DNA from: Thermoanaerobaculia bacterium | Lineage (GTDB): Bacteria > Acidobacteriota > Thermoanaerobaculia > Multivoradales > Multivoraceae | Reading direction: 5' to 3' | DNA length: 64,000 nt | NCBI GenBank assembly: GCA_963664405.1 | Contig: OY761158.1 | Span: forward strand, 1 to 64,000 | Shown: piece by piece, positions 1 to 64,000 of the stretch | How positions within the stretch are numbered: position 1 is the first letter of the stretch | How the letters are laid out: each line of letters opens with the position of its first letter | Made by a program: the position numbers and the translations under genes | Notes under the pieces: generated by a model | Told to the model about the DNA's origin: nothing | Database searches by the model: none | What the model saw: only the letters and a program-made list of their open reading frames with translations

Positions 1-153
1 TGAGGCTCAGAGCATCATCGGGGGTGTTCGCGTCGAGCTGCGTCGTCGACTCGACACCTTATTCGACGGAGTCGACTTCGAGACCATGGACTCCGCCGCC
101 CAGGCCAACGCTGTTGCCCACTCACTCGTCGGCGACGCCGAGCTGCTTGCCAA

Positions 154-1713
154 CTAGACCAGCGGAGCCAGGCGGACGATCTGCCCGCCCGAAGCGTTCT
201 CCAGAAGGAGCAGAATGTCGCCGGAGGGACTCACCTCGACGTCTCTGATTCGCGCGAGATTCTCGACCACCGTCTCGCGGTGCGAGAGGCTGCCATCCTC
301 GATCACGAAGCGATAGAGGTCCGCGCCCTTCAGAGAACCGACCAGGAGGTGGCCGCGCCACTTCGGAAATGCATCGGCGTCGTAAACGACGAAACTGGAT
401 ACCGCCACCGACGGGGTAAGGTCGACGACGGGCTGCTCGATCTCGTCGAGGTCGTACTCGATGCCGAGCCCCTCGCCATCGACCGGCTTGCCGTTGTAGT
501 GCACACCCCTGGAGGTCACCGGCCAGCCGTAGTTGAGGCCAGGTAGGAGCAGGTTCACCTCGTCGCCGCCTCGCGGCCCCATCTCGGTCCCCCACAGTTT
601 GCCGCTCAGCGGATCGTATTCGAGACCTTGCGGGCTGCGATGGCCGTAGGTCCAGGTGGTCTTGACCGCATTGGGCACGGTGAGGAAGGGGTTGTCCTCG
701 GGCACTCGCCCGTCGTCGTGGACGCGGTGGATCTTGCCGTAGGGAAGATCCAGCTCCTGAGGCCCGACATGTCCGCCCATCACGCCGACACTGAGGAAGA
801 GGTGGCCGGCGTGGTCGAAGGCGATCCGCCCGCCGCCCGCCATGTCGGTACCCGGCGTATAGAGCTCTCGGTCCACCGCCCAGAGGGTCTCCTCGTCAAC
901 CCAGTGGCCGTCGCGAATGCGCGCGCGGATCAGCTTGACCATCGACACCGGAGGCTTCCGGCCGCTGCGACTGATCTCGTTGCAGTCGCTGCAGCGATCG
1001 CCGTAGGAAAGGTAGATCCACCCGTTGTCCTCGAAGTCGGGATGGAGCGCTACGTCCATGATCCAGCCATTGCCGCTGCGGAGGATCCCGGTATTGCGAG
1101 CGTCGCTGTAGCCCTCTGGCGCGCCGGCGATGAGGCCGGACTGCTCTCCGTCGGCCGAGATGAGGGTCAGGCCGCGCATCTTCTCGGTCAGCAGGATGCG
1201 ACCGTCGGGTAGCGGAGCGATGGAATACGGCAAGGGGTCGAGACCCTCGATGACGGTCTCGAGACGAAAGTCGTGGAGCTCGCTCGACAGAGTGCCGCTG
1301 GGCACCTCGAGGGGCGCAGCGATTCTGAAGTCGGCCCAGGTGGTCTCGGCGCGCTCTTCGGAGATGAAGATGGCGAGAGTCCTGATCTGGTTGTCGCTGA
1401 GCTCGCTGGAGAACTCCTCCATGCTGGTGCCGGGGACTCCCTTGCTGATGGTCTGTATCAGCTCTGCCATGGAATCGCCGTGCATGAGATCGACGCCTAC
1501 TAAGGGCGTTCCCTGGCTTTCGCCCGTGAGGTCGGCTCCGTGGCACACCGAGCAGTATTCTGTAAACAGTCCAGCGAAGGCCGCTGTTCCCCCACGATTC
1601 CCCGCTAGCAATACCACGGTCTCGCTGGTAGGATTTTGAGACGGCTGTGCTATCGCCGCCGTAGCGCTGACTACGCAGCACGCGGTGATTACGAATCGAC
1701 GGATATCGCTCAT
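154..1713 (-). CDS. PQQ-dependent glucose/sorbosone dehydrogenase-family protein with N-terminal cytochrome c domain
   Basis: Signal peptide, CSVCH heme motif, GSDH-type motifs (GGGRIAF, YGHRSPQGL, EMGPRGGDEVN, NYGWP); ATG at 1713 preceded by GGAG. Confidence 0.85.
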   Translation of the reverse strand: MSDIRRFVITACCVVSATAAIAQPSQNPTSETVVLLAGNRGGTAAFAGLFTEYCSVCHGADLTGESQGTPLVGVDLMHGDSMAELIQTISKGVPGTSMEEFSSELSDNQIRTLAIFISEERAETTWADFRIAAPLEVPSGTLSSELHDFRLETVIEGLDPLPYSIAPLPDGRILLTEKMRGLTLISADGEQSGLIAGAPEGYSDARNTGILRSGNGWIMDVALHPDFEDNGWIYLSYGDRCSDCNEISRSGRKPPVSMVKLIRARIRDGHWVDEETLWAVDRELYTPGTDMAGGGRIAFDHAGHLFLSVGVMGGHVGPQELDLPYGKIHRVHDDGRVPEDNPFLTVPNAVKTTWTYGHRSPQGLEYDPLSGKLWGTEMGPRGGDEVNLLLPGLNYGWPVTSRGVHYNGKPVDGEGLGIEYDLDEIEQPVVDLTPSVAVSSFVVYDADAFPKWRGHLLVGSLKGADLYRFVIEDGSLSHRETVVENLARIRDVEVSPSGDILLLLENASGGQIVRLAPLV

Positions 1714-1982
1714 GAAAAAGTCTCCTCTCGGTGCCATCTCGGCGCGCGCCCCCGTCGCGTTCGATGTTGGGGCGGAACTATAGCCTAGGCCTTGATTCAT
1801 GCGCGCTCGCTCGGCGAATCACGGGCTGGTACTCTGCTTCCGTAGGGAGGCCGTTGTGGAAACGCGCGCTTACTTTGTAGTTGGCGATCTACTGTCGACC
1901 TGCGCGATCGGCACTGCCGTCGGCGGGGTCACCGGTCTGGCAGTGCCGGCAGGCTGGTCGATGCCGATGGGCATGATCACGG

Positions 1983-2863
1983 TTGGACAACATGCTCTCC
2001 TGGCCGCACAGCGGCTTCTCGACCCACGGCTCGGTGCGGGCTGAGGACCGCCAGGGCGCGGTACGACTCGGCCGAACCATGATTCGTTGCCCCCTCGTCC
2101 TCGCCCGTCTGGAGTGGGATGCTGAGAGCGGAGAGGTCGTCTACTCGGCGCGGCCACGGCGCACGGCCAGCCCCTACGGCACTGTGGCCCGCTGGGATGT
2201 CCTGGACTTCATCGCCCGTCTCACCCAGCACATTCCCGACCCCTCGCAGCAGCTCGTGAGGTACTGGGGATTCTACTCAAACGCTGCCCGGGGCAAGCGC
2301 CGCCGCGCTCCCCACTCCGGTGACACGTCACAGGTCGCCGAGACCACCGCCAGCACAGGGAACAGGACCCGGCGGCGGAGCATCAGCTGGGCTCGCCTGC
2401 TGCGCAAGGTGTACGAGATCGATCCCCTGCTGTGCTCGTACTGCGGCGGCGAAGTGAGAATCGTGGCCTTCGTCACCAAGCTCTCTTCCATCCGCAGGTT
2501 GTTGGCGGGAATCCAGGCGGAACCCCAACAGCCGGAGCCCCTCGCTCACTCACCGCCAGCCCCCGAGCTGGTCTATGAGCCTGTCTGAGACACCCATCCC
2601 TGCCGACACAAAGAGCGCCTGACGCTCCCGGGGAACCCGACGCTCCCGGGGGACCCTCGACTCCTCTGGCCCCCCTCCGGGGACTCCTGGGGGCCCCGCT
2701 GCCGCGCACGCCCCCAAGCACTCTCGCGACCCACCTGCCGCCAGGCCCGCGCACTCTAATCCCGCTGTCGAGCCGCCGAGAAGTCACCCCCAGGACCTCC
2801 AGCTCTCGCCCAGGCCTCCGAAAACCCTCATGCTCCTCATGCTCAGAAAAGCGATTTCCTACC
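1983..2863 (+). mobile_element. 5'-truncated IS91/ISCR-family (HUH Y2) transposase (to 2588) with downstream oriIS-like end
   Basis: HSGFSTH, LDFIARLTQHIPDP-VRYWGFYSN, WARLLRKVYEIDPLLC-CGG motifs; ends in AAAAGCGATTTCCTACCC at about 2847-2864, resembling ISCR oriIS. Confidence 0.8.
2621..2656 (+). repeat. Tandem 18-bp direct repeat GACGCTCCCGGGG(A/G)ACCC x2
   Basis: Read directly, in the non-coding tail of the IS91-like element. Confidence 0.8.
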
Positions 2864-2891
2864 CGTCTCTTTTCCGCTGACGGCTCTCTCC

Positions 2892-3770
2892 ATGGGCGAG
2901 GCGCTGAGTCGGCTCGGGGCTCGGGGCCGCTGGCTGTGGGGAGTGACGGCGGTTCTGTTCGCCATGGCTCCGACGCCGGGACGCGTCGCCGATGCCCGGC
3001 GGGTGACCCTATGGCCAGCCCCTCTGATCTGGCTCGAAGCGCCCCGCGGCGCTCCGGGCTCGCCCCGGCCCCTCGACCTGGGTTCTCTGTCAGTGGTCAG
3101 CGAGCGTCGCGCGCCGTGGCGCTTCTCGAGCTACGCACTGCTCGAGCGCGCGCGTCGGGAATCGGTGCCCACGCGTGAGCTCGGTCCCGGGACCTTCGCC
3201 GGCGATCGCGGCGCGCTCCTCTTCTACAGCGGGGTCGAGGAGGCTCCGGCCCGCTTCAGGGCGATCCCGCTCGGCAACCTGCTGCACAAGCAGGTGGCGT
3301 ATCTACCCATCTACGCCTTCGCCGAGCTCTGGCCTCTGGTGCAGGTCGACGAGGTCGGCCCCTTGGCGGGACACACGCTCTATCGAGCGCGTCTCGCCGA
3401 AGGCAGGGACCGTTGGATTCTGGCGGCACGTGTCGCCAGTCCTGCTGCGCAGACCGTGAGGCGTCGGGCGGCGAGCCGCGCCCCCGCCGCGGGGGCCGCC
3501 GAAGCCTCCACCAAGGCGAGGCGGCTCGCCGACGCGCTCGAGGGACGCCATGTGGTGCTCTATGCGGGCGAGCAGGGCCTCGAGCGGTGGCAGGCGCTCC
3601 TGCCGCTCTTCCTGCGACGGACCCCGGAGCTCGTGGTCGTGGAGCCCGCGCGGGCGGCGGAGGTCCGGCGGACTCTCGGTCCTGGAAGGCCGGCTGGCGA
3701 GGTTGCCGGCGTGCCGCTCGCCGAGCACCGGCTCTTCGACTGGGACTGGGTCGTCGCCGGCGAGAGGTAG
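2892..3770 (+). CDS. Hypothetical protein, possible N-terminal signal/TM segment
   Basis: 292-aa ORF with GC-rich codon usage; no family recognised. Confidence 0.55.
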   Translation: MGEALSRLGARGRWLWGVTAVLFAMAPTPGRVADARRVTLWPAPLIWLEAPRGAPGSPRPLDLGSLSVVSERRAPWRFSSYALLERARRESVPTRELGPGTFAGDRGALLFYSGVEEAPARFRAIPLGNLLHKQVAYLPIYAFAELWPLVQVDEVGPLAGHTLYRARLAEGRDRWILAARVASPAAQTVRRRAASRAPAAGAAEASTKARRLADALEGRHVVLYAGEQGLERWQALLPLFLRRTPELVVVEPARAAEVRRTLGPGRPAGEVAGVPLAEHRLFDWDWVVAGER

Positions 3771-3903
3771 GGGTCAGCGAACGCGGACGGCGCGTGCCGA
3801 GCCCGCACGATTTCGCTATACTTGTAGCGGAACCACGGTGGGATCAAGGGGGGATACTGTGGCCCTGACAAGGATGTACAAACCCGAGGGACGGGAGCGC
3901 GGC

Positions 3904-4653
3904 ATGAAGAGATTCGCCGGACCTTTATCGATCATCGTTGTTCTGGTCTTCGCCGACCCCGGTTTCGCGGCCGAGGGCGACGGCATCCCGCGCACCGCGA
4001 GTGGTCGCCCGGACTTGACGGGCAACTACAATGCCGCCACGTTGACGCCGCTGCAGCGTCCGGAAAAGTACGGCGACAACCTCTTTTTGACTCGGGAGGA
4101 AGCCGCGAAGATCGAGGCCGAGGAGGCCTTGGTGATCGAGGCGCGCTCTCAGGACAGCGACCCGAATCGGGAGGCGCCGCCGGAGGGTGGCGACGGATCG
4201 ATTTCAGGCTACGGCAACGTCGGTGGCTACAACTTCTTCTGGATCGACCGCGGGAGCGATGCCTTTGCGGTGGAGGGGAAGTTTCGCACCTCGATCCTCA
4301 TCGATCCGCCGAACGGCCGCTATCCGCAAATGACCGAGAAGGCGGCCCGCAGGTGGGCGAAGCGCGAGTCGCTCCTACAGCCCCAGCGTGGGGGCAACGA
4401 CGGTAGCGCATGGTGGCTCGATATCGACGGACCCGGTCCCTTCGACGGTCCGGAGTCCCTTCCCGCTCAAGCTCGTTGCATCGTGGGGTTCACCGGTGCC
4501 ACGCCGACGCTCCCGGGCAGCTACAACAACTACAAGACGATCGTGCAGACCGACGAAACCGTGATGATCTTGATCGAGATGGTGCACGACGCGCGCATCG
4601 TGCGCATGAATTCCGAGCATCCGCCGGCCGAGACCCGGGGCTGCCGGTCGTGA
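3904..4653 (+). pseudogene. 3'-truncated secreted protein of the PRTxxGRPDL type; homolog of 37463-38440
   Basis: Signal peptide then IPRTASGRPDLTGNY..TPLQRP; similarity to the homolog stops near 4635. Confidence 0.7.
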
Positions 4654-4739
4654 ACCTCTTCGGCCGGCCGCCTCGCGGCTGAGCGGCAGAAAGAGGAAGG
4701 GCGCTGCCCGAAGCGTATAAGAAGCAACTCCCGAGTGCA

Positions 4740-5111
4740 CGCTCCGTAGCGTTCGGTGGTTGCCGAGACGACCTTGAAATCCCACGGGTTGAGTCGCCAA
4801 CTCTGCGCCCAGTAGTGCAGCGTCGTGCCACCGACGGCGTTCATCATGGGGTGCCCGCCCCCTTGGACTGCCGTGTCGGCTCGGGTGCGTCGCAGCGTCG
4901 GCACTTCCTGGTTGCACTTTTGCACTGAAAAGGGCCAGCCGCGCATGTTGTTCCGTAACTCGTCTGGAGCAAAGTCGCGTGGGGTCAGCCGGCCGCCCGC
5001 CTCGAGCCCAACGATGTCGAGTCCGGCGTCTGCGAGAGGTAGAACTGCGACACCGCCGGCCGCGCCAAGGCCCACGACCACAACGTCTGTTCCGGGCAGC
5101 CTAGTCGCCAT
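4740..5111 (-). pseudogene. N-terminal fragment of a GMC-family (gluconate dehydrogenase-like) oxidoreductase
   Basis: VVVVGLGAAGG FAD-binding motif and VGGTTLHYWA; breaks off after about 120 aa. Confidence 0.8.
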
Positions 5112-5254
5112 AGCGGGCCTCCTTGGTCGCCGAGTGGGCAACGGCCTTTTCGAAGTTCTCCGAATCGTAGGCTGATCGATGACTCGGCGTCAGCGCACCG
5201 GCCTCAAGCTGTGTCTGCAACCGTGGCCAGACGGCCGGCCGGACACCTGGATAC

Positions 5255-6221
5255 TTGATCAGCCGCGAAGGCGGCTGAGCTTCTCTTTCGCCACAAGGTC
5301 ATCGCCCTTCTGCGAGACGAGGAGCTACTGAGCGAGGAGCGGATCGAGCTGCTGCTCTCCTGGCAGAACACCGGGCGCCCGGCTAGGGATTCTCGGTCCA
5401 TAACACGGTCACCGTGGGGGCGGACGATGCTGCGGGCACCGAGCGGCTTGCTCGCTACCTGCTTCGTCCGCCGCTCAGTCTCGAGCGGATGTCCTTGGAC
5501 GCCGATGGCTCTGTTCTCTACCGTCGCAAGGCCCGGGGTCGATTCGGTGGGTCCCAGACCACCTTTGATGCGATGGACTTCCTCGCCCGTCTGCTGATGC
5601 ACGACGGGGCCGCCTAGGCCTCAGCCGAAGCTTCACACGGTGCGCTACTACGGCGAGTACTCGAGCGTTGCACGCGCGCGGCGGCGAGGCGAGAAAGTGG
5701 AAGACGAGGCCAGTGCTGCGACGACCCTGTTGCCCTCCGCTGCCGAGCGTCGTCGGCTAAGACGAGCCTGGGCCCAGATGATCCGCCGGATCTACGAGGT
5801 CGACCCGCTGACCTGTCGATGCGGCGCACAGATGAGGATCCTCTCGGGGCCGCCCTAGGCCTTCATCCTCGACCCCCGAGTTGTCGCCAAGATCCTCCGG
5901 CACATCGCTGATGAGAAGGCCAACGCTCGAGAGCGCGCTCCACCAGCGTCTGTTCTCGCCTCTTGACCGACCGGCGACGACGGGCACGAGTTCCAGCCCA
6001 GTGGACTGATCCCGATCACGGGCCGGCGGAGCTGTGCTCCTGCTCAGACGAGTCAGCAGCCCAAGGCGTCGACCTCCGTCACGGCGGCGCGACCCTCGGC
6101 TGATCTCATTGTTCGGAGAGCCTCGAACTATGCATCACGCACCGATGTCCACCCTTCTAACGCTCGGCCACGCTCGGCCAGCGCGATACGATCGGTGGCC
6201 CTGAAAAGGAAATCCCTATCC
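5255..6221 (+). mobile_element. Degraded IS91/ISCR-family transposase (3' part, ends 5966) with three short insertions and an oriIS-like end
   Basis: WQNTG|FSVHN, ERLARYLLRPPLS, DFLARLLMH|PQPKLHTVRYYGEYS, WAQMIRRIYEVDPLTCRCG across frames; ends AAAAGGAAATCCCTATCC followed by CTTG. Confidence 0.8.
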
Positions 6222-6287
6222 CTTGGCGATGCCCTCGTCGATATCACGGACACGGACGACAATATGATCTACCCCGGTGAATCCCAT
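6222..6287 (-). pseudogene. N-terminal stub of a VOC/glyoxalase-family gene cut by the IS end
   Basis: MGFTGVDHIVVRVRDIDEGIAK, with GAAGGAAG upstream; stops at the oriIS junction. Confidence 0.65.
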
Positions 6288-6423
6288 TCGCTTCTTCCTT
6301 TCTTCAGTTGGTTCGGATCGCCATGCTGGCTCATCGCCGCGGTGGCAGTCAACCGCCTCATTGGTAGCTGTGGCCGGTCCCTTCATGTAGGCTGTCGCGG
6401 CGACTGTTCTTAGGAGTCTGATA

Positions 6424-8298
6424 GTGCTGATGCGAATGATGCTGATGGGCATCCTGACCGTGCCCTTGCTGAGCCCGAGTCGGGCGCAAGAATCGTACTC
6501 GCCCGAGGTGTCGCGCACCTACCCCGACCGCGTCTATTGGGGCGACACCCATCTGCACACCGCTCTCTCGGGGGATGCGATGGCTGGAGGTACGCGTCTG
6601 GGCCCCGATGAGGCTTACCGCTTTGCGCGTGGTGAAGAGGTCACGAGCAACACCGGGCTGCCAGCGAAGCTGCGCCGGCCGCTCGATTTCATCGTTGTCG
6701 CGGACCATGCCAATAACGTCGGCGCTGCCTATTCGCGTCACTTCTACCTGGAAGACCCGGCATTCCGAGAGACCGAGATCGGGCGGTCGTGGCAGCGAGC
6801 ACTCGCCGATCTCGAGCAGCGTGACGATATCGATCAAGAGGCTCTCGAGAGTGGCTCGCTGCGTCCGGCCCATCGACCCTGGCAGATCTCGGTTCGAGAC
6901 GAAGCTTTCCGCCGATCGGTTTGGCATCAGATCACCGGTAACGCCGACCGCTACAACGAGCCCGGTGTTTTCACCGCCTTCATCGGCTACGAGTGGACGC
7001 CTTTCGGCGATTCCGACCACCGGGTCGTCATCTTTCGCGACGATGCCGCGACAGCGAATCGAGTGCTGCCTTTCAGCTCTTTCGACAGTAGAAGAGAAGA
7101 AGAGCTCTGGGCCTACCTGGTGAAGTATGAGGCCGAGACCCAGGGGTCGGTTCTTGCGATTCCCCACAACGGCAATCTGACCAGCGGCAATATGTTCCGG
7201 TTGGAGGACTCCTACGGTCAGCCGCTGACCGCTGCCTATTCACGGCTACGCTCGCGCTGGGAGCCCCTACTCGAAGCGACCCAGATCAAAGGTGACAGCG
7301 AGACCCATCCCTACTTGTCACCCACCGACGAGTTTGCCGACTACGAGACCTGGAATGGCTGGGGCGGGACGAGAGGCAACAGGCCGGGTGCTGACGGTGT
7401 CCGGCCACCCGCGCGGGCGAACGAGAAGATCCAGTACGAGTATGCTCGCTCGGCCCTCAAGCTCGGTCTCGCGGAGCAGGCGGAAAAGGGCGCCAACCCG
7501 TTTAAGTACGGCATGATCGGCAGCTCGGACGCGCACACCTCGCTGGCCGCGGTCGACGAAGACAATTTCTTCGGCAAAGTAACAGCCGGTGAACCGAGCG
7601 CGCAGCGACTATCCAACGAGAGGCTGATGACCAGTTGGGAGATGGCCGCGTCCGGCTATGCGGCGGTGTGGGCGACCGAGAACACCCGTGAGGCCCTCTT
7701 CGATGCGATGCGGCGTCGAGAAGCGTACGCAACGACGGGACCCCGCATGACGGTACGCCTTTTCGGCGGCTGGGACTTCGTGTCCGCGGACGCCGACCGG
7801 CGAGACCCGGCGAGCGTGGGCTACGAGAAGGGCGTGCCGATGGGCGGCGATCTGGCGCAGGCGCCGCGAGGCAAGAGCCCCAGTTTTCTGATCCGGGCGG
7901 TGAAGGATCCGGACGGTGCAAACCTCGACCGGGTCCAGGTGATCAAGGGCTGGCGCTCGAGCGGCGGCGAGCTGCACGAGAAGGTCTACAGCGTCGCCCT
8001 TTCGGACGGGCGGGTGGTCGCTCGCGACGGCAAGGTGGAGCCGGTCGGCAACACGGTCGACGTCGCCGAAGCGACCTACTTGAACAGTATCGGTGATCCG
8101 GAGCTGGCCGTCGTTTGGCGGGACCCAGAGTTCAAGCCGGAGGAGCACGCCTTCTACTACCTGCGCGTTCTCGAGATCCCGACCCCGCGCTGGACCGCCT
8201 ACGACGCCAAGTTCTATGGGATTACGGATGTTCCCGACGGCATTCCGATGATCACCCAGGAGCGGGCCTACAGCTCTCCGATCTGGTACACGCCCTAG
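6424..8298 (+). CDS. DUF3604-family secreted PHP-like metalloprotein
   Basis: VYWGDTHLHTALSGDA, IPHNGN, GMIGSSDAH, YATTGPR, QERAYSSPIWY motifs. Confidence 0.9.
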   Translation: MLMRMMLMGILTVPLLSPSRAQESYSPEVSRTYPDRVYWGDTHLHTALSGDAMAGGTRLGPDEAYRFARGEEVTSNTGLPAKLRRPLDFIVVADHANNVGAAYSRHFYLEDPAFRETEIGRSWQRALADLEQRDDIDQEALESGSLRPAHRPWQISVRDEAFRRSVWHQITGNADRYNEPGVFTAFIGYEWTPFGDSDHRVVIFRDDAATANRVLPFSSFDSRREEELWAYLVKYEAETQGSVLAIPHNGNLTSGNMFRLEDSYGQPLTAAYSRLRSRWEPLLEATQIKGDSETHPYLSPTDEFADYETWNGWGGTRGNRPGADGVRPPARANEKIQYEYARSALKLGLAEQAEKGANPFKYGMIGSSDAHTSLAAVDEDNFFGKVTAGEPSAQRLSNERLMTSWEMAASGYAAVWATENTREALFDAMRRREAYATTGPRMTVRLFGGWDFVSADADRRDPASVGYEKGVPMGGDLAQAPRGKSPSFLIRAVKDPDGANLDRVQVIKGWRSSGGELHEKVYSVALSDGRVVARDGKVEPVGNTVDVAEATYLNSIGDPELAVVWRDPEFKPEEHAFYYLRVLEIPTPRWTAYDAKFYGITDVPDGIPMITQERAYSSPIWYTP

Positions 8299-8570
8299 GA
8301 GCGTGTCCGAGTAAGTGGTGATAGCGGCGTTTGGGGTGTGGACACTGAGACAAAGAGGAGCGTCATAGGCATTGAGATCCATGGAAGGCGCAAGCAACGG
8401 GATCAGCCGTGGGCTGGTTGGTGTGCGCGAGGGTCAAGAGTGCTCCCCACGGGGTTTAGACGGCTGCGTGTGCGAGCTTGAGCAGATTGTGTGCGGTGCA
8501 GACGAGACTCCATTGATCGGTGACCTTCTCGACTCCGCGCAACAAGACCTGTCGGAATCTGCCCGGATTC
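8299..8570. mobile_element. Probable IS-end remnant (possibly IS5-like) replacing the 5' end of the mutase gene
   Basis: Begins CTAG|GAGCGTGTCCGAGTAAG directly at the DUF3604 stop; lower GC; fuses into the mutase frame. Confidence 0.35.
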
Positions 8571-10214
8571 GACGAGGCGCAAGATCGGTGGCGTCAGGAA
8601 TATGCGCAACAAATGGAGCGTGAGCGAACGATCGTGAATCGCTCCGGCATCGAGATCGAGCCGCTGTACACGCCGAAGGACTGGTCGTCAGAACGCTACA
8701 TGCAGGATCTGCGCTTCCCGGGCCAGCCTCCCTTCGCCCGCGGGATCTACCCGACCATGCATCGCGGCCGCACCTGGACGCAGCGGCAGCTCATCGGACT
8801 GGGGACGCCGACGGATTACAACCAGCGTGTCAGGAGACTTCTCGAACTCGGCACGAACGCCATCAGCCTCTTGCCGTGCAACTCGGTCTTTCGCGGCGTT
8901 GATTGCGACGAGGCGCCGCTTCCGCTGCTGGGCACCTGCGGCACGGTGGTCGACACCACCGATCACATGGAGGCCGCGCTCGACGGTGTCCCGCTGGGGG
9001 AGATTTCGACTTCGATCAACGACCCGACACCGTTTACGCTGTTTGCCTTCCTGCTTGGCGTTGCCAAACGACGCGGCGTCCCGTTCGAGAAGATCACGGG
9101 GACGTCGAACCAGTCCGATTACATTTCACATTATGTGGCGAACCACATGTTCTACCGGATCTCTCAGCCCGGCTCGCGGCGATTGCTGGTCGACCATGTG
9201 GCCTATTGCCGCGAGCAGGTGCCGAACTGGAACCCGGTCTCCGTGGTCGGCCAACACATGCAGCAGGCGGGCGCGACGCCGGCCGAGACCATGGGCTTCG
9301 CCCTTTCGACCGCGATTCAGTACGCGGAGGATTTTATCGCTGCGGGCATGGCTCCCGACACCGTGCTGCCGCGCTTCACCTTCTTCTTCGACGTCTCGAT
9401 CTCGTTCTTCGAGGAGATCGCCAAGTTCCGGGCAGGCCGACGCATTTGGTCGCGCATCGCCAAAGACCGGCTCGGTGCGAAGGATCCCCGCTCCTGGCGC
9501 TTCAAGTTTCACGGGCAGACGTCCGGCGTCGATCTCACCGCCCAACAGCCGCTCAACAACATCGCCCGCGTCGCGGTTCAGGCGGCCGCCGGGATCTTCT
9601 CCGGACTTCAGTCGATGCATACCGACGCCTACGACGAGGCGATCACCTGTCCGACCGAAGAGACAGCTCGCATCGCGGTGGCAACCCAGAACATCCTGCG
9701 CGAAGAGGCGCATCTGTGTGATGTTATCGATCCCCTGGGCGGGTCCTACTACGTCGAGGCGCTGACCAATCGCATGGAGCAGGAGATTCTCCAGGTGATG
9801 GAAAAGATCGAGGCCGCCGGCGGCATGTACGAGGCGGTCGGCGCTGGCCTGGTTCAGACCATGATCGGCCGCTCCGCGCTAGCCGCCCAGGAAAGGATCG
9901 AAGCCGGCGACGAATCGATCGTCGGCGTCAATTGCTATCGGTCGGAAGACGACGGTGTCGAGCAGCCCGCGCCCTACCGGCCGGACCCCGAGGCGATGAA
10001 GGCGCACGTGGAGGCGTTCAAGGCATTCAAGGCCGGTCGCAGTCAGGTGGAGGTCGACCGGGCGATTGGTGCGCTACGCGAAGCCGCGAACGACGACAAA
10101 CAGAATGCTTTCGAGAAGGTGGTGGACGCCGCCGGCGCCGGCGTCACACACGGCGAGATCGTCAAGACGCTGCGTACTGAAGTCGGCTTCGGCCATCCTC
10201 TGATCGTGGCCTGA
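8570..10214 (+). CDS. B12-dependent acyl-CoA mutase large (substrate-binding) subunit, native start missing or uncertain; pivalyl-CoA mutase-like residues
   Basis: [57 protein letters not shown]; no DxHxxG cobalamin domain. Confidence 0.85.
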
Positions 10215-10786
10215 TGACAGGGGCGTCAGACACAGCGAGCGGGGCGGTCACGGCCTTCGATCGCCTTCTAGCCGGAGACCCGGGGGCGATGGCGCGCGCC
10301 ATCTCCGTGCTGGAAACCGGTGGCGCCGAGGCGGACGCACTCGCGGCACGGCTGCGTCCCCACGCCGGGCGCGCGCTCGTGGTGGGATTCACCGGTGCGC
10401 CGGGGGCGGGGAAGTCGACCCTGATCAGCGCGTACATCAGCGCGATGCGCGCCGCGGGCGAACGGGTCGCGGTTCTGGCCGTCGACCCATCGAGCCCGCT
10501 GTCGGGCGGCGCGGTGCTCGGCGACCGCACCCGGATGGGCGCCCATACCTCCGACCGTGGGGTCTATATAAGGTCGGTCGCCTCTCGGGGACACCTGGGC
10601 GGTCTCTCGCTCGCCATCGCGTCCATGCTCGACGCGGTCGATGCCGCGGGCTGGCCCACCATCATCCTGGAGACCGTCGGCGCCGGGCAGTCGGAGACCG
10701 AGATCGTCGAGTTTGCGGACGTAAAGGTCGTGCTCAACGCGCCGGGCATGGGCGACGACGTTCAGGCGATCAAGGCTATCCCTTGA
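10214..10786 (+). pseudogene. meaB: 3'-truncated MeaB/ArgK mutase-associated GTPase
   Basis: GAPGAGKST, AVDPSSPLSGGAVLGDRTRM, ETVGAGQSE; stops at DDVQAIKA, about 190 aa. Confidence 0.85.
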
Positions 10787-11067
10787 ACTTCTACAACGAC
10801 GCCTACGCGCGCTCAGGGTTCGAGAAGCCCTGCCACGAGGTGCGTCAGCTCTGGCTTTCGGGAAAGCGCGACGAGGCGGCTCGGGCCGTGCCGGACCACA
10901 TGGTGCAAGGCACGGCAATCCTCGGCGACGAAGCCCACGTTCGTGACAGGCTGCAGAAGTATCGCGACGTCGGCATCACCGAGTTGACGGTCCTCCCGAT
11001 CGGCGACGATGCGACCGCCAGGCTCGATACCCTCGGAAAGGTGGTCGAGATGGCGCGAGAGATCTAG
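10783..11067 (+). pseudogene. C-terminal fragment of an LLM-class (luciferase-like) oxidoreductase
   Basis: NFYNDAYARSGF..EAARAVPD..ILGDEAHVRDRLQKYRDVGIT; no 5' part. Confidence 0.65.
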
Positions 11068-11107
11068 ACCAGCGTTTCCAAAGTTCGCGGCGTCGTGGCC
11101 AGGACTG

Positions 11108-12533
11108 CTACCGGCCGGCGGTTCCCGACGGCGTCTCCGCCCGGGTCCTCGGATCGCCTAGACGCTGAGCGGCATGGTATGCGTCGAGAACGTCGAGCCC
11201 CTCACGCTTCAACCCGGTGAGCACGCGTACCTGGTCGCCAAGCTCCAGCGCCTCGTCGGCAGCAGTCGTATAGGCAGGCCAGTGGGGGAGCGAGTCGCCG
11301 TTGGGATCGCCGGTGGTCGCGAAATTGATCCAGTAGCTGGACATCAGCGCAGCCAGGTCGTGATCGGTCTGCTCCCAGGAGTGCGAGCGGCCGAGTGCGA
11401 GGTTGTCGAAGGCGTAGACGATCTCCGCCGCGTGGTAGGAGCCGTACCGATCGGCCTCCGGTCCGGGCGGCACCCGAGTGAAGTAGTAGAGGTAGGCGGG
11501 CGAGGAGACAGTCTCGGTGAGACGGGCCCAGGTGCGCATCTGCCAGGCGAAGGTGTCGTCGGCTCGCAGGGTCGAGTTGACGCTGCGCGCCTCATCGTCG
11601 CTTACGGCGGGGTAGGCGGCGAGGATCTCGTCCGCGAAGTCGCCATACTGGCGAACTACCTGCTCGCGGTGCTCGGCGATGGTTGCCGGGCCGCGGGCCT
11701 CCCATAGGGCGGTTCCCTCGTCGGCGTTCGAGCCCACCATGATCGCGACGTCGTTCTGCCGGCCGGCAGCGAAGATCTCGTAGATCTGCTCCGGATACAT
11801 CCAGCCTTCAACGTTGGCGCGTGACAGCGGAAAGCGCGTACCTGCTCCCATCGCTTCGACGATCTTCTCCGCGGAAAGGCTACGAAGGTCGGCGATCGAG
11901 TGGCCCAGCCCGAGCGTCTCGACGAAGCCGGCACCGATTTCTTCGGCCTCCGCCAGAGTCGCCATCTTGGCGAAATTGCCGCCACTCTGGCCGATCGCTC
12001 TGTGGAACAGGCCCTCGGCCAAGGGTGTCGCCACCATGTAGTTGACACTCCAGGAGCCCGCCGATACACCGAAGATGGTCACGTTTCCAGGGTCTCCGCC
12101 GAAGGCCGCGATGTTGTCGCGCACCCACTCGAGTGCCGCGACTTGGTCGAGCAGACCGTAATTCCCCGAAGAGCCCACCGGCGACTCGCTTGTCAGATCG
12201 GCGTGGGCGAGGAAGCCGAAGAGACCGAGCCGGTAGTTGATGGTCACCACCACCACGCCCTTCGACGCCAGATTCGTGCCGTCATACCAAGTCCAGGCAC
12301 CGCTCCCGAAGACCAGCCCACCCCCGTGGATCCACACCATCACCGGCCGGGCCTCGTCCGCCGCCTCCGCGCCGGTCCAGATGTTCAGATAGAGACAGTC
12401 CTCACTGCGCTCGATCGACGGGTCGCCCCAGAAAGCCTCCGGATCTCGCTGTGGCTGCCAGCAGTGCTTGGAGAACTCGGTCGCCTCGAGCTCACCGTCC
12501 CATGCGGCTGCAGGCTGCGGCGGAGCCCACCAA
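11108..12533 (-). pseudogene. Type-B carboxylesterase, 5' end replaced by an inverted-repeat element
   Basis: SEDCLYLNIW, WIHGGG, GNYGLLDQ, FGVSAG nucleophile motif; N-terminus missing upstream of WAPPQP. Confidence 0.85.
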
Positions 12534-12739
12534 CAGCCTTCGGCCGTTACAGGTGCCACCCTCTTATTGACGGGAGACGGCACTTCGGTCGCATGGGGTG
12601 CTAACTCTTTTGGAATGTGTGGAAAGGCTGGGACCTTGAGCGCCCGGAAGCTATGAAGGTGCCACCCGCAGAATCGCTGGGTGGGTGCTAACCCGCGTCC
12701 CTCGAATATTCGGGTGGCACCTGCGACAGCCGAAGGCTG
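12534..12739. mobile_element. 206-bp MITE-like element with 28-bp imperfect terminal inverted repeats
   Basis: CAGCCTTCGGCCGTTACAGGTGCCACCC ... GGGTGGCACCTGCGACAGCCGAAGGCTG; non-coding interior. Confidence 0.7.
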
Positions 12740-12757
12740 CGGGGCGGGTTACGGTCT

Positions 12758-13627
12758 TCACCCGCCGAGTGGGAGAAAGAACTTCCACCCCTCCTCGAGG
12801 CGCCTCTGCATGCGGCTGCGAGCATCCCCACATCCGCAAATAACGGTGTCCTGTGCCTGGCACGCTTCGAGGACCTTCCGAAAGGCGGCATCGACTTCGG
12901 GGTAGATATCCGCGCCAGGAGGCCCCAGGCCTAGGTCGATGCTCATATCTCCGGGAACGACCATGACCGCGCTGAGTGGCGCTTCGAGGATCTCCGCAAT
13001 ATTCCTGACGGCCTCGGCCGATTCGATAATGGCCACGGCGAAGAGCTCCCCGTCAGGATTGAGCGGCCAGACATCAGCCTTGCTGTAGTACTCGCTGGCA
13101 TTCGCGACGCCCCACAAACGGACGGCTCTCCCAGGCCCCCAACCCCGTTCCCCACGCGGCTCGGGCTGGCTTGAGCCGCGCATCGGTGGGTAGCGCATCG
13201 CGCGCACCAACCGCACCGCTTCGTCCTTGGTGTCGACGTGTGGCAGCACGACGCCGAGGGCTCCCAGATCCAACACCTGCTTGACCGCCCACCTGAAGTC
13301 TTCGTCGCCGTCCTGCGGGATGCGCACCAAAGGAGCCAGGTTCATGCGGCCTCGGGCGTCCCGGTCCTCATCCATTTCGGCCAGGATGGATTCCAGCCGC
13401 TCGGCCGAAAACGGCGAATGCTCCATATCGATGAAGCGCCAGTGTTGAGTGGCGATCGCCGGCCGTCCCTCTTCCAGTGCTTCGATGACTCTGTTGATCC
13501 GGGTTCGCTCTTGCGCGCCGGCCGACACGACGACGGCGCACACTCCGAGACTCATGAAGCCCAAGACGAGGGAGAGAACCGTTGTCAGACGAGGCCGTAC
13601 TTCCGGCACGGGGTGTTCTGAGCTCAT
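12758..13627 (-). CDS. HpcH/HpaI aldolase/citrate lyase-family protein with an N-terminal hydrophobic segment
   Basis: FIDMEHSP, LVRIP, KQVLDLGALGVVLPHVDT, MRYPP..GERGWG, IIES; GGAGG RBS. Confidence 0.85.
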   Translation of the reverse strand: MSSEHPVPEVRPRLTTVLSLVLGFMSLGVCAVVVSAGAQERTRINRVIEALEEGRPAIATQHWRFIDMEHSPFSAERLESILAEMDEDRDARGRMNLAPLVRIPQDGDEDFRWAVKQVLDLGALGVVLPHVDTKDEAVRLVRAMRYPPMRGSSQPEPRGERGWGPGRAVRLWGVANASEYYSKADVWPLNPDGELFAVAIIESAEAVRNIAEILEAPLSAVMVVPGDMSIDLGLGPPGADIYPEVDAAFRKVLEACQAQDTVICGCGDARSRMQRRLEEGWKFFLPLGG

Positions 13628-13757
13628 GGGACCTCCTTGATGTTGGGCCGACGTGGGTCGCTAGGCACTGAGCAGGGCCTCAAAATCCCCCTCGGGATAT
13701 TTGGGTGGCACCTTTGGCAGGGTGGCACCTTTGGGCCTCGGAACGGGTCTGGTCGCG

Positions 13758-15276
13758 CTACTGAAGATCGGGATGTCGCCCCCACTCGCTGCGGCGGGCT
13801 TCATCGAAATCCGGATTCGCGACGGGCATCGCTGCACCGGCCTGTTCGCGCCATTCGGCAAGCAAGGTCTGCATCGCGGCCGTCTTTTCGGGCAGGTCAT
13901 CGGCGAGGTCATGGGCCTCTCCGATATCTTCGCGAAGGTTGTACAGCTCCGTGCGTCCGTCATCGAAGAACTCGATCAGCTTGAAATCGCCCTGCCGGAT
14001 GGCGCCCGCCGGCACGGAATGGTGGTAAACCGGATAGTGGAAGAAGAGAGCACGCTCGGTATCCGGCGCAGCGCCGCGCAGCACGGGCGCCATGCTGATC
14101 CCATCGAAAGTCTGCCCGTCCGGCATCGTCCCCCCGGCGAGGTCGACAAAAGTAGGAAAGAGGTCGACACTCGTCACCAGCGCGTCGGAGGTCGTACCTG
14201 GGGCGACGACGCCGGGCCAACGGACCAACAGGGGCTCGCGGATGCCGCCTTCGTAGAGGCTGCCCTTCTCGTCGCGTAGGGGCGCGTTCGTCGTCACGAC
14301 GACTCCGTCGGCCTTGTCGTAGCGCTCGGAGAGACCTCCGTTGTCTGAATAAAACACGACTACCGTGTTCTGCGAAAGCTCCAACTCGTCGAGCGCGTCC
14401 AGCACCCGGCCGACACTCTGGTCGACATGCTCGATCATGGCCGCGTAGATGGGATGGTTGATGCCTTCCGCCGGCTTCTCCTTGTTCTCGTACTTTTCGA
14501 TGAGCGCCTGCCGGGCCTCGAGCGGGATGTGAACGGCGTAGTGAGACAGGGTGAGGAAGAAGGGTTGGTCCCGATGAGCCTCCATGAACGCGAGGCCATG
14601 GTCGGTAATCACCTCGGCGAAATAATCGTCCGGTTCGACATCTTGTGGTGGGGTGAGCTTTTCTGCGAGGTCGAAGTGTCCCCGTCCCGTCTGGTAGAAC
14701 GAATCATCGTAGCCCTGCGCGGCGGGGGTCGTACCCGTTCGTGAAGATCCGAGATGCCATTTGCCGAAGTAGGCCGTCGCGTAGCCCTGCGTCTTCATCG
14801 CCTCGCCGACAGTCACGACCTCCAGGGGCAGGTACTGGGTGCGGTTCTTGGGCACGGTGAGGCGCTCGTAGGGCCGCCAGTGCCCGGGGATGAAGTCGAT
14901 GACTCCGACGCGTGCCGGGTACTGCCCGGACTGGACGCTGGCGCGGGTCGCGGAGCATATCGGTGCCGCCGCATAGGCATCGGTAAAACGCAACCCCTGT
15001 GCCGCCAAGCGGTCGATGTTGGGCGTCTCGTGGAAGGCGTTGCCGTAGACCGGCAGGCCGGCCCAGCCCAGGTCGTCCGATAAAGATGAAAACGATGTTG
15101 GGGCGCCCAGCATTGGGGCGCCCAGCATTGGGCGGCCGTGGGTCGGGAGTCTCCGTCTCGTCGGGCGTCGCCGTCTTGCAGCCAACGGCCAACGTCACCA
15201 GGATCACCCCCAGGATCGGGATCGCGCGCACTCTACGTGCGCAGACGAATGCGTACAGGCAGAGAATCGTTTTCAT
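13758..15276 (-). CDS. Arylsulfatase-family lipoprotein with a +1 frameshift near 15079
   Basis: RPNIVFIFI|DDLGW split by one extra G; CSATR, GKWHLG, SDNGG motifs; LAVGC lipobox; 15-bp repeat at 15098-15132. Confidence 0.85.
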
Positions 15277-16042
15277 AGGACAACCTCGTTTAGGAAACCG
15301 CCGAACAGCTCCACCGGCTGAGCGCGCTCTTCGCGGAAATCACGGTAGACAGCGAGGATCGCGCGCGGCGAACCGGCGAGCGGGCGAATCCATGGCCTGA
15401 CCGCGCCGGGCCGAAGTCGGCGTGGGCGCCGTGCCGCGTCGGCGATGCGTTCGGGCTCTCTGCCGCGGCCGTCGCGGCCGTCGAAGCGTACGAGGCACGC
15501 CCGGAGATCGCAGGGACGAGCTACCGCGGCCCGACGGCCGCCCCCCCGGCCTCGCTGTTGGAGGCTGCCCAGGCCGTCGTGCGTGCCTACGAGCTCCGCT
15601 GCGAACTGGCCGCGCGTCTCCAGGGCGGAGGGTTTGGGTTCCAAGCGGCCGATGGTCGCTACCACGGTCCCGGTCTCTTATGGCGCGAAGTGGACGCCGG
15701 CGTCCCGAGAGCCATCCACAATCTACGACGAACCCTTGAGGCCCCTGAGATCGCCTGAGCGCCCCTGTAACGGCCCCAGGGCGGCGTGGTTGTACATGAG
15801 TGCCGCAAGCAGGATCCATGTTCTGGATATCATCGGAGCCGTCCGCCCCTTCGAGACGCGGGCGTCACCGATCCGCCTGTGTCGTAAACGGCCGTTTGCG
15901 ACACACCGGCGAGGGCGCCTTCAGACGAGCGGCGCCGTGTGTCGTATCTCGTGTCGGATGGATTCTATGTCTTGCAGACGTCGAGCGCGTGGGCCAGTGC
16001 CGTGCGCCGAACGCGCCCTGCCTGGCGCTTCGTCGTTCCGCG

Positions 16043-16178
16043 TTATAGACCTAGTTCCGCATGTGACCCGAGGCGCACCAGACGTAGGGTGTCGGCGCCG
16101 GACTTCTGGTAGATCAGCACCAGGTCCGGCTTCACGTGGCAGTCACGGTGATCTCCCCACTCGCCGCTTAGTGCGTGA
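16043..16178 (-). pseudogene. yafQ: C-terminal half of a YafQ-family (RelE superfamily) toxin
   Basis: Manual translation HALSGEWGDHRDCHVKPDLVLIYQKSGADTLRLVRLGSHAELGL*; not in the ORF track. Confidence 0.8.
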
Positions 16179-16411
16179 GTACATCGAGCGCGAGGGGCGC
16201 ACCGTCACGGATCTTTCTGGCGCCGATGGGCAGGAGGTCTTGGGGCGTTTGGCGGTCCAGTGCCTCGTTCCGCTGCTGGGGGATGCCAAAACGCCGGTGT
16301 TCGTCGCCGCCGTACATCTCAAGGGACGGCTCGGCCAGACTGATCAAGCCGGTGACCAAGGCAATGCCGGGCCATCATCGGGCTCGGTGATAGAGCGATT
16401 AGCCAGGACCG

Positions 16412-16628
16412 TCACACTTGTCCCTGGGAACCCTGAAGCCTTTTCGTCGTCCAGCCACGGCCGAAGTAGGCACGTTCATGGCATGTAAGCACTATGATCT
16501 GCAGCGTCTCGGCCGCACGGTCCAGAATTCCCTGCATTTCTTCAAACCTTTGGTCGTCTGAGAACACCAGTGCATCATCAAGAATGATTGGTGATTTCTT
16601 ACCGTGCTCGTCCAGCAGATCTGCAAAC
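16412..16628 (-). pseudogene. C-terminal fragment of an SMC/SbcC-like ABC ATPase
   Basis: PIILDDALVFSD (Walker B/D-loop) and IIVLTCH (H-switch). Confidence 0.7.
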
Positions 16629-17289
16629 GCTGCGGTCGATCGTATCCAGGTCATCCGGGCTAGGCTCGTCGACAAGCTTGTCGAGATCGCGGTGGAGATA
16701 CCTGAGCCGAGCCTGCCAAGTGTCGAGACAGATGTCGATCTGCCGGCGGCCGGCGAGGTCCACGGTACCTGACACACTGAGGTGGAGAAGCGTATCGGTC
16801 GGGCGATCGGCAGCACCCCCGATGACGCCCTCAATACCCAGCGCCGGATCTTCCTCACCGCCGACCCCGTAGGGTGCAATAACTCGGCCGAACGCTAACT
16901 CACGTGTCGAGAGCTAGTTGCAGATCCCATTGTGCACGAGAAAGCGGCCTCGCCAAGCTGATCGAAACGGAGCAGGACGAAACCGGCCCCGACGCTCTCA
17001 CCCGCGGCCTGACCCAAGACGGGATGAGTCAGCCGCCACCTGCTGCGGTCAGCTCACCACCGAGTACTTCGAGAGCGCTCCTTCCTCGTTCTGGCAACAA
17101 GAGACGTGCGTCTGCTGAACCTGGAATCGACCATCGAAGCGCAGCACAAACTCGCCCAGGCAGCTGTAAGTTGACAGTGCCCAGGGATGGATCCTGGCGC
17201 TTCCGGCCGAACGGCGTGATACTCCAGTGAGGTCGTGGGATCTCCCACGCTGAACAAACGGCGCCCGGGACCGGGCGGAGAGGTGATCG

Positions 17290-17403
17290 ATGGGCGACAA
17301 AGGCGGCAGGAAAGACAAGGAAAAGGGCAAGAAGCAGAAGGCCAGCAAGGAGAAGGTGAAGGCCAATGCCAAGGAGGCGAAGAAGCCGAAAAAGAGACCC
17401 TGA
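17290..17403 (+). CDS. 37-aa lysine-rich small protein
   Basis: MGDKGGRKDKEKGKKQKASKEKVKANAKEAKKPKKRP* preceded by GGAGAGGTGA. Confidence 0.6.
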   Translation: MGDKGGRKDKEKGKKQKASKEKVKANAKEAKKPKKRP

Positions 17404-17420
17404 GAGGGGTAGGGTTTTCC

Positions 17421-17530
17421 ATTCGTCCGAGCTTGGTGTCCTTCGCTCGATAAACCTCTCCCATGCCTCCTACACCGAGGCTGGAGAGGATCTCGTAGTG
17501 ACGCAGGCGCGTGCCTGCTTCTAGCGCCAT
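17421..17530 (-). pseudogene. Truncated Ser/Thr kinase (first 36 codons only)
   Basis: [36 protein letters not shown], then unrelated sequence. Confidence 0.9.
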
Positions 17531-17591
17531 CGATTAGCTGCCATTGTACAGACGGCGATCTGCTAGCAGCTACTCAGAGCTCAATGTGTCG

Positions 17592-17618
17592 TGTCGCGAA
17601 GCACCCAGAATCGCGACA
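17592..17618 (+). repeat. Dyad site, CACC core (type A)
   Basis: TGTCG cgaag CACC cagaatcg CGACA. Confidence 0.85.
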
Positions 17619-17657
17619 ACAGCGTGTCCTAGGCTCTCATCGCACTTCGGCTATAGC

Positions 17658-17684
17658 TGTCGTAGTGCGCCACCAACTACGACA
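17658..17684 (+). repeat. Dyad site, CGCC core (type B)
   Basis: TGTCG tagtg CGCC accaacta CGACA; 39 bp from site A, 1 bp from the methyltransferase stop. Confidence 0.9.
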
Positions 17685-17685
17685 G

Positions 17686-18465
17686 CTACGGCTTGTCAGC
17701 GGTGAAGATGTACTCGTTCCAACTGCTGAAGTAGTCACCGCTCGCCGCCAACGCGCCGAGATCGTCTGCCCAAGCCTCGGCCTCGCTCTGCGAGACACCC
17801 TGCGAGACGACATAGCCGGCAATGGCCTTGATCAGGACCATGCTTGCGCTGGTTGGATCCTGCCCCGTATCTACCTGCACGATCACGTCGACGCGTATGT
17901 TCTCGAGTCCAGCATCGGCGAGCCTCCTACCCAGTGTCTGGGGCAGGTGGGGGTCTGCCAGATGGGCGTCCCAGATCTTCATGGTTCGCGCCATCCGATC
18001 CGAGTCGCTCGAGTGCCAGAGCGCTGTTCCCCACTCGGTGTCGTGAATCAACACGCGGCCGCCCGATTTGAGCACGCGGGACATCTCGGCGAGACCTCCG
18101 TCAACGTCGTCCAGATACTCGAAAACCTGACTCGACATGGCCACATCGAACGTGGCGTCGGCGAAGGGAAGTGCCGACGCCTCTCCGAGTCGGAAGCTGA
18201 CGTTTCCCAACTCAGAGCAGCGGTGCCGGGCTATCTGGATGGCACTCTCGGCTGCGTCGACCCCATCGATGGCCCCCGTCGCGCCGACCGCGGCAGACAT
18301 CTCAAAGGCTTGGTGGCCGGGACCAGAACCTACGTCGAGCACACGATCACCCGGCTTTAGCGCTAGCGACTCCAAAATCCTGGCGCGGCGCATCTTCGCG
18401 CCTGCCGACGAGTTGAACTCTTCGACCAGCCGCGAACCATCGTCATCGAACTCGAATTTGGCCAT
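17686..18465 (-). CDS. Class I SAM-dependent methyltransferase (UbiE-like)
   Basis: VLDVGSGPG, LPFADATFD, EMSRVLKSGG; GAAGGAGGGAGG RBS. Confidence 0.9.
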   Translation of the reverse strand: MAKFEFDDDGSRLVEEFNSSAGAKMRRARILESLALKPGDRVLDVGSGPGHQAFEMSAAVGATGAIDGVDAAESAIQIARHRCSELGNVSFRLGEASALPFADATFDVAMSSQVFEYLDDVDGGLAEMSRVLKSGGRVLIHDTEWGTALWHSSDSDRMARTMKIWDAHLADPHLPQTLGRRLADAGLENIRVDVIVQVDTGQDPTSASMVLIKAIAGYVVSQGVSQSEAEAWADDLGALAASGDYFSSWNEYIFTADKP

Positions 18466-18505
18466 CCTCCCTCCTTCGATCTCCTCTTCCTGTGCCTTTC
18501 GATGC

Positions 18506-18532
18506 TGTCGTCATTCGCCACATTTCACGACA
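18506..18532 (+). repeat. Dyad site, type B
   Basis: TGTCG tcatt CGCC acatttca CGACA; 8 bp from the kinase stop. Confidence 0.9.
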
Positions 18533-18540
18533 CGCTTCGC

Positions 18541-21228
18541 TTAGTCGTTGGGAACTAGCCGCTTCAGCTCCTCGAACCAGTTCTGCACCAGAACCACCTG
18601 ATTCCCCGGTCCCTCCTCGGTCGTCTCCACCGGCTTGATCATCAGGAAACGGTTGCCATCTGGGTGGATGTCGTACATGCGGTGGAGGCCAACGGCATAG
18701 CTCCCCGTGAAGAGCTCCAGTGGTTTCCCGGCCTCGAACGCGGGCTCGGTCTGGACCGGCGCTGCCATCAGACGATCGCCGGCACGATAGAAGATCTCGT
18801 TCCCGTCTGGCGACCATAGAGGTTCGCTGCCGCCACCCACCGAGATCGGGAAGCGACCGCCGTCGACCTCAGGGAATGGCCTCACATAGATCTCGTCCTT
18901 GCCGGATTCATCCGACTGGTAAGCCAGGAAACGACCGTCGGGTGAGATCTCTCCACTCCGCTCATTGATATCCGTGGCGAGAAGCAGCTGTGGCGCTCCC
19001 TCGCCTTCCAGCGACAGCACCCCCAGATCGAGCCTTGACACTGCGCCGACCCGATAGACGAGAAGCTTTCCATCGGGAGAGATCGACGAGGGAAATAGAC
19101 TGTCTGGGCTGTTGGTGAGAGGCCTTACAGCGCCCGTACCGTCAGCCGCCCTCCGGTAGAGGTCAAAAGTCCCGCCATGGTTCGAGCTGAACACGACTTC
19201 CCGGCTGTCAGGAGTCCAGACTGCTGTTAGGTCTCGTCCCGGAGCGCGGGTGAACCGGTCCAGGGTCTCGCGGCCGAGATCCCAGATCCACACGTCCTCC
19301 TCCCCGTCTTCATCCGGGACAGAGACCGCTACCCGCTGTCCGTCCGGAGAGATGCGCGGATACAGGTAGGACCGAATTGGGGCCGAAAGGACCTCCTCCC
19401 CTCCTTCCCGCCCCACCCAGACCAGGTTCGCCTGCGCCCCTCGCCCTGCACCACCCGTGACGTACACCAAGGACCCGTCCTGCGAGACGTCGAAGTTCAT
19501 AACAGGAGTGGCCTTGGTGGAGACGCCTTCCAGGACGGGAACCGGATTCCCCCTGACCTCCAGACTCTGCGCATCAAAGGCCACTGCAAGCAACGCACCG
19601 TTCAGTCCATAGACCAGGTGCCCGGTGGGCACGTACCGGGCACCGGCCCCTCCAGAGACCAGGACCTTCCGCTCGCCGGTGGCGAGAGAGTGGGCCACGA
19701 TCTGCGTTTGCTCGACGCTCGCGCTCTTGAATACCGTGAAAAGGACGGCCTCGCCGCCGGGTAGTACATCGGGAAAACGATAGGCAATCTCTCCTCTCTC
19801 GGGATCCGGTGCTACCAGCAGCTCCGGTTCGCCGCCTCCCCCCGACACCCGATAGAGACCCTCGGAGATGGAGCCGAGAATGATGGAGTCGTCCGCGCCC
19901 CAGCTCGCACCGGCGAGAATGCCGCGGGGTATGTCGGCCAAGGTCACCGTTGGTCCCCCGAGAATGGAGACCTTCTTGAGAGTGCCGCCGGATTCGAAGC
20001 CGACCCAAGCCCCGTCAGGTGAGAGAAAAGGAGTCGTCGCATCCTCCGTTCCTCGCAGCTCGGACCCGACGAGGCGGTCCACCCGGCGAACATAAAGAGA
20101 GCCTCCGCTCTGGTAGACAACCACCTGACCGTCGGGTGTCACCGCCAGATCGCGCCCGTGTGGGAGAACCCTCACCGGCGCGCTGGGAGCGGCACTCAGC
20201 ACCGAGCGAACCACGTGGCGCTCGGGCGGCGGTGGAGCAGGCCTCAGGGTCCAGACTGCGAACCCGGCGATCACCGCGCCGGCAGCGAGCGCGGCAAGGA
20301 TCAAGGGCACGGGGCTGCGCTTCTCCGCCATGACCGCGTTTCGGGTCTCCTCGTCCTCCGGAGATGCGATGGCATCTTCGATCTCGATGCGCACGTCGCC
20401 GATGTGCTGAAGACGTCGGCGTCGGTCTCTTTCGAGGCATCGCCGGAGGAGCCGCACGAGCGTCGGTGGGGTCGATTTCGGTAGGCGCTCCCAATCGACA
20501 TCATCGCGCAGCACGGCGGCTAGGGTGTTGGGCGCGTCCTCGGCCTCAAAGGCCCTTCGTCCCACCAGCGTCTCGAACAGGCACACACCGAACGCCCAGA
20601 CGTCCGTTCGCGCATCTACGGCCTTGCCTGTCGCCTGCTCCGGGCTCATGTAGGCCGCCGTGCCTAGGATCTCGCCGCGCTGTGTCGCTGCCAGCGTCAG
20701 AGTAGGAGACTGCGACCGATCCGGATCGTCTGAGGCGGGCTCCTCGGGAGTCATCGCCTTGGCCAGTCCGAAGTCGAGGATCTTCACTGCTCCTTCTTCC
20801 GAGGCCTTGATGTTGGCGGGTTTCAGGTCGCGATGGATGACGCCCTTCTCGTGGGCTGCCTCCAGGCCCTCCGCGATTTGCAGAAACAGCGGCAGCGCCT
20901 GATCGACAGGAATGGCACCGTGCTTGATGCGCTCGGCTAGCGTCTCACCCTCGACCACCTCCATGACCAGGAACTGAGCGTCGCCCTCGCTCTCAAAGCC
21001 ATAAAGCGTGGCAATGTTGTTGTGGTTCAGCGATGCGAGGACTCGGGCTTCACGCTCGAAGCGAGCCAGCCGCTCGGGATCGGCGGAGACCTCTTCTAGT
21101 AAGAGCTTGATGGCGACCTCCCGACCGAGCTTCGTGTCCTTGGCCCGGTAGACCTCACCCATGCCTCCTGCACCGAGGGATGAGAGGACCTCGTAGTGGC
21201 CTAGACGAGTACCTGCTTCTAACGCCAT
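18541..21228 (-). CDS. Hanks-type Ser/Thr kinase, TM helix, TolB/PD40-like beta-propeller
   Basis: [30 protein letters not shown]; repeated SPDG motifs; C-terminal NWFEELKRLVP. Confidence 0.95.
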   Translation of the reverse strand: MALEAGTRLGHYEVLSSLGAGGMGEVYRAKDTKLGREVAIKLLLEEVSADPERLARFEREARVLASLNHNNIATLYGFESEGDAQFLVMEVVEGETLAERIKHGAIPVDQALPLFLQIAEGLEAAHEKGVIHRDLKPANIKASEEGAVKILDFGLAKAMTPEEPASDDPDRSQSPTLTLAATQRGEILGTAAYMSPEQATGKAVDARTDVWAFGVCLFETLVGRRAFEAEDAPNTLAAVLRDDVDWERLPKSTPPTLVRLLRRCLERDRRRRLQHIGDVRIEIEDAIASPEDEETRNAVMAEKRSPVPLILAALAAGAVIAGFAVWTLRPAPPPPERHVVRSVLSAAPSAPVRVLPHGRDLAVTPDGQVVVYQSGGSLYVRRVDRLVGSELRGTEDATTPFLSPDGAWVGFESGGTLKKVSILGGPTVTLADIPRGILAGASWGADDSIILGSISEGLYRVSGGGGEPELLVAPDPERGEIAYRFPDVLPGGEAVLFTVFKSASVEQTQIVAHSLATGERKVLVSGGAGARYVPTGHLVYGLNGALLAVAFDAQSLEVRGNPVPVLEGVSTKATPVMNFDVSQDGSLVYVTGGAGRGAQANLVWVGREGGEEVLSAPIRSYLYPRISPDGQRVAVSVPDEDGEEDVWIWDLGRETLDRFTRAPGRDLTAVWTPDSREVVFSSNHGGTFDLYRRAADGTGAVRPLTNSPDSLFPSSISPDGKLLVYRVGAVSRLDLGVLSLEGEGAPQLLLATDINERSGEISPDGRFLAYQSDESGKDEIYVRPFPEVDGGRFPISVGGGSEPLWSPDGNEIFYRAGDRLMAAPVQTEPAFEAGKPLELFTGSYAVGLHRMYDIHPDGNRFLMIKPVETTEEGPGNQVVLVQNWFEELKRLVPND

Positions 21229-21276
21229 TCGATGAGCGCGATTCTATCCCTCGTGCTCAACCGGTCGATTCCGGCG

Positions 21277-21303
21277 TGTCGCAGTCCACCCGGAACTGCG
21301 ACA
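21277..21303 (+). repeat. Dyad site, type A
   Basis: TGTCG cagtc CACC cggaactg CGACA. Confidence 0.9.
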
Positions 21304-21342
21304 AAAGCGCTCAGCGAGGGCTTATTCAGATCGAGCTATAGC

Positions 21343-21369
21343 TGTCGCGGTCCGCCAGGAAAGACGACA
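21343..21369 (+). repeat. Dyad site, type B
   Basis: TGTCG cggtc CGCC aggaaaga CGACA; 39 bp from site A. Confidence 0.9.
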
Positions 21370-21373
21370 GCCC

Positions 21374-21430
21374 TCAGTCAGTAGGCACGAGGCGCTCGAG
21401 CTCCTCGAACCAGTTCTGGACCAGGACGAT
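21374..21430 (-). pseudogene. Orphan C-terminal tail of a lost kinase paralog
   Basis: Translates IVLVQNWFEELERLVPTD*, matching the ends of the neighbouring kinases. Confidence 0.85.
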
Positions 21431-21542
21431 TCCCCCTTGCAGATCGGCCTGAGCGAGGTGCGCCGGCACCCACCCGAGTTGGAAACCAGGCAGCCGCTCC
21501 CTGGCGAGTGGCTCCGGGCAGGCGATCGGAGGGGCTTCCCGA

Positions 21543-24248
21543 TCATTCGAGCAGCTCGGGCCAGTTGAGCACCACGATCAACGGTTCGACCTCCGGCGCT
21601 GTATCGACGTGCTGCGCCATCAAGAAGCGCTGGCCGTCCGCGGAAACGTCGTAGCCGCCAAACATTGCGAAGCCCCCAGAGAAGACTCCACGAAACAACT
21701 CCCGATGTCTGCCCAGCTGCACTGGATCGAGGGAAACCACCTCCGCGGTCATCATTCGCTCTCCAGAACGAAAGAAGATCTCGCTTCCGTCGCGAGACCA
21801 CACGGGGCTCTCGCCGCCTTCGTGAGAGAGCTGCTGTTTGCCTCCCGGACCGGGGTAAGGCTGGACGTAGATCTCATAGCGGCCTGACTCGTCCGATTGA
21901 TAGACGACCGAGCGGCTATCGGGGGAGAAGGTGGCGTTTGTCTCCAGGGCATCGGTAGCAACGAAGGGGTGGGCCGCTCGATCCTCATCGAGCGACAGAG
22001 CCCAGATGTCTTGGTCGCCGCCGGCATCCAGTGACCAGAAGAGGAGCACCCGGCCGTTGGGCGACCAATCGAGGGGAACGTGAATTGCCTCCTGGCTCCG
22101 GCTGAGTCCTTCAGAGTCACCGCCACCGTCCGCTACTTTCCACAAGACGTTCGGCGGCAGACCGCCTCGTGGTGAGGCCCAGGTCACGCGCACTCCGTCG
22201 GGGGTCCAGATAGGAAAACGGTTGTAGGACTCGAAGGTGAAACGCTGCAGGTTCTGCTCCTCGATGTCGTAGAGGTAGACATGTTGTGGCACGGCGTCGA
22301 CGCCCACGACGACCGACTGCTCGTCCGGCGACAGCCGAGGATGATAGTAGCGCTGGGGCGGAGCAGGCAGCGGCTCGACGTTTCCCTCGCGATCGACCCA
22401 GACCAGTCGCAGCGTGGGAGTGCGTAGCGTACCCGGAGCGTAGACGAGGGAGCCGCGGGCTGATAGGGCGAAGTGGGCCAAACCGGTCGGGCCGCTCTGG
22501 GCCACACCTTGGAGCAGAGTCACAGAGGAGCCGGTCACCTCGAGACTCATTGGGTCGAAAGGAACCGCCCACAGACGACCGCCACGGGCATAGACGATAT
22601 GTCCGGTGGAAGAGTAGCGCGCGTGCGTACCGCCTTCGATCACGATGTGGCGCTTGCCGGTGTCTACAGAATGGACCGCGATGGCAGCCTCATCCCAGTT
22701 CCCGGAGCGTCCCACTGTCAGGAGGATCGCCTTGCCACCGGGCAGAAACTGGGGCCACCGGTGGCTGATCTCGCCCGCTTCCCGATCGAGAACCGTCAAG
22801 ACCTCCGGCTTCCCTCCTCGAGCCGAGACGATGGAAAGGCCGGTTACGTCGATGACGGGAAAGACGATCGTGTCGTCGGGCCCCCAGGAAGCCCCGTACG
22901 CGCCCGCGGAGTAGCTGCCCGCAGAGCCAAGGCTCAGCGGCGTCCCTCCTGCGATCGGTAGCTTTTTCAGCTTCCACCGCTGGAAGAAGCCGATCCACTG
23001 ACCGTCGGGAGAAAAGAAAGGTGTTCCGGCGTCTTCTGTTCCGGGGAGCTCGCGGCCGTGAGCCTCGTCGAGCGCGCGCAGGTGGAGGCGGCGGATCCCG
23101 TCCTTGGACTTCGCCACAAAGGCGATCTGCCGGCCGTCGGATGAGAACGCGATGGAGGGTCGATCGGCGTGGTCCAACGCGATCCCCAGACCGGGGTCGA
23201 GCACCTCGTCCAGCGAGAACTGGATCACCGGCGAGCTCTCCACAACCGTCGTGGTCGTCGAGAACAGCCATCCGAAATAAGCGCCAACGACCAGCGCGAG
23301 GCCGGCCGTTATCGGGAGCCAACCTGAGAGCCTGCGTATCTGCGGTCCTGCCCCCGCCTCCATCACAGACGGCGGTCCCTCGGAGCCGCTGAGCGTCTCC
23401 TCAATCTCGATCCGTGCGTCTGCAATAGCGTGCAGGCGCTTCCGAGGATCCTTGTGCAGACAACGGCGAAGCAGCTCGCGGATACGCCACGGAGTCGCAC
23501 CAGGGAGCTCGGCCCATTCGATGTCCCGCTCGATGACGGCCGCCAGGACATCGCTCAGCGTGTTCCCTGAGAAGGCGGGGCGGCCAGCCAGCATCTCGTA
23601 GAGGATCGCGCCAAAGGCCCAGATATCTGTGCGCTTGTCGAGCGTTCCGCCGCGCGCCTGCTCCGGGCTCATGTAGGCGGCTGTACCCAGGATCACGCCT
23701 CCTTGGGTGCCTGCCAAGGTCAGCGTAGGTGACTGCGACATGGCAGGATCACTACCCTCGAGCTCTGGAGCCATAGCCTTCGCCAGACCGAAGTCGAGAA
23801 TCTTAACGTTGCCGTCGTCGGTGACCTTGATGTTCGCGGGTTTGAGATCCCGGTGGATCACTCCCTTCTCGTGGGCTGCCTCGAGGCCCTCGGCGATTTG
23901 GAGAAACAGAGGGATCGCCTCCTCGACGGGAATCGGGCCGTGAGCGATCCGATCGGCCAGAGTCTCGCCTTCAACCAGCTCCATGACCAGGAAGCTGGTA
24001 TCCCCTTCCTTCTCGAAGCCGTAGAGCGTGGCTATGTTGTTGTGGTTCAACGAGGCCAGGACCCGCGCCTCGCGCTCGAAGCGAGCCAGACGTTCTGGAT
24101 CGGTGGAGACCTCTTCGAGGAGGAGCTTGATCGCCACCTCGCGCCCGAGCTTCGTGTCCATGGCTCGATACACTTCTCCCATGCCTCCCGCACCAAGCGA
24201 GGAGACCACTTCGTAGTGGCCGAGCGTCGAACCAGCTTCCAGCGCCAT
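21543..24248 (-). CDS. Ser/Thr kinase-TM-TolB-like propeller protein
   Basis: Full set of kinase motifs, TM segment, PD40-like repeats. Confidence 0.95.
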
Positions 24249-24309
24249 TAGATGGGCGGGATCTTATCTCTCACTGACCGGAGTCAGCTGGCAGGAGTCG
24301 CTTTCGCCG

Positions 24310-24336
24310 TGTCGTCCTCCGCCGAATAAGACGACA
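24310..24336 (+). repeat. Dyad site, type B
   Basis: TGTCG tcctc CGCC gaataaga CGACA; 4 bp from the kinase stop. Confidence 0.9.
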
Positions 24337-24340
24337 CGCC

Positions 24341-27030
24341 TCAGCTCGTGGGAACGATTCGTTTCAGCTCTTCGGACCAATTGAGTACGACTTGAATTTC
24401 GGCCAGCTCCGCGAGTTGTCGGGTCAGCATCACGAACGATCCGTCAGGAGCTACGTCGTACCATTCGTCGTAGGTCCCTTCGAACAGTAGCTTCGGAGCG
24501 CCTGGCTGAAAGGCGGGCTCGACTTCGACATCGACGGCCATCATGGTCGATCCGTTGAGGTAGAAGAGCTCGTCTCCGTCAGGTGACCAGCGCGGCCAGC
24601 GTCCGCCCTCGCTCGAGACGGTCGTGCGACCTTCTTCGCTAGCGATGGCTTCGACATAAATCTCATACCGGCCGGAATCGTTGGAGCTATACGCTAGGTA
24701 GCGCCCGTCCGGAGAGATCGCGGGGTCTTGCTCACTGGCGGGAGTCGATCGGAATGGAACTGCCTTCGGATCGTCCTTCAGCGACAAGAGGTGTATGTCG
24801 GATCCGCTCGCCGTGTTTCGTTCCACGAAAGCCAGAGTCTGACCATCACGAGAGACGGAAGTCGGGGTCTGACCGAACGGAACGGTGAGGAGAGGTACGT
24901 GCGGGCCGCTTCCGTCAGCAGGAGTCTCGTAGAGGTCAAAGGAGCCCGACTTGTACGAAGCAAAGAAGACCCGCCGGCCATCCGCTCCCCAGACGGGGAA
25001 GATGTCACTAGTCTCTGCGAACGACAGGCGCGTTCGGGTGCCCCGAGTGAGGTCGTGAACCCAGATCTTCCCGTTGCCGGTCACGCCGTTGGTCACCGCC
25101 AGCCGAGTGCCCTCTGGTGAGATGGAGACGCCGTAGCCGAAGACCCCCGTCTCGGTAACCAATGGCGAGACATTGCCGTCTCGATCGACTGAGACGATCG
25201 TGTTTTGAGGAGTCCAAGGTCCGCCGGGCACGTACGTCAGCGTTCCCCCGGGAGCGCCCGCGAAGTACGCGATCTGATGACCGGCCATAGACTTCGTCAG
25301 CACGCCATCGAGAACGAGCTTTGGCTCACCGCTGAGCGACAGCTCTTTCAAATCAAACGGAACCGCATACACAGCCCCTTTTCGGAGAAAGACCAGGTGG
25401 CCCGAGTCGAGGTACTGCGCCTGCGTGGCATCTTGTGTTCCCTCGATGAGGTGCCAGTCCGCCGAGGCCAGTGACAGCCAGGCCAAGTTCGAACTCTCTG
25501 CGGTCACGGCTGTAAACAGCACGTGTTCTTGATTCGGGAGCAGGGACGGCCAGGCATGATACTCCTCTCCTCGATCGACGTTGGTACGGGTAATCTCCTC
25601 TGGCGTGCCTCCATCAGCACCGAGACGAAGAAGTCCCCTATTAACGCCCCCCAAAATGATCGTGTCGTCGGGCGACCAGCACGCGCCACGGGCCCCGAGC
25701 CGGATATCGGCAAGCGTAATCGGCGCTCCTCCTCCCGTCGGTACCTTGTAGAGGCTGTCGTTGGCCCAGAATCCGACCCAGTCCCCGACGGGAGAGAAGA
25801 ACGGTAGCTCTGCGTTCTCCGTTCCCGGTAGCTCCCGCACTTCGAATCCTCCAAGAGCACGAAGGTACAACTGTGGAGTCCCCGCCTCGTTCGTAGCGGC
25901 ATAAACCAGTCGCCTTCCATCCGAAGAGACGGCGATCGGCGGATAGCGGCCCGGCTCTTGCGAGTGAGGTTCCACGAGGTACTGGCCAGCTGCTAGATTG
26001 ATCGAGAAGCGAGTCGCCTCAGGGGCCGCCCGACCCCTCGGATTCACAGAGATCCAGACGGCAAGTGCCGACACCGCAGCCGAAGCGATAGCGACCAGAA
26101 GAAATACCACTAGCGGCGTACGCCGCGGCGGTTCCGCGCCTTGTCCGTCATCCTCGGCTTCAGGATTCGTCAGAGCTTCGCCGAGCTCGATCCGGACATC
26201 ACCTACGTGCTGCACTCGCCGGCGCTTGTCCTTCTCGAGGCAGCGGCGAAGGAGCCGACGCAAGGCGACCGGCGTTGTGGGAGGCAAGGCCTCGAAGTCC
26301 GGTGCGCTCTCCAGTACCTTGGCGAGGGTCTCGGCAGCACCCTCCCCCTGAAAGACACGGCGCCCGGTCAGCGCTTCGTAGAGGCAGACAGCCAGGGCCC
26401 ATATGTCCGCCCTCTTGTCGACGGCCTTTCCTTTCGCCTGCTCCGGGGCCATGTAGGCGGCTGTGCCGAGAATCTGGCCCCGTTGAGTCGCTGCGAGAGT
26501 GAGGGTCGGAGATTCGGACAAGTCGCCGTCTCCGCTCGCACTAGCTTCCACAGCCATCGCCTTGGCCAGCCCGAAATCGAGGATCTTCACCTGGCCGTCG
26601 TCGGTTACCTTGATGTTCGCAGGCTTCAGATCCCGGTGGATCACGCCCTTTTCGTGGGCTGCCTCTAGACCTTCCGCGATCTGCAAGAAAACGGGCAAGG
26701 CTTCATCGACTGGGATCGCACCTCTCTTGATGCGATCGGCCAGGGTCTCGCCCTCGACCAGTTCCATGACCAGGAAGCCCGTGTCACCCTCTCGCTCGAA
26801 GGCGTGGAGGCTGGCGATGTTCTTGTGGTTGAGCGAGGCCAGAACCCGCGCCTCGCGCTCGAAGCGAGCTAGACGCTCAGGATCTGAGGACATCTCCTCC
26901 AGAAGCAACTTGATCGCAACCTCGCGACCTAGCTTCGTGTCCTTGGCCCGGTAGACCTCTCCCATACCCCCCGCACGAGGGAGGAGACCACTTCGTAGTG
27001 GCCGAGACGAGTGCCTGTCTCCAGCGCCAT
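24341..27030 (-). CDS. Ser/Thr kinase-TM-TolB-like propeller protein with a 1-nt deletion near 26976
   Basis: True start [18 protein letters not shown] at 27030; CTC G-T GCG lacks one G relative to paralogs. Confidence 0.85.
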
Positions 27031-27031
27031 G

Positions 27032-28105
27032 ATGTGGACGGAAGTCTACCGCGAGCCAGGATCCGATCAGGGCAAGTCCTCTGATACGTTGGCGAGTACC
27101 TTGGTTCTCCTGAGACAAGAAGACTCCAAGCTGGTCGTCATCGGCGACCTGCACGGAGCTTTCGAAGCCCTGCAGGCGATCCTTCGAGGCGTGGGGCTCG
27201 TCGACGGCAGGCAGCGCTGGGTCGGGGGCACTTCACACCTCGTGCAGATAGGAGACCTGTTCAACAGGTTCGACGGGGGGCGTGCGTGCTTCGAGCATCT
27301 TCTAGGGCTCCGAGAGGAAGCCCGGCGATGTGGGGGTGAGGTGACCCTCCTCCTCGGCAATCACGAAGTCCTGATCGCCGAGGGCAACGAGGCCTATTGC
27401 ACGGCGGGCGAGTATCTCTCCTTCGCGACTTCACGCGAACGCGCTGCTTGGCCTCGACGGGTGAGTCGGGCCTGGTCCCGCTTCTTCCAGAGAGCCACCC
27501 CTCACAAAATCATCCCACCTCTGTCGCCGCGACTCGAAGCCTGGATGGCAGAGAATGCGCCAGGAAAGGAGGAGCTTCGGCGGGCCTTCGGTCCGCGGGG
27601 TCGCATTGGGCGTGAGCTCCGCCGGTTCCCGATCGCCGTTCGCGTCGGAGAGGTCGCCGTTGTTCATGCCGGCTTGCCAGCGCGTTGGGCGCGACGAGGG
27701 GTGGCGGGATTGAACCGGAGCGCGGTGGCGGGGTGGGCTGCTCTCGATGGCAAGGATCTGAGCGGCTTCCGCAGGTCTGCACTCGGGGACCCGAAGGGAC
27801 CGTTGTGGAATCGACGCCTGGCGACCAGCAACGGCAGGGCAGTGGCGAAATCCCTCGAGGCCACTCTGTCTCATCTGGGGGCTAAGCGACTCGTGATTGG
27901 GCACACGCCGACGCGCCAGCTACACCAGGGTGAGCCGGGCAAGATCGTCATGCGCTTCAAGAACCGTCTGGCCTGTACCGACGTCGGACTGAGAGACGGA
28001 GACCCTGCCACTTGGGCGGCTCTGGTAGTGGATCGCTCTCGAGGCTGCGAATGGAAGCCGTCGGGTACTAGAACTCTTTGGCGCAGCCGCCATCGCTTGG
28101 ACTAG
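27032..28105 (+). CDS. Calcineurin-like metallophosphoesterase (Shewanella-like PPP phosphatase type); start uncertain, possibly TTG near 27089
   Basis: GDLHG, GDLFNR, GNHE, HAG, GPLWNR, IGHTP, DVG motifs. Confidence 0.85.
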   Translation: MWTEVYREPGSDQGKSSDTLASTLVLLRQEDSKLVVIGDLHGAFEALQAILRGVGLVDGRQRWVGGTSHLVQIGDLFNRFDGGRACFEHLLGLREEARRCGGEVTLLLGNHEVLIAEGNEAYCTAGEYLSFATSRERAAWPRRVSRAWSRFFQRATPHKIIPPLSPRLEAWMAENAPGKEELRRAFGPRGRIGRELRRFPIAVRVGEVAVVHAGLPARWARRGVAGLNRSAVAGWAALDGKDLSGFRRSALGDPKGPLWNRRLATSNGRAVAKSLEATLSHLGAKRLVIGHTPTRQLHQGEPGKIVMRFKNRLACTDVGLRDGDPATWAALVVDRSRGCEWKPSGTRTLWRSRHRLD

Positions 28106-28160
28106 CACTCTTGGCCACTTGTGGGCGTGCAGCGGAGATCCTATTTTGGGACTCCGAGGC

Positions 28161-28187
28161 TGTCGTCCTTCGCCACCAAATGCGACA
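28161..28187 (+). repeat. Dyad site, type B
   Basis: TGTCG tcctt CGCC accaaatg CGACA; 30 bp from the kinase stop. Confidence 0.9.
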
Positions 28188-28217
28188 GTCTCGTCCGACT
28201 TGCGCCGCGCCGGCTCT

Positions 28218-31200
28218 TCAGACCCTGGCAAGCAGATCTTCCGTGAGGCCGACGTGTCTGGGCATCCCGATCTGCTCGTAAATGGTGCGCGCCTCTTCCA
28301 GGAGCCGATGCGCCCGAGCCGTGTCGTCGGGGGCGCCGCGTTCGAGGAGCATATCCGCGTACCAACGACGGGCGTCCGCCTGCTCACACTTGAAAGGGAT
28401 TCTTTCGGCTTGCTCAAGAGCCTCCCGGAAGTGCCCTTCAGCGCGGTCCCAATCGCGCAGGCAGGAGGCCCCGATGCCGGCAGTCGTCTGCAGGAGCCGC
28501 GGAACGTAAGGCGGGATGAGCGTGCCGGTATCGATGGCTCTCTCGAGCATCGAGTAGAGCTCAGCGGCCCGGTCTCGCTCTCCCAGGATGGCGAGCGCCT
28601 CTGTAGCGCCCAGTAGCACGCACCAGGCGCCGTTGGCGTTCGGGCCGGAGCCTCGAGGAAGGGCGTCTTCCGAGTCATAGAGGGCGAGCACCTCGCTTCG
28701 TCGACCGAGATAGCCGGAGACGAGGAGCAACGAGGACGTGGTGACGCCGTAGAGCGCCCCGACCGGCTCTCCTATCACGGCTTCAGCCAGAAGCTCGTAC
28801 GCAGTCTCCCAGTCGCCTCTCCAGAACGCAGCCAAACCACGCCACCCTCGCGCGAACAGATGCCAAGGCATGTCAGGGAGACCGAATGCTTCCTCGATAA
28901 GCCCGTCGAAGCGATCGATATCGGCGCTCTGCATCCACGCCGACTGAGCTCGAACCATCAGGAATATGTAGTGGTCCCCGTGACTTCCGAGTCGCAGCGC
29001 TGCCTCTTCGAACTCTGACGTGTCCACGTTCGAGCAGCCCATGGCGAGTTTGCCGAACGCGAGGTAGGCACGGGCGTCAATCAGGCTCCTAGGATCGTTG
29101 GTGCCTTTCAGAATCTCGATCGCTTGCTCGCTGTTCGACACCAATTGGGGCATGCGCATCGAGTGCCAATAAATGTATGAACTCATCAGCCTGGCGTGGC
29201 CGAGCAGAGCAGGATCTCCCAGACTCTCAGCCATCGGGATCGCCTCGGCAATCAGCGCATCCCCTTCTTCGAACTGCCGATCGAACGCCAACGCCATCCC
29301 CGCCATGGCCAGGAGGCGGCAGCGCTCCGGCCCCTGCGCTTCGCCCACCAGTCTCAGGCCGCGCTGAGACTCCTCCACCATCTCGGCCGGCTCGGCTTGC
29401 CAGCCGAGTTGAAGTGAGAGATCCCAGGAGATGCGTGCGACGGTCGCCGGATCCGCGCCCTGCTCGCACAATGTCAGAGCCTGTTTCCAATCCGCCAGAG
29501 CCTCCGCAAACAAGCCGAGGCTTTTTCTCGCCCGACCGCGCTTCCAGAGCAGGTCGATCTGCTGTGCACGTTCGGCAGCTCGCAACGACAGGGCAAGGTC
29601 TAACTGCTCCACAGCCTGCTCGAAGCCGCCGGCCGCCAGGGCCTGGTCGGCCGCGAGAGTGAAGAAGTGAAGGGCCCGATCCTCTTCGATCATCGCGCCC
29701 GCCTGATAGAGGTGGTGAGCCATCGCTGCGGCATGCTCGTCGAGAGCTCCGGCGTAGAGAGCCTCCATCGCTTCTGCGACCTGATGGTGGATCTGCTGGC
29801 GGCGAGGCATTGACAGCCCCTGGAGAAGAGTCTGTCGGATCAGCTCGTGCCCAAACTGGTAGCGGGCTTCCCGCGGCGAGGCACTCTTCGTGCGCTCGAT
29901 CAGATGCAGCGCCTCGGCGGCCTCGATGTCCTCCAACAGAAGGTCGGGCTCCGCCTCACAAGCGGCACTCACGAGGCTGTAGGAGAAACTGCGTCCGATC
30001 ACCGCAGCCGTCGCCAGGATCCGGCGACCGTCCTCGGGGAGTCGCTCCAGACGGCGACCGACGACCAGTCGGACTCCCTCGGGGACCTCGAGATCCTCGA
30101 GCGTCAGGCCGTCTCGCCATTGACCCTGGTCGTCGAACAGTCGACCCTCCTCGTCGAGGTGCTCGTACACCTCTTCTACGAAGAAAGGGTTGCCCTCCGT
30201 CTCACCGTGAATGGCAGCGACCAGGTCAGCCGGCGGCTCTCGGGAGCTGAGTGCCGCGAGCATCTCGGACACCGCAGAGAAGGATAGGCGCCCGAGCGAG
30301 ATGCGCTCCACCAGACGCTCGCGCACCAGCTCTCGTAGGCTACTTGCAAGAGGACGCGCGACATCGAGCTCGACATCGCGATACGTGGCGACGATCAGGA
30401 GCGGAAACTGCGCGACTCGTTGAGCCAGATGCTGCAGCAAGAGGAGTGTCGGCTCGTCCGCCCAGTGCAGATCTTCGAGCACCAGGAGCAGCGGTTGAAG
30501 CTCACTCGAGCGCTCGATGAAGTCGCGAAAACAGTCGAAGAGGTAGCCGCGCTCGGCTTCCGGCGGTAGCTCCAACGGCGGCGGCAGGTCGGGGTAGAGG
30601 CGTCTGAGTCCCGGATAGATCTTGGCGATCTCGGAGGCTTCGTCTCCAAGAAGACTGCGTAGTGTTTCCTTGGGAGCCACCCTCGCCGTTGCGTCGAGGA
30701 TCTCGACCCAGGGGCTGAAAGGCCGCACTCCTTCGCCCTCGTAGCAGTTTCCCACCAGAGCCAGGAAGCCCCGCTCGCGGGCCTGCGAGATCGTCTCCCT
30801 CGCGAGCCGCGTCTTCCCGACGCCCGGCTCCCCAGCCAGGGTCACGAGCGCCCCCTGACCGTTCGAGGCCCGCTCCAGTGCCTGGCGTAGCTGCTCCGCT
30901 TCGGACTGCCGGCCCACCATCGGTGTGCGGTACACCGTCGCCGCGGATACCGACGTGGGAATCCGCGCCAACTCGACGCCCCCTGCCGGTGAGCCGTCGC
31001 GAAGCTCCATCAAAGCCTCCAGAAGATCGCTTGCCGACGGGAAGCGCTTCCTCGGGTCCTTCTCGAGACAGCGAGCCAGAATTGGGTCGAGCTCTACCGG
31101 TAGCAGTGTCCCGACAGCGCTCGCCGCTCGCGGAGTGTCGCGAAGGATCGCCGACGCCAAGTCGATGTCGCTGTCGCCCCGGAAGGGGTGCCGTCCTGTC

Positions 31201-31844
31201 GCCATCTCGTAGAGCAGGACGCCCAGGGAGAAAACGTCCGAAGTGGCTTGCACCTGCAGGCCTCGTAGCTGCTCGGGGGACATGTAGGGCACGGTGCCCA
31301 TGACTTTGCCGACCTCGGTCATGCCGGCGGTCGTCGCCTCCGTGCTCGCCGAGTGAGAGCTCGGTGCGACCTCCTTGGCAAGACCGAAATCGAGCACTTT
31401 GACCCATCCAGACTCATTGATCATGACGTTGGCCGGTTTGAGGTCGCGGTGGGTGACGCCCTGCTGATGTGCCGCGGCAAGCGCCTCGACGATCGGAACG
31501 GCAGTCTCGACGAAAGCGTCGGCATCGAAAGGACCTCGACGCAGAGCAGCCTCCAGAGTCCGTCCCTCGATCAGCTCCATCACAAAAAAGCGCAGCTCGC
31601 CTTCGCCCTCGACCGCATGGATCGTGACGATGTGGGGATGGTTGAGCGAAGCCAGCACTCTGGCCTCGCGCTCGAAACGGGCCAGCCGATCAGGATTACG
31701 GACCATCGCCTCGGGCAGAACCTTGATGGCGACTTCTCGACCCAGGTTGGCATCGCGAGCGCGGTACACCTCTCCCATGCCCCCCGCACCGAGCGAGGAG
31801 ACCACTTCGTAGTGGCCGAGGCGAGTGCCAGCTTCTAGCGCCAT
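28218..31844 (-). CDS. Ser/Thr kinase fused to a STAND-like AAA ATPase and TPR-like helical C-terminus
   Basis: [12 protein letters not shown] start at 31844; kinase motifs; GEPGVGKT Walker [12 protein letters not shown] Walker [11 protein letters not shown]. Confidence 0.9.
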
Positions 31845-31902
31845 GACTTGGCGACATCTTACAGTCGCCCGTGGGATCAGCGGCTCAGAGCTCGATCTGT
31901 GC

Positions 31903-31929
31903 TGTCGCACCTCACCCTGAACTGCGACA
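31903..31929 (+). repeat. Dyad site, type A
   Basis: TGTCG cacct CACC ctgaactg CGACA. Confidence 0.9.
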
Positions 31930-31968
31930 GCGCCTTCATTTCGGGGTCTATCGCCTTTCGGCTATACC

Positions 31969-31995
31969 TGTCGCAGTGCGCCACCAAAGGCGACA
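31969..31995 (+). repeat. Dyad site, type B
   Basis: TGTCG cagtg CGCC accaaagg CGACA; 39 bp from site A, 10 bp from the kinase stop. Confidence 0.9.
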
Positions 31996-32005
31996 AGGCC
32001 CGCGC

Positions 32006-34684
32006 TCACAAGCCCCCCTCGGAGAACATCTCGAGCACCTTGGCCCGCCAGTTCTGGACCAAGACTAGACGCTCCTCCTCGTCCTCTGCCGCCTGGATCA
32101 TGAGAAAGCGACCGTCGGGGTGGACGGCGTAGTTCTGGAAGCGCAAGCGCCCTCTCAAGCGCAGGTAATCATCCTCGAAGAGTGGCTCGGGACGGCGGGT
32201 GACGAGATCCTCGCCGGAGATCTCGACCGGAATCGTCATCATGTGGGTCGGGCTGCGGTAGAGGATCTCGCTGCCTTCGGGGGAGAAGCTCGCCTCCTGG
32301 CCGCCGTCGGAGGTGAGCTGACGCGGCTCGCCGGGACCGGGGAAGGGCCGGATCCAGACGTTCTCCTCGCCCTGAACGACCATCGAGTAGGCGATCCAAC
32401 GTCCGGCGGGGTGAAAGCGGGCGGCGCGGACCACGTTCCCCTCGAGGAGGGTCTCGGACTCCCCGCTCTCCCGGTCGAAGACCCAGAGTCCAGGGAAATC
32501 GAAGTTCGTGTAGAGCATGTAGCGCCCGTCCGGGGAAAAATCCAGCGGTGCCTGTTCGTGCTCCGACGGTACGAGACGCTCCGCCGGGGCAGTCCGATCG
32601 TCAGGCTGGATGTAGATCTGAAAGCGCCCCTCGAAGCGATCCGACATGAAGACGATCTCCTGGCCGTCGGGCGGCACCCACATCGCGACACTGTTGCGAT
32701 TCCCCTCCTGGGTCGGGCGGGTCCAGGAGCCGGTCCCGAGGTCGAGCATCCACTGCTCGTAGTCCCCCCTGGCGTTGCGGGCTGGGACCGCGATCCGGCG
32801 CCAGTCCAGGGAGTATCGCGGGAGCGCGAAAGGCTTGCGCTCCGGCGCCACCTCCTCGATGTCCAGGCCGTCGCGACTCACCCAGACCAGGCGGGCCCCA
32901 CTCCGACTCCCGAGAACGTAGAGCAGGTCGCCCGAGTCTGCGAGCGCGAAGCGGCCCACATCGACGCCAATGCCGGGGACCGGGGCCACCCCGGTCTCGA
33001 CCTGACGCGCTGGGCCGAGGAGGTCGGCGGTCTCGGGATCGATCGGCGCCACCCACAGTCCGCCTTCGCGATAGAAGACCAAAAAACCCGGATCGAGATA
33101 GAACGGCTGCGCCCCAGGGACCAGAACCCGTTCCTGGCCAGTCTCGAGGTCCACCGCCCGAACATCGCTCCAGAAGCCCTCCTGACGCTCGTATCTCAAG
33201 TGGGCCAGGGCGACCCGCTCACCAGGCAGAAGCGCGGTGCCGATGCCATGCCCCACCTGCTCGGAGACACCCCCGTCCGCCGGAATCCGCCATAGCTCGA
33301 GAGACGTGGAGCTCCCTATGCCAAGCGAGTAGTAGAGGAAGCCATCGCGCCCCCAGACACCGTCTACGCGGATCCCTTCCACCAGAACGTTGGCGCCTCC
33401 ACCCCCCACGGGAAGCGTCTTCAGACTGCCCCCGGCGTCCACGAAGGCAAGCTGCTGGCCGTCGGGCGAGATGATCGGGAAGAGGGCACCGTCGCTGCCG
33501 GAGATGCGCTCGACGACCAGGGAGTCGAGAGAGCGCCGGTAGAGGCTGGTCTCGGCTTCCTCGCGACGGCGGAAGACCACCATCCGACCGTCCGGAGAGA
33601 GCACGAAGGGCTGATCCGGAGCTGCCTCGAGATCGAGAGCCGTGACCGTCCAGGTGTCGTCCGGCACGGTGCCGTCGGATCCATCGCTTCCATCCCGGAA
33701 CATGACGATGCCGAAGACAAGACCCACCACCAGAGCGATGAGGGCGACTGCTCCGCCGAGGACCGCCGATACCTGACGCCGGGCTGGTGCCGCCTCGCCA
33801 CCGGCTGGCGCGTCGATGTCCGGCTGGTCGAGCACCCCTCGGATCTCGATCCGAACGTCGGCGATGTCGTGAAGGCGCTCCCGCGGATCCTTCGTCAAAC
33901 ACCGTCGGAGCAGTCTCCTGATCGCTCTCGGCGTCGCCGGGGGGAGCTTGCCCCAGTCGATCTCCGCTCTGAGCACCGCTGCCAGCGTGTCGGCGGCATC
34001 GTCGCCGCGGAACGCCCTCGATCCCGTCAGCGTCTCGTAGAGACACACGCCGAAGGCCCAGACGTCGGCCCTTCTATCGACCTCTTTCCCCTTGGCTTGC
34101 TCGGGCGACATGTAGGCCGCCGTGCCGAGAATCTGGCCCCCGAGCGTGGCCGCTTGGGTCAGCGTGGGCGATTCCGAAGGGTCGCTCTCCGGGCCCGTTG
34201 CCGGAGCCATTGCCTTGGCCAGACCGAAGTCAAGAATCTTGACGTTGCCGTCGTCGGTGACCTTGATGTTCGCGGGTTTGAGATCCCGGTGGATCACTCC
34301 CTTCTCGTGCGCTGCCTCAAGCCCCTCGGCGATTTGGAGAAACAGAGGGATCGCCTCGTCGACGGGAATCGGGCCGTGAGCAATCCGATCGGCCAGAGTC
34401 TCGCCCTCGACCAGTTCCATGACCAGGAAGCCCGTGTCACCTTCCCGCTCGAAGGCGTGGAGGCTGGCGATGTTCTTGTGGTTGAGCGAGGCGAGAACTC
34501 GCGCCTCGCGCTCGAAGCGGGATAGACGCTCCGGATTGGCGGAGACCTCTTCGAGTAGAAGCTTGAGCGCGACTTCGCGACCGAGCTTCGTGTCCTTGGC
34601 TCGATACACTTCTCCCATGCCTCCTGCACCTAGCGAGGAGACCACTTCGTAGTGGCCGAGGCGAGTGCCAGCTTCTAGAGCCAT
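32006..34684 (-). CDS. Ser/Thr kinase-TM-TolB-like propeller protein
   Basis: Full set of kinase motifs, TM segment, divergent propeller repeats. Confidence 0.95.
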   Translation of the reverse strand: MALEAGTRLGHYEVVSSLGAGGMGEVYRAKDTKLGREVALKLLLEEVSANPERLSRFEREARVLASLNHKNIASLHAFEREGDTGFLVMELVEGETLADRIAHGPIPVDEAIPLFLQIAEGLEAAHEKGVIHRDLKPANIKVTDDGNVKILDFGLAKAMAPATGPESDPSESPTLTQAATLGGQILGTAAYMSPEQAKGKEVDRRADVWAFGVCLYETLTGSRAFRGDDAADTLAAVLRAEIDWGKLPPATPRAIRRLLRRCLTKDPRERLHDIADVRIEIRGVLDQPDIDAPAGGEAAPARRQVSAVLGGAVALIALVVGLVFGIVMFRDGSDGSDGTVPDDTWTVTALDLEAAPDQPFVLSPDGRMVVFRRREEAETSLYRRSLDSLVVERISGSDGALFPIISPDGQQLAFVDAGGSLKTLPVGGGGANVLVEGIRVDGVWGRDGFLYYSLGIGSSTSLELWRIPADGGVSEQVGHGIGTALLPGERVALAHLRYERQEGFWSDVRAVDLETGQERVLVPGAQPFYLDPGFLVFYREGGLWVAPIDPETADLLGPARQVETGVAPVPGIGVDVGRFALADSGDLLYVLGSRSGARLVWVSRDGLDIEEVAPERKPFALPRYSLDWRRIAVPARNARGDYEQWMLDLGTGSWTRPTQEGNRNSVAMWVPPDGQEIVFMSDRFEGRFQIYIQPDDRTAPAERLVPSEHEQAPLDFSPDGRYMLYTNFDFPGLWVFDRESGESETLLEGNVVRAARFHPAGRWIAYSMVVQGEENVWIRPFPGPGEPRQLTSDGGQEASFSPEGSEILYRSPTHMMTIPVEISGEDLVTRRPEPLFEDDYLRLRGRLRFQNYAVHPDGRFLMIQAAEDEEERLVLVQNWRAKVLEMFSEGGL

Positions 34685-34744
34685 TGACTTGGCGACATCA
34701 TACCCGTCGCCCGGGGGATCAGCGGCTCAGAGCTCGATCTGTGC

Positions 34745-34771
34745 TGTCGCACCTCACCGAATTTCACGACA
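34745..34771 (+). repeat. Dyad site, type A
   Basis: TGTCG cacct CACC gaatttca CGACA. Confidence 0.9.
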
Positions 34772-34949
34772 ACCCCTCGTCGGAGATACTTGAACGAAGG
34801 CCGCTACGCGGCAGTCTCGGAATCCGGATCGAAGACGGACGGATACTCCGGCACGGTGGGATCTAGCTTGAGCTAGTCAAGGTCTAGGAAAGTCTCCATC
34901 CTCTTGGTTTGGCGTCAATGCCGACGCCTGCAACGAGGAGGACCCTGTC

Positions 34950-35810
34950 ATGGGTGCACTGAGAGATCGGATGGAGACGGACATGAAGCTGCACGACTTT
35001 CGACCGGCGACCCAATCGCAGTACTTGCACTGCGTGCGCCGGCTGGCGAAGCACTACGGGCGCTCGCCCGATGAGCTGTGCGAAGAGGAGGTGCGCAGTT
35101 TCCTGCTCTACCTACGCGAGGACCGTGCTTTGAGCTCGGCGAGTATCAGCACCTACACGGCGGCGCTGAAGTTCTTCTACGGGATCACCCTTCACCGCGA
35201 GGAGATGGTGCCCTCGTTAGGCGCTCCGAAGGTGCGCAGGCAGCTTCCGGTCATCCTCTCTGGCACCGAGGTCGCGGCGGTGCTTGGCGCGATCCGCTCG
35301 CACGAGCTGCGTACGTTGGCCACGGTTCTGTACGCTTCGGGCCTGCGCATCAGCGAAGCGTGCGCGCTGGAGGTGTCAGACATCGACTCCGAGCGCATGC
35401 TGATCCATGTGCGCGACGGTAAGGGCGGCCGCGACCGCTTCGCCCTTCTCAGCCCGCAGCTGCTCAAGGTGCTGCGTCGATACTTCCGCAAAGAGCGCCC
35501 CGAGCCGCCCTATCTGTTTCCCGCTCCGCGCTCCGGCAAGACGTTGCGCCCCGACACGGTGCGTAAGAGCCTGCATCGGGCGGCTTTGCGCTGCGGGATT
35601 GTCAAGCGTGTGACCCCACACCTGCTGCGTCACTGCTTTGGCGCCCACATGCTGGAACTGGGCACTGATATCCGTGTGCTGCAGGCGCTGTTGGGTCACC
35701 GCTCGATCCGCACGACCCAGCTGTACGTACAGGTCTCCACCCAGCTGATCGCGCGCACCCCAAGCCCGTTGGACCTGCTCGGCACTCCCGCGGGCAAGGT
35801 CCTCGGATAA
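34950..35810 (+). CDS. Tyrosine recombinase/integrase
   Basis: YASGLRISE, GKGGRDR, HLLRH, LGH, TTQLY catalytic motifs. Confidence 0.95.
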   Translation: MGALRDRMETDMKLHDFRPATQSQYLHCVRRLAKHYGRSPDELCEEEVRSFLLYLREDRALSSASISTYTAALKFFYGITLHREEMVPSLGAPKVRRQLPVILSGTEVAAVLGAIRSHELRTLATVLYASGLRISEACALEVSDIDSERMLIHVRDGKGGRDRFALLSPQLLKVLRRYFRKERPEPPYLFPAPRSGKTLRPDTVRKSLHRAALRCGIVKRVTPHLLRHCFGAHMLELGTDIRVLQALLGHRSIRTTQLYVQVSTQLIARTPSPLDLLGTPAGKVLG

Positions 35811-35828
35811 CCGCGCGCTACAGCAACC

Positions 35829-37055
35829 GTGCACCCCCAGCAGGGGTGCGCTCGGCAGCTCGACCGCAAAGCGGGTCGGTCTCGCTATGACCTGGGCGAG
35901 ATCTTCCGGGCGCACATCGACGCCTTCCGTGACCGCCACTTCTTGAGTCCTTTACAGGCTCAGGTGGTGCGGGCGATCTGTGCCTGCCGCACCGCGCAGC
36001 TGGGCGGGCATCTGGACGTGTGTCGGGACTGCGGCTATAGGCGCCCTGCGTATAACTCATGCCGGAATCGTCACTGCCCCAAGTGCCAGGCGCTGGATCA
36101 GCACCGTTGGCTCGAGCGGCGCCTGTCTCGCATTCTCCCGGTCGGCTACTTTCACGTCGTCTTCACCCTGCCGGGGGAGCTCGCCTCAGTGGGTCTGCGC
36201 AACCGCCGCCTTGTCTACGAGCTGCTCTTCCGAGCCGCGGCGGAAACGCTTCTGACCCTCGGCAAGGATCCCCAACGGCTCGGAGCCCTGCTCGGCATCA
36301 CGATGGTGCTGCACACCTGGACTCGGGACCTGCGTTTCCACCCCCATATCCACGCCATCGTCACCGGCGGAGGACTCAGCCTCGACGGACGGCGGTGGCT
36401 CTCGACGGGCGAGAAGTATCTGTTTGCCGTCAAGCTTCTGGGGAGGCTGTACCGCGGTAAGTTTCTCGGCCACCTGGCCCGTGCCTACAAAGACGGACAG
36501 CTCGACCTGCCACGAGATCTGGCCGAGGACGGTGGCTTCGATCGCCTGCTGTCGAAGCTCTACGCCAAGGACTTCATCGTCTACGCCAAGCGTCCCTTCG
36601 CCGGTGCGCAGCAGGTCTTCTCCTACCTGGGCCGCTATACCCATCGAGTCGCACTGTCCAACCACAGAATCCTCAACGTCACGGAGCAGGCCATCACCCT
36701 CGCCACGCGCGATGGCAAGACCGTGACGCTCTCTCCCGAGGAGCTCATCCGCCACTTTGTGCTGCACGTCCTGCCCCGACGATTCCAAAAGATTCGCCAC
36801 TATGGACTCATGGCCTCGGCCAACGTCCACTCTCGCCTCGAGCGAGCCCGCGCTCTGCTCGAGTCCACCGCCACAGCGACCCAGGCCGAAACCTCCCACC
36901 CCATCCCCATCGAGTCGGAAACCACAAACGAGCTCCTCCAACGCCTCACCGGCATCGACCTCGCGATCTGTCCCGCCTGCCAAGGTCCCCGCCTCCAACG
37001 TTTCCCCCTCGACCCTCCTGCCTACGCCCGGCCTCCACCGGTGGCGGCCGCGTGA
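35829..37055 (+). CDS. IS91-family transposase
   Basis: NSCRNRHCPKCQ zinc domain, HPHIH HUH motif, YLGRY. Confidence 0.95.
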   Translation: MHPQQGCARQLDRKAGRSRYDLGEIFRAHIDAFRDRHFLSPLQAQVVRAICACRTAQLGGHLDVCRDCGYRRPAYNSCRNRHCPKCQALDQHRWLERRLSRILPVGYFHVVFTLPGELASVGLRNRRLVYELLFRAAAETLLTLGKDPQRLGALLGITMVLHTWTRDLRFHPHIHAIVTGGGLSLDGRRWLSTGEKYLFAVKLLGRLYRGKFLGHLARAYKDGQLDLPRDLAEDGGFDRLLSKLYAKDFIVYAKRPFAGAQQVFSYLGRYTHRVALSNHRILNVTEQAITLATRDGKTVTLSPEELIRHFVLHVLPRRFQKIRHYGLMASANVHSRLERARALLESTATATQAETSHPIPIESETTNELLQRLTGIDLAICPACQGPRLQRFPLDPPAYARPPPVAAA

Positions 37056-37409
37056 TCCCACGCCTTTCTCTTCCCGCGCTCCCGGTCCCGCCGCGGACAA
37101 GGCGGAGGTGTGCCCGCGGTGGCTCCGAACCCAAAATCGAGACGCCGGTGGACCTCCCAGGGGCCGCGCAGGCGCCTGACCGCAACCCAGTGCACCTCTG
37201 GAACTACCTCACAACCCTCGACCTGGGGCGCGTCGCGCGCAGCACAGCCTGCCAACGAGGCTGATAACCCCATACACAACCGCTCGTCTGGCGGCCTCCG
37301 CTCAAGCCAGGTCTAGCAGAATCCCGCTCGGGTAGATCCGCGCGACGACGAACCTCCTGCCTCGCGGGACTCTGCGAGATCCTTCTCCTTATCTGCTTTC
37401 GGCTATACG

Positions 37410-37436
37410 TGTCGTCCTCCGCCAGATAAGGCGACA
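37410..37436 (+). repeat. Dyad site, type B
   Basis: TGTCG tcctc CGCC agataagg CGACA preceded by the conserved TTTCGGCTATAC flank. Confidence 0.9.
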
Positions 37437-37462
37437 GCACGGCGCAGGCGTCAAGAATCCTT

Positions 37463-38440
37463 TCAATAGTCCTCGCCAGAGGGAGAGAGCCTCGATGCTT
37501 CCGCCTGTCCGCCACGCAGTATGGTCGGCATGCTGTAGTTGCCCTCGTGACAGGCGAACTCGAAGATCGGTACATCATGGCGCGTCATCGAAAACTCGCC
37601 GGTCCAAGCCTGGGTGTACAACTCGTCATCCTCGACGGTGAATCGGTAGAGCAATTCGCGGTCGGAGACCCGCGTGAAACGCTCGGTTAGCCTAGTCTTC
37701 GGGCCGATCAGGAGCGCTCGACCGAAGACTTCCCGAGCTGGATCTTCGCCGCGGAAGTGAGTCGTTTCCACCACGAGAGTGTCGCCCTCCCAGCGGCCCC
37801 TCGAGTAGCCGTCAAGGCTCCGCAGCGAGTCAGACGGTGGCGCACCTTGGAGGTGGATCAAACGAAGCCCGACAGCGTCCTCGGTCAGGATCACGAAGGT
37901 GTCGCGAGATTGGAAGATCTGGTGAGGTACGAAGAGAGGAGCCGCACGAATGGGCGGAGATCCCCAACCCTCCAGGCAGCGCTCGGCGAGCGGCCGCTGA
38001 TCGGCGCTGTCGAACATGTGCTCCCTGCGCCGCTGCGCCCAGTCAACGAGTTCCAACCCGACCTCGCTCAGGGGCATCTTCCCGTCCTCTGGCTCGACGA
38101 TCACCGACGTGCGGTACTCGCCTAGGACCTGTGCGAGGTTCACAATGCCGTGGTTCTCAATATCGGAATCGATGTTGTCGGGCAGGCCGTTCAAGAAGAC
38201 TGCCGCGATCGCTTTCGCGTCCTCCGGGGTCGCGATCAAGTTCTCGACGCCCTCGGGCCTTTCGAGCGTGGTCGCGAAGTCGGGTGCCCAGACACCCTGG
38301 AAGTCGGGTTGGTCGTAGGCCGTCCTGGGAACTACGTAGGGGTTCGAAGACTGGGCGACAGTTCCAGCAGGGGCACCCACGAGGACCAGGAGGGAGAGAG
38401 TCGCTCGGAGATAGATCAGGTCCCTACTTGATTCAGCCAT
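37463..38440 (-). CDS. Secreted hypothetical protein (PRTxxxxPD ... GRWEGDTLVVETT ... FACHEGNY family)
   Basis: Signal peptide and conserved motifs; homolog of the fragment at 3904. Confidence 0.8.
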   Translation of the reverse strand: MAESSRDLIYLRATLSLLVLVGAPAGTVAQSSNPYVVPRTAYDQPDFQGVWAPDFATTLERPEGVENLIATPEDAKAIAAVFLNGLPDNIDSDIENHGIVNLAQVLGEYRTSVIVEPEDGKMPLSEVGLELVDWAQRRREHMFDSADQRPLAERCLEGWGSPPIRAAPLFVPHQIFQSRDTFVILTEDAVGLRLIHLQGAPPSDSLRSLDGYSRGRWEGDTLVVETTHFRGEDPAREVFGRALLIGPKTRLTERFTRVSDRELLYRFTVEDDELYTQAWTGEFSMTRHDVPIFEFACHEGNYSMPTILRGGQAEASRLSPSGEDY

Positions 38441-38460
38441 TATCTGCCTTCGGTCATCCG

Positions 38461-38487
38461 TGTCGTCATTCGCCAGATAAGACGACA
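38461..38487 (+). repeat. Dyad site, type B
   Basis: TGTCG tcatt CGCC agataaga CGACA; 4 bp from the kinase stop. Confidence 0.9.
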
Positions 38488-38491
38488 TCCC

Positions 38492-41194
38492 TCAGTCGGT
38501 GGGGACGAGGCGCTTCAGCTCCTCGAACCAGTTCTCGATGATCGTGATCTGCGGCCTCACCTGTCCGGTTTCGCCGGTGGAGTCGGCCCCCAGCCCAGCC
38601 GCTTTGAGGAGCAGGAATCTGTCCTTCTCGGAGTCGTAATCCCAGGACACGCCAGGACCATTGACCACATCCAGATACCCTCCGTCGATCAGGACCTCCG
38701 GATCCTCATTCCAGAACGTGGGCCCTGTCTCGACCAAAGCGACCATGACCGCGCCGTCACTGTTTCGGCGAAAGAATAACTCCCGGCCGTCGTCCGACCA
38801 GCGAGGCGCGTGCCCACCGGCTGTCGAGACCTGACTGATGTCGCCGAGTCCGGGGTAGCGCTCCACAAACACCTCCGACTGGCCGTTCCTGTCCGACGAA
38901 TACGCGATCCATCCGCCATCGGGAGAGATGGCCGGATGGAGTTCGTCGGCCTCGGTCTCCAGCAGCGGTTCCCACTCGCCACTCTCCATCGCCATCGTCC
39001 CCACATTGGCTCCCTTGTCGACGCTGGTGTAACCGAAGATCAGCGTGGCCCCGTCATCGGCCCAGCTGTAAGGCATCAGAAAAGTGACTGTCTCGCCCTG
39101 CATCAGATGTTCGACCTGGCCGGACCCATCGGCCGCTATCTGGAAGAAGCCAAGCTGCCCGTCCACCCGCGTGGATGCGAACACGATCTCGCGGTCGCCT
39201 GGAGCATAGATCGGCACGTTTTCCATATCGGGGCTGTTGGTCAGGTTGGTGCGTGTCGGGGGATTTCGGTTCAGGTCCGAGGTCCATACATCCTGGTTCC
39301 CTGAGTTCGCGTCCCGGACGCTCATCGCCAGCCGCGTTCCGTCGGAGGACAGACGTGTCCACCAATAGTTGCCCGGTTCGAGACCCACTTCGTCCTCGTT
39401 CCCGTGCCGGTCCACCCAGACCAGCTCCCCACGCAGACCGGTCACGCCTGCACTGGCGTATATCAAAGTCCCATCCTCGGAGATCCCATAGTTGGCACTC
39501 GAAGAAACGACCGCCCTCTGGAGACCCAGCTCGAGCGACACGGCAGTACCGGTCGTTTCGAGCGTGCCCGGATCGAATCCAACCGCGAACAGGGCATCGT
39601 CCACCACATAGACGAGGTGCCCGGTCGGGATGTACCGGGCGTCACTACCGCCCCGCAGAACTGTTCGCTCTCCAGGGGAGTCGAGAGACTCGACAACGAT
39701 CTGCGCACTGGCCCAGCTGCCCGGTGCGCCGACCGTAAACAGGACGCTTCGACCATTGGGCAGGAGCTGGGGGCTGTCCAACGCCTCACCGGCTGAGGGC
39801 TCGATGATCCGTTCAGGGGACCCGCCGCTGGCGGCAACGCTATAGATTCCGTCGGGCGCTGCAAACAAAATCCTGTCGTCCTCACCCCAGGTGAGACCCC
39901 ACGGGCGAGGGGTTTGACCCACTCTGGAGGGACTCCCTCCTGTGATGGGGATCGTTTCGATCTGGGCGTTCCGCCAGAAGCCCACAGCCTGGCTGTCGGG
40001 CGAGAAGAACGGGCTCCCGCTATCTTCGGTTCGGGGCAGGGGCCGCGCATCCAGCTCGTTCATGGTCCGTACGTAGAGTCCATCGGTGGTCGCGAATGCG
40101 AAACGGCTTCCATCTCGTGCGATCGAGAGTGTGGAATAGAGTCCGTTCACGAAGTTCGTCCCTTCGGGCAGCTCGTAGACCCATCGGCGGACTGGGCGGG
40201 GATCGCCGGGTTTGAACATCCATGCGCCCACGCCGACGAGGGCGGCCACGAGCGCAATCGCGGCGACCCACGGCAACTTCTTCTGTGGAACTGTCTGGAC
40301 GATCGCGGGCGCCGGCTGTGCCAGCACGCCGCCGGGGTCGGCGAGAACCTTCTGGATATCCACCCTGACATCCCCGATATCGCGATATCGGTCCCGCACG
40401 TCCTTCTCGAGACAACGCTCGAGCACTTCTCGTAAACGCTCATGTAGCTGCGGAGGAAGGCCCATCCACTCCGGCTCCCCGCGTATGACGGCGGCGAGGA
40501 TATCGGTCACGTCGCTACCCGGAAACGCGGGGCGGCCGGAGAGCATCTCGTAGAGCACGCAGCCGAACGCCCAGACATCGGTACGCTTGTCGATGTCGCG
40601 CCCTCGGGTCTGTTCCGGGGACATGTAAGCGGCCGTCCCCAGGATCACCCCCTTCTGGGTTGCCTGCATGCTCAAGGTCGGCGAGTTCGACAGGTTGACG
40701 TCACTCTCGTCCCCAGAAAACGCCTTCGCCAGTCCGAAGTCGAGCACCTTGACCTTACCGTCGTCGGTCACTTTGATGTTCGCGGGCTTGAGGTCGCGAT
40801 GAATGACGCCTTTCTCGTGAGCAGCCTCTAGACCCTCGGCAATCTGGAGAAAGAGCGGCAGCGCCTCATCGACGGGTATCGCCCCTCGCTTGATCCGGTC
40901 GGCCAACGTCTCGCCCTCGACCAGCTCCATGACCAGGAAGCTGGTGTCGCCGTCCTTTTCGAAGCCGTGGAGCGTGGCGATGTTGTTGTGGTTCAGCGAG
41001 GCAAGGAGGCGGGCCTCGCGCTCGAAGCGGGCGAGCCGTTCAGGGTCGGTTGAGACCTCTTCCAAGAGGAGCTTGACCGCCACCTCACGACCGAGCTTCG
41101 TGTCGCGGGCACGGTAGACCTCTCCCATGCCTCCTGCACCGAGGGAGGAGACCACTTCATAGTGACCGAGCTTCGTACCTGCTTCTAGTGTCAT
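38492..41194 (-). CDS. Ser/Thr kinase-TM-TolB-like propeller protein
   Basis: Full set of kinase motifs; C-terminal NWFEELKRLVPTD. Confidence 0.95.
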   Translation of the reverse strand: MTLEAGTKLGHYEVVSSLGAGGMGEVYRARDTKLGREVAVKLLLEEVSTDPERLARFEREARLLASLNHNNIATLHGFEKDGDTSFLVMELVEGETLADRIKRGAIPVDEALPLFLQIAEGLEAAHEKGVIHRDLKPANIKVTDDGKVKVLDFGLAKAFSGDESDVNLSNSPTLSMQATQKGVILGTAAYMSPEQTRGRDIDKRTDVWAFGCVLYEMLSGRPAFPGSDVTDILAAVIRGEPEWMGLPPQLHERLREVLERCLEKDVRDRYRDIGDVRVDIQKVLADPGGVLAQPAPAIVQTVPQKKLPWVAAIALVAALVGVGAWMFKPGDPRPVRRWVYELPEGTNFVNGLYSTLSIARDGSRFAFATTDGLYVRTMNELDARPLPRTEDSGSPFFSPDSQAVGFWRNAQIETIPITGGSPSRVGQTPRPWGLTWGEDDRILFAAPDGIYSVAASGGSPERIIEPSAGEALDSPQLLPNGRSVLFTVGAPGSWASAQIVVESLDSPGERTVLRGGSDARYIPTGHLVYVVDDALFAVGFDPGTLETTGTAVSLELGLQRAVVSSSANYGISEDGTLIYASAGVTGLRGELVWVDRHGNEDEVGLEPGNYWWTRLSSDGTRLAMSVRDANSGNQDVWTSDLNRNPPTRTNLTNSPDMENVPIYAPGDREIVFASTRVDGQLGFFQIAADGSGQVEHLMQGETVTFLMPYSWADDGATLIFGYTSVDKGANVGTMAMESGEWEPLLETEADELHPAISPDGGWIAYSSDRNGQSEVFVERYPGLGDISQVSTAGGHAPRWSDDGRELFFRRNSDGAVMVALVETGPTFWNEDPEVLIDGGYLDVVNGPGVSWDYDSEKDRFLLLKAAGLGADSTGETGQVRPQITIIENWFEELKRLVPTD

Positions 41195-41242
41195 TCGATG
41201 AGCGCGATTCTACCCTTCGAGCTCAACCAGCTGGATTCGCGG

Positions 41243-41269
41243 TGTCGTCCTCCACCACGAAAGACGACA
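41243..41269 (+). repeat. Dyad site, type A
   Basis: TGTCG tcctc CACC acgaaaga CGACA; a variant TGTCG-N17-CGACA without the CRCC core follows at 41336-41362. Confidence 0.9.
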
Positions 41270-41710
41270 CGCAGGCCCGCAAGTCCCCGTATTTGCTGGA
41301 TTCTCTTGGTGCCCCAAGGGCGAAAGGCGACAGTTTGTCGCGATATGTGCGTGGGTGCGACACCTAAGCCCCGAAACACAGAAGGATCTCGCAGAGTCCC
41401 GCGAGGCAGGAGGTTCGTCGTCGCGCGGATCTACCCGAGCGGGATTCTGCTAGACCTGGCTTGAGCGGAGGCCGCCAGACGAGCGGTTGTGTATGGGGTT
41501 ATCAGCCTCGTTGGCAGGCTGTGCTGCGCGCGACGCGCCCCAGGTCGAGGGTTGTGAGGTAGTTCCAGAGGTGCACTGGGTTGCGGTCAGGCGCCTGCGC
41601 GGCCCCTGGGAGGTCCACCGGCGTCTCGATTTTGGGTTCGGAGCCACCGCGGGCACACCTCCGCCTTGTCCGCGGCGGGACCGGGAGCGCGGGAAGAGAA
41701 AGGCGCGCGA

Positions 41711-42937
41711 TCACGCGGCCGCCACCGGTGGAGGCCGGGCGTAGGCAGGAGTGTCGAGGGGGAAACGTTGGAGGCGGGGACCTTGGCAGGCGGGACAGAT
41801 CGCGAGGTCGATGCCGGTGAGGCGTTGGAGGAGCTCGTTTGTGGTTTCCGACTCGATGGGGATGGGGTGGGAGGTTTCGGCCTGGGTCGCTGTGGCGGTG
41901 GACTCGAGCAGAGCGCGGGCTCGCTCGAGGCGAGAGTGGACGTTGGCCGAGGCCATGAGTCCATAGTGGCGAATCTTTTGGAATCGTCGGGGCAGGACGT
42001 GCAGCACAAAGCGGCGGATGAGCTCCTCGGGAGAGAGCGTCACGGTCTTGCCATCGCGCGTGGCGAGGGTGATGGCCTGCTCCGTGACGTTGAGGATTCT
42101 GTGGTTGGACAGTGCGACTCGATGGGTATAGCGGCCCAGGTAGGAGAAGACCTGCTGCGCACCGGCGAAGGGACGCTTGGCGTAGACGATGAAGTCCTTG
42201 GCGTAGAGCTTCGACAGCAGGCGATCGAAGCCACCGTCCTCGGCCAGATCTCGTGGCAGGTCGAGCTGTCCGTCTTTGTAGGCACGGGCCAGGTGGCCGA
42301 GAAACTTACCGCGGTACAGCCTCCCCAGAAGCTTGACGGCAAACAGATACTTCTCGCCCGTCGAGAGCCACCGCCGTCCGTCGAGGCTGAGTCCTCCGCC
42401 GGTGACGATGGCGTGGATATGGGGGTGGAAACGCAGGTCCCGAGTCCAGGTGTGCAGCACCATCGTGATGCCGAGCAGGGCTCCGAGCCGTTGGGGATCC
42501 TTGCCGAGGGTCAGAAGCGTTTCCGCCGCGGCTCGGAAGAGCAGCTCGTAGACAAGGCGGCGGTTGCGCAGACCCACTGAGGCGAGCTCCCCCGGCAGGG
42601 TGAAGACGACGTGAAAGTAGCCGACCGGGAGAATGCGAGACAGGCGCCGCTCGAGCCAACGGTGCTGATCCAGCGCCTGGCACTTGGGGCAGTGACGATT
42701 CCGGCATGAGTTATACGCAGGGCGCCTATAGCCGCAGTCCCGACACACGTCCAGATGCCCGCCCAGCTGCGCGGTGCGGCAGGCACAGATCGCCCGCACC
42801 ACCTGAGCCTGGTAAGGACTCAAGAAGTGGCGGTCACGGAAGGCGTCGATGTGCGCCCGGAAGATCTCGCCCAGGTCATAGCGAGACCGACCCGCTTTGC
42901 GGTCGAGCTGCCGAGCGCACCCCTGCTGGGGGTGCAC
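41711..42937 (-). CDS. IS91-family transposase
   Basis: As copy 1, with 3 aa differences seen. Confidence 0.95.
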   Translation of the reverse strand: MHPQQGCARQLDRKAGRSRYDLGEIFRAHIDAFRDRHFLSPYQAQVVRAICACRTAQLGGHLDVCRDCGYRRPAYNSCRNRHCPKCQALDQHRWLERRLSRILPVGYFHVVFTLPGELASVGLRNRRLVYELLFRAAAETLLTLGKDPQRLGALLGITMVLHTWTRDLRFHPHIHAIVTGGGLSLDGRRWLSTGEKYLFAVKLLGRLYRGKFLGHLARAYKDGQLDLPRDLAEDGGFDRLLSKLYAKDFIVYAKRPFAGAQQVFSYLGRYTHRVALSNHRILNVTEQAITLATRDGKTVTLSPEELIRRFVLHVLPRRFQKIRHYGLMASANVHSRLERARALLESTATATQAETSHPIPIESETTNELLQRLTGIDLAICPACQGPRLQRFPLDTPAYARPPPVAAA

Positions 42938-42955
42938 GGTTGCTGTAGCGCGCGG

Positions 42956-43816
42956 TTATCCGAGGACCTTGCCCGCGGGAGTGCCGAGCAGGTCCAACGG
43001 GCTTGGGGTGCGCGCGATCAGCTGGGTGGAGACCTGTACGTACAGCTGGGTCGTGCGGATCGAGCGGTGACCCAACAGCGCCTGCAGCACACGGATATCG
43101 GTGCCCAGTTCCAGCATGTGGGCGCCAAAGCAGTGACGCAGCAGGTGGGGGGTCACACGCTTGACAATCCCGCAGCGCAAAGCCGCCCGATGCAGGCTCT
43201 TACGCACCGTGTCGGGGCGCAACGTCTTGCCGGAGCGCGGAGCGGGAAACAGATAGGGCGGCTCGGGGCGCTCTTTGCGGAAGTATCGACGCAGCACCTT
43301 GAGAAGCTGCGGGCTGAGAAGGGCGAAGCGGTCGCGCCCGCCCTTACCGTCGCGCACATGGATCAGCATGCGCTCGGAGTCGATGTCGGACACCTCCAGC
43401 GCGCACGCTTCGCTGATGCGCAGGCCCGAAGCGTACAGAACCGTGGCCAACGTACGCAGCTCGTGCGAGCGGATCGCGCCAAGCACCGCCGCGACCTCGG
43501 TGCCCGAGAGGATGACCGGAAGCTGCGTGCGCACCTTCGGCGCGCCTAACGAGGGCACCATCTCCTCGCGGTGAAGGGTGATCCCGTAGAAGAACTTCAG
43601 CGCCGCCGTGTAGGTGCTGATACTCGCCGAGCTCAAAGCACGGTCCTCGCGGAGGTAGAGCAGGAAACTGCGCACCTCCTCTTCGCACAGCTCATCGGGC
43701 GATCGTCCGTAGTGCTTCGTCAGCTGGCGCACGCAGTGCAAGTACTGCGATTGGGTCGCCGGTCGAAAGTCGTGCAGCTTCATGTCCGTCTCCATCCGAT
43801 CTCTCAGTGCACCCAT
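42956..43816 (-). CDS. Tyrosine recombinase/integrase
   Basis: As copy 1, with 3 aa differences seen. Confidence 0.95.
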   Translation of the reverse strand: MGALRDRMETDMKLHDFRPATQSQYLHCVRQLTKHYGRSPDELCEEEVRSFLLYLREDRALSSASISTYTAALKFFYGITLHREEMVPSLGAPKVRTQLPVILSGTEVAAVLGAIRSHELRTLATVLYASGLRISEACALEVSDIDSERMLIHVRDGKGGRDRFALLSPQLLKVLRRYFRKERPEPPYLFPAPRSGKTLRPDTVRKSLHRAALRCGIVKRVTPHLLRHCFGAHMLELGTDIRVLQALLGHRSIRTTQLYVQVSTQLIARTPSPLDLLGTPAGKVLG

Positions 43817-44430
43817 GACAGGGTCCTCCTCGTTGAAGGCGTCGGCAGTGACGCCAAACCAAGAGGATGGAGACTTTCCTAGACCTTGACTAGCTCAAGC
43901 TAGATCCCACCGTGCCGGAGTATCCGTCCGTCTTCGATCCGGATTCCGAAACTGCCGCGCAGCGGCCTTCGTTCAAAAGTGCAAAAACACCCGCTCGAAG
44001 CGTTCTGGGACGAGGGTCCCGGCTCATCTGCGCGGCAAGGATCTTGACCGCCAACCTCCCGTTTCAGGCTGGTGTCAGGCGGGTGTCTGGGCCTTGTTAC
44101 AGGTTCCCCTCTATCGCACTCGCCTAGCGAGACGATCTCGTTGGGGCCGGGGCGGATGGCCTGGCTCTAGGGCCACGGTAGGGTCGTTTCTGCTCCCCGC
44201 TGACCGCCGGGTCAGATCCGTGAAAAAGGTGCTCGGTCCGGAGAGAGGTTCCATAGATAGAGACCGATAGGAGTCCCGGAACCGGATAGCCCCCCCGGGG
44301 TGCAATTTTGGGTGCATCGCGTGGCAACGAACGCCCATCTTCGCCAACCATCGCCAACGAGCGGGGCATCCCCAACTCCCCCACTTTACTGTGGTTGAGC
44401 GTTGAGCTCTGTTGATTCTCATTGGACCAG

Positions 44431-44488
44431 GGCAGACTTAAACTCTCCCGCCGCAAGGCTTCCGGGTTCGAGTCCCTGCTCCGGTACC
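44431..44488 (+). other. Degenerate 3' part of a tRNA-Leu(TAA); probable att remnant
   Basis: GACTTAAA anticodon loop, GCC-GCAA-GGC long variable arm, GGGTTCGAGTCCC T-arm, CTCCGGTACC; no D-arm or 5' acceptor strand. Confidence 0.7.
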
Positions 44489-44494
44489 GTTTCC

Positions 44495-46045
44495 TCACTC
44501 GCCAATGGCGGTAGTGGACCAGCCAGCTTGGACACGGCTACGCCGGAGGACGACTTCGAACTGCTCGGGCGGCATCGGCTTGCCAAACAAGAAGCCTTGC
44601 CCCGCGTCGCAGCCCTTCTGCTGCAAGAACGCAAGCTGACTCTCGGTCTCGACACCCTTGGCGATCACCTCCAGGCCTAGTTCTTTGGCGAGAACGATGG
44701 TCGCGTTGATGATGGCTGCGCTGTCCGAATGCCCGGGTACTCCCGCAACGAGGGAGCCATCGATCTTCAGCGAGCTGAGAGGATAGCGAAGGAGGTTGCT
44801 GAGCGACGAATAGCCGGTACCAAAGTCGTCCATCATGAATCTCACCCCGGCCTTACCGAGCTCGGCGAGATACTGAACCACTCGTTCCATCTGGCTGGCC
44901 GCGTCCTTCTCGTTGATCTCCAGGCGCAACCACTCGGGAGCAAGACCGCTGACCTCGAGGGCACGGGTGACGACCGGCACGAGGTTTCCGGCCTGAATCT
45001 GGCGCAGCGATACATTCACCGAAATGGGGACCGGAAGCAATCCCGCTCGTTGCCACTCGGCGTTCTGGCGACATGCCTGGGCGATCACCCAAGCGCCGAG
45101 AGAGGGGATGAGCCCACATTCTTCTGCCAGCGGGATGAATGTCTCTGGCGCTATGGTGCCCTTTCTTGGATGTTCCCAGCGGGTCAGGACTTCAACCCCG
45201 ATCACCTGCCCATCGGTCAGGGCGACCTGCGGCTGGAAGTGGAGACAGAGCTCGTCCCGATTGAACGCGCCACGGAGATCCTGCTCGAGACCCCTTCGAA
45301 ACTGCGCCCACTCCTTCATCGACGGGTCGAAGACCTGTAGGCTGTTGCTACGCTCTCTCTTCGCTCGATACAGCGCGGCGTCAGCGTTTCTCATCAGCTG
45401 TACCGGACCGTCGGCATCCTTGGGGAAGAGGCTCACTCCCATGCTGCAAGGAGCGTAGATCTCATGCCCTTCCAGGTGAAGCGGCGACTTGAAAGCCGCA
45501 AGAACCCGCTCCGCCAAGACCAGGAGCTCCCGCCCATTCTCCGCCAGCGGCAAGATCAGGCCGAATTCGTCACCCCCGTAACGAGCCACAGTGTCGCCTA
45601 CCCGCACCGCCGAGGTCAGCCTCTTCGCGACCTGCCAAAGTACCTGATCGCCGCAATGATGTCCAAAGCTGTCGTTCACGTCCTTGAAGTGATCCACGTC
45701 GACGAGCAGCACGCCCACGGATCGACCTTGCCGGTGCGACGAGGCGAGCTCGCTCGCGAGCAGCTCATCGAAGGTTCGGCGATTGGGAAGCCCCGTCACC
45801 GCATCGATCTTGGCGACTCGGGAGAGCCGTGCATTGATCGATCTCGAGAACCAAAGGGCGGTTGCCAACACAACAATGGCAAAGACGGCCAAAACCACGC
45901 CAAGGGCGGCGGGACCGACCCCGATCCCGATGCGGGGAAAGAACACTCCCGAGACTACAAAGATGGCCGAGGACAGGACCAACAGGAGGAGCCAGCCCGA
46001 CCTCGCAAAGACGACATCCTGTTCGCGGGACCAAAGGAGAGGCAT
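44495..46045 (-). CDS. Membrane-anchored GGDEF-EAL protein
   Basis: Two TM helices, YGGDEF, EVLTRW, DDFGTGYSS. Confidence 0.9.
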   Translation of the reverse strand: MPLLWSREQDVVFARSGWLLLLVLSSAIFVVSGVFFPRIGIGVGPAALGVVLAVFAIVVLATALWFSRSINARLSRVAKIDAVTGLPNRRTFDELLASELASSHRQGRSVGVLLVDVDHFKDVNDSFGHHCGDQVLWQVAKRLTSAVRVGDTVARYGGDEFGLILPLAENGRELLVLAERVLAAFKSPLHLEGHEIYAPCSMGVSLFPKDADGPVQLMRNADAALYRAKRERSNSLQVFDPSMKEWAQFRRGLEQDLRGAFNRDELCLHFQPQVALTDGQVIGVEVLTRWEHPRKGTIAPETFIPLAEECGLIPSLGAWVIAQACRQNAEWQRAGLLPVPISVNVSLRQIQAGNLVPVVTRALEVSGLAPEWLRLEINEKDAASQMERVVQYLAELGKAGVRFMMDDFGTGYSSLSNLLRYPLSSLKIDGSLVAGVPGHSDSAAIINATIVLAKELGLEVIAKGVETESQLAFLQQKGCDAGQGFLFGKPMPPEQFEVVLRRSRVQAGWSTTAIGE

Positions 46046-46443
46046 TAGTCGGCTCCGGCGGAGAGCGCGAGTAGGGAATCGTCCGGGGTCTTCTGCAAAT
46101 AACGCTCGAAGTCCTCCGCAGAGAGGGCGGGGCTCATGATGTGGCCTTGAATCTGGTCGCACTCCTGTTGGGCTAGGAATTGCAACTGCGCCCTGCTCTC
46201 CACACCCTCCGCCACCACTTTCAGATTCAGTCGATGGGCCATCGCGATGATCGCAGCGACGAGTGCTGACCCTCCGAGACTAGCTCGCACGTCGTCAACG
46301 TAGGATTCCCCGATCTTTACGTAGTCCACCGGGACGCTCCGGAGCAGTGTGATCGAGGAGTATCCCTTGGGTTCAAGGGGTCGTCGCAACGTTGCCTTGG
46401 TGAGCAGAGTGTACAAACTCATCGAAGACTTCGGCAGGGGTTC

Positions 46444-46857
46444 TGAGCGGTCACGGTTTCGTGGACACCAAGTTAAGCCCCATCGGGGCAGTTCCTATTC
46501 TGCATCAGTTCGGGTAGTCAGCTTCGGACGAGGCTGTGCGAGGTTCGGGGAGCGCAGCCTCCCTTCGGATCCGACCGCCGGTCGCGCGTGAGTTCACGCT
46601 GCCCCTTCGAAGGCCTCGGGGCTCAGGAATCCGAGCGTCGAATGCTGGCGTCTCAGGTTGTAGAACACTTCGAGGTAAGAAACCGCTTCGTCGTGAGCTC
46701 GCTGACGAGTCTCGAAGGGTCGGTCCCAGACCTCGGTCTTGAGACTGTCGAAGAAGCTCTCCAAGACCGCATTGTCATAACAATTTCCGACGCCGGACAT
46801 GCTGCAGCGAAACCGCAGCTCAGCCAGCCGATCCTGGTAAGCCTTCGAGGCGTACTG
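46444..46857 (-). mobile_element. IS3-family remnant (orfB C-terminus and terminal repeat)
   Basis: QYAS..SMSGVGNCYDNAVLESFF..YNLRRQHSTLG; end TGAGCGGTCACGGTTTCGTGGACACC. Confidence 0.85.
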
Positions 46858-48309
46858 CTTGGGTTCAAGGAGTCGTCGCAGCGTTGCCTTGGTGAGCAGA
46901 GTGTACAAGCTCATCGAAGACTTCGGCAGGGGTTCTCCAGCCGAGGGTCTTGCGGGGTCGGCCGTTGAGTGCGAGCGCGACCGCGGCGAGGTCGTCGCAG
47001 GAGTATCTGACAAGGTCGGTGCCCTTCGGGAAGTACTGGCGTAGTAGTCCGTTGGTGTTCTCGTTGGTGCCCCGCTGCCAGGGGCTGTGCGGGTCGCAGA
47101 AGTAGATCGCGAGGCCGGTATCGACGCGGAGTTGAGCGTGTTGAGCCATCTCGGCGCCCTGGTCCCAGGTCAAGGACCGGCGGAGCTGCTCGGGCAGCGT
47201 GGTGATTGACACCGCGATCGCGTCACGGACGGCTTCGGCGCCGTGCCCGGCGAGGGCCGGCCCGTTCTTCACCCTCGATTCGGTCCCGTGCCCTTCCATG
47301 CGGGGCAGGTGCAGCAGCATCGTGAACCGCGTAGTGCGTTCGACGAGGGTCCCGATCGCTGAGCTCTCGAGCCCGACGATCAGGTCGCCTTCCCAGTGAC
47401 CCGGCACGGCCCTGTCGCCGGCTTCGGCGGGGCGTTCGCTGATCATGATCTCCGGAGTTACAAATTTCTTGCCTCTCCCCCGGGTTCGCGCATGCGGCAC
47501 TCGTAGCGCTCGCCCGGTTCGCAGGCACGCGACGAGCTCGCGTTTGAGGGCTCCTCGACCTTGGATGTAGAGCGCTTGGTAGATCGCCTCGTGAGAGATC
47601 CGCATCGACTCATTATGGGGGAAATCAATCCGAAGCCGGTTCGAGATCTGCTCCGGACTCCAGGATTTCGCCCAACGCCGATCCTGGCGACGGCCGTGCC
47701 GACGGCCGATCCAACGCACATCCGGACCCGGCACCAGCTCCCCGTCAGGCCTTGCGATCACGCCGGCGAGGCGGTTCTGCACGTACTCACGCAAGGCATC
47801 GTTCGCGGCAAGCTTGGAGACCTTCGGACGGCTGGCGCGCCGCTCCGCGTGCCACTGCGCAGTCGTGGCCCGATAAGTTACGGCACGGCTGCGAGTCGCC
47901 GCGTTGCGGCGCAGCTCCCGCGAAATCGTCGACGGTGAACGACCCAGGCGGCGAGCGATCTCACGTACCCCAACATGCTGAGCGTGAAGGATGGCGATCT
48001 CTTCACGCTCGGCGAACGACAGATAACGCCCCGACACCGGAGCCAACGAGATAGGTCGCATTCCACCAGCTTGCCTGAACCATCTCGACCCGACAGCCGG
48101 CGACACCCCAGCCTCTGTTGCGGCGTCCTCGCTGGACGCCCCACGAGCGATCGTCTCCCAGAACCGGATCCGGTCCTCGCGCCGCGCTGTCGAGGGCCGG
48201 CCAGGTGACCGCATCTGGCCACGCATCGCTCGAATCGCACCCTGACACTTGCCAACTCCCATCGAAACACCTCCATCACGAGATGTTGCGACGACCAGTT
48301 GAATCCGCC
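46858..48309 (-). mobile_element. IS30-family element (transposase 46865-48262)
   Basis: LGRSPSTISRELRRN, GHWEGDL, TWDQGAE, PWQRGTNENTNGLLRQYFPK; TIRs GGCGGATTCAACTGGTCGTCGCAAC / CTTGGGTTCAAGGAGTCGTCGCAGC; second right-end copy at 46366-46444. Confidence 0.9.
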
Positions 48310-50525
48310 TCCCGTCCCAAAGTCGTCAAGACTGAGCCCCACCCCCATGCCTTTCAGCACCTCGAGCGCGGCGATGGTTGTCGCGTCGTCTTGCATGATG
48401 GTTCGCTCGGTGATCTCGAGGCGGAGCATCGAAGGATTCATCCCAGCTTCCTGGAGTATCTCGGCGATCCTGGCTACTCTCGCTGGGTAGTTGAGCTGGT
48501 GCCCCGACACGTTGACCGAGAGCGGAACTTCCACTGAGCCCTCGCTGTGCCAGAGCCGCCACTGCTCGCAGGCGGTGCGCAGGACCCACACTCCGAGGGG
48601 GAGAATGAGTCCAGTCTCCTCGGCGATCGGGATGAATTGGCTCGGGCTGACCGATCCCAATGTCGGGCTCTGCCAGCGCAGCAGCGCTTCGGCGCCAGCA
48701 AGCTTCAGGGTCCGCGTATGGTGGATGGGCTGATAGTGAAGAGAGAACTGGTCGCCTTCTAACGCCTCGCGCAGGCAGGTCTCGAGATCCTGTCTGCGTT
48801 TCATTCGGTGACTGACGATGTCCGAAAAGAATCGGCAGCTGCTCCGTCCCCGAATCTCCCCTTGATGCAAGGTCGTCTCCGCGTTGCGGAGCAGCTGATC
48901 CGGAGTCGTCCCCTGATGGGGGGCGATAGCGACACCTGCGCTGGCAGCGAGCCAATAGTCGCGGCCGTCTACCGAGAACGGCTTCTCGAAGCCTTCCAGA
49001 ATCAGGTCGACGAAGGTGGCGAGATGCCCGCTATCCCTCATGTCTTGGAGCACCACAACGAATTCGTCATCGCCTACGCGAGCGACCAAGTCCATCTCAC
49101 GGATCGAGCCAGAGAGACGCTCGGCGACGGACTTGAGCAACGCATCTCCGAGCGAGTGCCCGCCGCTGGCATTGATCGCCCTGAACCCATCAAGGTCGAT
49201 GAAGAGGACGGCGACCCTCTGCTTGGTACGTTGCGCATGAGCGACGGAGAGGGTGAGACTGTTGAGAAGGAAAGTGCGGTTGTACGCGCCCGTCACCGTG
49301 TCGCGGGTGGCGAAGCGGTACTGGTCCTCACGGGCGCTGCGAAGCTCCAGCGCCAAGCGTTCGCGCTCTCTCTGACCCCCAGGCCCCCGGCGTGGCCTTG
49401 CCAACAGCCGATTCAGGAAATGGTCTCGGGGTAAAACAGGCAGCGGAACCCTCTTCCTCCACCCAAGTCCGCCGCGCACGCGGAGCAGTTGCTGGTGGTC
49501 GGGGTCGATCTCGAGACCTCGGTCAAGAGCCTCTATGGCAAGCCTCCGCTGCTCGGCTAGTAGATGAGTCCGCGCCAGATTGAGGTAGTTCTCAGGCTCT
49601 GACGGCTCAGCCCGAAGGGCACGTTGGCAGAGTGCGAGGCCCTCGGATTGCTTTCCTTCGAGAGACGCGATCCCGTAACCCAGATACGACCAGGCGAGTG
49701 TTGGCGGACCTGGCGCAATCGGCGAGCTGTTACCTGGGGCCCGCGCGCTTTCTAGCGGATTGGAAGGCAACGGGCGGTGGGCTTTCGCGCCGAACTTGTT
49801 GACGGAGAAGAGCAGGTTGGGGAGCCCCTCCTTCCACATCCCCGTGCGGCAGAGATTGATGCCGTGCCAGGCCAGGTCAATCAGGTCCTGCGTGCCGGAA
49901 TCAATGCTAGGTGCACTCGCACTTCGTAGGTCTTGAACGACCCTCGCTCTGATCAACCTGTTCATGACTGGAACCTGGGCTATGGAACTAGAGCACTTCT
50001 CCGTCAGGCTATCGTCAGGGGATCTCTCCCTCGGCCCCGAGTTCTACACCCTTCCGCAGGAGCGGGACTCGCCGACCTGACAACATCTCTCAATAGCCTC
50101 GAAGGGGTGGGAGATCGGGCGGTAGCAGTCGAGCTGGCCGCAGGCGCCGAATCTGAGGCGGAGGCCCAGTTCCAAGGGGGTACCCTCCTCATGCTCGAAA
50201 GGCTGCACAAAGTGGGACCGCTCTGGCCCCTCTCGTGCCGGCCGTAGTGACGCCCGTGGGTCTGACGGCGGATGGACGGCTTGCCGTGGTGGCGCCTCTT
50301 AACTATAGGGCCTGGACCAGGAAGGTGCCAGTGCCGGAAGGTGCCAGCCGAAGAACGGACAGCCCGAGCTGGTGCCGTTGACATGCGATCTCTTAGCGAG
50401 GATAGCCCGTCGGTTTAAACAATATGAGCCTGCCGCCGCCCGGCTGCTCGCCTTCAATCGGACCAGGTGGTGCGGTGAAGTCGATCAGAACCGGTGTCTA
50501 AGCTGCCCCCTTCACTTGTTACCGG

Positions 50526-50882
50526 CTACGAGAAAGCGCACTTAGTTGGCTGCGAGTCGGTTTTTTGTCCCCGCGAGGCGTGACTCAGGGTGTGGCGCAG
50601 ATAGTCGAGGTACCCCTCGGGGGGTGGCGTCGTGGGGAGTTCTCGGAGGATGGGGAGAAAGTAGGCGAGGGATCGGATGGGCTGGAGCTTTGGTAGGCGC
50701 GGATCTCGGCATGCGCGTCGGGCGGAGCCGAGGAGGAGGGCGGCCTGGAGGACGGTGAGAGGCAGGTCTTGGTCGAAGAGCTGGTCGACGATGACGCGGT
50801 CGCCGTGGTGGAAGCGGTGCGGGGTGTCGGGAAGGAGTCGATAGAGGCGGAGGAGCTGGCGCCGATAGTGGCTTCGGGTCAT
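50526..50882 (-). CDS. Accessory hypothetical protein inside IS21
   Basis: ATGA overlap with the istB stop; ends inside the TIR. Confidence 0.7.
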   Translation of the reverse strand: MTRSHYRRQLLRLYRLLPDTPHRFHHGDRVIVDQLFDQDLPLTVLQAALLLGSARRACRDPRLPKLQPIRSLAYFLPILRELPTTPPPEGYLDYLRHTLSHASRGQKTDSQPTKCAFS

Positions 50883-51688
50883 GAGCGTCGTCGTGCTGCG
50901 CTCCGCCTTTTGGCGCGGTCCTTGGCCTTTTTTTCAGCAGCCTCCTTGGCCTCCTTGCGGCGATAGGAGTTAGCCTCGATCTTGACGATCTCGGCGTGGT
51001 GGGTGAGTCGATCGACGAGAGTGACGACGCAGGAGGCGTTGGGAAAGACCTCGGCCCATTCGGCGAAGGGCTTGTTGGTGGTGAGAAGAATGGGCTTGTT
51101 GCCGTATCTCCTGGAGACGACCTCGAAGAGGAGATCCGCGTGGCGGTGGTCGTAGGAGAGATAGCCGAGCTCATCGATTGCCAAAAGCGAGGGTCGGGTG
51201 TATTTGGAGAGCCTTCTCTGGAGCGCCGAGGGGGTTTCCTGGACGGCGAGATCGTTGAGCATGTCGGAGGCGGTGACGAAGCTGGCGGTGGCCCCTCGTT
51301 GCAGCGCCTGGTAGAGGAGGTTCTTGGCAATCATGGTCTTGCCGACACCGTTGGGTCCGAGGAGGATGACGTTGGTGATGTCGTCGAGGAATTGGAGGGT
51401 GAGCAGATCCTGGATCTGCTCGCGGTCGATGCGCTGGGGCCAGGAGAAGTCGAAGTCGGCGATGCTCTTGAAGAGCCCGACGCGGCTGGTGCGGATGCGC
51501 CGTTCGAGGCTGCGCCGTTTGCGCTCGGCCTCTTCTTTGCGCAGCAGCTGTTCGAGCCAGGGCTGTTCTCGGTAGGTGCCCCAGTCGTCGACGAGGGCGT
51601 AGAAGCCGAGGGATCGGGCGAGCTCTCGTAGTGGTTCGTCAGGGATCGTTGGACTCTTCCTGGGTCGGGCCATCGTCGTTGCCTCCAA
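50879..51688 (-). CDS. istB: IstB helper ATPase
   Basis: GPNGVGKT, LLAIDELGY, LVDRLTHH. Confidence 0.95.
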   Translation of the reverse strand: MEATTMARPRKSPTIPDEPLRELARSLGFYALVDDWGTYREQPWLEQLLRKEEAERKRRSLERRIRTSRVGLFKSIADFDFSWPQRIDREQIQDLLTLQFLDDITNVILLGPNGVGKTMIAKNLLYQALQRGATASFVTASDMLNDLAVQETPSALQRRLSKYTRPSLLAIDELGYLSYDHRHADLLFEVVSRRYGNKPILLTTNKPFAEWAEVFPNASCVVTLVDRLTHHAEIVKIEANSYRRKEAKEAAEKKAKDRAKRRSAARRRS

Positions 51689-53147
51689 GTTGGTCGTAGT
51701 CCTCGAGGTTGTGCGGTCTCACGGAGAGATCTCGCTGTTGGAGCTCCTGGCTGAGCGGCACCGGTAAAGCCGGGGGCTGACCGAGGCCGCGCTGGTGCCG
51801 TTCGAGTAGGAGCCGGACGGACTGGAATCGCGGTGCGTGGTTCAGGAGCGCTTCGCGCACGGCTTTGTCGAGTCGCTGGGGGCCGTACTGGCGCAGGAGT
51901 CGGAGCAGGCCGGCGGTCTGCGTTCCGAGGTTCTCGCCTCGCTCGGCGAGCTGCTGCATCAGCTCTTCGCATCGAGGCACAGCGGAAAACAGCCGATGGA
52001 AGCCCCGGTGTCGTCGGGCCCTGCGTTTGTGAGCGAGGAGCTCCTCGAGGTGTTGAGGATCGAGGATCTGCTCGCCCCGGGAGTACGAGCGAGGGTGCTC
52101 GGCGAGGAGCTCCTGGCCATCGAGGATCCGCACCCGATGCTCGCTGGCGAGGAGCGTGACGGTCCTCTGCACATGACTGTGCGGCACCGAGTAGTCGTTG
52201 AGGTCGAAGCGCACGATCGGCGTCTTTCTGACCTTGATCTCCAGTCGCAGGTCGGTTTCGAAGTCGTCTCCGGGAAGCTCAAGCAGTCGAGGTCGTTCCT
52301 GGGCCAGGGCGCTTTTCACGGTTCGCTGTCGGTCCTGCGGCCAGGGTCTGCGCTGCGACCTCTGGCACCATTCCAGGACCTGCCGATTCAGACGATCCAA
52401 ATCGCTCACCGTTCGGGCGCCGAAGAACGAGCTTCGCAGGAAGCGGATTGCGCGCTCGACGCGGCCTTTCTCATTTCCCCGAGCCACCGCGGCGACGGTG
52501 GGAAGGAAGCCGTAGTGGCTGGCGAAATCGAGCAGCACGGGATGGAAGCGCACCGCGGTTCCCTGCCGCTCGATCACCGCGGTTCGCAGGTTGTCGTACA
52601 GAACGGTCCTGACGACGCCGTCGACGTAGTGGAAGGCCAGCTGGTGAGCGTGCAAGAAGGTTTCGAGACGAGTGTCGAGGGTGAAGTGCACGAAGACCGT
52701 GCGCGAGAACGACAGCACGAAGACGAAGGCATAGAGCCGACGATGTGCCCGGCCGACGCGGAGCCGACCGAAGTGGCCCCAGTCGACCTGCGCCTGCTCT
52801 CCTGGCAGCATGCGCAGCGAGAGAAACGCCTCGCGCTGGGGCTTCGGTCGCATCGAGGCCACCAGGTGGCGAAACTGATCCGGGCCTCCTGGATAGCCGC
52901 GCTCCACCACCATGGTGTAGAGACGGCTCGCCGGCAGTCGTGGGTAGGTCCCGAGCACCTGCTCGATGAACGGCAGGTAAGGATCGATCATCCTCCCTCG
53001 TCGCTGCTGGGGTAGCACGCCGGACTTCTCCAGCGCCCGGCGCACGGTTGAGGGGTGCAGCTGTAGCTGTCGAGCGATCGTGCCGACTTTCCACTTCTCG
53101 ACCAGGAACAGACGACGGATCTCCCCGCGCAGCTGTGCGTCGATCAC
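51639..53147 (-). CDS. istA: IstA DDE transposase
   Basis: PGEQAQVDWG, LYDNLR, EKGRVER; probable GTG start at 53147. Confidence 0.9.
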   Translation of the reverse strand: MIDAQLRGEIRRLFLVEKWKVGTIARQLQLHPSTVRRALEKSGVLPQQRRGRMIDPYLPFIEQVLGTYPRLPASRLYTMVVERGYPGGPDQFRHLVASMRPKPQREAFLSLRMLPGEQAQVDWGHFGRLRVGRAHRRLYAFVFVLSFSRTVFVHFTLDTRLETFLHAHQLAFHYVDGVVRTVLYDNLRTAVIERQGTAVRFHPVLLDFASHYGFLPTVAAVARGNEKGRVERAIRFLRSSFFGARTVSDLDRLNRQVLEWCQRSQRRPWPQDRQRTVKSALAQERPRLLELPGDDFETDLRLEIKVRKTPIVRFDLNDYSVPHSHVQRTVTLLASEHRVRILDGQELLAEHPRSYSRGEQILDPQHLEELLAHKRRARRHRGFHRLFSAVPRCEELMQQLAERGENLGTQTAGLLRLLRQYGPQRLDKAVREALLNHAPRFQSVRLLLERHQRGLGQPPALPVPLSQELQQRDLSVRPHNLEDYDQLGGNDDGPTQEESNDP

Positions 53148-53151
53148 GCCC

Positions 53152-53547
53152 CTATCTCCGTCGGCAACGACGAAAGCTCGTTCGCACAAACTCTCGGCAG
53201 GCCTCTCCACACTGCATGCATCGCGGATTCCTCGGGTCGTAGCGCACTTCGCGCCTCGGAGTCTCGATCCGACACAGTGTCCTCCCCGAAGTACCGCCTG
53301 GGGTACCCTGATGCGTCACTTTCTCTGCCCGCTCGCGCTGGCGCCGACGGTAGCGGGCCTGACGGGCGGCATGACAATGCCGACCTCGGAGGCTTCGCTG
53401 GTACCGATGGCCGGCCGCCCGAGTCGATTCCCGACGAGCCACCAGAGCACAAGCCCGGCAGTAACGCTGGCCACGGTCACAGTGCGAGCACAGCGAGATA
53501 CGCCGACGGCATCGAGCACAGTCGAAGAGTCGGTAGTCCGGTCGCAT
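53152..53547 (-). CDS. Cys-rich (putative Zn-binding) accessory protein upstream of istA
   Basis: CARC, CSHCDRGQRYCRAC, CMQCGEAC motifs. Confidence 0.65.
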   Translation of the reverse strand: MRPDYRLFDCARCRRRISLCSHCDRGQRYCRACALVARRESTRAAGHRYQRSLRGRHCHAARQARYRRRQRERAEKVTHQGTPGGTSGRTLCRIETPRREVRYDPRNPRCMQCGEACREFVRTSFRRCRRR

Positions 53548-53907
53548 CGTCGCCTCCCATTCGACGACGACCCCGACTCTCTGCCATACTGCAAGCGCAG
53601 CTAATGCTGCGGTTTGGGGCAGAGCCCGGGGCGTTTTCTACTTCGCTTTCCCGGGCTCTCGCCGTCTCTGGTCGGCCTGCTCTATCAGAGCAGAGCCCGC
53701 ACTGCAAAGCCCTACACCGACTCACGCATCTCTTCCGACCGCAAACACGCCGCCGGGACCACGCACCCGGACCGCCGTTCCGGCGGGATGATGCCGCCCT
53801 TCCTGAAGAAGGCCTAGCTTTCCCGCGGTCGCGAAGCCCTCAGCTCACTCCATCCCGGAAACTGCGCTCGCAGCCAACGGGATGCGCTTTCTCGCAGCCA
53901 TCAACAC

Positions 53908-54441
53908 TTGACCCGGGAAGCCCTGGTACCGACTAGAAAGGCAGCCCCCGCCCCATATGAGCCAGTGCAGCATGCTCGTCTCCGACTGGGAGGCCTCACC
54001 CCGAGTGATCCTGTGTCCGAGATTGTCGGCGAGGATGGCAACATCGCGGAGCACCGCCGGGACACCGAAGCTCGCCTGATAGTCGCGATCGAGAAAGCGG
54101 AGAAGGGCAGCTACCAGACATGTATCGAGCGGCTCTCCAGCTTCTTAGAGCCCGAGCATGGCGGGCACAGGGGGAAGTACCACGTGCAGGGCGGTGGGTT
54201 GCCCAGCGAGAAGGATGCGCCTGACATCGCCCATCTCGCAGCCTTCCATCTGATTCGAGCGATCGCCCTATGGCGCCGTGCGGACAAGTCCCTGTCGGCC
54301 ACCCTAGCTCACCAGGCTGGACTGGCGTATGAGTACCTACGCAGCGCTGGAGACCGCGGTGATCTGGCTATGACGGACCGGATGCTGAAAGAGGTGCGGG
54401 GCGCGCGCTTCATCTCGTCTGCCCGGGATGTCGAATCATAG
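53908..54441 (+). CDS. Hypothetical protein, possibly 5'-truncated by IS21
   Basis: ORF begins at the IS end; no family recognised. Confidence 0.4.
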   Translation: MTREALVPTRKAAPAPYEPVQHARLRLGGLTPSDPVSEIVGEDGNIAEHRRDTEARLIVAIEKAEKGSYQTCIERLSSFLEPEHGGHRGKYHVQGGGLPSEKDAPDIAHLAAFHLIRAIALWRRADKSLSATLAHQAGLAYEYLRSAGDRGDLAMTDRMLKEVRGARFISSARDVES

Positions 54442-54593
54442 TCCGGGATCCCCGCCGCAGCCAGGCTCACTCCCTTCCAACTCCCCCTCGACCCCCAAGC
54501 TGTGCCAGCGAGAAACCCGCGCCCCAAAAGGCCGTATGAGAAACTAGAATAGCCACGTCACCAAAACCATCCGAGGTGTGGGGAGACAGATCG

Positions 54594-56189
54594 ATGAGAA
54601 TGAGAGTACATCTTTCGCGAAAGGCTTTGACCTTGACGGTTCTTGCGGCTGCATCGGCACTGCTTGCCAGCCCGATCTTTGCAGCTGCCGTGGACGTCGA
54701 GCAGCCGAACTATGTCGAGCACGTAGCTCCCCTTCTGCACGAGAATTGTGTTTCCTGTCATCGTCCCGACGAGATCGCGCCGATGTCTCTGCGCACCTAT
54801 GACGAGGTACGCCCCTGGGCCCGCTCGATCGCGAAAAGCGTTCGCCAGCGCGACATGCCGCCTTGGGACGCCGATGAGGGATACGGCCCCTTCACCAACG
54901 ACACCAGCCTCTCTGAGGACGAGATCGAAACGATCACGACCTGGGCCCTGTCTGGAGCGCCTCGCGGCGAGGGCGACGAACCCGAGCCCCCCACCTTCGA
55001 GCGCGAAGGTGAATGGGCTTTGGGCGAGCCGGACTGGATCATCGAGTTCGACCCAATCGAGGTTACCGCCGACGGGCCCGATCAGTTCGTGCAGATTCCG
55101 CTCGAAACCGGCTTGGAGGGCGAGGGTTGGATCCGCGCCATCGAGGTTCTTCCTGGAGACCCCAAGGTGGTTCACCACTTCATTCTCTGGCAGGCGGACG
55201 AGAGCGGCAGGATGCAAGAGTCCTGGATCTCCGGTTGGGCGGCAGGCGCACCTCCCGCCGAGTTTCCGGATGGCACGGCGCGCCTCATCAAGAGTGGTCG
55301 CAAGCTGATCGGCGATTTCCACTATCACCCCTACGGCGAGGCCTCGACCGACAAGACGAGGGTCGGTATCTACTACGCCAAGGAGGAGGAGATCGAAAAG
55401 GAGTTCGTCAATCTCTGGATCCTGAACGCCGATTTCAAGATCCCCGCCGGCGACCCTAACTACGGCGCCAAGGCGTCCTATGTCTTTCCGCAGGACGTCG
55501 AGATCCGTGCGCTGGCGCCACATATGCACTATCGCGGCAAGGACATGAGCTACACCGCGACCTATCCCGATGGCCGCCAGGAGAAGCTCCTCAGCGTCAG
55601 TCGCTATGACTTCAACTGGCAGAATGGCTATGAGTTCGAGACACCGATCGCCGCCCCGGCGGGTACTCGCATCGATGTCGTAGCCCATTGGGACAATTCG
55701 CCTGACAATCCGAGCAACCCCGACCCAACCGTCGACGTGGTCTGGGGCCCTCAGTCGACCGACGAGATGTTGATCGGCTTCCTCGACTATGTGGTCAAGG
55801 AAGGGATCAGCCCGGAGCCGATCAGTCTCGTCCTGGGTAAGCTCGCCGAGCTCGCCGAGGCCTATCCCGGCGAGGCGTGGCGAGTCGACATCACGCGTCA
55901 ACCGGGCAAGGGCCCCGAGCCCACCGCGCTCCACCTTCCGCGAGAAGGCGGACAGGGCGGCTGGTACGTGCAAGTGGGCAGCCTGGTACTGCCGGCGCCG
56001 ATCAAGGATGTAGCCTGGGTGGACAACAAAGTGACCGGTACCGCAATGATCCCAGGCCAGGAGCCGATGGCGATCTCCGGCGAGCTCGATCCCGAGAGCG
56101 GCAAGATCACGCTGTCGATGGGGCTCGGAGCTGTCGTCGGCCTCCCCGCCGAGGACGAGAGCGCGCAATCGGTCGTCCCCAACGCCTAG
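54594..56189 (+). CDS. Secreted c-type cytochrome / copper type II monooxygenase-like protein
   Basis: Signal peptide, CVSCH, MPPW, VVHH, PHMHYRG, YDFNWQ, DEM motifs. Confidence 0.8.
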   Translation: MRMRVHLSRKALTLTVLAAASALLASPIFAAAVDVEQPNYVEHVAPLLHENCVSCHRPDEIAPMSLRTYDEVRPWARSIAKSVRQRDMPPWDADEGYGPFTNDTSLSEDEIETITTWALSGAPRGEGDEPEPPTFEREGEWALGEPDWIIEFDPIEVTADGPDQFVQIPLETGLEGEGWIRAIEVLPGDPKVVHHFILWQADESGRMQESWISGWAAGAPPAEFPDGTARLIKSGRKLIGDFHYHPYGEASTDKTRVGIYYAKEEEIEKEFVNLWILNADFKIPAGDPNYGAKASYVFPQDVEIRALAPHMHYRGKDMSYTATYPDGRQEKLLSVSRYDFNWQNGYEFETPIAAPAGTRIDVVAHWDNSPDNPSNPDPTVDVVWGPQSTDEMLIGFLDYVVKEGISPEPISLVLGKLAELAEAYPGEAWRVDITRQPGKGPEPTALHLPREGGQGGWYVQVGSLVLPAPIKDVAWVDNKVTGTAMIPGQEPMAISGELDPESGKITLSMGLGAVVGLPAEDESAQSVVPNA

Positions 56190-56308
56190 ACCAGCCTCTG
56201 ACCCAATCGCTTCGCAGTACCCTTGCCGGATCGGTGCGCGACGCCTTCAATGCTCGAGCCAGCGCTGCAAGGGCCGCCACCGCCGTCAACAGCGCCGCGA
56301 CCGTGTAG
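56190..56308 (-). pseudogene. C-terminal remnant of an FtsX/MacB-like ABC permease
   Basis: YTVAALLTAVAALAALARALKASRTDPARVLRSD resembles the conserved permease tail. Confidence 0.5.
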
Positions 56309-56345
56309 AGAGCCTTCGCTCCGGAAGGTTGCTAGAGTCCGAAAG

Positions 56346-57973
56346 TGATGAGGCCCCTCGCTCTCTACATCGGTGTGCTCGCGCTGGCGGGCTGCGGAGG
56401 CGAGCCCGAGCTGCCGCCTAATCTGCTCTTGGTAACCGTAGACTCACTGCGAGTCGATCGCCTCCGACTGTGGAACCCGAATACCGGGGTCGCGACCCCA
56501 GAGCTGGAAAAGATGGCTCGCGCAGGCACCCGTTTTTCCAATACCTGGGCGGTAGCACCGTGGACGGCTCCTTCTGTGGTCTCAGTCTTCAGCGGCCTTT
56601 TTCCCCCGAGCCACGGCGTCGTCTACCGAGACGACAGCACACCGAAGGGCCTGCCAACACTGCCGCGCCTACTCGAAGGTCAGGGCTACCATCTGGGCAA
56701 TTTCTCGTTCTTCGCAGGCATCTCCTACTTTCGTAATCTCGGCCTTCCGGCTCCTCCCCCGGGGCTGCGCCACGGCCGCGTTGTCGAGACCTTCTCCAAC
56801 TGGCTCAGTGAAGTGCCCGGCGAGGAGCCCTTCTTCGCCTGGCTCCACCTGCTCGAGCCTCACCTACCCTACGGCGCCAGTGGGTATACGGCGAGAAAGG
56901 CCAAGGTCGAGGGCTCGACCGGTCTGGTCGAGGCGCAGCTTCGTGGCACGCTACCTCTGGACAGCGCAGAGTTTGCCGCAGGTGATCGCGACCGTCTTAT
57001 CGACCTCTATGACCAAGACGTTGCGGAAATGGACGAGGAGCTCGGAAAGATCTTCTCCGCCCTCGAGGTCTCCGGACGCTCCGAAGAGACACTGGTTGTG
57101 TTTGTCGCCGACCACGGCGAGGAGCTCCTCGAGGACGGCTGGGTCGGGCACGCGTCGACCGCCGTGGAGGCCAAGCTACTCCCCGAGATCCTCCGCATCC
57201 CCTTCGTGCTCTCGGGCCCGAATGTGCCTGCAGGCCGAACGGTTGACGCGTTGCTTCAGCAAGTCGACATCTTCCCATCGATCTTGCGCCTGCTGAATAT
57301 CGATCTGCCAAAGCGAATCGACGGGAGGCTCGTGCCGGGACTCTTCGCGCTGCGCGGCTCCAAGCGGCGTGCCGCCTTTTTTGACTCTTCTATGGGCGGC
57401 AATCTGACCCCGATCGAGCGCCGAGGCGAGCGACTCCAGGGCATTACCGACGGCGAGTGCCTGCTACAGAGCCACATCGAGCAGGGGGCCCCACCCTCAC
57501 TTCTCAGCCGCGATCTCACCGTGGGGGGATGCTCCGAGCCCCGCCTCCGCCGACTCGCGGCGTCCCTCGACGACTGGCGCGAAGAGCAGACGCTACAGCG
57601 GGTCCAACTGCTGGCAGATTCGGGCAGCGAAAATCGACCCGATGGCGCCCTGGTTGCCGCTTTCGATCAATCCCTGGAGGTTCTGCAGCCTCCTTCGGGC
57701 ACGACTCTGGATTGGTCCGCGACACAAGGTCAGCTAGTCTTGGAGTGGTCAGGGACAAGCGATGGGTACTGGGTCGAGTATCAGATCGCAGAAGGCTTGA
57801 AGCATGTTGAAGGCAGCTTCCCCGCCGAGCAGCAGCGCCTCGTCTTCGGACCTTTTCCGCTCGGCTTCTGGAACGACCTGGCTTCCTATAGCCCCTTCCT
57901 CTTCCGCGTCGTCGATACCAACGCCCGCACGCGCTCCGCGTGGATCGATTTCAAGCTCGAGCCGGCGTCTTGA
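56346..57973 (+). CDS. Sulfatase-like lipoprotein (alkaline phosphatase superfamily)
   Basis: LAGC lipobox, NLLLVTVDSLRVD, PWTAPS (Thr where Cys/Ser is usual), EPHLPY, ADHGE. Confidence 0.8.
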
Positions 57974-60018
57974 CGATAGCTGCACAGACTCTTCTCACTG
58001 CCCTCCTGTGTGCCCTCGTAGGCCAAGAGGGCGCACCGGATCACGAGCCCGACCCTCCCCCACCTTTCAACGACCTGCTGCAGCTGAGCGGGCTCGAGCT
58101 CAGCGACCTCGAGGTAGGCGCTCCGGCGGATTGGTTGGGCCATCCTGCCCCGAGCTCTATTCCCTTCCTCCTTCCGCACTACATCGATACCGCCAGGAAC
58201 CCCCTGCGCCTCGCGGCTCTCGGCAACAACCTTCTTCACGTCGCCCGCCGAGGCCTGGAGGACCCCGATCGAGGTCTTGTGTCACTCCTTACCGCCTCCC
58301 TTCTACAACCTCGTCTCCCTGGCTTCCGCGGCCTCTCGCAGGCTCCTGCGGAGCCCAAGAGAGCGGCGGACCTGCCGACTTCGTCGAGCGGGCAGAGCTT
58401 GCCGGTCGCACTCCAGGACCCCCTGAGCGACCTCCTCAGTGTCTTCGAGTTGGCGTCGGCGGCGGTACGACACTCTTGGGCTCGGGTGCCCGCGGAGGTG
58501 CTGAGCCTCGCCCTCGAGGCACGAAACCTCCCCAGAGACATCCCTGGAGGCACCGTGTCGTGGCCAGGGCTAGAGGACGCTGCGCTTGGCGGGGACGATG
58601 TCGGACGCGCCTGGGCGCTGCTCGCGCTGGTACGGGGTCTCGAGGACGCGGCCGAGGCCCTCTCTTCGCTGTCTCCGGACCAATATGCGGGCTTCGAGAG
58701 CTGGGCCTATTCCTCGCCACTGGGCCGAATCGTCGTGGCCGGCGCCGGTGACGACGAGCATCTCTGCCCCCAGGGCTGTTCTCTGATCGTCGATCTCGGC
58801 GGCGACGACGTCTACCGCGGTGAGGTAGCAAGCGCTCGCGCTCCCCACCGGCTGGTTGCTGCAGTTCTGGACCTGGGCGGCAATGACCACTACCTTGGCG
58901 ACTCGGCGACGCACACGCAAGGCGCCGGTCTCGGTGGCGTGGGCATCCTCTTCGACCTGGAGGGAGACGATCGCTACCAAGCCACCGACTATGCGCAGGG
59001 TTTCGGGCTGCTCGGCTACGGACTGCTCTGGGACGCGGCTGGATCGGATAGCTTTTCCGCCGCCGGAGGGGCTCAGGGAGCCGCGGTTTTCGGCGGCGGC
59101 GCACTTATCGACGGGGCCGGCAACGATCGCTATTCGGTCTTGGGAGAAGGACAGGGGTTCGGGGATCCCTGGGCTTGCGGGATCCTCGTCGACGCAGGCG
59201 GTGACGACAACTATCACGCGCAGCCCGACCCAGCCCTGGCGCACGGTCGCGCCGACTATCACTCTGAAGGTCGAGTCGCCGCCAACAACTCCCAGGGAGT
59301 GGGGGTCGGCCGTCGAGGAGATCTGGGTGACGGCCAGGCCTGGGCCGGCGGACTCGGGGTGATCGCTGACCTGAGCGGGAACGATTCTTACACCGCAGGC
59401 AACTTCTCTCAGGGAGTGGGCTACTGGTTCGGAACCGGCATGCTCCTTGATGGAGCTGGCAACGACCGCTATGAGTCGGTCTACTTCTCACAAGCCTCGG
59501 GAGCCCACTACAGCTTGGCGTTGCTCTACGACCGCGCCGGTGACGACCAGCACCTGCTGTCGCAGGAGGCGGGGGCCAGCCTTGGCTATGGCTGGGACTT
59601 CGCCGCGAGCTTGTTCATCGACGGCTCCGGCGACGACACCTATAGGGCTCGCGGGACTGCGGTGGCGGGGGCGGAGCTGAGCTCTGTGGCTCTCTTCCTC
59701 GAGCTCGGCGGCGACGACCGCTACCAGATAGCCGTTCCTTCGCGCTCTCTTGGCTGGTCAGCTTCGACCGGAGCTGGAAGCGATTCGACGCGGATCCCGA
59801 TCACTGCATCTCTGACGTCGAACCAAGTCGGCTTCTTTCTCGACCTCGGAGGCAACGATGAATACCCCCCGGGAGTGACCTCCAATGGAAGGGAATGGAG
59901 CCGTCCGATAGCCGGTCGCGGGCAACTCGGCTGGACCCGTGTCGGAGTCGGGGCGGACCGCGAAGAGACCCCTCCTCGGCAGGTTGCGCCCTGGCTCCTG
60001 AAGAAGCCTACGGAGTAG
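57970..60018 (+). CDS. Secreted hypothetical protein with many D-x-x-G-[DN]-D-x-Y repeats
   Basis: DLGGDDVY, DLGGNDHY, DLEGDDRY, DGAGNDRY and more; TTGA overlap with the upstream stop. Confidence 0.75.
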   Translation: MTIAAQTLLTALLCALVGQEGAPDHEPDPPPPFNDLLQLSGLELSDLEVGAPADWLGHPAPSSIPFLLPHYIDTARNPLRLAALGNNLLHVARRGLEDPDRGLVSLLTASLLQPRLPGFRGLSQAPAEPKRAADLPTSSSGQSLPVALQDPLSDLLSVFELASAAVRHSWARVPAEVLSLALEARNLPRDIPGGTVSWPGLEDAALGGDDVGRAWALLALVRGLEDAAEALSSLSPDQYAGFESWAYSSPLGRIVVAGAGDDEHLCPQGCSLIVDLGGDDVYRGEVASARAPHRLVAAVLDLGGNDHYLGDSATHTQGAGLGGVGILFDLEGDDRYQATDYAQGFGLLGYGLLWDAAGSDSFSAAGGAQGAAVFGGGALIDGAGNDRYSVLGEGQGFGDPWACGILVDAGGDDNYHAQPDPALAHGRADYHSEGRVAANNSQGVGVGRRGDLGDGQAWAGGLGVIADLSGNDSYTAGNFSQGVGYWFGTGMLLDGAGNDRYESVYFSQASGAHYSLALLYDRAGDDQHLLSQEAGASLGYGWDFAASLFIDGSGDDTYRARGTAVAGAELSSVALFLELGGDDRYQIAVPSRSLGWSASTGAGSDSTRIPITASLTSNQVGFFLDLGGNDEYPPGVTSNGREWSRPIAGRGQLGWTRVGVGADREETPPRQVAPWLLKKPTE

Positions 60019-60202
60019 GGTTGCCCTCGTGTCCGGCGCTGGTGAAGAGGTCTCTGCCGACGAGGGGAGATTGCATCTTGACCTCATCCCGACGGTCTTC
60101 GACCAGCATGCTGAGATCGTGGCGCATCGCGCTGAGCTCGGCTCTGACGTTGCGTACTTCCTGCAAGAGCTCCGACAGAACTTGGACGGCTTCTTCTGGC
60201 AT
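60008..60202 (-). CDS. Small coiled-coil hypothetical protein
   Basis: MPEEAVQVLSELLQEVRNVRAELSAMRHDL with AAAGGA RBS. Confidence 0.55.
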   Translation of the reverse strand: MPEEAVQVLSELLQEVRNVRAELSAMRHDLSMLVEDRRDEVKMQSPLVGRDLFTSAGHEGNPTP

Positions 60203-60324
60203 GAGTGTTGTCCTTTCGTGCACGGCGGCGTTGGTGGGGTACCGACTGATGGGTTTCTACGACCCCGCGACTCCGCTCCACCCGTCTTCGAGAGTCAGAG
60301 TCTCCTATCCCCGTCAGGAATCCG

Positions 60325-61925
60325 TCAGGTCCGCCCCAGTAAACGCTGCATGAGGCCAGGCTCGGCTCCCACCGGAATCGCGCCGGAGTCGAGCCTGTCC
60401 TTCGGCACCAGCAAGCGACCGCGGCTATGCAGTGCGACCGTCGCATCGACGATCTTCGGATCCAGATGCGTACCCCGGATCTTGCTCAGAAAGCCTACAG
60501 CCTCGTCGAAGCCCTTGGCCTCGTGGTAAGGACGCCCCGAGCTCACCGCGTCGAGGACGTCGGCTACCGCGAGCAGTCGACCGAGAAAAGGAATCTTCTC
60601 TCCGGCCAGACGGTCGGGGTAACCGGAGCCGTCCCAACGCTCGTGATGGTGACGCACACCGGGCAGAACGGAACGCAGCAGAGGGCTCTTCACCTGCTGG
60701 AGGATGTCGTAGCCGTAGACAGCGTGGCGCTTCATCTCCTCGAACTCCTCTGCCGTCAGGGGTCCGGGCTTGTTCAGAATGAGCTCCGAAACGCCGACCT
60801 TGCCGACGTCATGCACCAAGGCGGCAAGACGCACCACCTCCTCTTCGTCCCCACTGCGTCCCATCTCACGCGCAATGCGCACCGCGAAGGCGGCGACACG
60901 CTCCGAATGCCGATGGGTGTAGCCGTCCTTGGCGTCGATGGTGGCGACGATCGCCCGAATGGTGTCGAGAAGGGATTCCTGGAGCTGCTGTTGAAGGCGA
61001 GTCCTCTGGATCGCCGCACACGCCTGATTGCCGATCAGCGCGAGCAGATCGACATCGATCTCCGAGAATGCGCCGGGCTGGCTGAGGTTGTCCATATAGA
61101 GCACCCCGAGAACACCCTCGTCGCCGGAGATCGGAGAGCAGACGACCGAGCGAATGCTCTGTCGAATGATGCTCTCTCCCTCGCTGTAGCGATGATCACT
61201 GGCCGCATCCCAGCTGAGCACTGACGCCCCGTTCAGGATGACGTCCTGAATCACGGTCCGACTCACCACGAAGTGCTGGGTGCCGACGCCCGACGTGCGG
61301 CAGCGAGAGGCGACGATTCGAAGCCCCTCTCGCGTCCCCTCGCTCCCTTCTATGAGAAGGAGCGCTGCGCGATCTACAGAGCTGTTATCGAAAACGGCAC
61401 TCAGGACACCCTCGAAGACCGCGGTGACGTCTTTCGCTTGCACCAAGAGATTGGAGACCTGATACGCGGTCGCGAGACTTCGTTGGGCTCGTGCAGCTCT
61501 CCGGGGTCGGCAGCGGAAACGCCTACCTCGGGCGCCCAGTGTGCTACGACCTTGCGAATCACGCTTCGCCCTGTCTCTTCACGGAGCTCGAGCTCGGCGT
61601 CAACCTCGGAGATCCCCAGCGGGAGCGGTATCAGAAGCTCTCGACACTCGAGCACGACCGGCCCGACAGAGAGCTCATCTCCGGCATCCAGATGCCTTCG
61701 AGTCACTTTCGTGCCATTGACGAACGTTCCGTTGGCAGAGCTCAGATCACGGACAAAGACCTGGTTACCCGAGTGCTCGAAGTCGCAATGACGCCTCGAA
61801 ACGCCCCGCTCTTCCAGCCGTATCTCGCACCCGGGAGCACGGCCCAGGGTCCAGTTCGCCCCTTCTCTGATCTCAAAGGTCCGGCCGACTTTCGTTCCCT
61901 CGACGATCAACAGCTCTAGATCCAT
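60325..61925 (-). CDS. FHA-GAF-HD-GYP phosphodiesterase with a 1-nt deletion near 61492
   Basis: FHA (GR..SRRH..SANGT), GAF, HDVGK, HHERWDGSGYP; frames join at EL-Q-RAQRSL. Confidence 0.85.
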
Positions 61926-62027
61926 CAGCGACCCCTCAAAAAGCAGCTCTGTCGCGAGCACCGGCCCCCTCGGACGGAGCATCCGATAGGCAATGCGCAG
62001 CTCGCTATCCTACCAGGCGAGTGAGAA

Positions 62028-63565
62028 TCAGAGGTCGAGGCTAGCGGCTCCCCAGACCCTCGGCACCAGGGCCTCCACTGCGACGACCAGGCGCTCGACT
62101 CCGCTGGGCACCTCGATCTGTACCTCACGGACCCAAGCGCCGCCCTCCCCGAGAGCCCCGGCGGACACTACCTGGTGACCCACCCAGGCGGCCTGGCCTT
62201 CGTTTCGGTATCCAAGAGATATCCGTATCGCCGCGTCGTGGACAATCTCGGAAACATCCCCCCAAGCCGTCTTCAAAGTCAGCACTGCGACCCCGTCGAC
62301 GCCCGCTTCAACACTGGCTTCGATCGCTTGTGTTCCGGGCTCGCCGCTACCCTCGAGCAGCCCTCTCAGACGGGCTCCGGCTACCTGCTGCGGAGTCGAC
62401 GAGCGTACCCAGAGAGGGGCCCTGAGAACCGAAGAATCACGCAGAGTGCGTACCTCCACGGGACGTACCCGACCGTCCAGAGCACGGTCGGTGAGGAAAT
62501 AGATACGCCACAGGTCTTCGAGGCGGGTGATGTCCCTCTCGAACTGCGACACCACACGCACGACGCTGCCGGCAGTACCTTCGGCGAGGCGGCGCAGCGG
62601 CTGCAGTATGGGCAGGACACTTACCTCGAGCGCCTCGAGAGGCAGCTTCGGTGGCTTCGCCGTTCCCTTCGGCACCATCTGAACCCCGCCGGTGAGATCG
62701 ATGAAGCGGTCGAAGTCACTCGACGCGAGCTCCTTGACACTGGTATCCAGTTCGCCTTCTCGCAGCGGCAAAGCCAGCGAGATCCACTCGTAGGCGGCCA
62801 TCGTGATGGCCAGGTCGAACGAAGCGACCAGGGCTGGGCTAGGGGCCCCCGCCTCAGTCTGGACCCGCTCTTTGCCCAGGTAGTGGTTCCTGGGGTCCTC
62901 GAAGAAGCCGTCGCTGACCAGGAGAAGAGCACAAGGAGCACCATCGCAACCTTGCGCCCCCATCCGGATCAGGTGGTCGACCTGGGTTCGCACCAGCTCT
63001 TCCTCTGCCCGCAGGTAAGTCTCACGGCGAGGGTCGGTGAGAGCGAGGTCGCCGCCCCGAGTCTTGAACTCTTTGCGCTTAGCCTGCAGCAGATCGGCCT
63101 CGATCTCTCTTGCCGCCAGCTCCGTGAGCGCTGCCGTAAGCAGCTTGTGATCACGGCTCGGGCCGAAGAGCAGGTTCGGGCTCGGATCGGCCAGCACGAC
63201 CTCGACAGGGCCGAGATCACAGAGGAACTCGGCCATTCCCCCGAGCTCGAGGCTGCTCAGTCTGATTGTGCGACCGCGCGAGAGGGCGGCATCGAAGTAG
63301 ATGACGATACGCCAGTCGCCGGCTGTCCGGAGGCGTTGAAGATTGGTGACAGTTCGAGGAGCGCCGCCCTCGAAGACGAGAAGATCTTGCGCCTCGGCTC
63401 GCCTGAGCTCTCGCGCTCCCAACCTCCCGAGATCGACCACCAGCTGAGATTCGAAAACCGTGATCTCCTCGGCAGCCGCATCCGTCTCTGGCTGCGCCGC
63501 AACGCCTACAGCGAGGGGTGGAGCGACCAGGCAGAGGAGGGTGGCGCTCAGGGCAAGCCGCAACA
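62028..63565 (-). CDS. Secreted VWA-like hypothetical protein
   Basis: Signal peptide MLRLALSATLL, IVIYFD, LLLVSDGF; the ORF-track 5' extension runs through the tRNAs and is spurious. Confidence 0.65.
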
Positions 63566-63594
63566 TCTTTCCAGTGCGAGACAAGAAGAAAGCT

Positions 63595-63669
63595 TGGAGG
63601 CGACGCCCGGATTCGAACCGGGGAATAAGGGTTTTGCAGACCCTCGCCTTACCACTTGGCCACGTCGCC
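63595..63669 (-). tRNA. tRNA-Cys(GCA)
   Basis: GGCGACGTGGCCAAGTGGTAAGGCGAGGGTCTGCAAAACCC..GGTTCGAATCCGGGCGTCGCCTCCA cloverleaf. Confidence 0.97.
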
Positions 63670-63712
63670 GCTGAACCAGGAGGACCGCTCGAGCGTTGAA
63701 GAACGGACGTTT

Positions 63713-63787
63713 TGGAGCGGGAAACGGGATTTGAACCCGCGACCCCAACCTTGGCAAGGTTGTGCTCTACCACTGAGCTATTCCCGC
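63713..63787 (-). tRNA. tRNA-Gly(GCC)
   Basis: GCGGGAATAGCTCAGTGGTAGAGCACAACCTTGCCAAGGTTG..GGTTCAAATCCCGTTTCCCGCTCCA. Confidence 0.97.
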
Positions 63788-63843
63788 TCACCAGTGCCCT
63801 TGCACTAGCGGCCTGAGAGGATATCTCCGGCTTCGTTCAGGAG

Positions 63844-64000
63844 TCAAACCTGAAAACTCTCTTCGGCCTCGAAGGCCGCTTGAATGTGATCGAAGCTCCA
63901 GCTCTCGCCCGCGCGCTCGAGGCCGAGAACATCGAATCGAACCTCCACCTCCACCAGCCCACGCTGGGCCAGATAGAGCGCGGCTGCCCGAGCCAGGCGT
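63844..64000 (-). CDS. C-terminus of a YraN (UPF0102) family protein, partial
   Basis: RLARAAALYL..VRFDVLGL..HIQAAF. Confidence 0.7.
   Translation of the reverse strand, partial: RLARAAALYLAQRGLVEVEVRFDVLGLERAGESWSFDHIQAAFEAEESFQV

Follow-up and report, generated by a model that had tools for sequence, protein, structure and literature searches.

A 27-base site marks the borders of gene cassettes, most of them carrying sensor kinases, in seven arrays of a Thermoanaerobaculia genome

The cassette array in the window

The DNA that we analysed, here called the window, is a stretch of 64,000 nt (contig OY761158.1) from a Thermoanaerobaculia bacterium, a host of soil or sediment type. It holds an array of genes on the minus strand, punctuated by a 27-bp dyad whose copies have either a GGTG or a GGCG core in gene sense. 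In gene order, the array opens with a leader consisting of a variant dyad, TGTCGCACC-N13-GCGACA in gene sense (41336..41362, minus strand), and a half-site, TGTCGCC, 3 nt past it. The leader dyad lies 93 nt upstream, start to start, of the array's first site, a GGTG copy (41243..41269) that stands 48 nt upstream of the ATG of a 900-aa Ser/Thr kinase with PD40 (TolB-like) beta-propeller repeats (38492..41194). A GGCG site follows 4 nt past the kinase stop (38461..38487), and a 325-aa cassette gene with no family match (37463..38440) is followed by another, 26 nt past its stop (37410..37436). The 39-nt spacer between that site and the next GGTG site (34745..34771) contains an IS91-family insertion sequence (34790..37391, plus strand) that encodes a Xer/IntI-like tyrosine recombinase (34950-35810) and a Y2 transposase (35829-37055). 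A second copy, inverted and 99.1% identical (41380..43976, minus strand), lies 17 nt upstream of the leader dyad; we treat the element as a passenger outside the cassette machinery. The GGTG site at 34745 is 60 nt upstream of the ATG of an 892-aa PD40 kinase (32006..34684) of cassette family F0, a family also found in three other arrays.

The array continues with a doublet (31903..31995), in which a GGCG site (31969-31995) and a GGTG site (31903-31929) flank a 39-nt spacer carrying a conserved ATAGC...GATAG. Behind it lie a 1208-aa kinase with AAA_16 and TPR domains (28218..31844) and, 30 nt past its stop, a GGCG site (28161..28187) with a right-hand homology break at position 17|18. The next gene, a PD40 kinase of uncertain start (24341..27154), occupies a 3824-nt inter-site segment and is followed by a single GGCG site (24310..24336), placed 4 nt past the stop with the next kinase ATG 61 nt away, which is read as a collapsed doublet. 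The PD40 kinase gene beyond it (21543..24248) looks frameshifted because its conserved C-terminal motif, ...EELERLVPTD, is out of frame with the ORF, running on to 21373. A second doublet (21277..21369; GGCG 21343-21369, 39-nt spacer, GGTG 21277-21303) is succeeded after 9 nt by a promoter-like TCGACC-16-TAGAAT and then by an 895-aa PD40 kinase (18541..21228), with a GGCG site 8 nt past its stop (18506..18532). A class I SAM methyltransferase gene (17686..18465), not a kinase, has a GGCG site on either side; the second of these, 1 nt past the stop (17658-17684), forms with a 39-nt spacer and a GGTG site (17592-17618) the last doublet (17592..17684). What follows (16863..17530) is a truncated kinase start, the 158-aa ORF 17054-17530, together with the last unit's tail. 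The array's end lies near 16862 and not at 17421, where an earlier sequence-only reading had set its bound. It does not form a core-bounded junction: metagenome contig L058 is homologous as far as 16863, where L058 has a further GGTG site and the window none.

Distribution and structure of the 27-bp site

In gene sense the site reads TGTCG-N8-GGYG-N5-CGACA, or more fully TGTCGY-N7-GGYG-N4-RCGACA, a consensus in which the invariance of arms and core is partly an effect of finding the sites by pattern. A scan of the window returned just the 13 copies of the sequence-only reading, in one orientation (plus strand for the complementary form) and with a 17-bp spacing between the arms; the chance expectation was 0 matches, and none of 100 shuffles yielded any. 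That reading's statement that no copies lie outside the array holds within the 64 kb and not across the genome, which has 75 further strict copies (88 in all, against 0 for a reversed-pattern control) and 39 one-mismatch copies, 15 of them in arrays (control, 7). When each palindromic place was entered once, TGTCG-N17-CGACA occurred at 118 places, against 6-32 for each other spacing from 10 to 25. Scattering of the motif, which the sequence-only reading had held would tell against it, is not seen: 80 of the 88 lie in seven arrays of 7-19 sites each, which make up 3.5% of the genome, contain 28 of its 61 Pkinase matches and each have a uniform orientation that matches the gene strand. The leader layout recurs at the seven array starts and at two solitary loci.

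The two core types differ in position, much as had been claimed. All five GGTG (CACC) sites of the window lie 48-61 nt upstream of a kinase ATG, one of these ORFs being the truncated kinase, and the ORFs behind them begin MALEAG or MTLEAG; genome-wide, 19 of 33 lie at this distance ahead of an intact kinase ORF. Seven of the eight GGCG (CGCC) sites in the window lie 1-30 nt past the stop codon of an ORF that is 120 or more codons long, as do 31 of 55 in the genome; the eighth, at 21343, is 4 nt past the out-of-frame TGA that ends the ...EELERLVPTD motif. Inner base-pairing is not conserved, as had been proposed. Swapping right halves among 85 unique sites gave as many Watson-Crick pairs as observed (1.64 against 1.70, p=0.77), RNAalifold found compensatory change in 0 of 11 pairs across 49 doublets, and an Rfam search with the site gave no match. 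Since covariation and an Rfam match are both lacking, we do not regard the site as RNA.

Half-site reassortment and cassette copies

Left half-sites go with upstream DNA and right half-sites with downstream DNA, identity switching between positions 13 and 18. Comparison of 40-nt flanks gave 112 site pairs similar on the right only, 22 on the left only and 4 on both sides; in BLAST of 300-nt flanks of 104 sites the numbers were 189, 82 and 15. In left-only pairs identity is 0.68-0.95 at positions 6-13 and falls to 0.23-0.55 at 18-21, and right-only pairs have the opposite pattern.

Two pairs of near-identical cassettes end in the same place. The segments 767727-768557 and 4990631-4989797, which belong to different arrays, are 99.1% identical across about 805 nt. 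The window cassette 31995-28161 is 99.8% identical across 3.7 kb to 755749-759583, also in a different array, the match being bounded by the cores of sites 31969 and 28161. At all four ends of both pairs identity begins at positions 11-14 and ends at 17|18 of a GGCG site, with unrelated DNA beyond. Three other species genomes also have the GGCG-39-GGTG doublet, as do 29 metagenome contigs, whose cassettes measure 245-1000 nt. Two metagenome contigs (L042 and L043), 100% identical from the GGCG core of a site (positions 13|14) downstream and unrelated upstream, repeat the core break of the genomic cassette copies. Breakpoints thus fall in the GGYG core in flanks, cassette copies and metagenome contigs alike, as the sequence-only reading had anticipated.

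Cassette borders are marked by the 27-base site in all seven arrays. Six cassette families occur in an order that varies among arrays, in keeping with the reshuffling that had been predicted. Kinase cassettes, which bring their own conserved leader, prevail, so that the cargo is mostly sensor kinases; it is not kinases alone, as had been supposed, and genes unrelated to them are likewise bounded by sites.

A proposed recombination system, its enzyme and its rivals

The dyad is probably the core site of a conservative site-specific recombination system, with a 179-aa tyrosine recombinase the likeliest enzyme. Reassortment and the core-bounded copies support the earlier proposal of a protein-bound, double-stranded recombination site, and tyrosine recombinase is the best-supported class for it. 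The 179-aa protein consists of a catalytic domain only. Arg44, His128, Arg131, His154 and Tyr163, the canonical catalytic residues, are invariant in its family, the catalytic Lys may be one of the invariant K68 and K77, and the only matches of its AlphaFold model (pLDDT 82.5) are recombinase catalytic domains. Tblastn gave three matches above 50% identity in the genome, each with a site or leader dyad 35-194 nt away. The one intact copy, the final cassette of its array, has its start 88 nt past site 5456690; a 35-aa N-terminal remnant lies 91 nt past the last site of array A2, so that a gene or remnant stands at the end of two arrays; and a 46-aa C-terminal remnant adjoins a solitary leader. 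A genome of the same family has a homologue with a frameshift, 310 nt away from a site. The expected co-occurrence of recombinase and motif is thus seen beside these sites but not in the three other doublet-bearing genomes, incomplete MAGs in which Phage_integrase loci were examined; 400 further genomes of the phylum yielded no copy of the recombinase either.

Plasmid homologues (52-56% identical) associate this small family with sites of the same geometry. All five records in the sample carry 27-bp TTCGY-N15-RCGAA dyads no more than 470 nt upstream of the gene, where 0.07-0.13 per locus are expected and a reversed-pattern control gave 0; the TCGY-N15-RCGA link first came to light at two loci, after which three more loci and the whole records were checked. 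The records have the pattern nowhere else save one extra doublet. Distal plasmid sites resemble array-site interiors (a left-half TCTTAT and a (G/A)NYG-GA core), and the proximal dyad with its adjacent half-site mirrors the array leader. Site orientation relative to the recombinase gene is opposite in arrays and plasmids. On balance we lean towards the 179-aa protein as the catalyst of cassette exchange.

It is unlikely that the same sites are served by another recombinase, be it that of the IS91-family element, a serine recombinase near array A16 or XerC/XerD. Four of five full IS copies abut array sequences, and the element's recombinase scores highest with XerA and integron-integrase models; a preprint puts IS91-linked recombinases in an integron-like subgroup, a placing that favours this enzyme (10.1101/542381). 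Against it, the element has no motif-like site within, a TAAGG-like spacer target accounts for its insertions, the copy at 887 kb lacks a nearby site, and its recombinase is found in none of four other motif-bearing genomes. Two small serine recombinases, 92% identical, lie beside kinase loci, the first 160 nt away from the final site of array A16 and the second in divergent orientation to a lone kinase whose site is degenerate, and conserved outer boxes with an exchange window of at most 4 bp would suit such an enzyme. However, an odd-length 27-bp dyad suits a 2-bp central stagger badly, the enzyme has a dyad of its own nearby (GCACCTT-N9-AAGGTGC), and of the four motif-bearing genomes one (G042) has a distant match of 34% identity and the other three none. 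XerC/D-like genes are the sole Phage_integrase genes found in one doublet-bearing MAG (G043), but the genome's dif candidate, ACGTCCGATAA-GATAGA-TTATGTCAACC at the GC-skew maximum, has no likeness to the array site.

Readings in which the site is not for recombination of this kind are weaker. We think it rather improbable that the dyad serves mainly as operator or insulator for a dimeric DNA-binding protein co-regulating the kinase family, with GGTG sites activating or repressing from upstream, GGCG sites as roadblocks after genes and the half-site mosaic a by-product of recombination between paralogues. The fixed 48-61 nt to kinase ATGs, the site 9 nt upstream of a -35-like hexamer, the 22 bp between box centres, which puts both boxes on one helix face, and plasmid sites upstream of the recombinase's own gene that could be autoregulatory would all suit an operator. 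They leave unexplained the switch in homology between otherwise unrelated flanks that hundreds of site pairs show over 4-5 bp inside the site, the near-identical 0.8-kb and 3.7-kb segments that end in the core on both sides, and the bounding of kinase-unrelated genes; 14 conserved bases, moreover, are too few for RecA-type exchange. A very remote prospect is that an HUH enzyme, either a RAYT-type Y1 or the IS91 Y2 transposase, works on single-stranded hairpins and has spread the sites as REP/BIME-like extragenic palindromes or miniature elements, with GGYG as loop nick site and cassettes copied by rolling-circle read-through between nick sites. Sites just past stop codons, strictly strand-polar and in doublets, Y2 transposase copies in or beside three arrays and 13 weak Y1_Tnp matches in the genome fit this picture, yet none of the 13 is inside an array, the stem would have no more than 5 bp around a 17-nt loop and shows no compensatory change, the sites are clustered rather than dispersed, and the IS ends carry other hairpins and no such site. 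The plasmids, too, pair the same geometry with a tyrosine recombinase gene that has no Y1 or Y2 transposase next to it.

The sites of the proposed recombination system stand as direct repeats in the direction of the genes, one between each cassette and the next. We infer that recombination of two sites frees the intervening DNA as a circle with one hybrid site, and that the circle could reinsert by recombining with any site. Short contigs from public sequencing runs, aligned with the array, gave no excision product, circle or polymorphism. The exchange point would lie within the invariant GGYG (positions 14-17) or at its edge, so that each site would be a chimera of the left half of the upstream cassette and the right half of the downstream one. 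A typical kinase cassette starts with a right half-site, the 39-nt spacer, a GGTG site and a leader of about 60 nt with a -10-like box, and continues with a receptor Ser/Thr kinase gene and a left half-site; other cassettes hold unrelated genes. The single 179-aa recombinase, encoded in one array, would act in trans on all seven. The overlap region of tyrosine recombinases is usually 6-8 bp, and heterology across it is mostly poorly tolerated. Positions 11-13 differ between partner sites, and if the overlap were 6-8 bp, exchange between array sites would cross this heterology. GGTG sites may have a regulatory role, perhaps alongside recombination, because they stand at a fixed distance from kinase starts and once near a promoter-like element.

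The idea of an integron-like or pdif-like platform is borne out in the way that the system appears to work, but not as membership of either group. The arrays work like integrons, but without IntI and without attC; unlike pdif modules, their sites do not resemble the genome's dif candidate and are all direct repeats. The system looks like integron-like gene shuffling assembled from different parts.

The 27-bp site and its arrays

The genome is a single contig of 6.78 Mb with 62.6% G+C, and the window lies at its start. We recovered all 13 copies of TGTCG-N5-CRCC-N8-CGACA that the sequence-only reading had counted in the window, in the same places, all on the forward strand and with none elsewhere in the window; not one of 100 shuffled versions of the window held a match. 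The long open reading frames (ORFs) of the array region are on the minus strand, so the site in the sense of the genes is TGTCG-N8-GGYG-N5-CGACA and occurs in a GGCG form (CGCC on the forward strand) and a GGTG form (CACC). The five GGTG sites of the window all lie 48-61 nt before a kinase ATG, as had been claimed. The companion claim, that all eight GGCG sites lie 1-30 bp past a stop codon, holds for seven by an ORF criterion, while the eighth trails the out-of-frame end of a kinase. That kinase ORF (21543-24248) ends 173 nt short of its site, and across 21373-21545 its conserved C-terminal motif goes on in another frame until 4 nt remain before the site, a frameshift that is either genuine or an error of sequencing. 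In many cases a GGCG site is succeeded, 39 nt on, by a GGTG site. In the spacer of such a doublet (for example 31930-31968) the ATAG and AT columns of ATAGC-N8-10-GATAG do not vary across 49 of 49 doublets of several origins, and the spacer may be a binding place for an accessory protein.

Genome-wide there are 88 strict matches (55 GGCG and 33 GGTG sites, with 85 unique 27-mers) and 39 places with one mismatch; the reversed pattern gives no strict match and seven with one mismatch. Seven arrays, which make up 3.5% of the genome, hold 80 of the 88, with 7-19 strict sites in each; overall, sites number up to 24 per array and about 100 in the genome. They are not scattered in both orientations: within each array all sites are on one strand, that of the genes. 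The association with gene boundaries also extends to the genome, with 31 of 55 GGCG sites placed 1-30 nt past the stop codons of ORFs that have 120 codons or more and 19 of 33 GGTG sites placed 48-61 nt ahead of an intact kinase ORF. At the start of each array is a leader. It consists of a variant dyad of greater symmetry (TGTCGCACC-N13-GCGACA), a half-site 3 nt past this dyad and the first GGTG site, 93 nt from the start of the variant dyad. Directly upstream of the leader dyad in three arrays is a stretch of about 120 nt with 90-95% identity (747541-747661, 3944657-3944776 and 6523239-6523360); it has no long ORF, and nothing farther out is conserved. Apart from IS elements, the array flanks share no gene, neither a recombinase nor a regulator.

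The window array encodes Ser/Thr kinases with PD40 (TolB-like) propeller repeats, one kinase-AAA_16-TPR protein, a SAM methyltransferase and a protein of 325 aa with no family match. The arrays together hold 28 of the 61 Pkinase matches of the genome; inter-site segments with a kinase measure about 2730-2780 nt. Other segments carry an MFS transporter, DUF1326, an RpoD paralogue (one of three in the genome), a Na+/H+ exchanger with TrkA domains, a zincin, cupin/SnoaL proteins, DUF3604, DUF3047, an amidohydrolase, a PLD-like protein and proteins without a family. The RpoD-type sigma factor is full-length and is a cassette between two GGCG sites of array A2 (genome 771143-772834), with 74% and 64% identity to the two other genomic copies. 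Kinase cassettes have a conserved leader of about 60 nt with TAAGAT, TATGAT and TAGAAT boxes; only one consensus promoter-like match was found.

Short dyads just past stop codons, in two sequence classes, in regular doublets and with strand polarity, might be RNA hairpins or riboregulators, or REP/BIME elements moved by a RAYT transposase. The sequence-only reading had held that internal pairing is not conserved and that a duplex site bound by a protein is the better fit, and both statements stand. Permuting the right halves among sites gave the same number of inner pairs as observed. When 49 distinct doublets were aligned, taken from this genome, from three others and from 29 metagenome contigs, pairing was confined to the invariant 5-bp arms, none of the 11 pairs shows a compensatory change and the covariation term is 0.02. 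A search of 16000-44500 against Rfam returned no match at E<=0.1 and no terminator-like sites were found at the gene ends; given these results, with no excess of pairing and no covariation, we rejected an RNA hairpin or riboregulator. The lack of a stable stem sets the array site apart from REPs as well. REPs are dispersed and flank the RAYT gene, whereas the array sites are clustered and have homology breakpoints inside them, and none of the 13 Y1_Tnp matches in the genome lies within an array. REP/BIME elements are very unlikely on the failed hairpin test, the clustering and the absence of Y1_Tnp from the arrays.

A motif scan of 40 relatives found 0-5 copies each, the level expected by chance, and look-alikes in one of them only, a member of the same family (G008) with four such sites. 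On two of its contigs (L118 and L120) the leader unit of half-site, about 40 nt and GGTG site stands ahead of non-kinase ORFs, so the leader may predate the kinase arrays. A scan of species genomes for the doublet gave 39 stretches, about 35 of which lack strict-core sites (34 have no such match, L003 and L022 one each); the true carriers besides this genome are three, two MAGs labelled Acidobacteriota/Acidobacteria and one Myxococcota. Stretch L019 was rejected as coding DNA and L020, a Woeseiaceae MAG contig, as a different dyad cluster. The latter has, at 6300-6700, four TGTCGA-N15-TCGACA dyads about 68-75 nt apart in one intergenic region; they share the arm spacing of the array site but have no GGYG core, and the contig encodes no recombinase homologue. 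The doublet is also present in 29 metagenome contigs, often with cassettes of 245-1000 nt.

Probable exchange within the core of the site

When sites were compared with 40 nt of flank, 112 pairs were alike downstream only, 22 upstream only and four on both sides, and within the site identity switched between positions 13 and 18. BLAST of the 300-nt flanks of 104 sites gave a similar picture (189 alike downstream only, 82 upstream only, 15 both), and among 58 inter-site segments longer than 100 nt there were 11 pairs alike from end to end. The two youngest of these cassette pairs are decisive for exchange in the core. Arrays A2 and A14 share an 805-nt cassette at 99.1% identity with unrelated DNA outside, the identity running from positions 11-14 of the left GGCG site to position 17 of the right one. 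The kinase-AAA_16-TPR cassette of the window has a copy in A2 at 99.8% identity, which takes in the spacer and the GGTG site, and here too the borders lie in GGCG cores. Metagenome contigs L042 and L043 are 100% identical downstream of a GGCG-site core (positions 13|14) and unrelated upstream. The breakpoints within the core that the cassette reading called for are thus found, both at the borders of cassette copies and in these contigs. Cassette order varies too: that of families F0-F5 differs between arrays, F0-F5 being adjacent in array A16 and having two small cassettes between them in A15. Contigs from public runs over 16500-34780 were short and broken at repeats, and the joints listed lie inside paralogous genes at 90% likeness, so they are uninformative on excision and on strains. 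A cluster-level count gave two independent cycles of recombination, a measure too coarse for use.

Homologous exchange would need more than the 14 conserved bases of the site, and the most economical explanation is therefore a site-specific mechanism. On these sequence comparisons the 27-bp site is probably a site-specific recombination site that bounds cassettes. Two recombinase subunits would bind the outer boxes, 22 bp apart, and exchange would occur at or in GGYG, whose off-centre position would give the site its polarity; recombination between direct repeats would excise a circle with one hybrid site, and any site could take up the circle. The core site of a tyrosine recombinase has two inverted binding arms on either side of a 6-8 bp overlap, where exchange takes place. 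The 27-bp length would fit a 10-7-10 reading of this kind, with junctions that fall between positions 13 and 18. In segregation, however, positions 11-13 always stay with the left half, which would leave an effective exchange window of at most 4 bp. Either the overlap would be very short or only one strand pair would be exchanged and replication would complete the event, as in integrons. The GGCG and GGTG sites may be partly separate compatibility classes; hybrids occur in both senses, for example GGTG-typical left halves joined to GGCG, so the classes are not absolute. A regulatory role is possible as well for the GGTG site, which lies beside the kinase promoter region.

A candidate enzyme for the site

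The last cassette of array A15 encodes a 179-aa tyrosine recombinase (genome 5456065-5456601), its gene starting 88 nt downstream of a GGCG site. Searching the genome with this protein gave three specific matches, all 35-194 nt from a site: the gene itself, a 35-aa N-terminal remnant (94% identity) 91 nt past the last site of A2 and, next to a solitary leader, a C-terminal remnant of 46 aa (52% identity). A frameshifted copy is present in the G008 genome, 310 nt away from a site there. The protein matches Pfam Phage_integrase (E=3e-29) and belongs to a family of 1629 proteins at E<=1e-10, about 175 aa long, in which R44, H128, R131, H154, Y163 and the lysines K68 and K77 (the RKHRHY set) are invariant among 35 sequences. 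Foldseek with the structural model returned recombinase catalytic domains only, with XerA at E=2e-11 and a TM score of 0.74-0.77 over the query, and the model superposes on the catalytic domains of XerA, P2 and HP1. As judged from sequence and model, the protein has the catalytic Arg-Lys-His-Arg-His-Tyr set and the catalytic-domain fold of tyrosine recombinases. The N-terminal core-binding domain is absent: of the 263 positions of the XerA model only 92-256 are matched, and the TM score normalised to XerA is only 0.50.

Five plasmid records (two from Cardinium and one each from Megaira, Piscirickettsia and Aquicella) encode homologues with 52-56% identity. All five have 27-bp dyads of the form (G/A)TTCGY-N15-RCGAA(C/T), usually two, within 470 nt upstream of the recombinase gene, where 0.07-0.13 per locus would be expected by chance. 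Two loci drew attention to the pattern, and the remaining three loci and the whole records served to test it, a small sample; across the complete records (20-137 kb) it occurs only upstream of the gene, save for one extra doublet, and the reversed-pattern control gave none. The plasmid geometry, TCGY-N15-RCGA, is that of the array site. The distal plasmid sites share with the array sites TCTTAT-type left halves and a (G/A)NYG-GA core, and the proximal dyad with its neighbouring half-site has the same layout as the array leader. The search for a recombinase that accompanies the motif has yielded a tyrosine recombinase beside the sites, with dyads of the same geometry beside its homologues in these five plasmid records, and it is a candidate only. 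On balance we lean towards this 179-aa protein being the enzyme of the array sites.

Other enzymes were considered for the part. A 2.6-kb IS91-family element, with five full copies in the genome, carries an Xer/IntI-like tyrosine recombinase ahead of its Y2 transposase. Two copies, inverted and 99.1% identical, lie in the window at 34790-37391 (forward strand) and 41380-43976 (reverse strand), where they bracket the first two cassettes of the array in the fashion of a composite transposon. The right end of the element abuts CCTTA/CCATA in four of five copies (TAAGG-like targets), twice at the same point of the inter-site spacer. Its recombinase was downgraded because the array motif does not occur inside the element, because of the TAAGG-like targets and because co-occurrence with the motif was not found. 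Two small serine recombinases, 92% identical, each lie beside a kinase locus (genome 6509472-6510104 and 2755041-2755655), and the outer conserved boxes and short exchange window of the array site would suit a serine crossover site (res site I or hix type); such sites are even-length dyads with a central 2-bp crossover, whereas the array site is odd, at 27 bp. No small serine resolvase consensus was found in the literature searched. These adjacent resolvases, for which motif co-occurrence is lacking, were set aside or downgraded; for them and for the IS-borne enzyme, the lack of co-occurrence in other genomes is a weak result, the MAGs being incomplete. XerC/D was likewise set aside or downgraded, since the dif candidate of this genome (6765428, at the GC-skew maximum) has inner arms, ATAA/TTAT, that the motif lacks.

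Between the serine recombinase gene at 6509472-6510104 and its conserved upstream region lies an IS21-like element, of which a 100% identical copy lies at 4569624-4571570. A second dyad, GCACCTT-N9-AAGGTGC, has seven copies (2758773, 3979823, 5002396, 6514874 and three more), at least four of them next to a lone kinase or some 18-40 nt away from a TGTCG site. Upstream of the small serine recombinase gene at 2755041-2755679 there are related GGAAGGTGC repeats; these dyads and repeats may be the serine recombinase's own sites. The dif-like 28-mer at 6765428 coincides with the maximum of the cumulative GC skew (6765398; minimum 2752898), which places the window about 30-55 kb from the likely terminus. 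The replichores are unequal, at about 4.0 and 2.8 Mb.

Relation to known cassette systems and implications

Integrons are the textbook route by which genes are collected and reshuffled, and what defines them is a single integrase family together with attC sites that fold. The sequence-only reading had proposed an integron-like or pdif-like platform; the arrays do work like an integron, but they fail the defining tests of integrons and of pdif modules. As in integrons, including the sedentary chromosomal kind and CALINs, long arrays of co-oriented genes have an imperfect dyad within a few bases after each gene, cassette borders fall at a fixed point so that each site is a chimera of two cassettes, the same cassette occurs in different arrays and orders, the cargo is diverse and the catalyst is likely to be a tyrosine recombinase. 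The sites themselves differ. An attC varies in length, has R'', L'', L' and R' boxes and is recognised as a folded strand, whereas the array site is fixed at 27 bp and, according to the sequence-only reading, has no RYYYAAC/GTTRRRY boxes; it shows no covariation, and its pairing beyond the 5-bp arms does not exceed that in permuted halves. Exchange is near the centre of the array site and at one end of the integron site. No IntI adjoins the arrays: the IS-borne enzyme scored 176 bits, in two stretches, against the TIGR02249 cut-off of 265, and the 179-aa recombinase scored 68 bits. An integron integrase is encoded beside attI, while the candidate here is a catalytic domain in a distal cassette, and seven arrays would share this one enzyme. 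Kinase cassettes come with a leader of their own and with a second (GGTG) site. Integron cassettes are promoterless and depend on a common promoter, Pc, and in this the kinase cassettes may differ.

The pdif modules of Acinetobacter plasmids are bounded by XerC/XerD sites, and IMEX elements use dif. Discrete gene modules in varied contexts, short sites of about 27-28 bp and a simple tyrosine recombinase acting in trans are features in common with the arrays. However, pdif sites look like the dif of the host (XerC arm, 6-bp centre, XerD arm) and alternate in orientation, whereas the array sites are unlike the dif candidate of this genome and are all direct repeats; the arrays are moreover chromosomal, with many sites in each, and implicate a dedicated family of small recombinases. 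Cre/loxP, XerA/dif and the catalytic-domain-only enzymes of FimB/FimE type are simple tyrosine recombinase systems, and the plasmid homologues, which adjoin one or two dyads, look like such a resolution or integration module. The 179-aa protein differs from simple plasmid recombinase/site pairs in having no core-binding domain, and we know of no simple module whose site has multiplied to about 100 cassette-bounding copies. No description of the array site or of the recombinase family was found in the literature searched, where only integron papers came up and the family of about 175 aa appears undescribed; the available text of 10.1101/542381 and of PMC8138268 describes neither.

We see an even chance that these arrays are a second, independently evolved cassette platform, in which a cassette-borne recombinase acts on a 27-bp duplex site, self-expressing cassettes are shuffled among chromosomal arrays, the host diversifies its kinases by this means and the module of about 175 aa is widespread. 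The homologues of the recombinase occur in many phyla and on endosymbiont plasmids, and together with TCGY-N15-RCGA the family would make up a minimal recombination system that is widespread but has gone unrecognised. A recombinase of 175 aa with a 27-bp site would also be useful as a compact tool for recombination. Cassette platforms would then have arisen more than once, the logic of integrons seemingly being rebuilt here from a much simpler site and a minimal recombinase. The host would be expanding and diversifying its repertoire of receptor Ser/Thr kinases by cassette shuffling, and signalling proteins as cargo would offer a mechanism for the large and puzzling expansions of receptor kinases in Acidobacteriota-like genomes.

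Follow-up and report, generated by a model that had tools for sequence, protein, structure and literature searches.

Dyad sites of 27 bp at the junctions of gene units in the arrays of an Acidobacteriota genome: candidate points of cassette exchange

Integrons carry attC sites, which are imperfect palindromes of 57-141 bp that fold as single strands and have conserved core boxes; their cassettes are promoterless and depend on one common promoter. In Xer sites, such as the chromosomal dif with its XerC arm, 6-bp spacer and XerD arm, it is the inner bases that are conserved. The res and crossover dyads of small serine recombinases are 26-28 bp long; a helix-turn-helix reads their outer bases, the inner part is AT-rich, and the crossover is short and central. 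Two-subsite res regions measure about 90 bp. In Acinetobacter plasmids, the pdif (XerC/XerD) modules are described in passages of PMC9771954 as bounded by dyad sites of about 28 bp and as recognised through identity between replicons that ends in the sites; by the title of its reference 152, these sites are dif-like and lie inversely oriented on either side of a module. According to a passage of a bioRxiv preprint (10.1101/542381), IntI has its nearest homologues, which do not have its insertion, among the recombinases carried by IS91 and IS3 elements.

In this paper we describe a 27-bp dyad, TGTCG-N5-CRCC-N8-CGACA, in a stretch of 64,000 nucleotides (the window, by which we mean that whole stretch) from contig OY761158.1 of a Thermoanaerobaculia bacterium. 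The window contains 13 copies of the dyad and the 6.78-Mb genome 88, whereas each of the 30 relatives searched has 0-5 chance-like matches. Its outer part, TGTCG-N17-CGACA, has 14 exact matches in the window where 0.08 are expected (0/100 shuffles got to 14), and 13 of these 14 have CRCC at positions 11-14. An initial annotation of this DNA had counted 13 sites and sorted their left and right arms into families; the count holds, and the families match the window sites as printed. All 13 read on the + strand, and the genes run opposite. Fourteen of the 27 bases are invariant and the inner arms are variable, positions 5 and 21 being Y and R independently of each other and the right arm being A/T-rich at positions 17-18, with 85 distinct 27-mers among the 88 genomic sites. 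By core, the sites divide into 33 CACC and 55 CGCC. Literature search listings showed no work on sites or arrays of this kind in Acidobacteria.

Seven arrays take in 80 of the 88 sites, each array with a single orientation that is independent of replication direction. As in integron-like co-oriented arrays, the CGCC sites stand at gene ends: an ORF of at least 100 aa ends within 70 nt of 42 of the 55, at a median distance of 10 nt. The CACC sites lie 48-60 nt upstream of the ATG of Ser/Thr kinase genes of about 900 aa. The two types alternate with a gene-less linker unit between them, 66 bp from core to core; 15 of the 20 CACC-to-CGCC pairs are spaced exactly 66 bp, and the reverse order was never found. 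A linker or leader stands to the right of 28/33 CACC sites and of 0/55 CGCC sites. The features of the window are as follows.

17592-17618, + strand: CACC site, 27 bp, upstream of a truncated kinase N-terminus (158-aa ORF, 17054-17530)
17619-17657, + strand: 39-bp linker between CACC and CGCC site, 66 bp core to core
17658-17684, + strand: CGCC site, 27 bp, 1 nt past the methyltransferase stop codon
17686-18465, - strand: methyltransferase cassette gene
18506-18532, + strand: CGCC site, 27 bp, 8 nt after the K2 stop and 40 nt before the methyltransferase start
18541-21228, - strand: kinase cassette K2, 895 aa, Pkinase and PD40 repeats
21277-21303, + strand: CACC site, 27 bp, 48 nt upstream of the K2 ATG
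21304-21342, + strand: 39-bp linker
21343-21369, + strand: CGCC site, 27 bp, 4 nt after the homology-defined K3 3' end
21373-24248, - strand: kinase cassette K3; its 901-aa ORF stops at 21543, paralogue homology runs on to 21373
24310-24336, + strand: CGCC site without linker, at once the K4 3' site (4 nt past the K4 stop) and the site upstream of K3 (61 nt from its ATG)
24341-27154, - strand: kinase cassette K4, ORF of 937 aa as listed, kinase domain from residue 62
28161-28187, + strand: CGCC site, 27 bp, 30 nt past the stop codon of K5; the 3.8-kb duplicated unit has its left border here
28218-31844, - strand: kinase cassette K5, 1208 aa, Pkinase, AAA_16 and TPR
31768-31916, + strand: block near-identical to 34608-34758 (about 25 first codons, promoter-like region, left half-site), ending at the CACC core
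31903-31929, + strand: CACC site, 27 bp, 58 nt upstream of the K5 ATG
31930-31968, + strand: 39-bp linker, of the family of the linker at 755776-755814
31969-31995, + strand: CGCC site, 27 bp, 10 nt past the stop codon of K6; the 3.8-kb duplicated unit has its right border here
32006-34684, - strand: kinase cassette K6, 892 aa, Pkinase and PD40
34745-34771, + strand: CACC site, 27 bp, 60 nt upstream of the K6 ATG, 27-mer identical to that at 5466788
34789-37391, + strand: IS91-like element, splitting the linker between sites 34745 and 37410
37410-37436, + strand: CGCC site, 27 bp, 26 nt past the stop codon of the 341-aa gene
37463-38488, - strand: 341-aa cassette gene, without Pfam match
38461-38487, + strand: CGCC site, 27 bp, 4 nt after the K7 stop
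38492-41194, - strand: kinase cassette K7, 900 aa, Pkinase and PD40
41243-41269, + strand: CACC site, 27 bp, 48 nt upstream of the K7 ATG, the array's first site, followed by the leader
41270-41362, + strand: array leader, a 66-nt spacer ending in a half-site, then a CRCC-less dyad at 41336-41362
41380-43976, - strand: IS91-like element, second, inverted copy, 17 nt from the leader dyad

K3 is probably frameshifted, as paralogue homology outlasts its ORF, and the true start of K4 probably lies further in than the listed one. Upstream of K4 there is no site, and the next feature is a + strand metallophosphoesterase ORF (27011-28105). On the other strand the leader dyad resembles an inverted, degenerate site. 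The leader is also found at 617787, 747662 and 6523212, in diverged copies at 873849, 3944777, 4411856 and 5004409, and in another genome, G008. Beyond six array leaders the flanking genes, among them IS66, a DDE transposase, PMT_2 and a cyclase, have no gene in common and include no recombinase. The cassettes are large, about 2.7-3.8 kb, and belong mainly to one family of Ser/Thr kinases, of which this genome has some twenty near-full-length sensor kinases. The cargo is nevertheless functionally unrelated, comprising kinases, the methyltransferase, MFS, DUF1326, a 564-aa sigma-70 and a Na/H exchanger, as well as Zincin_1, DUF3604, cupin, DUF3047, amidohydrolase and PLD genes. In 16 of 20 long ORFs a promoter-like hexamer, TANNNT, starts 17-18 nt before the ATG; from site edge to hexamer the distance is 30 or 42-43 nt, values about one helical turn apart.

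The proposal that strands are exchanged at the core arose from the regions upstream of K5 (31845-31916) and K6 (34685-34758), which had been reported as nearly identical up to CACC and divergent at once thereafter. Both halves of that observation are borne out by alignment. From start codon to core end 73 of 78 columns are identical, with five differences of which two are 1-base indels; past the core the right arm agrees at 0/8 positions, CGACA at 5/5 and the next 30 columns at 8/30. On the coding side of the same pair the first 50 columns are 48/50 identical, and 50 columns deeper the figure is 36/50. The annotation had also held that arms are combined differently from site to site, and had suggested looking for incongruence between left and right halves. 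Run as a Mantel comparison over the 88 sites, this check found the halves uncorrelated across the core, that is, assorting independently (r=0.065, p=0.17 for CACC, n=33; r=0.020, p=0.30 for CGCC, n=55), and left arm against right arm gave r=-0.003 and -0.011. Neighbouring blocks on one side of a site gave r=0.44-0.65, and an arm against its own flank 0.28/0.37 for CACC and 0.12/0.06 for CGCC.

Breakpoints were located as the ends of paralogue matches of at least 60 bp and at least 90% identity across 174 kb of arrays, which yielded 631 distinct ends. Sixty-one of them fall at site positions 10-16, where about 2 would be expected from roughly 0.33% of the sequence, an enrichment of some 30-fold over uniform; the ends pile up on the core genome-wide. 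They are one-sided, as matches coming from the left stop at positions 13-16 (45 ends) and those from the right begin at 10 (14 ends). The outer 5-bp blocks hold fewer ends (23 and 3) than the core, and there are secondary clusters, one of 23 ends at site positions 4-6 and one of 16 ends that lie 13-18 nt to the left of a site. Since alignment ends snap to invariant blocks, the break is resolved to the core interval, positions 10-13 counted from 0. With exchange "at or just after CRCC", as originally worded, the breaks agree as far as the core interval, the exact point being finer than this resolution; a point at or left of core base 2 would fit at least as well, because the A or G there follows the right-hand partner (28/33 against 0/55, above).

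Whole units that were recently duplicated are also bounded by cores. A unit of 3827 bp is present at 28158-31984 and at 755760-759586 with 99.7% identity; at one border the left arms are alike in 1/5 bases and at the other the right arms diverge after two bases. An 860-bp stretch of 98.4% identity likewise spans core to core, and one 66-bp linker exists in four copies with a single-base difference, in DNA that is unalignable on both sides. Ordinary homologous recombination is disfavoured by these borders, as it should join inside long identical stretches and not at a 4-bp block between variable arms. One contig (run X8, record 17, depth 2.3), from a related strain, keeps the left flank of site 28161 up to site position 15 and is fused there to a different kinase 3' end, 85% like K2. 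Short read contigs, which may come from the source sample, bridge sites 17592, 17658, 18506, 21277, 21343, 24310 and 28161 as assembled. The many apparent joints of 21-27 nt are paralogue cross-matches.

Beyond this genome, a search with a single pattern found the CACC-39-CGCC composite in 3 other MAGs and on 29 metagenome contigs; the 166-bp intergenic composite had no match in the plasmid collection. In G008, which is of another genus, the leader and a CACC site precede an unrelated gene, and 25/27 of the site's bases are as at 873756. Among 26 composites from other organisms the arms track neither flank (r=0.03, 0.05, -0.08, 0.01), so the finding that an arm travels with its flank applies to the recent paralogues of this genome. 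Loci L047 and L071 part inside a linker, away from the core; at L061 a 99%-identical block begins 3 nt past the site and ends within coding sequence, and at L052 the junction comes after the fourth codon of a kinase.

Recombinases were sought in several ways, including a genome-wide map of serine and tyrosine recombinases. The IntI model TIGR02249 gave 29 matches in the whole genome, none above the 265-bit cut-off and the best at 122 bits. Twenty recombinase queries from G000 (6 serine, 14 tyrosine) had no match in 32 outside loci, about 90 kb, and the tyrosine recombinases by the array ends are mutually unrelated. A candidate at L073, also by an array end, was a truncated catalytic domain and was rejected. 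A small serine recombinase gene (6509415-6510101) stands about 160 bp from a site, beside one of the seven arrays (A7). Its three paralogues have no such dyad nearby, it is absent from the 30 relatives at E<=1e-25, and of the other four site-bearing genomes only G031 has a homologue, 34% identical.

The IS91-like element in the window encodes a 286-aa tyrosine recombinase (34950-35810) and a 408-aa Y2 transposase (35829-37055). The latter is an IS91 Y2 HUH transposase with a zinc-binding N-terminus (PF04986, 1.7e-52; PF14319, 3.3e-31), and the sequences that match it on plasmids bear the annotation IS91 family transposase. Of the six copies inspected, five are full and one is partial. Three interrupt a linker at one common place, with 17-23 nt to a CGCC site; another is separated by 17 nt from a leader dyad, and yet another is inside a CACC site, two bases past the core. 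The element's recombinases are the genome's second-best matches to the integron-integrase model, the better scorer being a paralogue of 43% identity that two more IS91-like copies carry (6274868, 6759098). Both types match the model on either side of the IntI insertion, and the relatives found for the IS91-linked recombinase are distant, at 26-35% identity.

Compared with described systems, the arrays recall integrons and CALINs (integron cassette arrays that have no integrase) in their one-directional rows of single-gene units of unrelated function, in sites close to stop codons, in sites that are hybrids of two neighbours with identity breaking inside them, and in a leader at one array end. 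They differ in having no integron integrase, sites of only 27 bp and no sign of a folded single strand, as well as in the promoter-like hexamers that 16 of 20 long ORFs have of their own, the two alternating site types with their 66-bp gene-less linker, and large cassettes drawn mostly from one gene family. Discrete gene modules bounded by dyads are shared with pdif, whose recombinase is encoded elsewhere according to PMC9771954, as the one here would be; unlike in pdif, all sites of an array point one way. A candidate dif, found at 6765428 where cumulative GC skew peaks, is unlike the 27-bp sites in sequence and layout, and the conserved outer bases of the sites would set them apart from Xer sites, which conserve the inner ones. 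The 93-bp composite is comparable in size to a two-subsite res, and the A/T-rich positions 17-18 of the right arm would suit one. The odd length, the off-centre core, a serine recombinase by only one of seven arrays and paralogues of it without dyads do not. As for the identical central dinucleotide of res sites, the breaks map to the invariant CRCC of an odd-length dyad, at a resolution coarser than a dinucleotide.

We lean slightly towards reading the 27-bp dyads as the junctions of gene cassettes that are shuffled by site-specific recombination in the core. Each cassette would consist of one gene with its own promoter-like region and would meet its neighbour, or the 66-bp linker unit, inside a site. 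A protein would read the outer five bases of each side and the four-base core on double-stranded DNA, and a conservative site-specific recombinase would cut and rejoin within the invariant CRCC, with sequence left of the core moving with the left unit and sequence right of it with the right unit. As directly oriented sites of the same array or of different arrays exchanged again and again, cassettes would be duplicated, moved and re-paired, the outcome being seven one-directional arrays of mostly Ser/Thr kinase genes. That an enzyme drives the exchange, which enzyme it would be, which phosphodiester bonds it would cut and whether it may act at present are points that we infer from sequence. 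Several observations count against the cassette reading: no recombinase was linked to the sites in the searches made, and some breaks lie outside the core (the secondary clusters and L047, L071, L061 and L052). The evidence is comparative throughout, and neither an excised circle nor a deletion joint came to light in the assembled contigs. Fourteen invariant bases together with variable inner arms would be unusual for the core site of a tyrosine recombinase, and a dyad of odd length fits a central 2-bp crossover poorly. The fixed distances to the promoter-like hexamers suggest regulation, which may coexist with recombination at the same sites.

The dyads had initially been taken for recombination sites rather than operators; the recombination evidence stands, and the opposition between the two is weakened by the fixed hexamer spacing in 16/20 ORFs. 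A purely regulatory explanation, which we regard as unlikely though of some weight, has a dimeric transcription factor bind the dyads, as operators or upstream activating sites, and so control the near-leaderless promoters of a regulon. The mosaic would then have arisen among tandem paralogues by ordinary homologous recombination, gene conversion and unequal crossing-over, and the core would be a mere meeting point of two differently evolving modules. Symmetric half-site preferences without covariation agree with this, as do half-sites two helical turns apart at 30 or 42-43 nt upstream of TANNNT, the leader and CACC site before an unrelated gene in G008, and the absence of a descent signal in the arms of the outside composites. 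Activator sites would not be expected, however, to track upstream stop codons and array ends or to border duplicated units, and here CGCC sites follow the upstream gene's stop codon closely (median 10 nt) and site 28161 closes a cassette that faces a convergent gene. Homologous recombination should moreover keep left and right arms linked, yet their r is about 0 while arms are linked to their own flanks; the four-copy 66-bp linker and the 3.8-kb unit stop at a 4-bp block between variable arms, and the outer 5-bp blocks, although longer microhomologies, take fewer ends (23 and 3, to the core's 61). The one-sided ends of identity anchored at the core could also be produced if a site-specific nicking or cutting enzyme broke the core and repair from paralogous templates started conversion tracts there, which would account for the varying length of high identity on the gene side (it fades, for example, in the coding region at about 31768). 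Cores bound units on both sides, a better fit to two exchanges than to tracts of random length, and no candidate nuclease was found near the arrays, so that we give this only a slight chance.

Two further explanations assign the arrays to elements or structures of known kinds. The IS91-like elements might have built them, with adjacent genes swept along in one-ended transposition by the rolling-circle Y2 enzyme, or through their integron-like tyrosine recombinase acting on the dyads. Copies lodged in linkers, by the leader dyad and inside a CACC site speak for this, as do the recombinase's second rank in the genome against the integron-integrase model, the nearness of IS91 and IS3 recombinases to IntI noted in the text of bioRxiv 10.1101/542381, and the restriction of large arrays to 1 of 31 genomes, namely this one, with five element copies. 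It is rendered improbable by G002, which has a 56%-identical recombinase yet one chance-like site, by searches that found no such recombinase in G008, G031, G032 and G033, which have true sites, or in the 32 outside loci, by the element's own ends, which sit in the linker and not at cores, and by the small size of the break cluster 13-18 nt left of the sites (16 ends). Scarcely credible is a role as RNA or single-stranded DNA hairpins, whether REP/BIME-like, folded as attC or acting as processing or stabilizing stem-loops. The dyads do stand at gene 3' ends, as short intergenic dyads in many copies per genome like REP/BIME, and some window sites give 9-11-bp stems on the mRNA-sense strand with z down to -5.7. 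The z-scores that are negative for several sites derive from dinucleotide shuffling, which destroys the invariant dyad and is the wrong control. Pairing at 5-21 to 9-17 stays at the chance level on either strand, G-U pairs allowed, and at that of arm-swapped controls, with no covariation, and the natural arm combinations have no folding advantage over arm-swapped chimeras (z between -0.77 and +1.22); these two tests led us to reject hairpins. An Rfam scan of 17000-42000 at E<=5 gave two unrelated matches with E>2, far under gathering scores. The 13 weak PF01797 matches to Y1-type transposase genes in the genome all lie outside the arrays, and array orientation does not track replication direction. 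Unlike REP/BIME-RAYT systems, the sites are co-oriented with genes and confined to arrays. We conclude that the dyad is DNA read by a protein in double-stranded form, not a hairpin, as judged from these folding comparisons; the independent Y and R at positions 5 and 21 are what two half-sites bound by protein should show.

Returning to cassette exchange, we tentatively extend it, with more doubt than confidence, to an integron-independent platform of Acidobacteriota that would capture, copy and re-pair whole promoter-bearing genes at a 27-bp exchange site in double-stranded DNA and that an IntI-like tyrosine recombinase, borne on the IS91-like elements in the linkers, may drive. That equally tentative picture includes seven arrays grown by amplification of one sensor Ser/Thr kinase family and the alternation of CACC and CGCC sites with a 66-bp linker. 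If true, it would be a second, independent route by which bacteria assemble and reorder gene rows at short sites, differing from integrons in its site, in doing without a folded single strand and in having cassettes that bear promoters, in a phylum that is environmentally abundant and poorly studied. The 27-bp site would be a handle for finding such cassettes in metagenomes, and the system would explain how some twenty near-full-length sensor kinases of one family came to be in one genome.

The window, the opening 64 kb of a single 6.78-Mb contig (C1 of genome G000), carries on its minus strand a row of Ser/Thr protein kinase genes. By Pfam, K2, K4, K6 and K7 encode proteins of about 900 aa that contain PD40 beta-propeller repeats, and K5 encodes a kinase with AAA_16 and TPR domains. 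Interspersed among the kinases are a SAM methyltransferase gene and a gene for a 341-aa protein with no Pfam match. The features referred to here are as follows.

18541-21228, minus strand, kinase cassette K2
21373-24248, minus strand, kinase cassette K3; its 901-aa ORF stops at 21543 and homology with the 3' ends of paralogues runs to 21373, which probably reflects a frameshift in the gene or an error in the sequence
28218-31844, minus strand, kinase cassette K5
34789-37391, plus strand, IS91-like element encoding an integron-like tyrosine recombinase
38492-41194, minus strand, kinase cassette K7
41380-43976, minus strand, second IS91-like copy, inverted and 99.1% identical to the first, encoding the same type of recombinase
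46366-48309, element of about 1.95 kb with at least 15 genome copies at 99.8% identity or more
46353-46444 and 46845-46936, 92-nt direct repeat at one end of the 1.95-kb element; its two copies are 92% identical and 492 nt apart

Between the window genes the dyad TGTCG-N17-CGACA has 14 exact matches against 0.08 expected, a number that none of 100 shuffles reached. In 13 of them CRCC occupies dyad positions 11-14 (1-based; positions 10-13 when counted from 0, as below), always on the plus strand and thus antisense to the genes. Genome-wide there are 88 such 27-bp sites, 80 of which lie in seven arrays, with one orientation per array, and eight of which are single or paired. Thirty relatives have 0-5 dyad matches each, mostly GC-rich chance matches; three in G008, from one genus among them, look genuine.

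The two site types occupy different places. CGCC sites (n = 55) follow stop codons, an ORF of at least 100 aa ending within 70 nt in 42 of 55 (median 10 nt), whereas CACC sites (n = 33) lie upstream of genes, with 48-60 nt from site end to the ATG of long ORFs. Read on the CRCC strand, CACC precedes CGCC in all 20 two-site intergenes, and in 15 of these the two sites start exactly 66 bp apart, so that the composite measures 93 bp, 39 bp of it linker. A linker or leader stands to the right of 28/33 CACC sites and of 0/55 CGCC sites, so the A or G of the core goes with whatever stands to the right of the site; to the left, either a promoter region or a linker can be found. Each array begins with a leader, in which a CACC site is followed by a 66-nt spacer with a half-site at its end and then by a dyad without CRCC which, on the opposite strand, resembles an inverted, degenerate site. 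A diverged leader copy in G008 precedes an unrelated, broken AMP-ligase-like gene.

Segments of more than 150 bp between sites number 54, of which 19 contain a sense ORF of at least 880 aa (five checked by Pfam, the others taken as kinases from length and tblastn), and many segments are decayed. Non-kinase cassettes carry MFS, DUF1326, Zincin_1, DUF3604, cupin, DUF3047, amidohydrolase and PLD genes, a Na/H exchanger with TrkA domains, and a 564-aa sigma-70 gene. The last (G000:C1:771143-772837) is a full-length paralogue with regions 1.1 to 4 and forms a cassette within kinase array 3. Multi-copy elements are also found close to a site or within an array: another copy of the 1.95-kb element is 86 nt from site 602260, and array 4 contains (at 3947761-3949773) a different element, of 2.0 kb and present in about 30 copies.

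A folded hairpin was considered as the form in which the dyad is read, and was rejected. Apart from the five invariant outer pairs, the arms show no covariation: at pairs 5-21 to 9-17 the Watson-Crick fraction equals the shuffled expectation, and counting G-U pairs as well, on one strand or the other, gives the same result. In folding, real sites have no advantage over chimeras whose right halves were swapped (z from -0.77 to +1.22); the strongly negative dinucleotide-shuffle z-scores of some window sites merely reflect the invariant dyad. Rfam gave no match in the scanned array region (window 17000-42000). Since position 5 (C or T) and position 21 (G or A) vary independently of each other, the dyad is best taken as two half-sites, putatively read by protein and about two helical turns apart, to which CRCC, as a third conserved block, would give polarity.

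The initial annotation had proposed that halves of these sites reassort, with identity breaking exactly at CRCC. Its key pair, the regions upstream of two different kinases (31845-31916 and 34685-34758), bears this out: between the start codon and the last base of the core 73 of 78 columns are the same, and divergence follows directly (right arm 0/8 identical, CGACA 5/5, next 30 columns 8/30). On the gene side, high identity covers roughly the first 25 codons (48/50 columns), beyond which it falls to paralogue level (36/50). Left and right relatedness were compared separately, as the initial annotation had suggested, here in the form of Mantel correlations of pairwise identity. Neighbouring blocks on one side are strongly correlated (r = 0.44-0.65, p < 0.001), and each arm correlates with its own flank (0.28 and 0.37 for CACC, 0.12 and 0.06 for CGCC sites). 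The two arms, four bases apart, give r = -0.003 and -0.011, and left and right halves r = 0.065 and 0.020 (not significant), so that the halves are uncorrelated, as had been predicted.

When the seven arrays were compared with each other by blastn (matches of at least 60 bp at 90% identity, 631 distinct ends), 61 ends fell at site positions 10-16, against about 2 expected. Left-side matches end at 13-16 (45 ends) and right-side matches begin at 10 (14 ends), with two smaller clusters, one of 23 ends at site positions 4-6 and one of 16 ends 13-18 nt to the left of a site. The pile-up on the core thus stands; the exact point is placed only within positions 10-13, because the core is invariant and ends snap to its borders. 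Recent events have the same limits. A 3827-bp stretch containing K5 and its linker, common to arrays 1 and 3 at 99.7% identity, is bordered by CGCC cores, with left arms that differ at 4/5 bases at one border and right arms that part after two bases at the other. An 860-bp stretch (98.4% identity) also runs core to core, and a 66-bp core-to-core linker exists in four copies with a single difference and unalignable sequence on both sides. A related strain has a low-depth contig in which the sequence left of site 28161, continuing to site position 15, is joined to the end of a different kinase gene.

We lean, with moderate confidence, towards reading the dyads as junctions of gene cassettes shuffled by site-specific recombination in the core, and an exact, protein-guided exchange there is the simplest account of these patterns. 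Homologous exchange requires tens of identical bases. Such stretches are present in the promoter and N-terminal block, about 95% identical among many copies, so joints would be made there and the left arm would stay linked to the right arm and linker; the opposite is observed. Microhomology would favour the longer outer blocks, yet the core takes most ends (CGACA 3, TGTCG with two further bases 23, core 61). Ordinary recombination is thus a poor fit.

The main rival, which we regard as unlikely, is an operator combined with ordinary recombination. It draws on the fixed distance of 30 or 42-43 nt between sites and a TANNNT hexamer, itself starting 17-18 nt ahead of the start codon in 16 of 20 long ORFs across the genome, a layout that suggests near-leaderless promoters and mRNAs with an upstream protein site; against it, the Mantel result is the reverse of the linkage that homologous exchange predicts. 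The variants TAGAAT, TAAGAT and TATGAT precede K2, K3, K6 and K7 (for example 21241-21246 and 34697-34702), upstream of which no Shine-Dalgarno-like stretch was noticed by eye. Given these fixed distances, a regulatory role may coexist with recombination or, in the rival account, replace it. Recombination sites are therefore the best-supported explanation, as initially proposed, but the accompanying "rather than operators" goes further than the data.

Outside this genome, a search with a single pattern for the two-site composite found it in 29 metagenome contigs and in three more MAGs, of which two carry the label Acidobacteriota/Acidobacteria and one Myxococcota; kinase genes are present at 16 of these 32 loci. 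The site-bearing MAGs have only 3-4 sites each, and their fragmentary assemblies may collapse arrays. The outside data lend the recombination reading no further weight: across 26 outside composites neither flank correlates with the arms, so the arm pattern is seen among recent paralogues of G000 alone. Some differences between genomes have their joints elsewhere: within a linker (L047 against L071), just outside a site and within coding sequence (L061), and after the fourth codon of a kinase gene (L052). In L052, a metagenome contig (L052:1-330 against G000:C1:4950700-4950760), the composite, a promoter-like region and the first four kinase codons are fused before an alpha/beta-hydrolase gene, whose G000 counterpart, 93.5% identical, has no site; cassette cargo appears to have been replaced through an illegitimate join.

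None of the recombinases looked at can be assigned to the sites. No integron integrase was found in the G000 genome, where the best partial matches to the integron-integrase model are the tyrosine recombinases of IS91-like elements. Part of a preprint (bioRxiv 10.1101/542381) places IS91-type recombinases, which do not have the insertion of IntI, beside that integrase as its closest homologues. The association of these elements with the sites is striking: among the six copies examined across the genome (five full, one partial), three lie at the identical point of the 39-bp linker, one 17 nt from a leader dyad and one inside a CACC site. The element ends are not at cores. A 56%-identical homologue of the recombinase is present in a site-less relative, and no close homologue was found in the four other site-bearing genomes or the 32 outside loci. 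In the first window copy the recombinase gene is at 34950-35810. The two window copies bracket K7 and the 341-aa gene in the manner of a composite transposon. Other candidates do no better: the gene for a small serine recombinase (6509415-6510101) is 160 bp away from the final site at just one array. A XerC/D-like pair is encoded near 3565746 and 5350062, and the candidate dif site does not resemble the dyads. If the chromosome is circular, this dif-like 28-mer (G000:C1:6765428-6765455) is located, across the joined contig ends, about 15 kb ahead of the window; because it sits at the cumulative GC-skew maximum, the window is probably about 30-55 kb from the replication terminus.

Like integron arrays and pdif modules, the arrays consist of genes bounded by short sites where identity between copies breaks, but by the features that define these two systems they belong to neither. 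IntI is absent, no attC-like folding is seen, and the sites are not dif-like. They are all repeated directly, whereas the sites on either side of a pdif module are inverted, as described in passages of PMC9771954 and in the title of its reference 152. The cassettes have their own promoter-like element. The dyad layout, in which the outer bases are conserved, the inner part varies and is partly AT-rich, and a short centre is again conserved, is reminiscent of small serine recombinase crossover sites, and the 93-bp composite of two-subsite res regions. If cassette shuffling by recombination in the core is the true reading, the arrays would represent a new variant of site-bounded gene-cassette systems.
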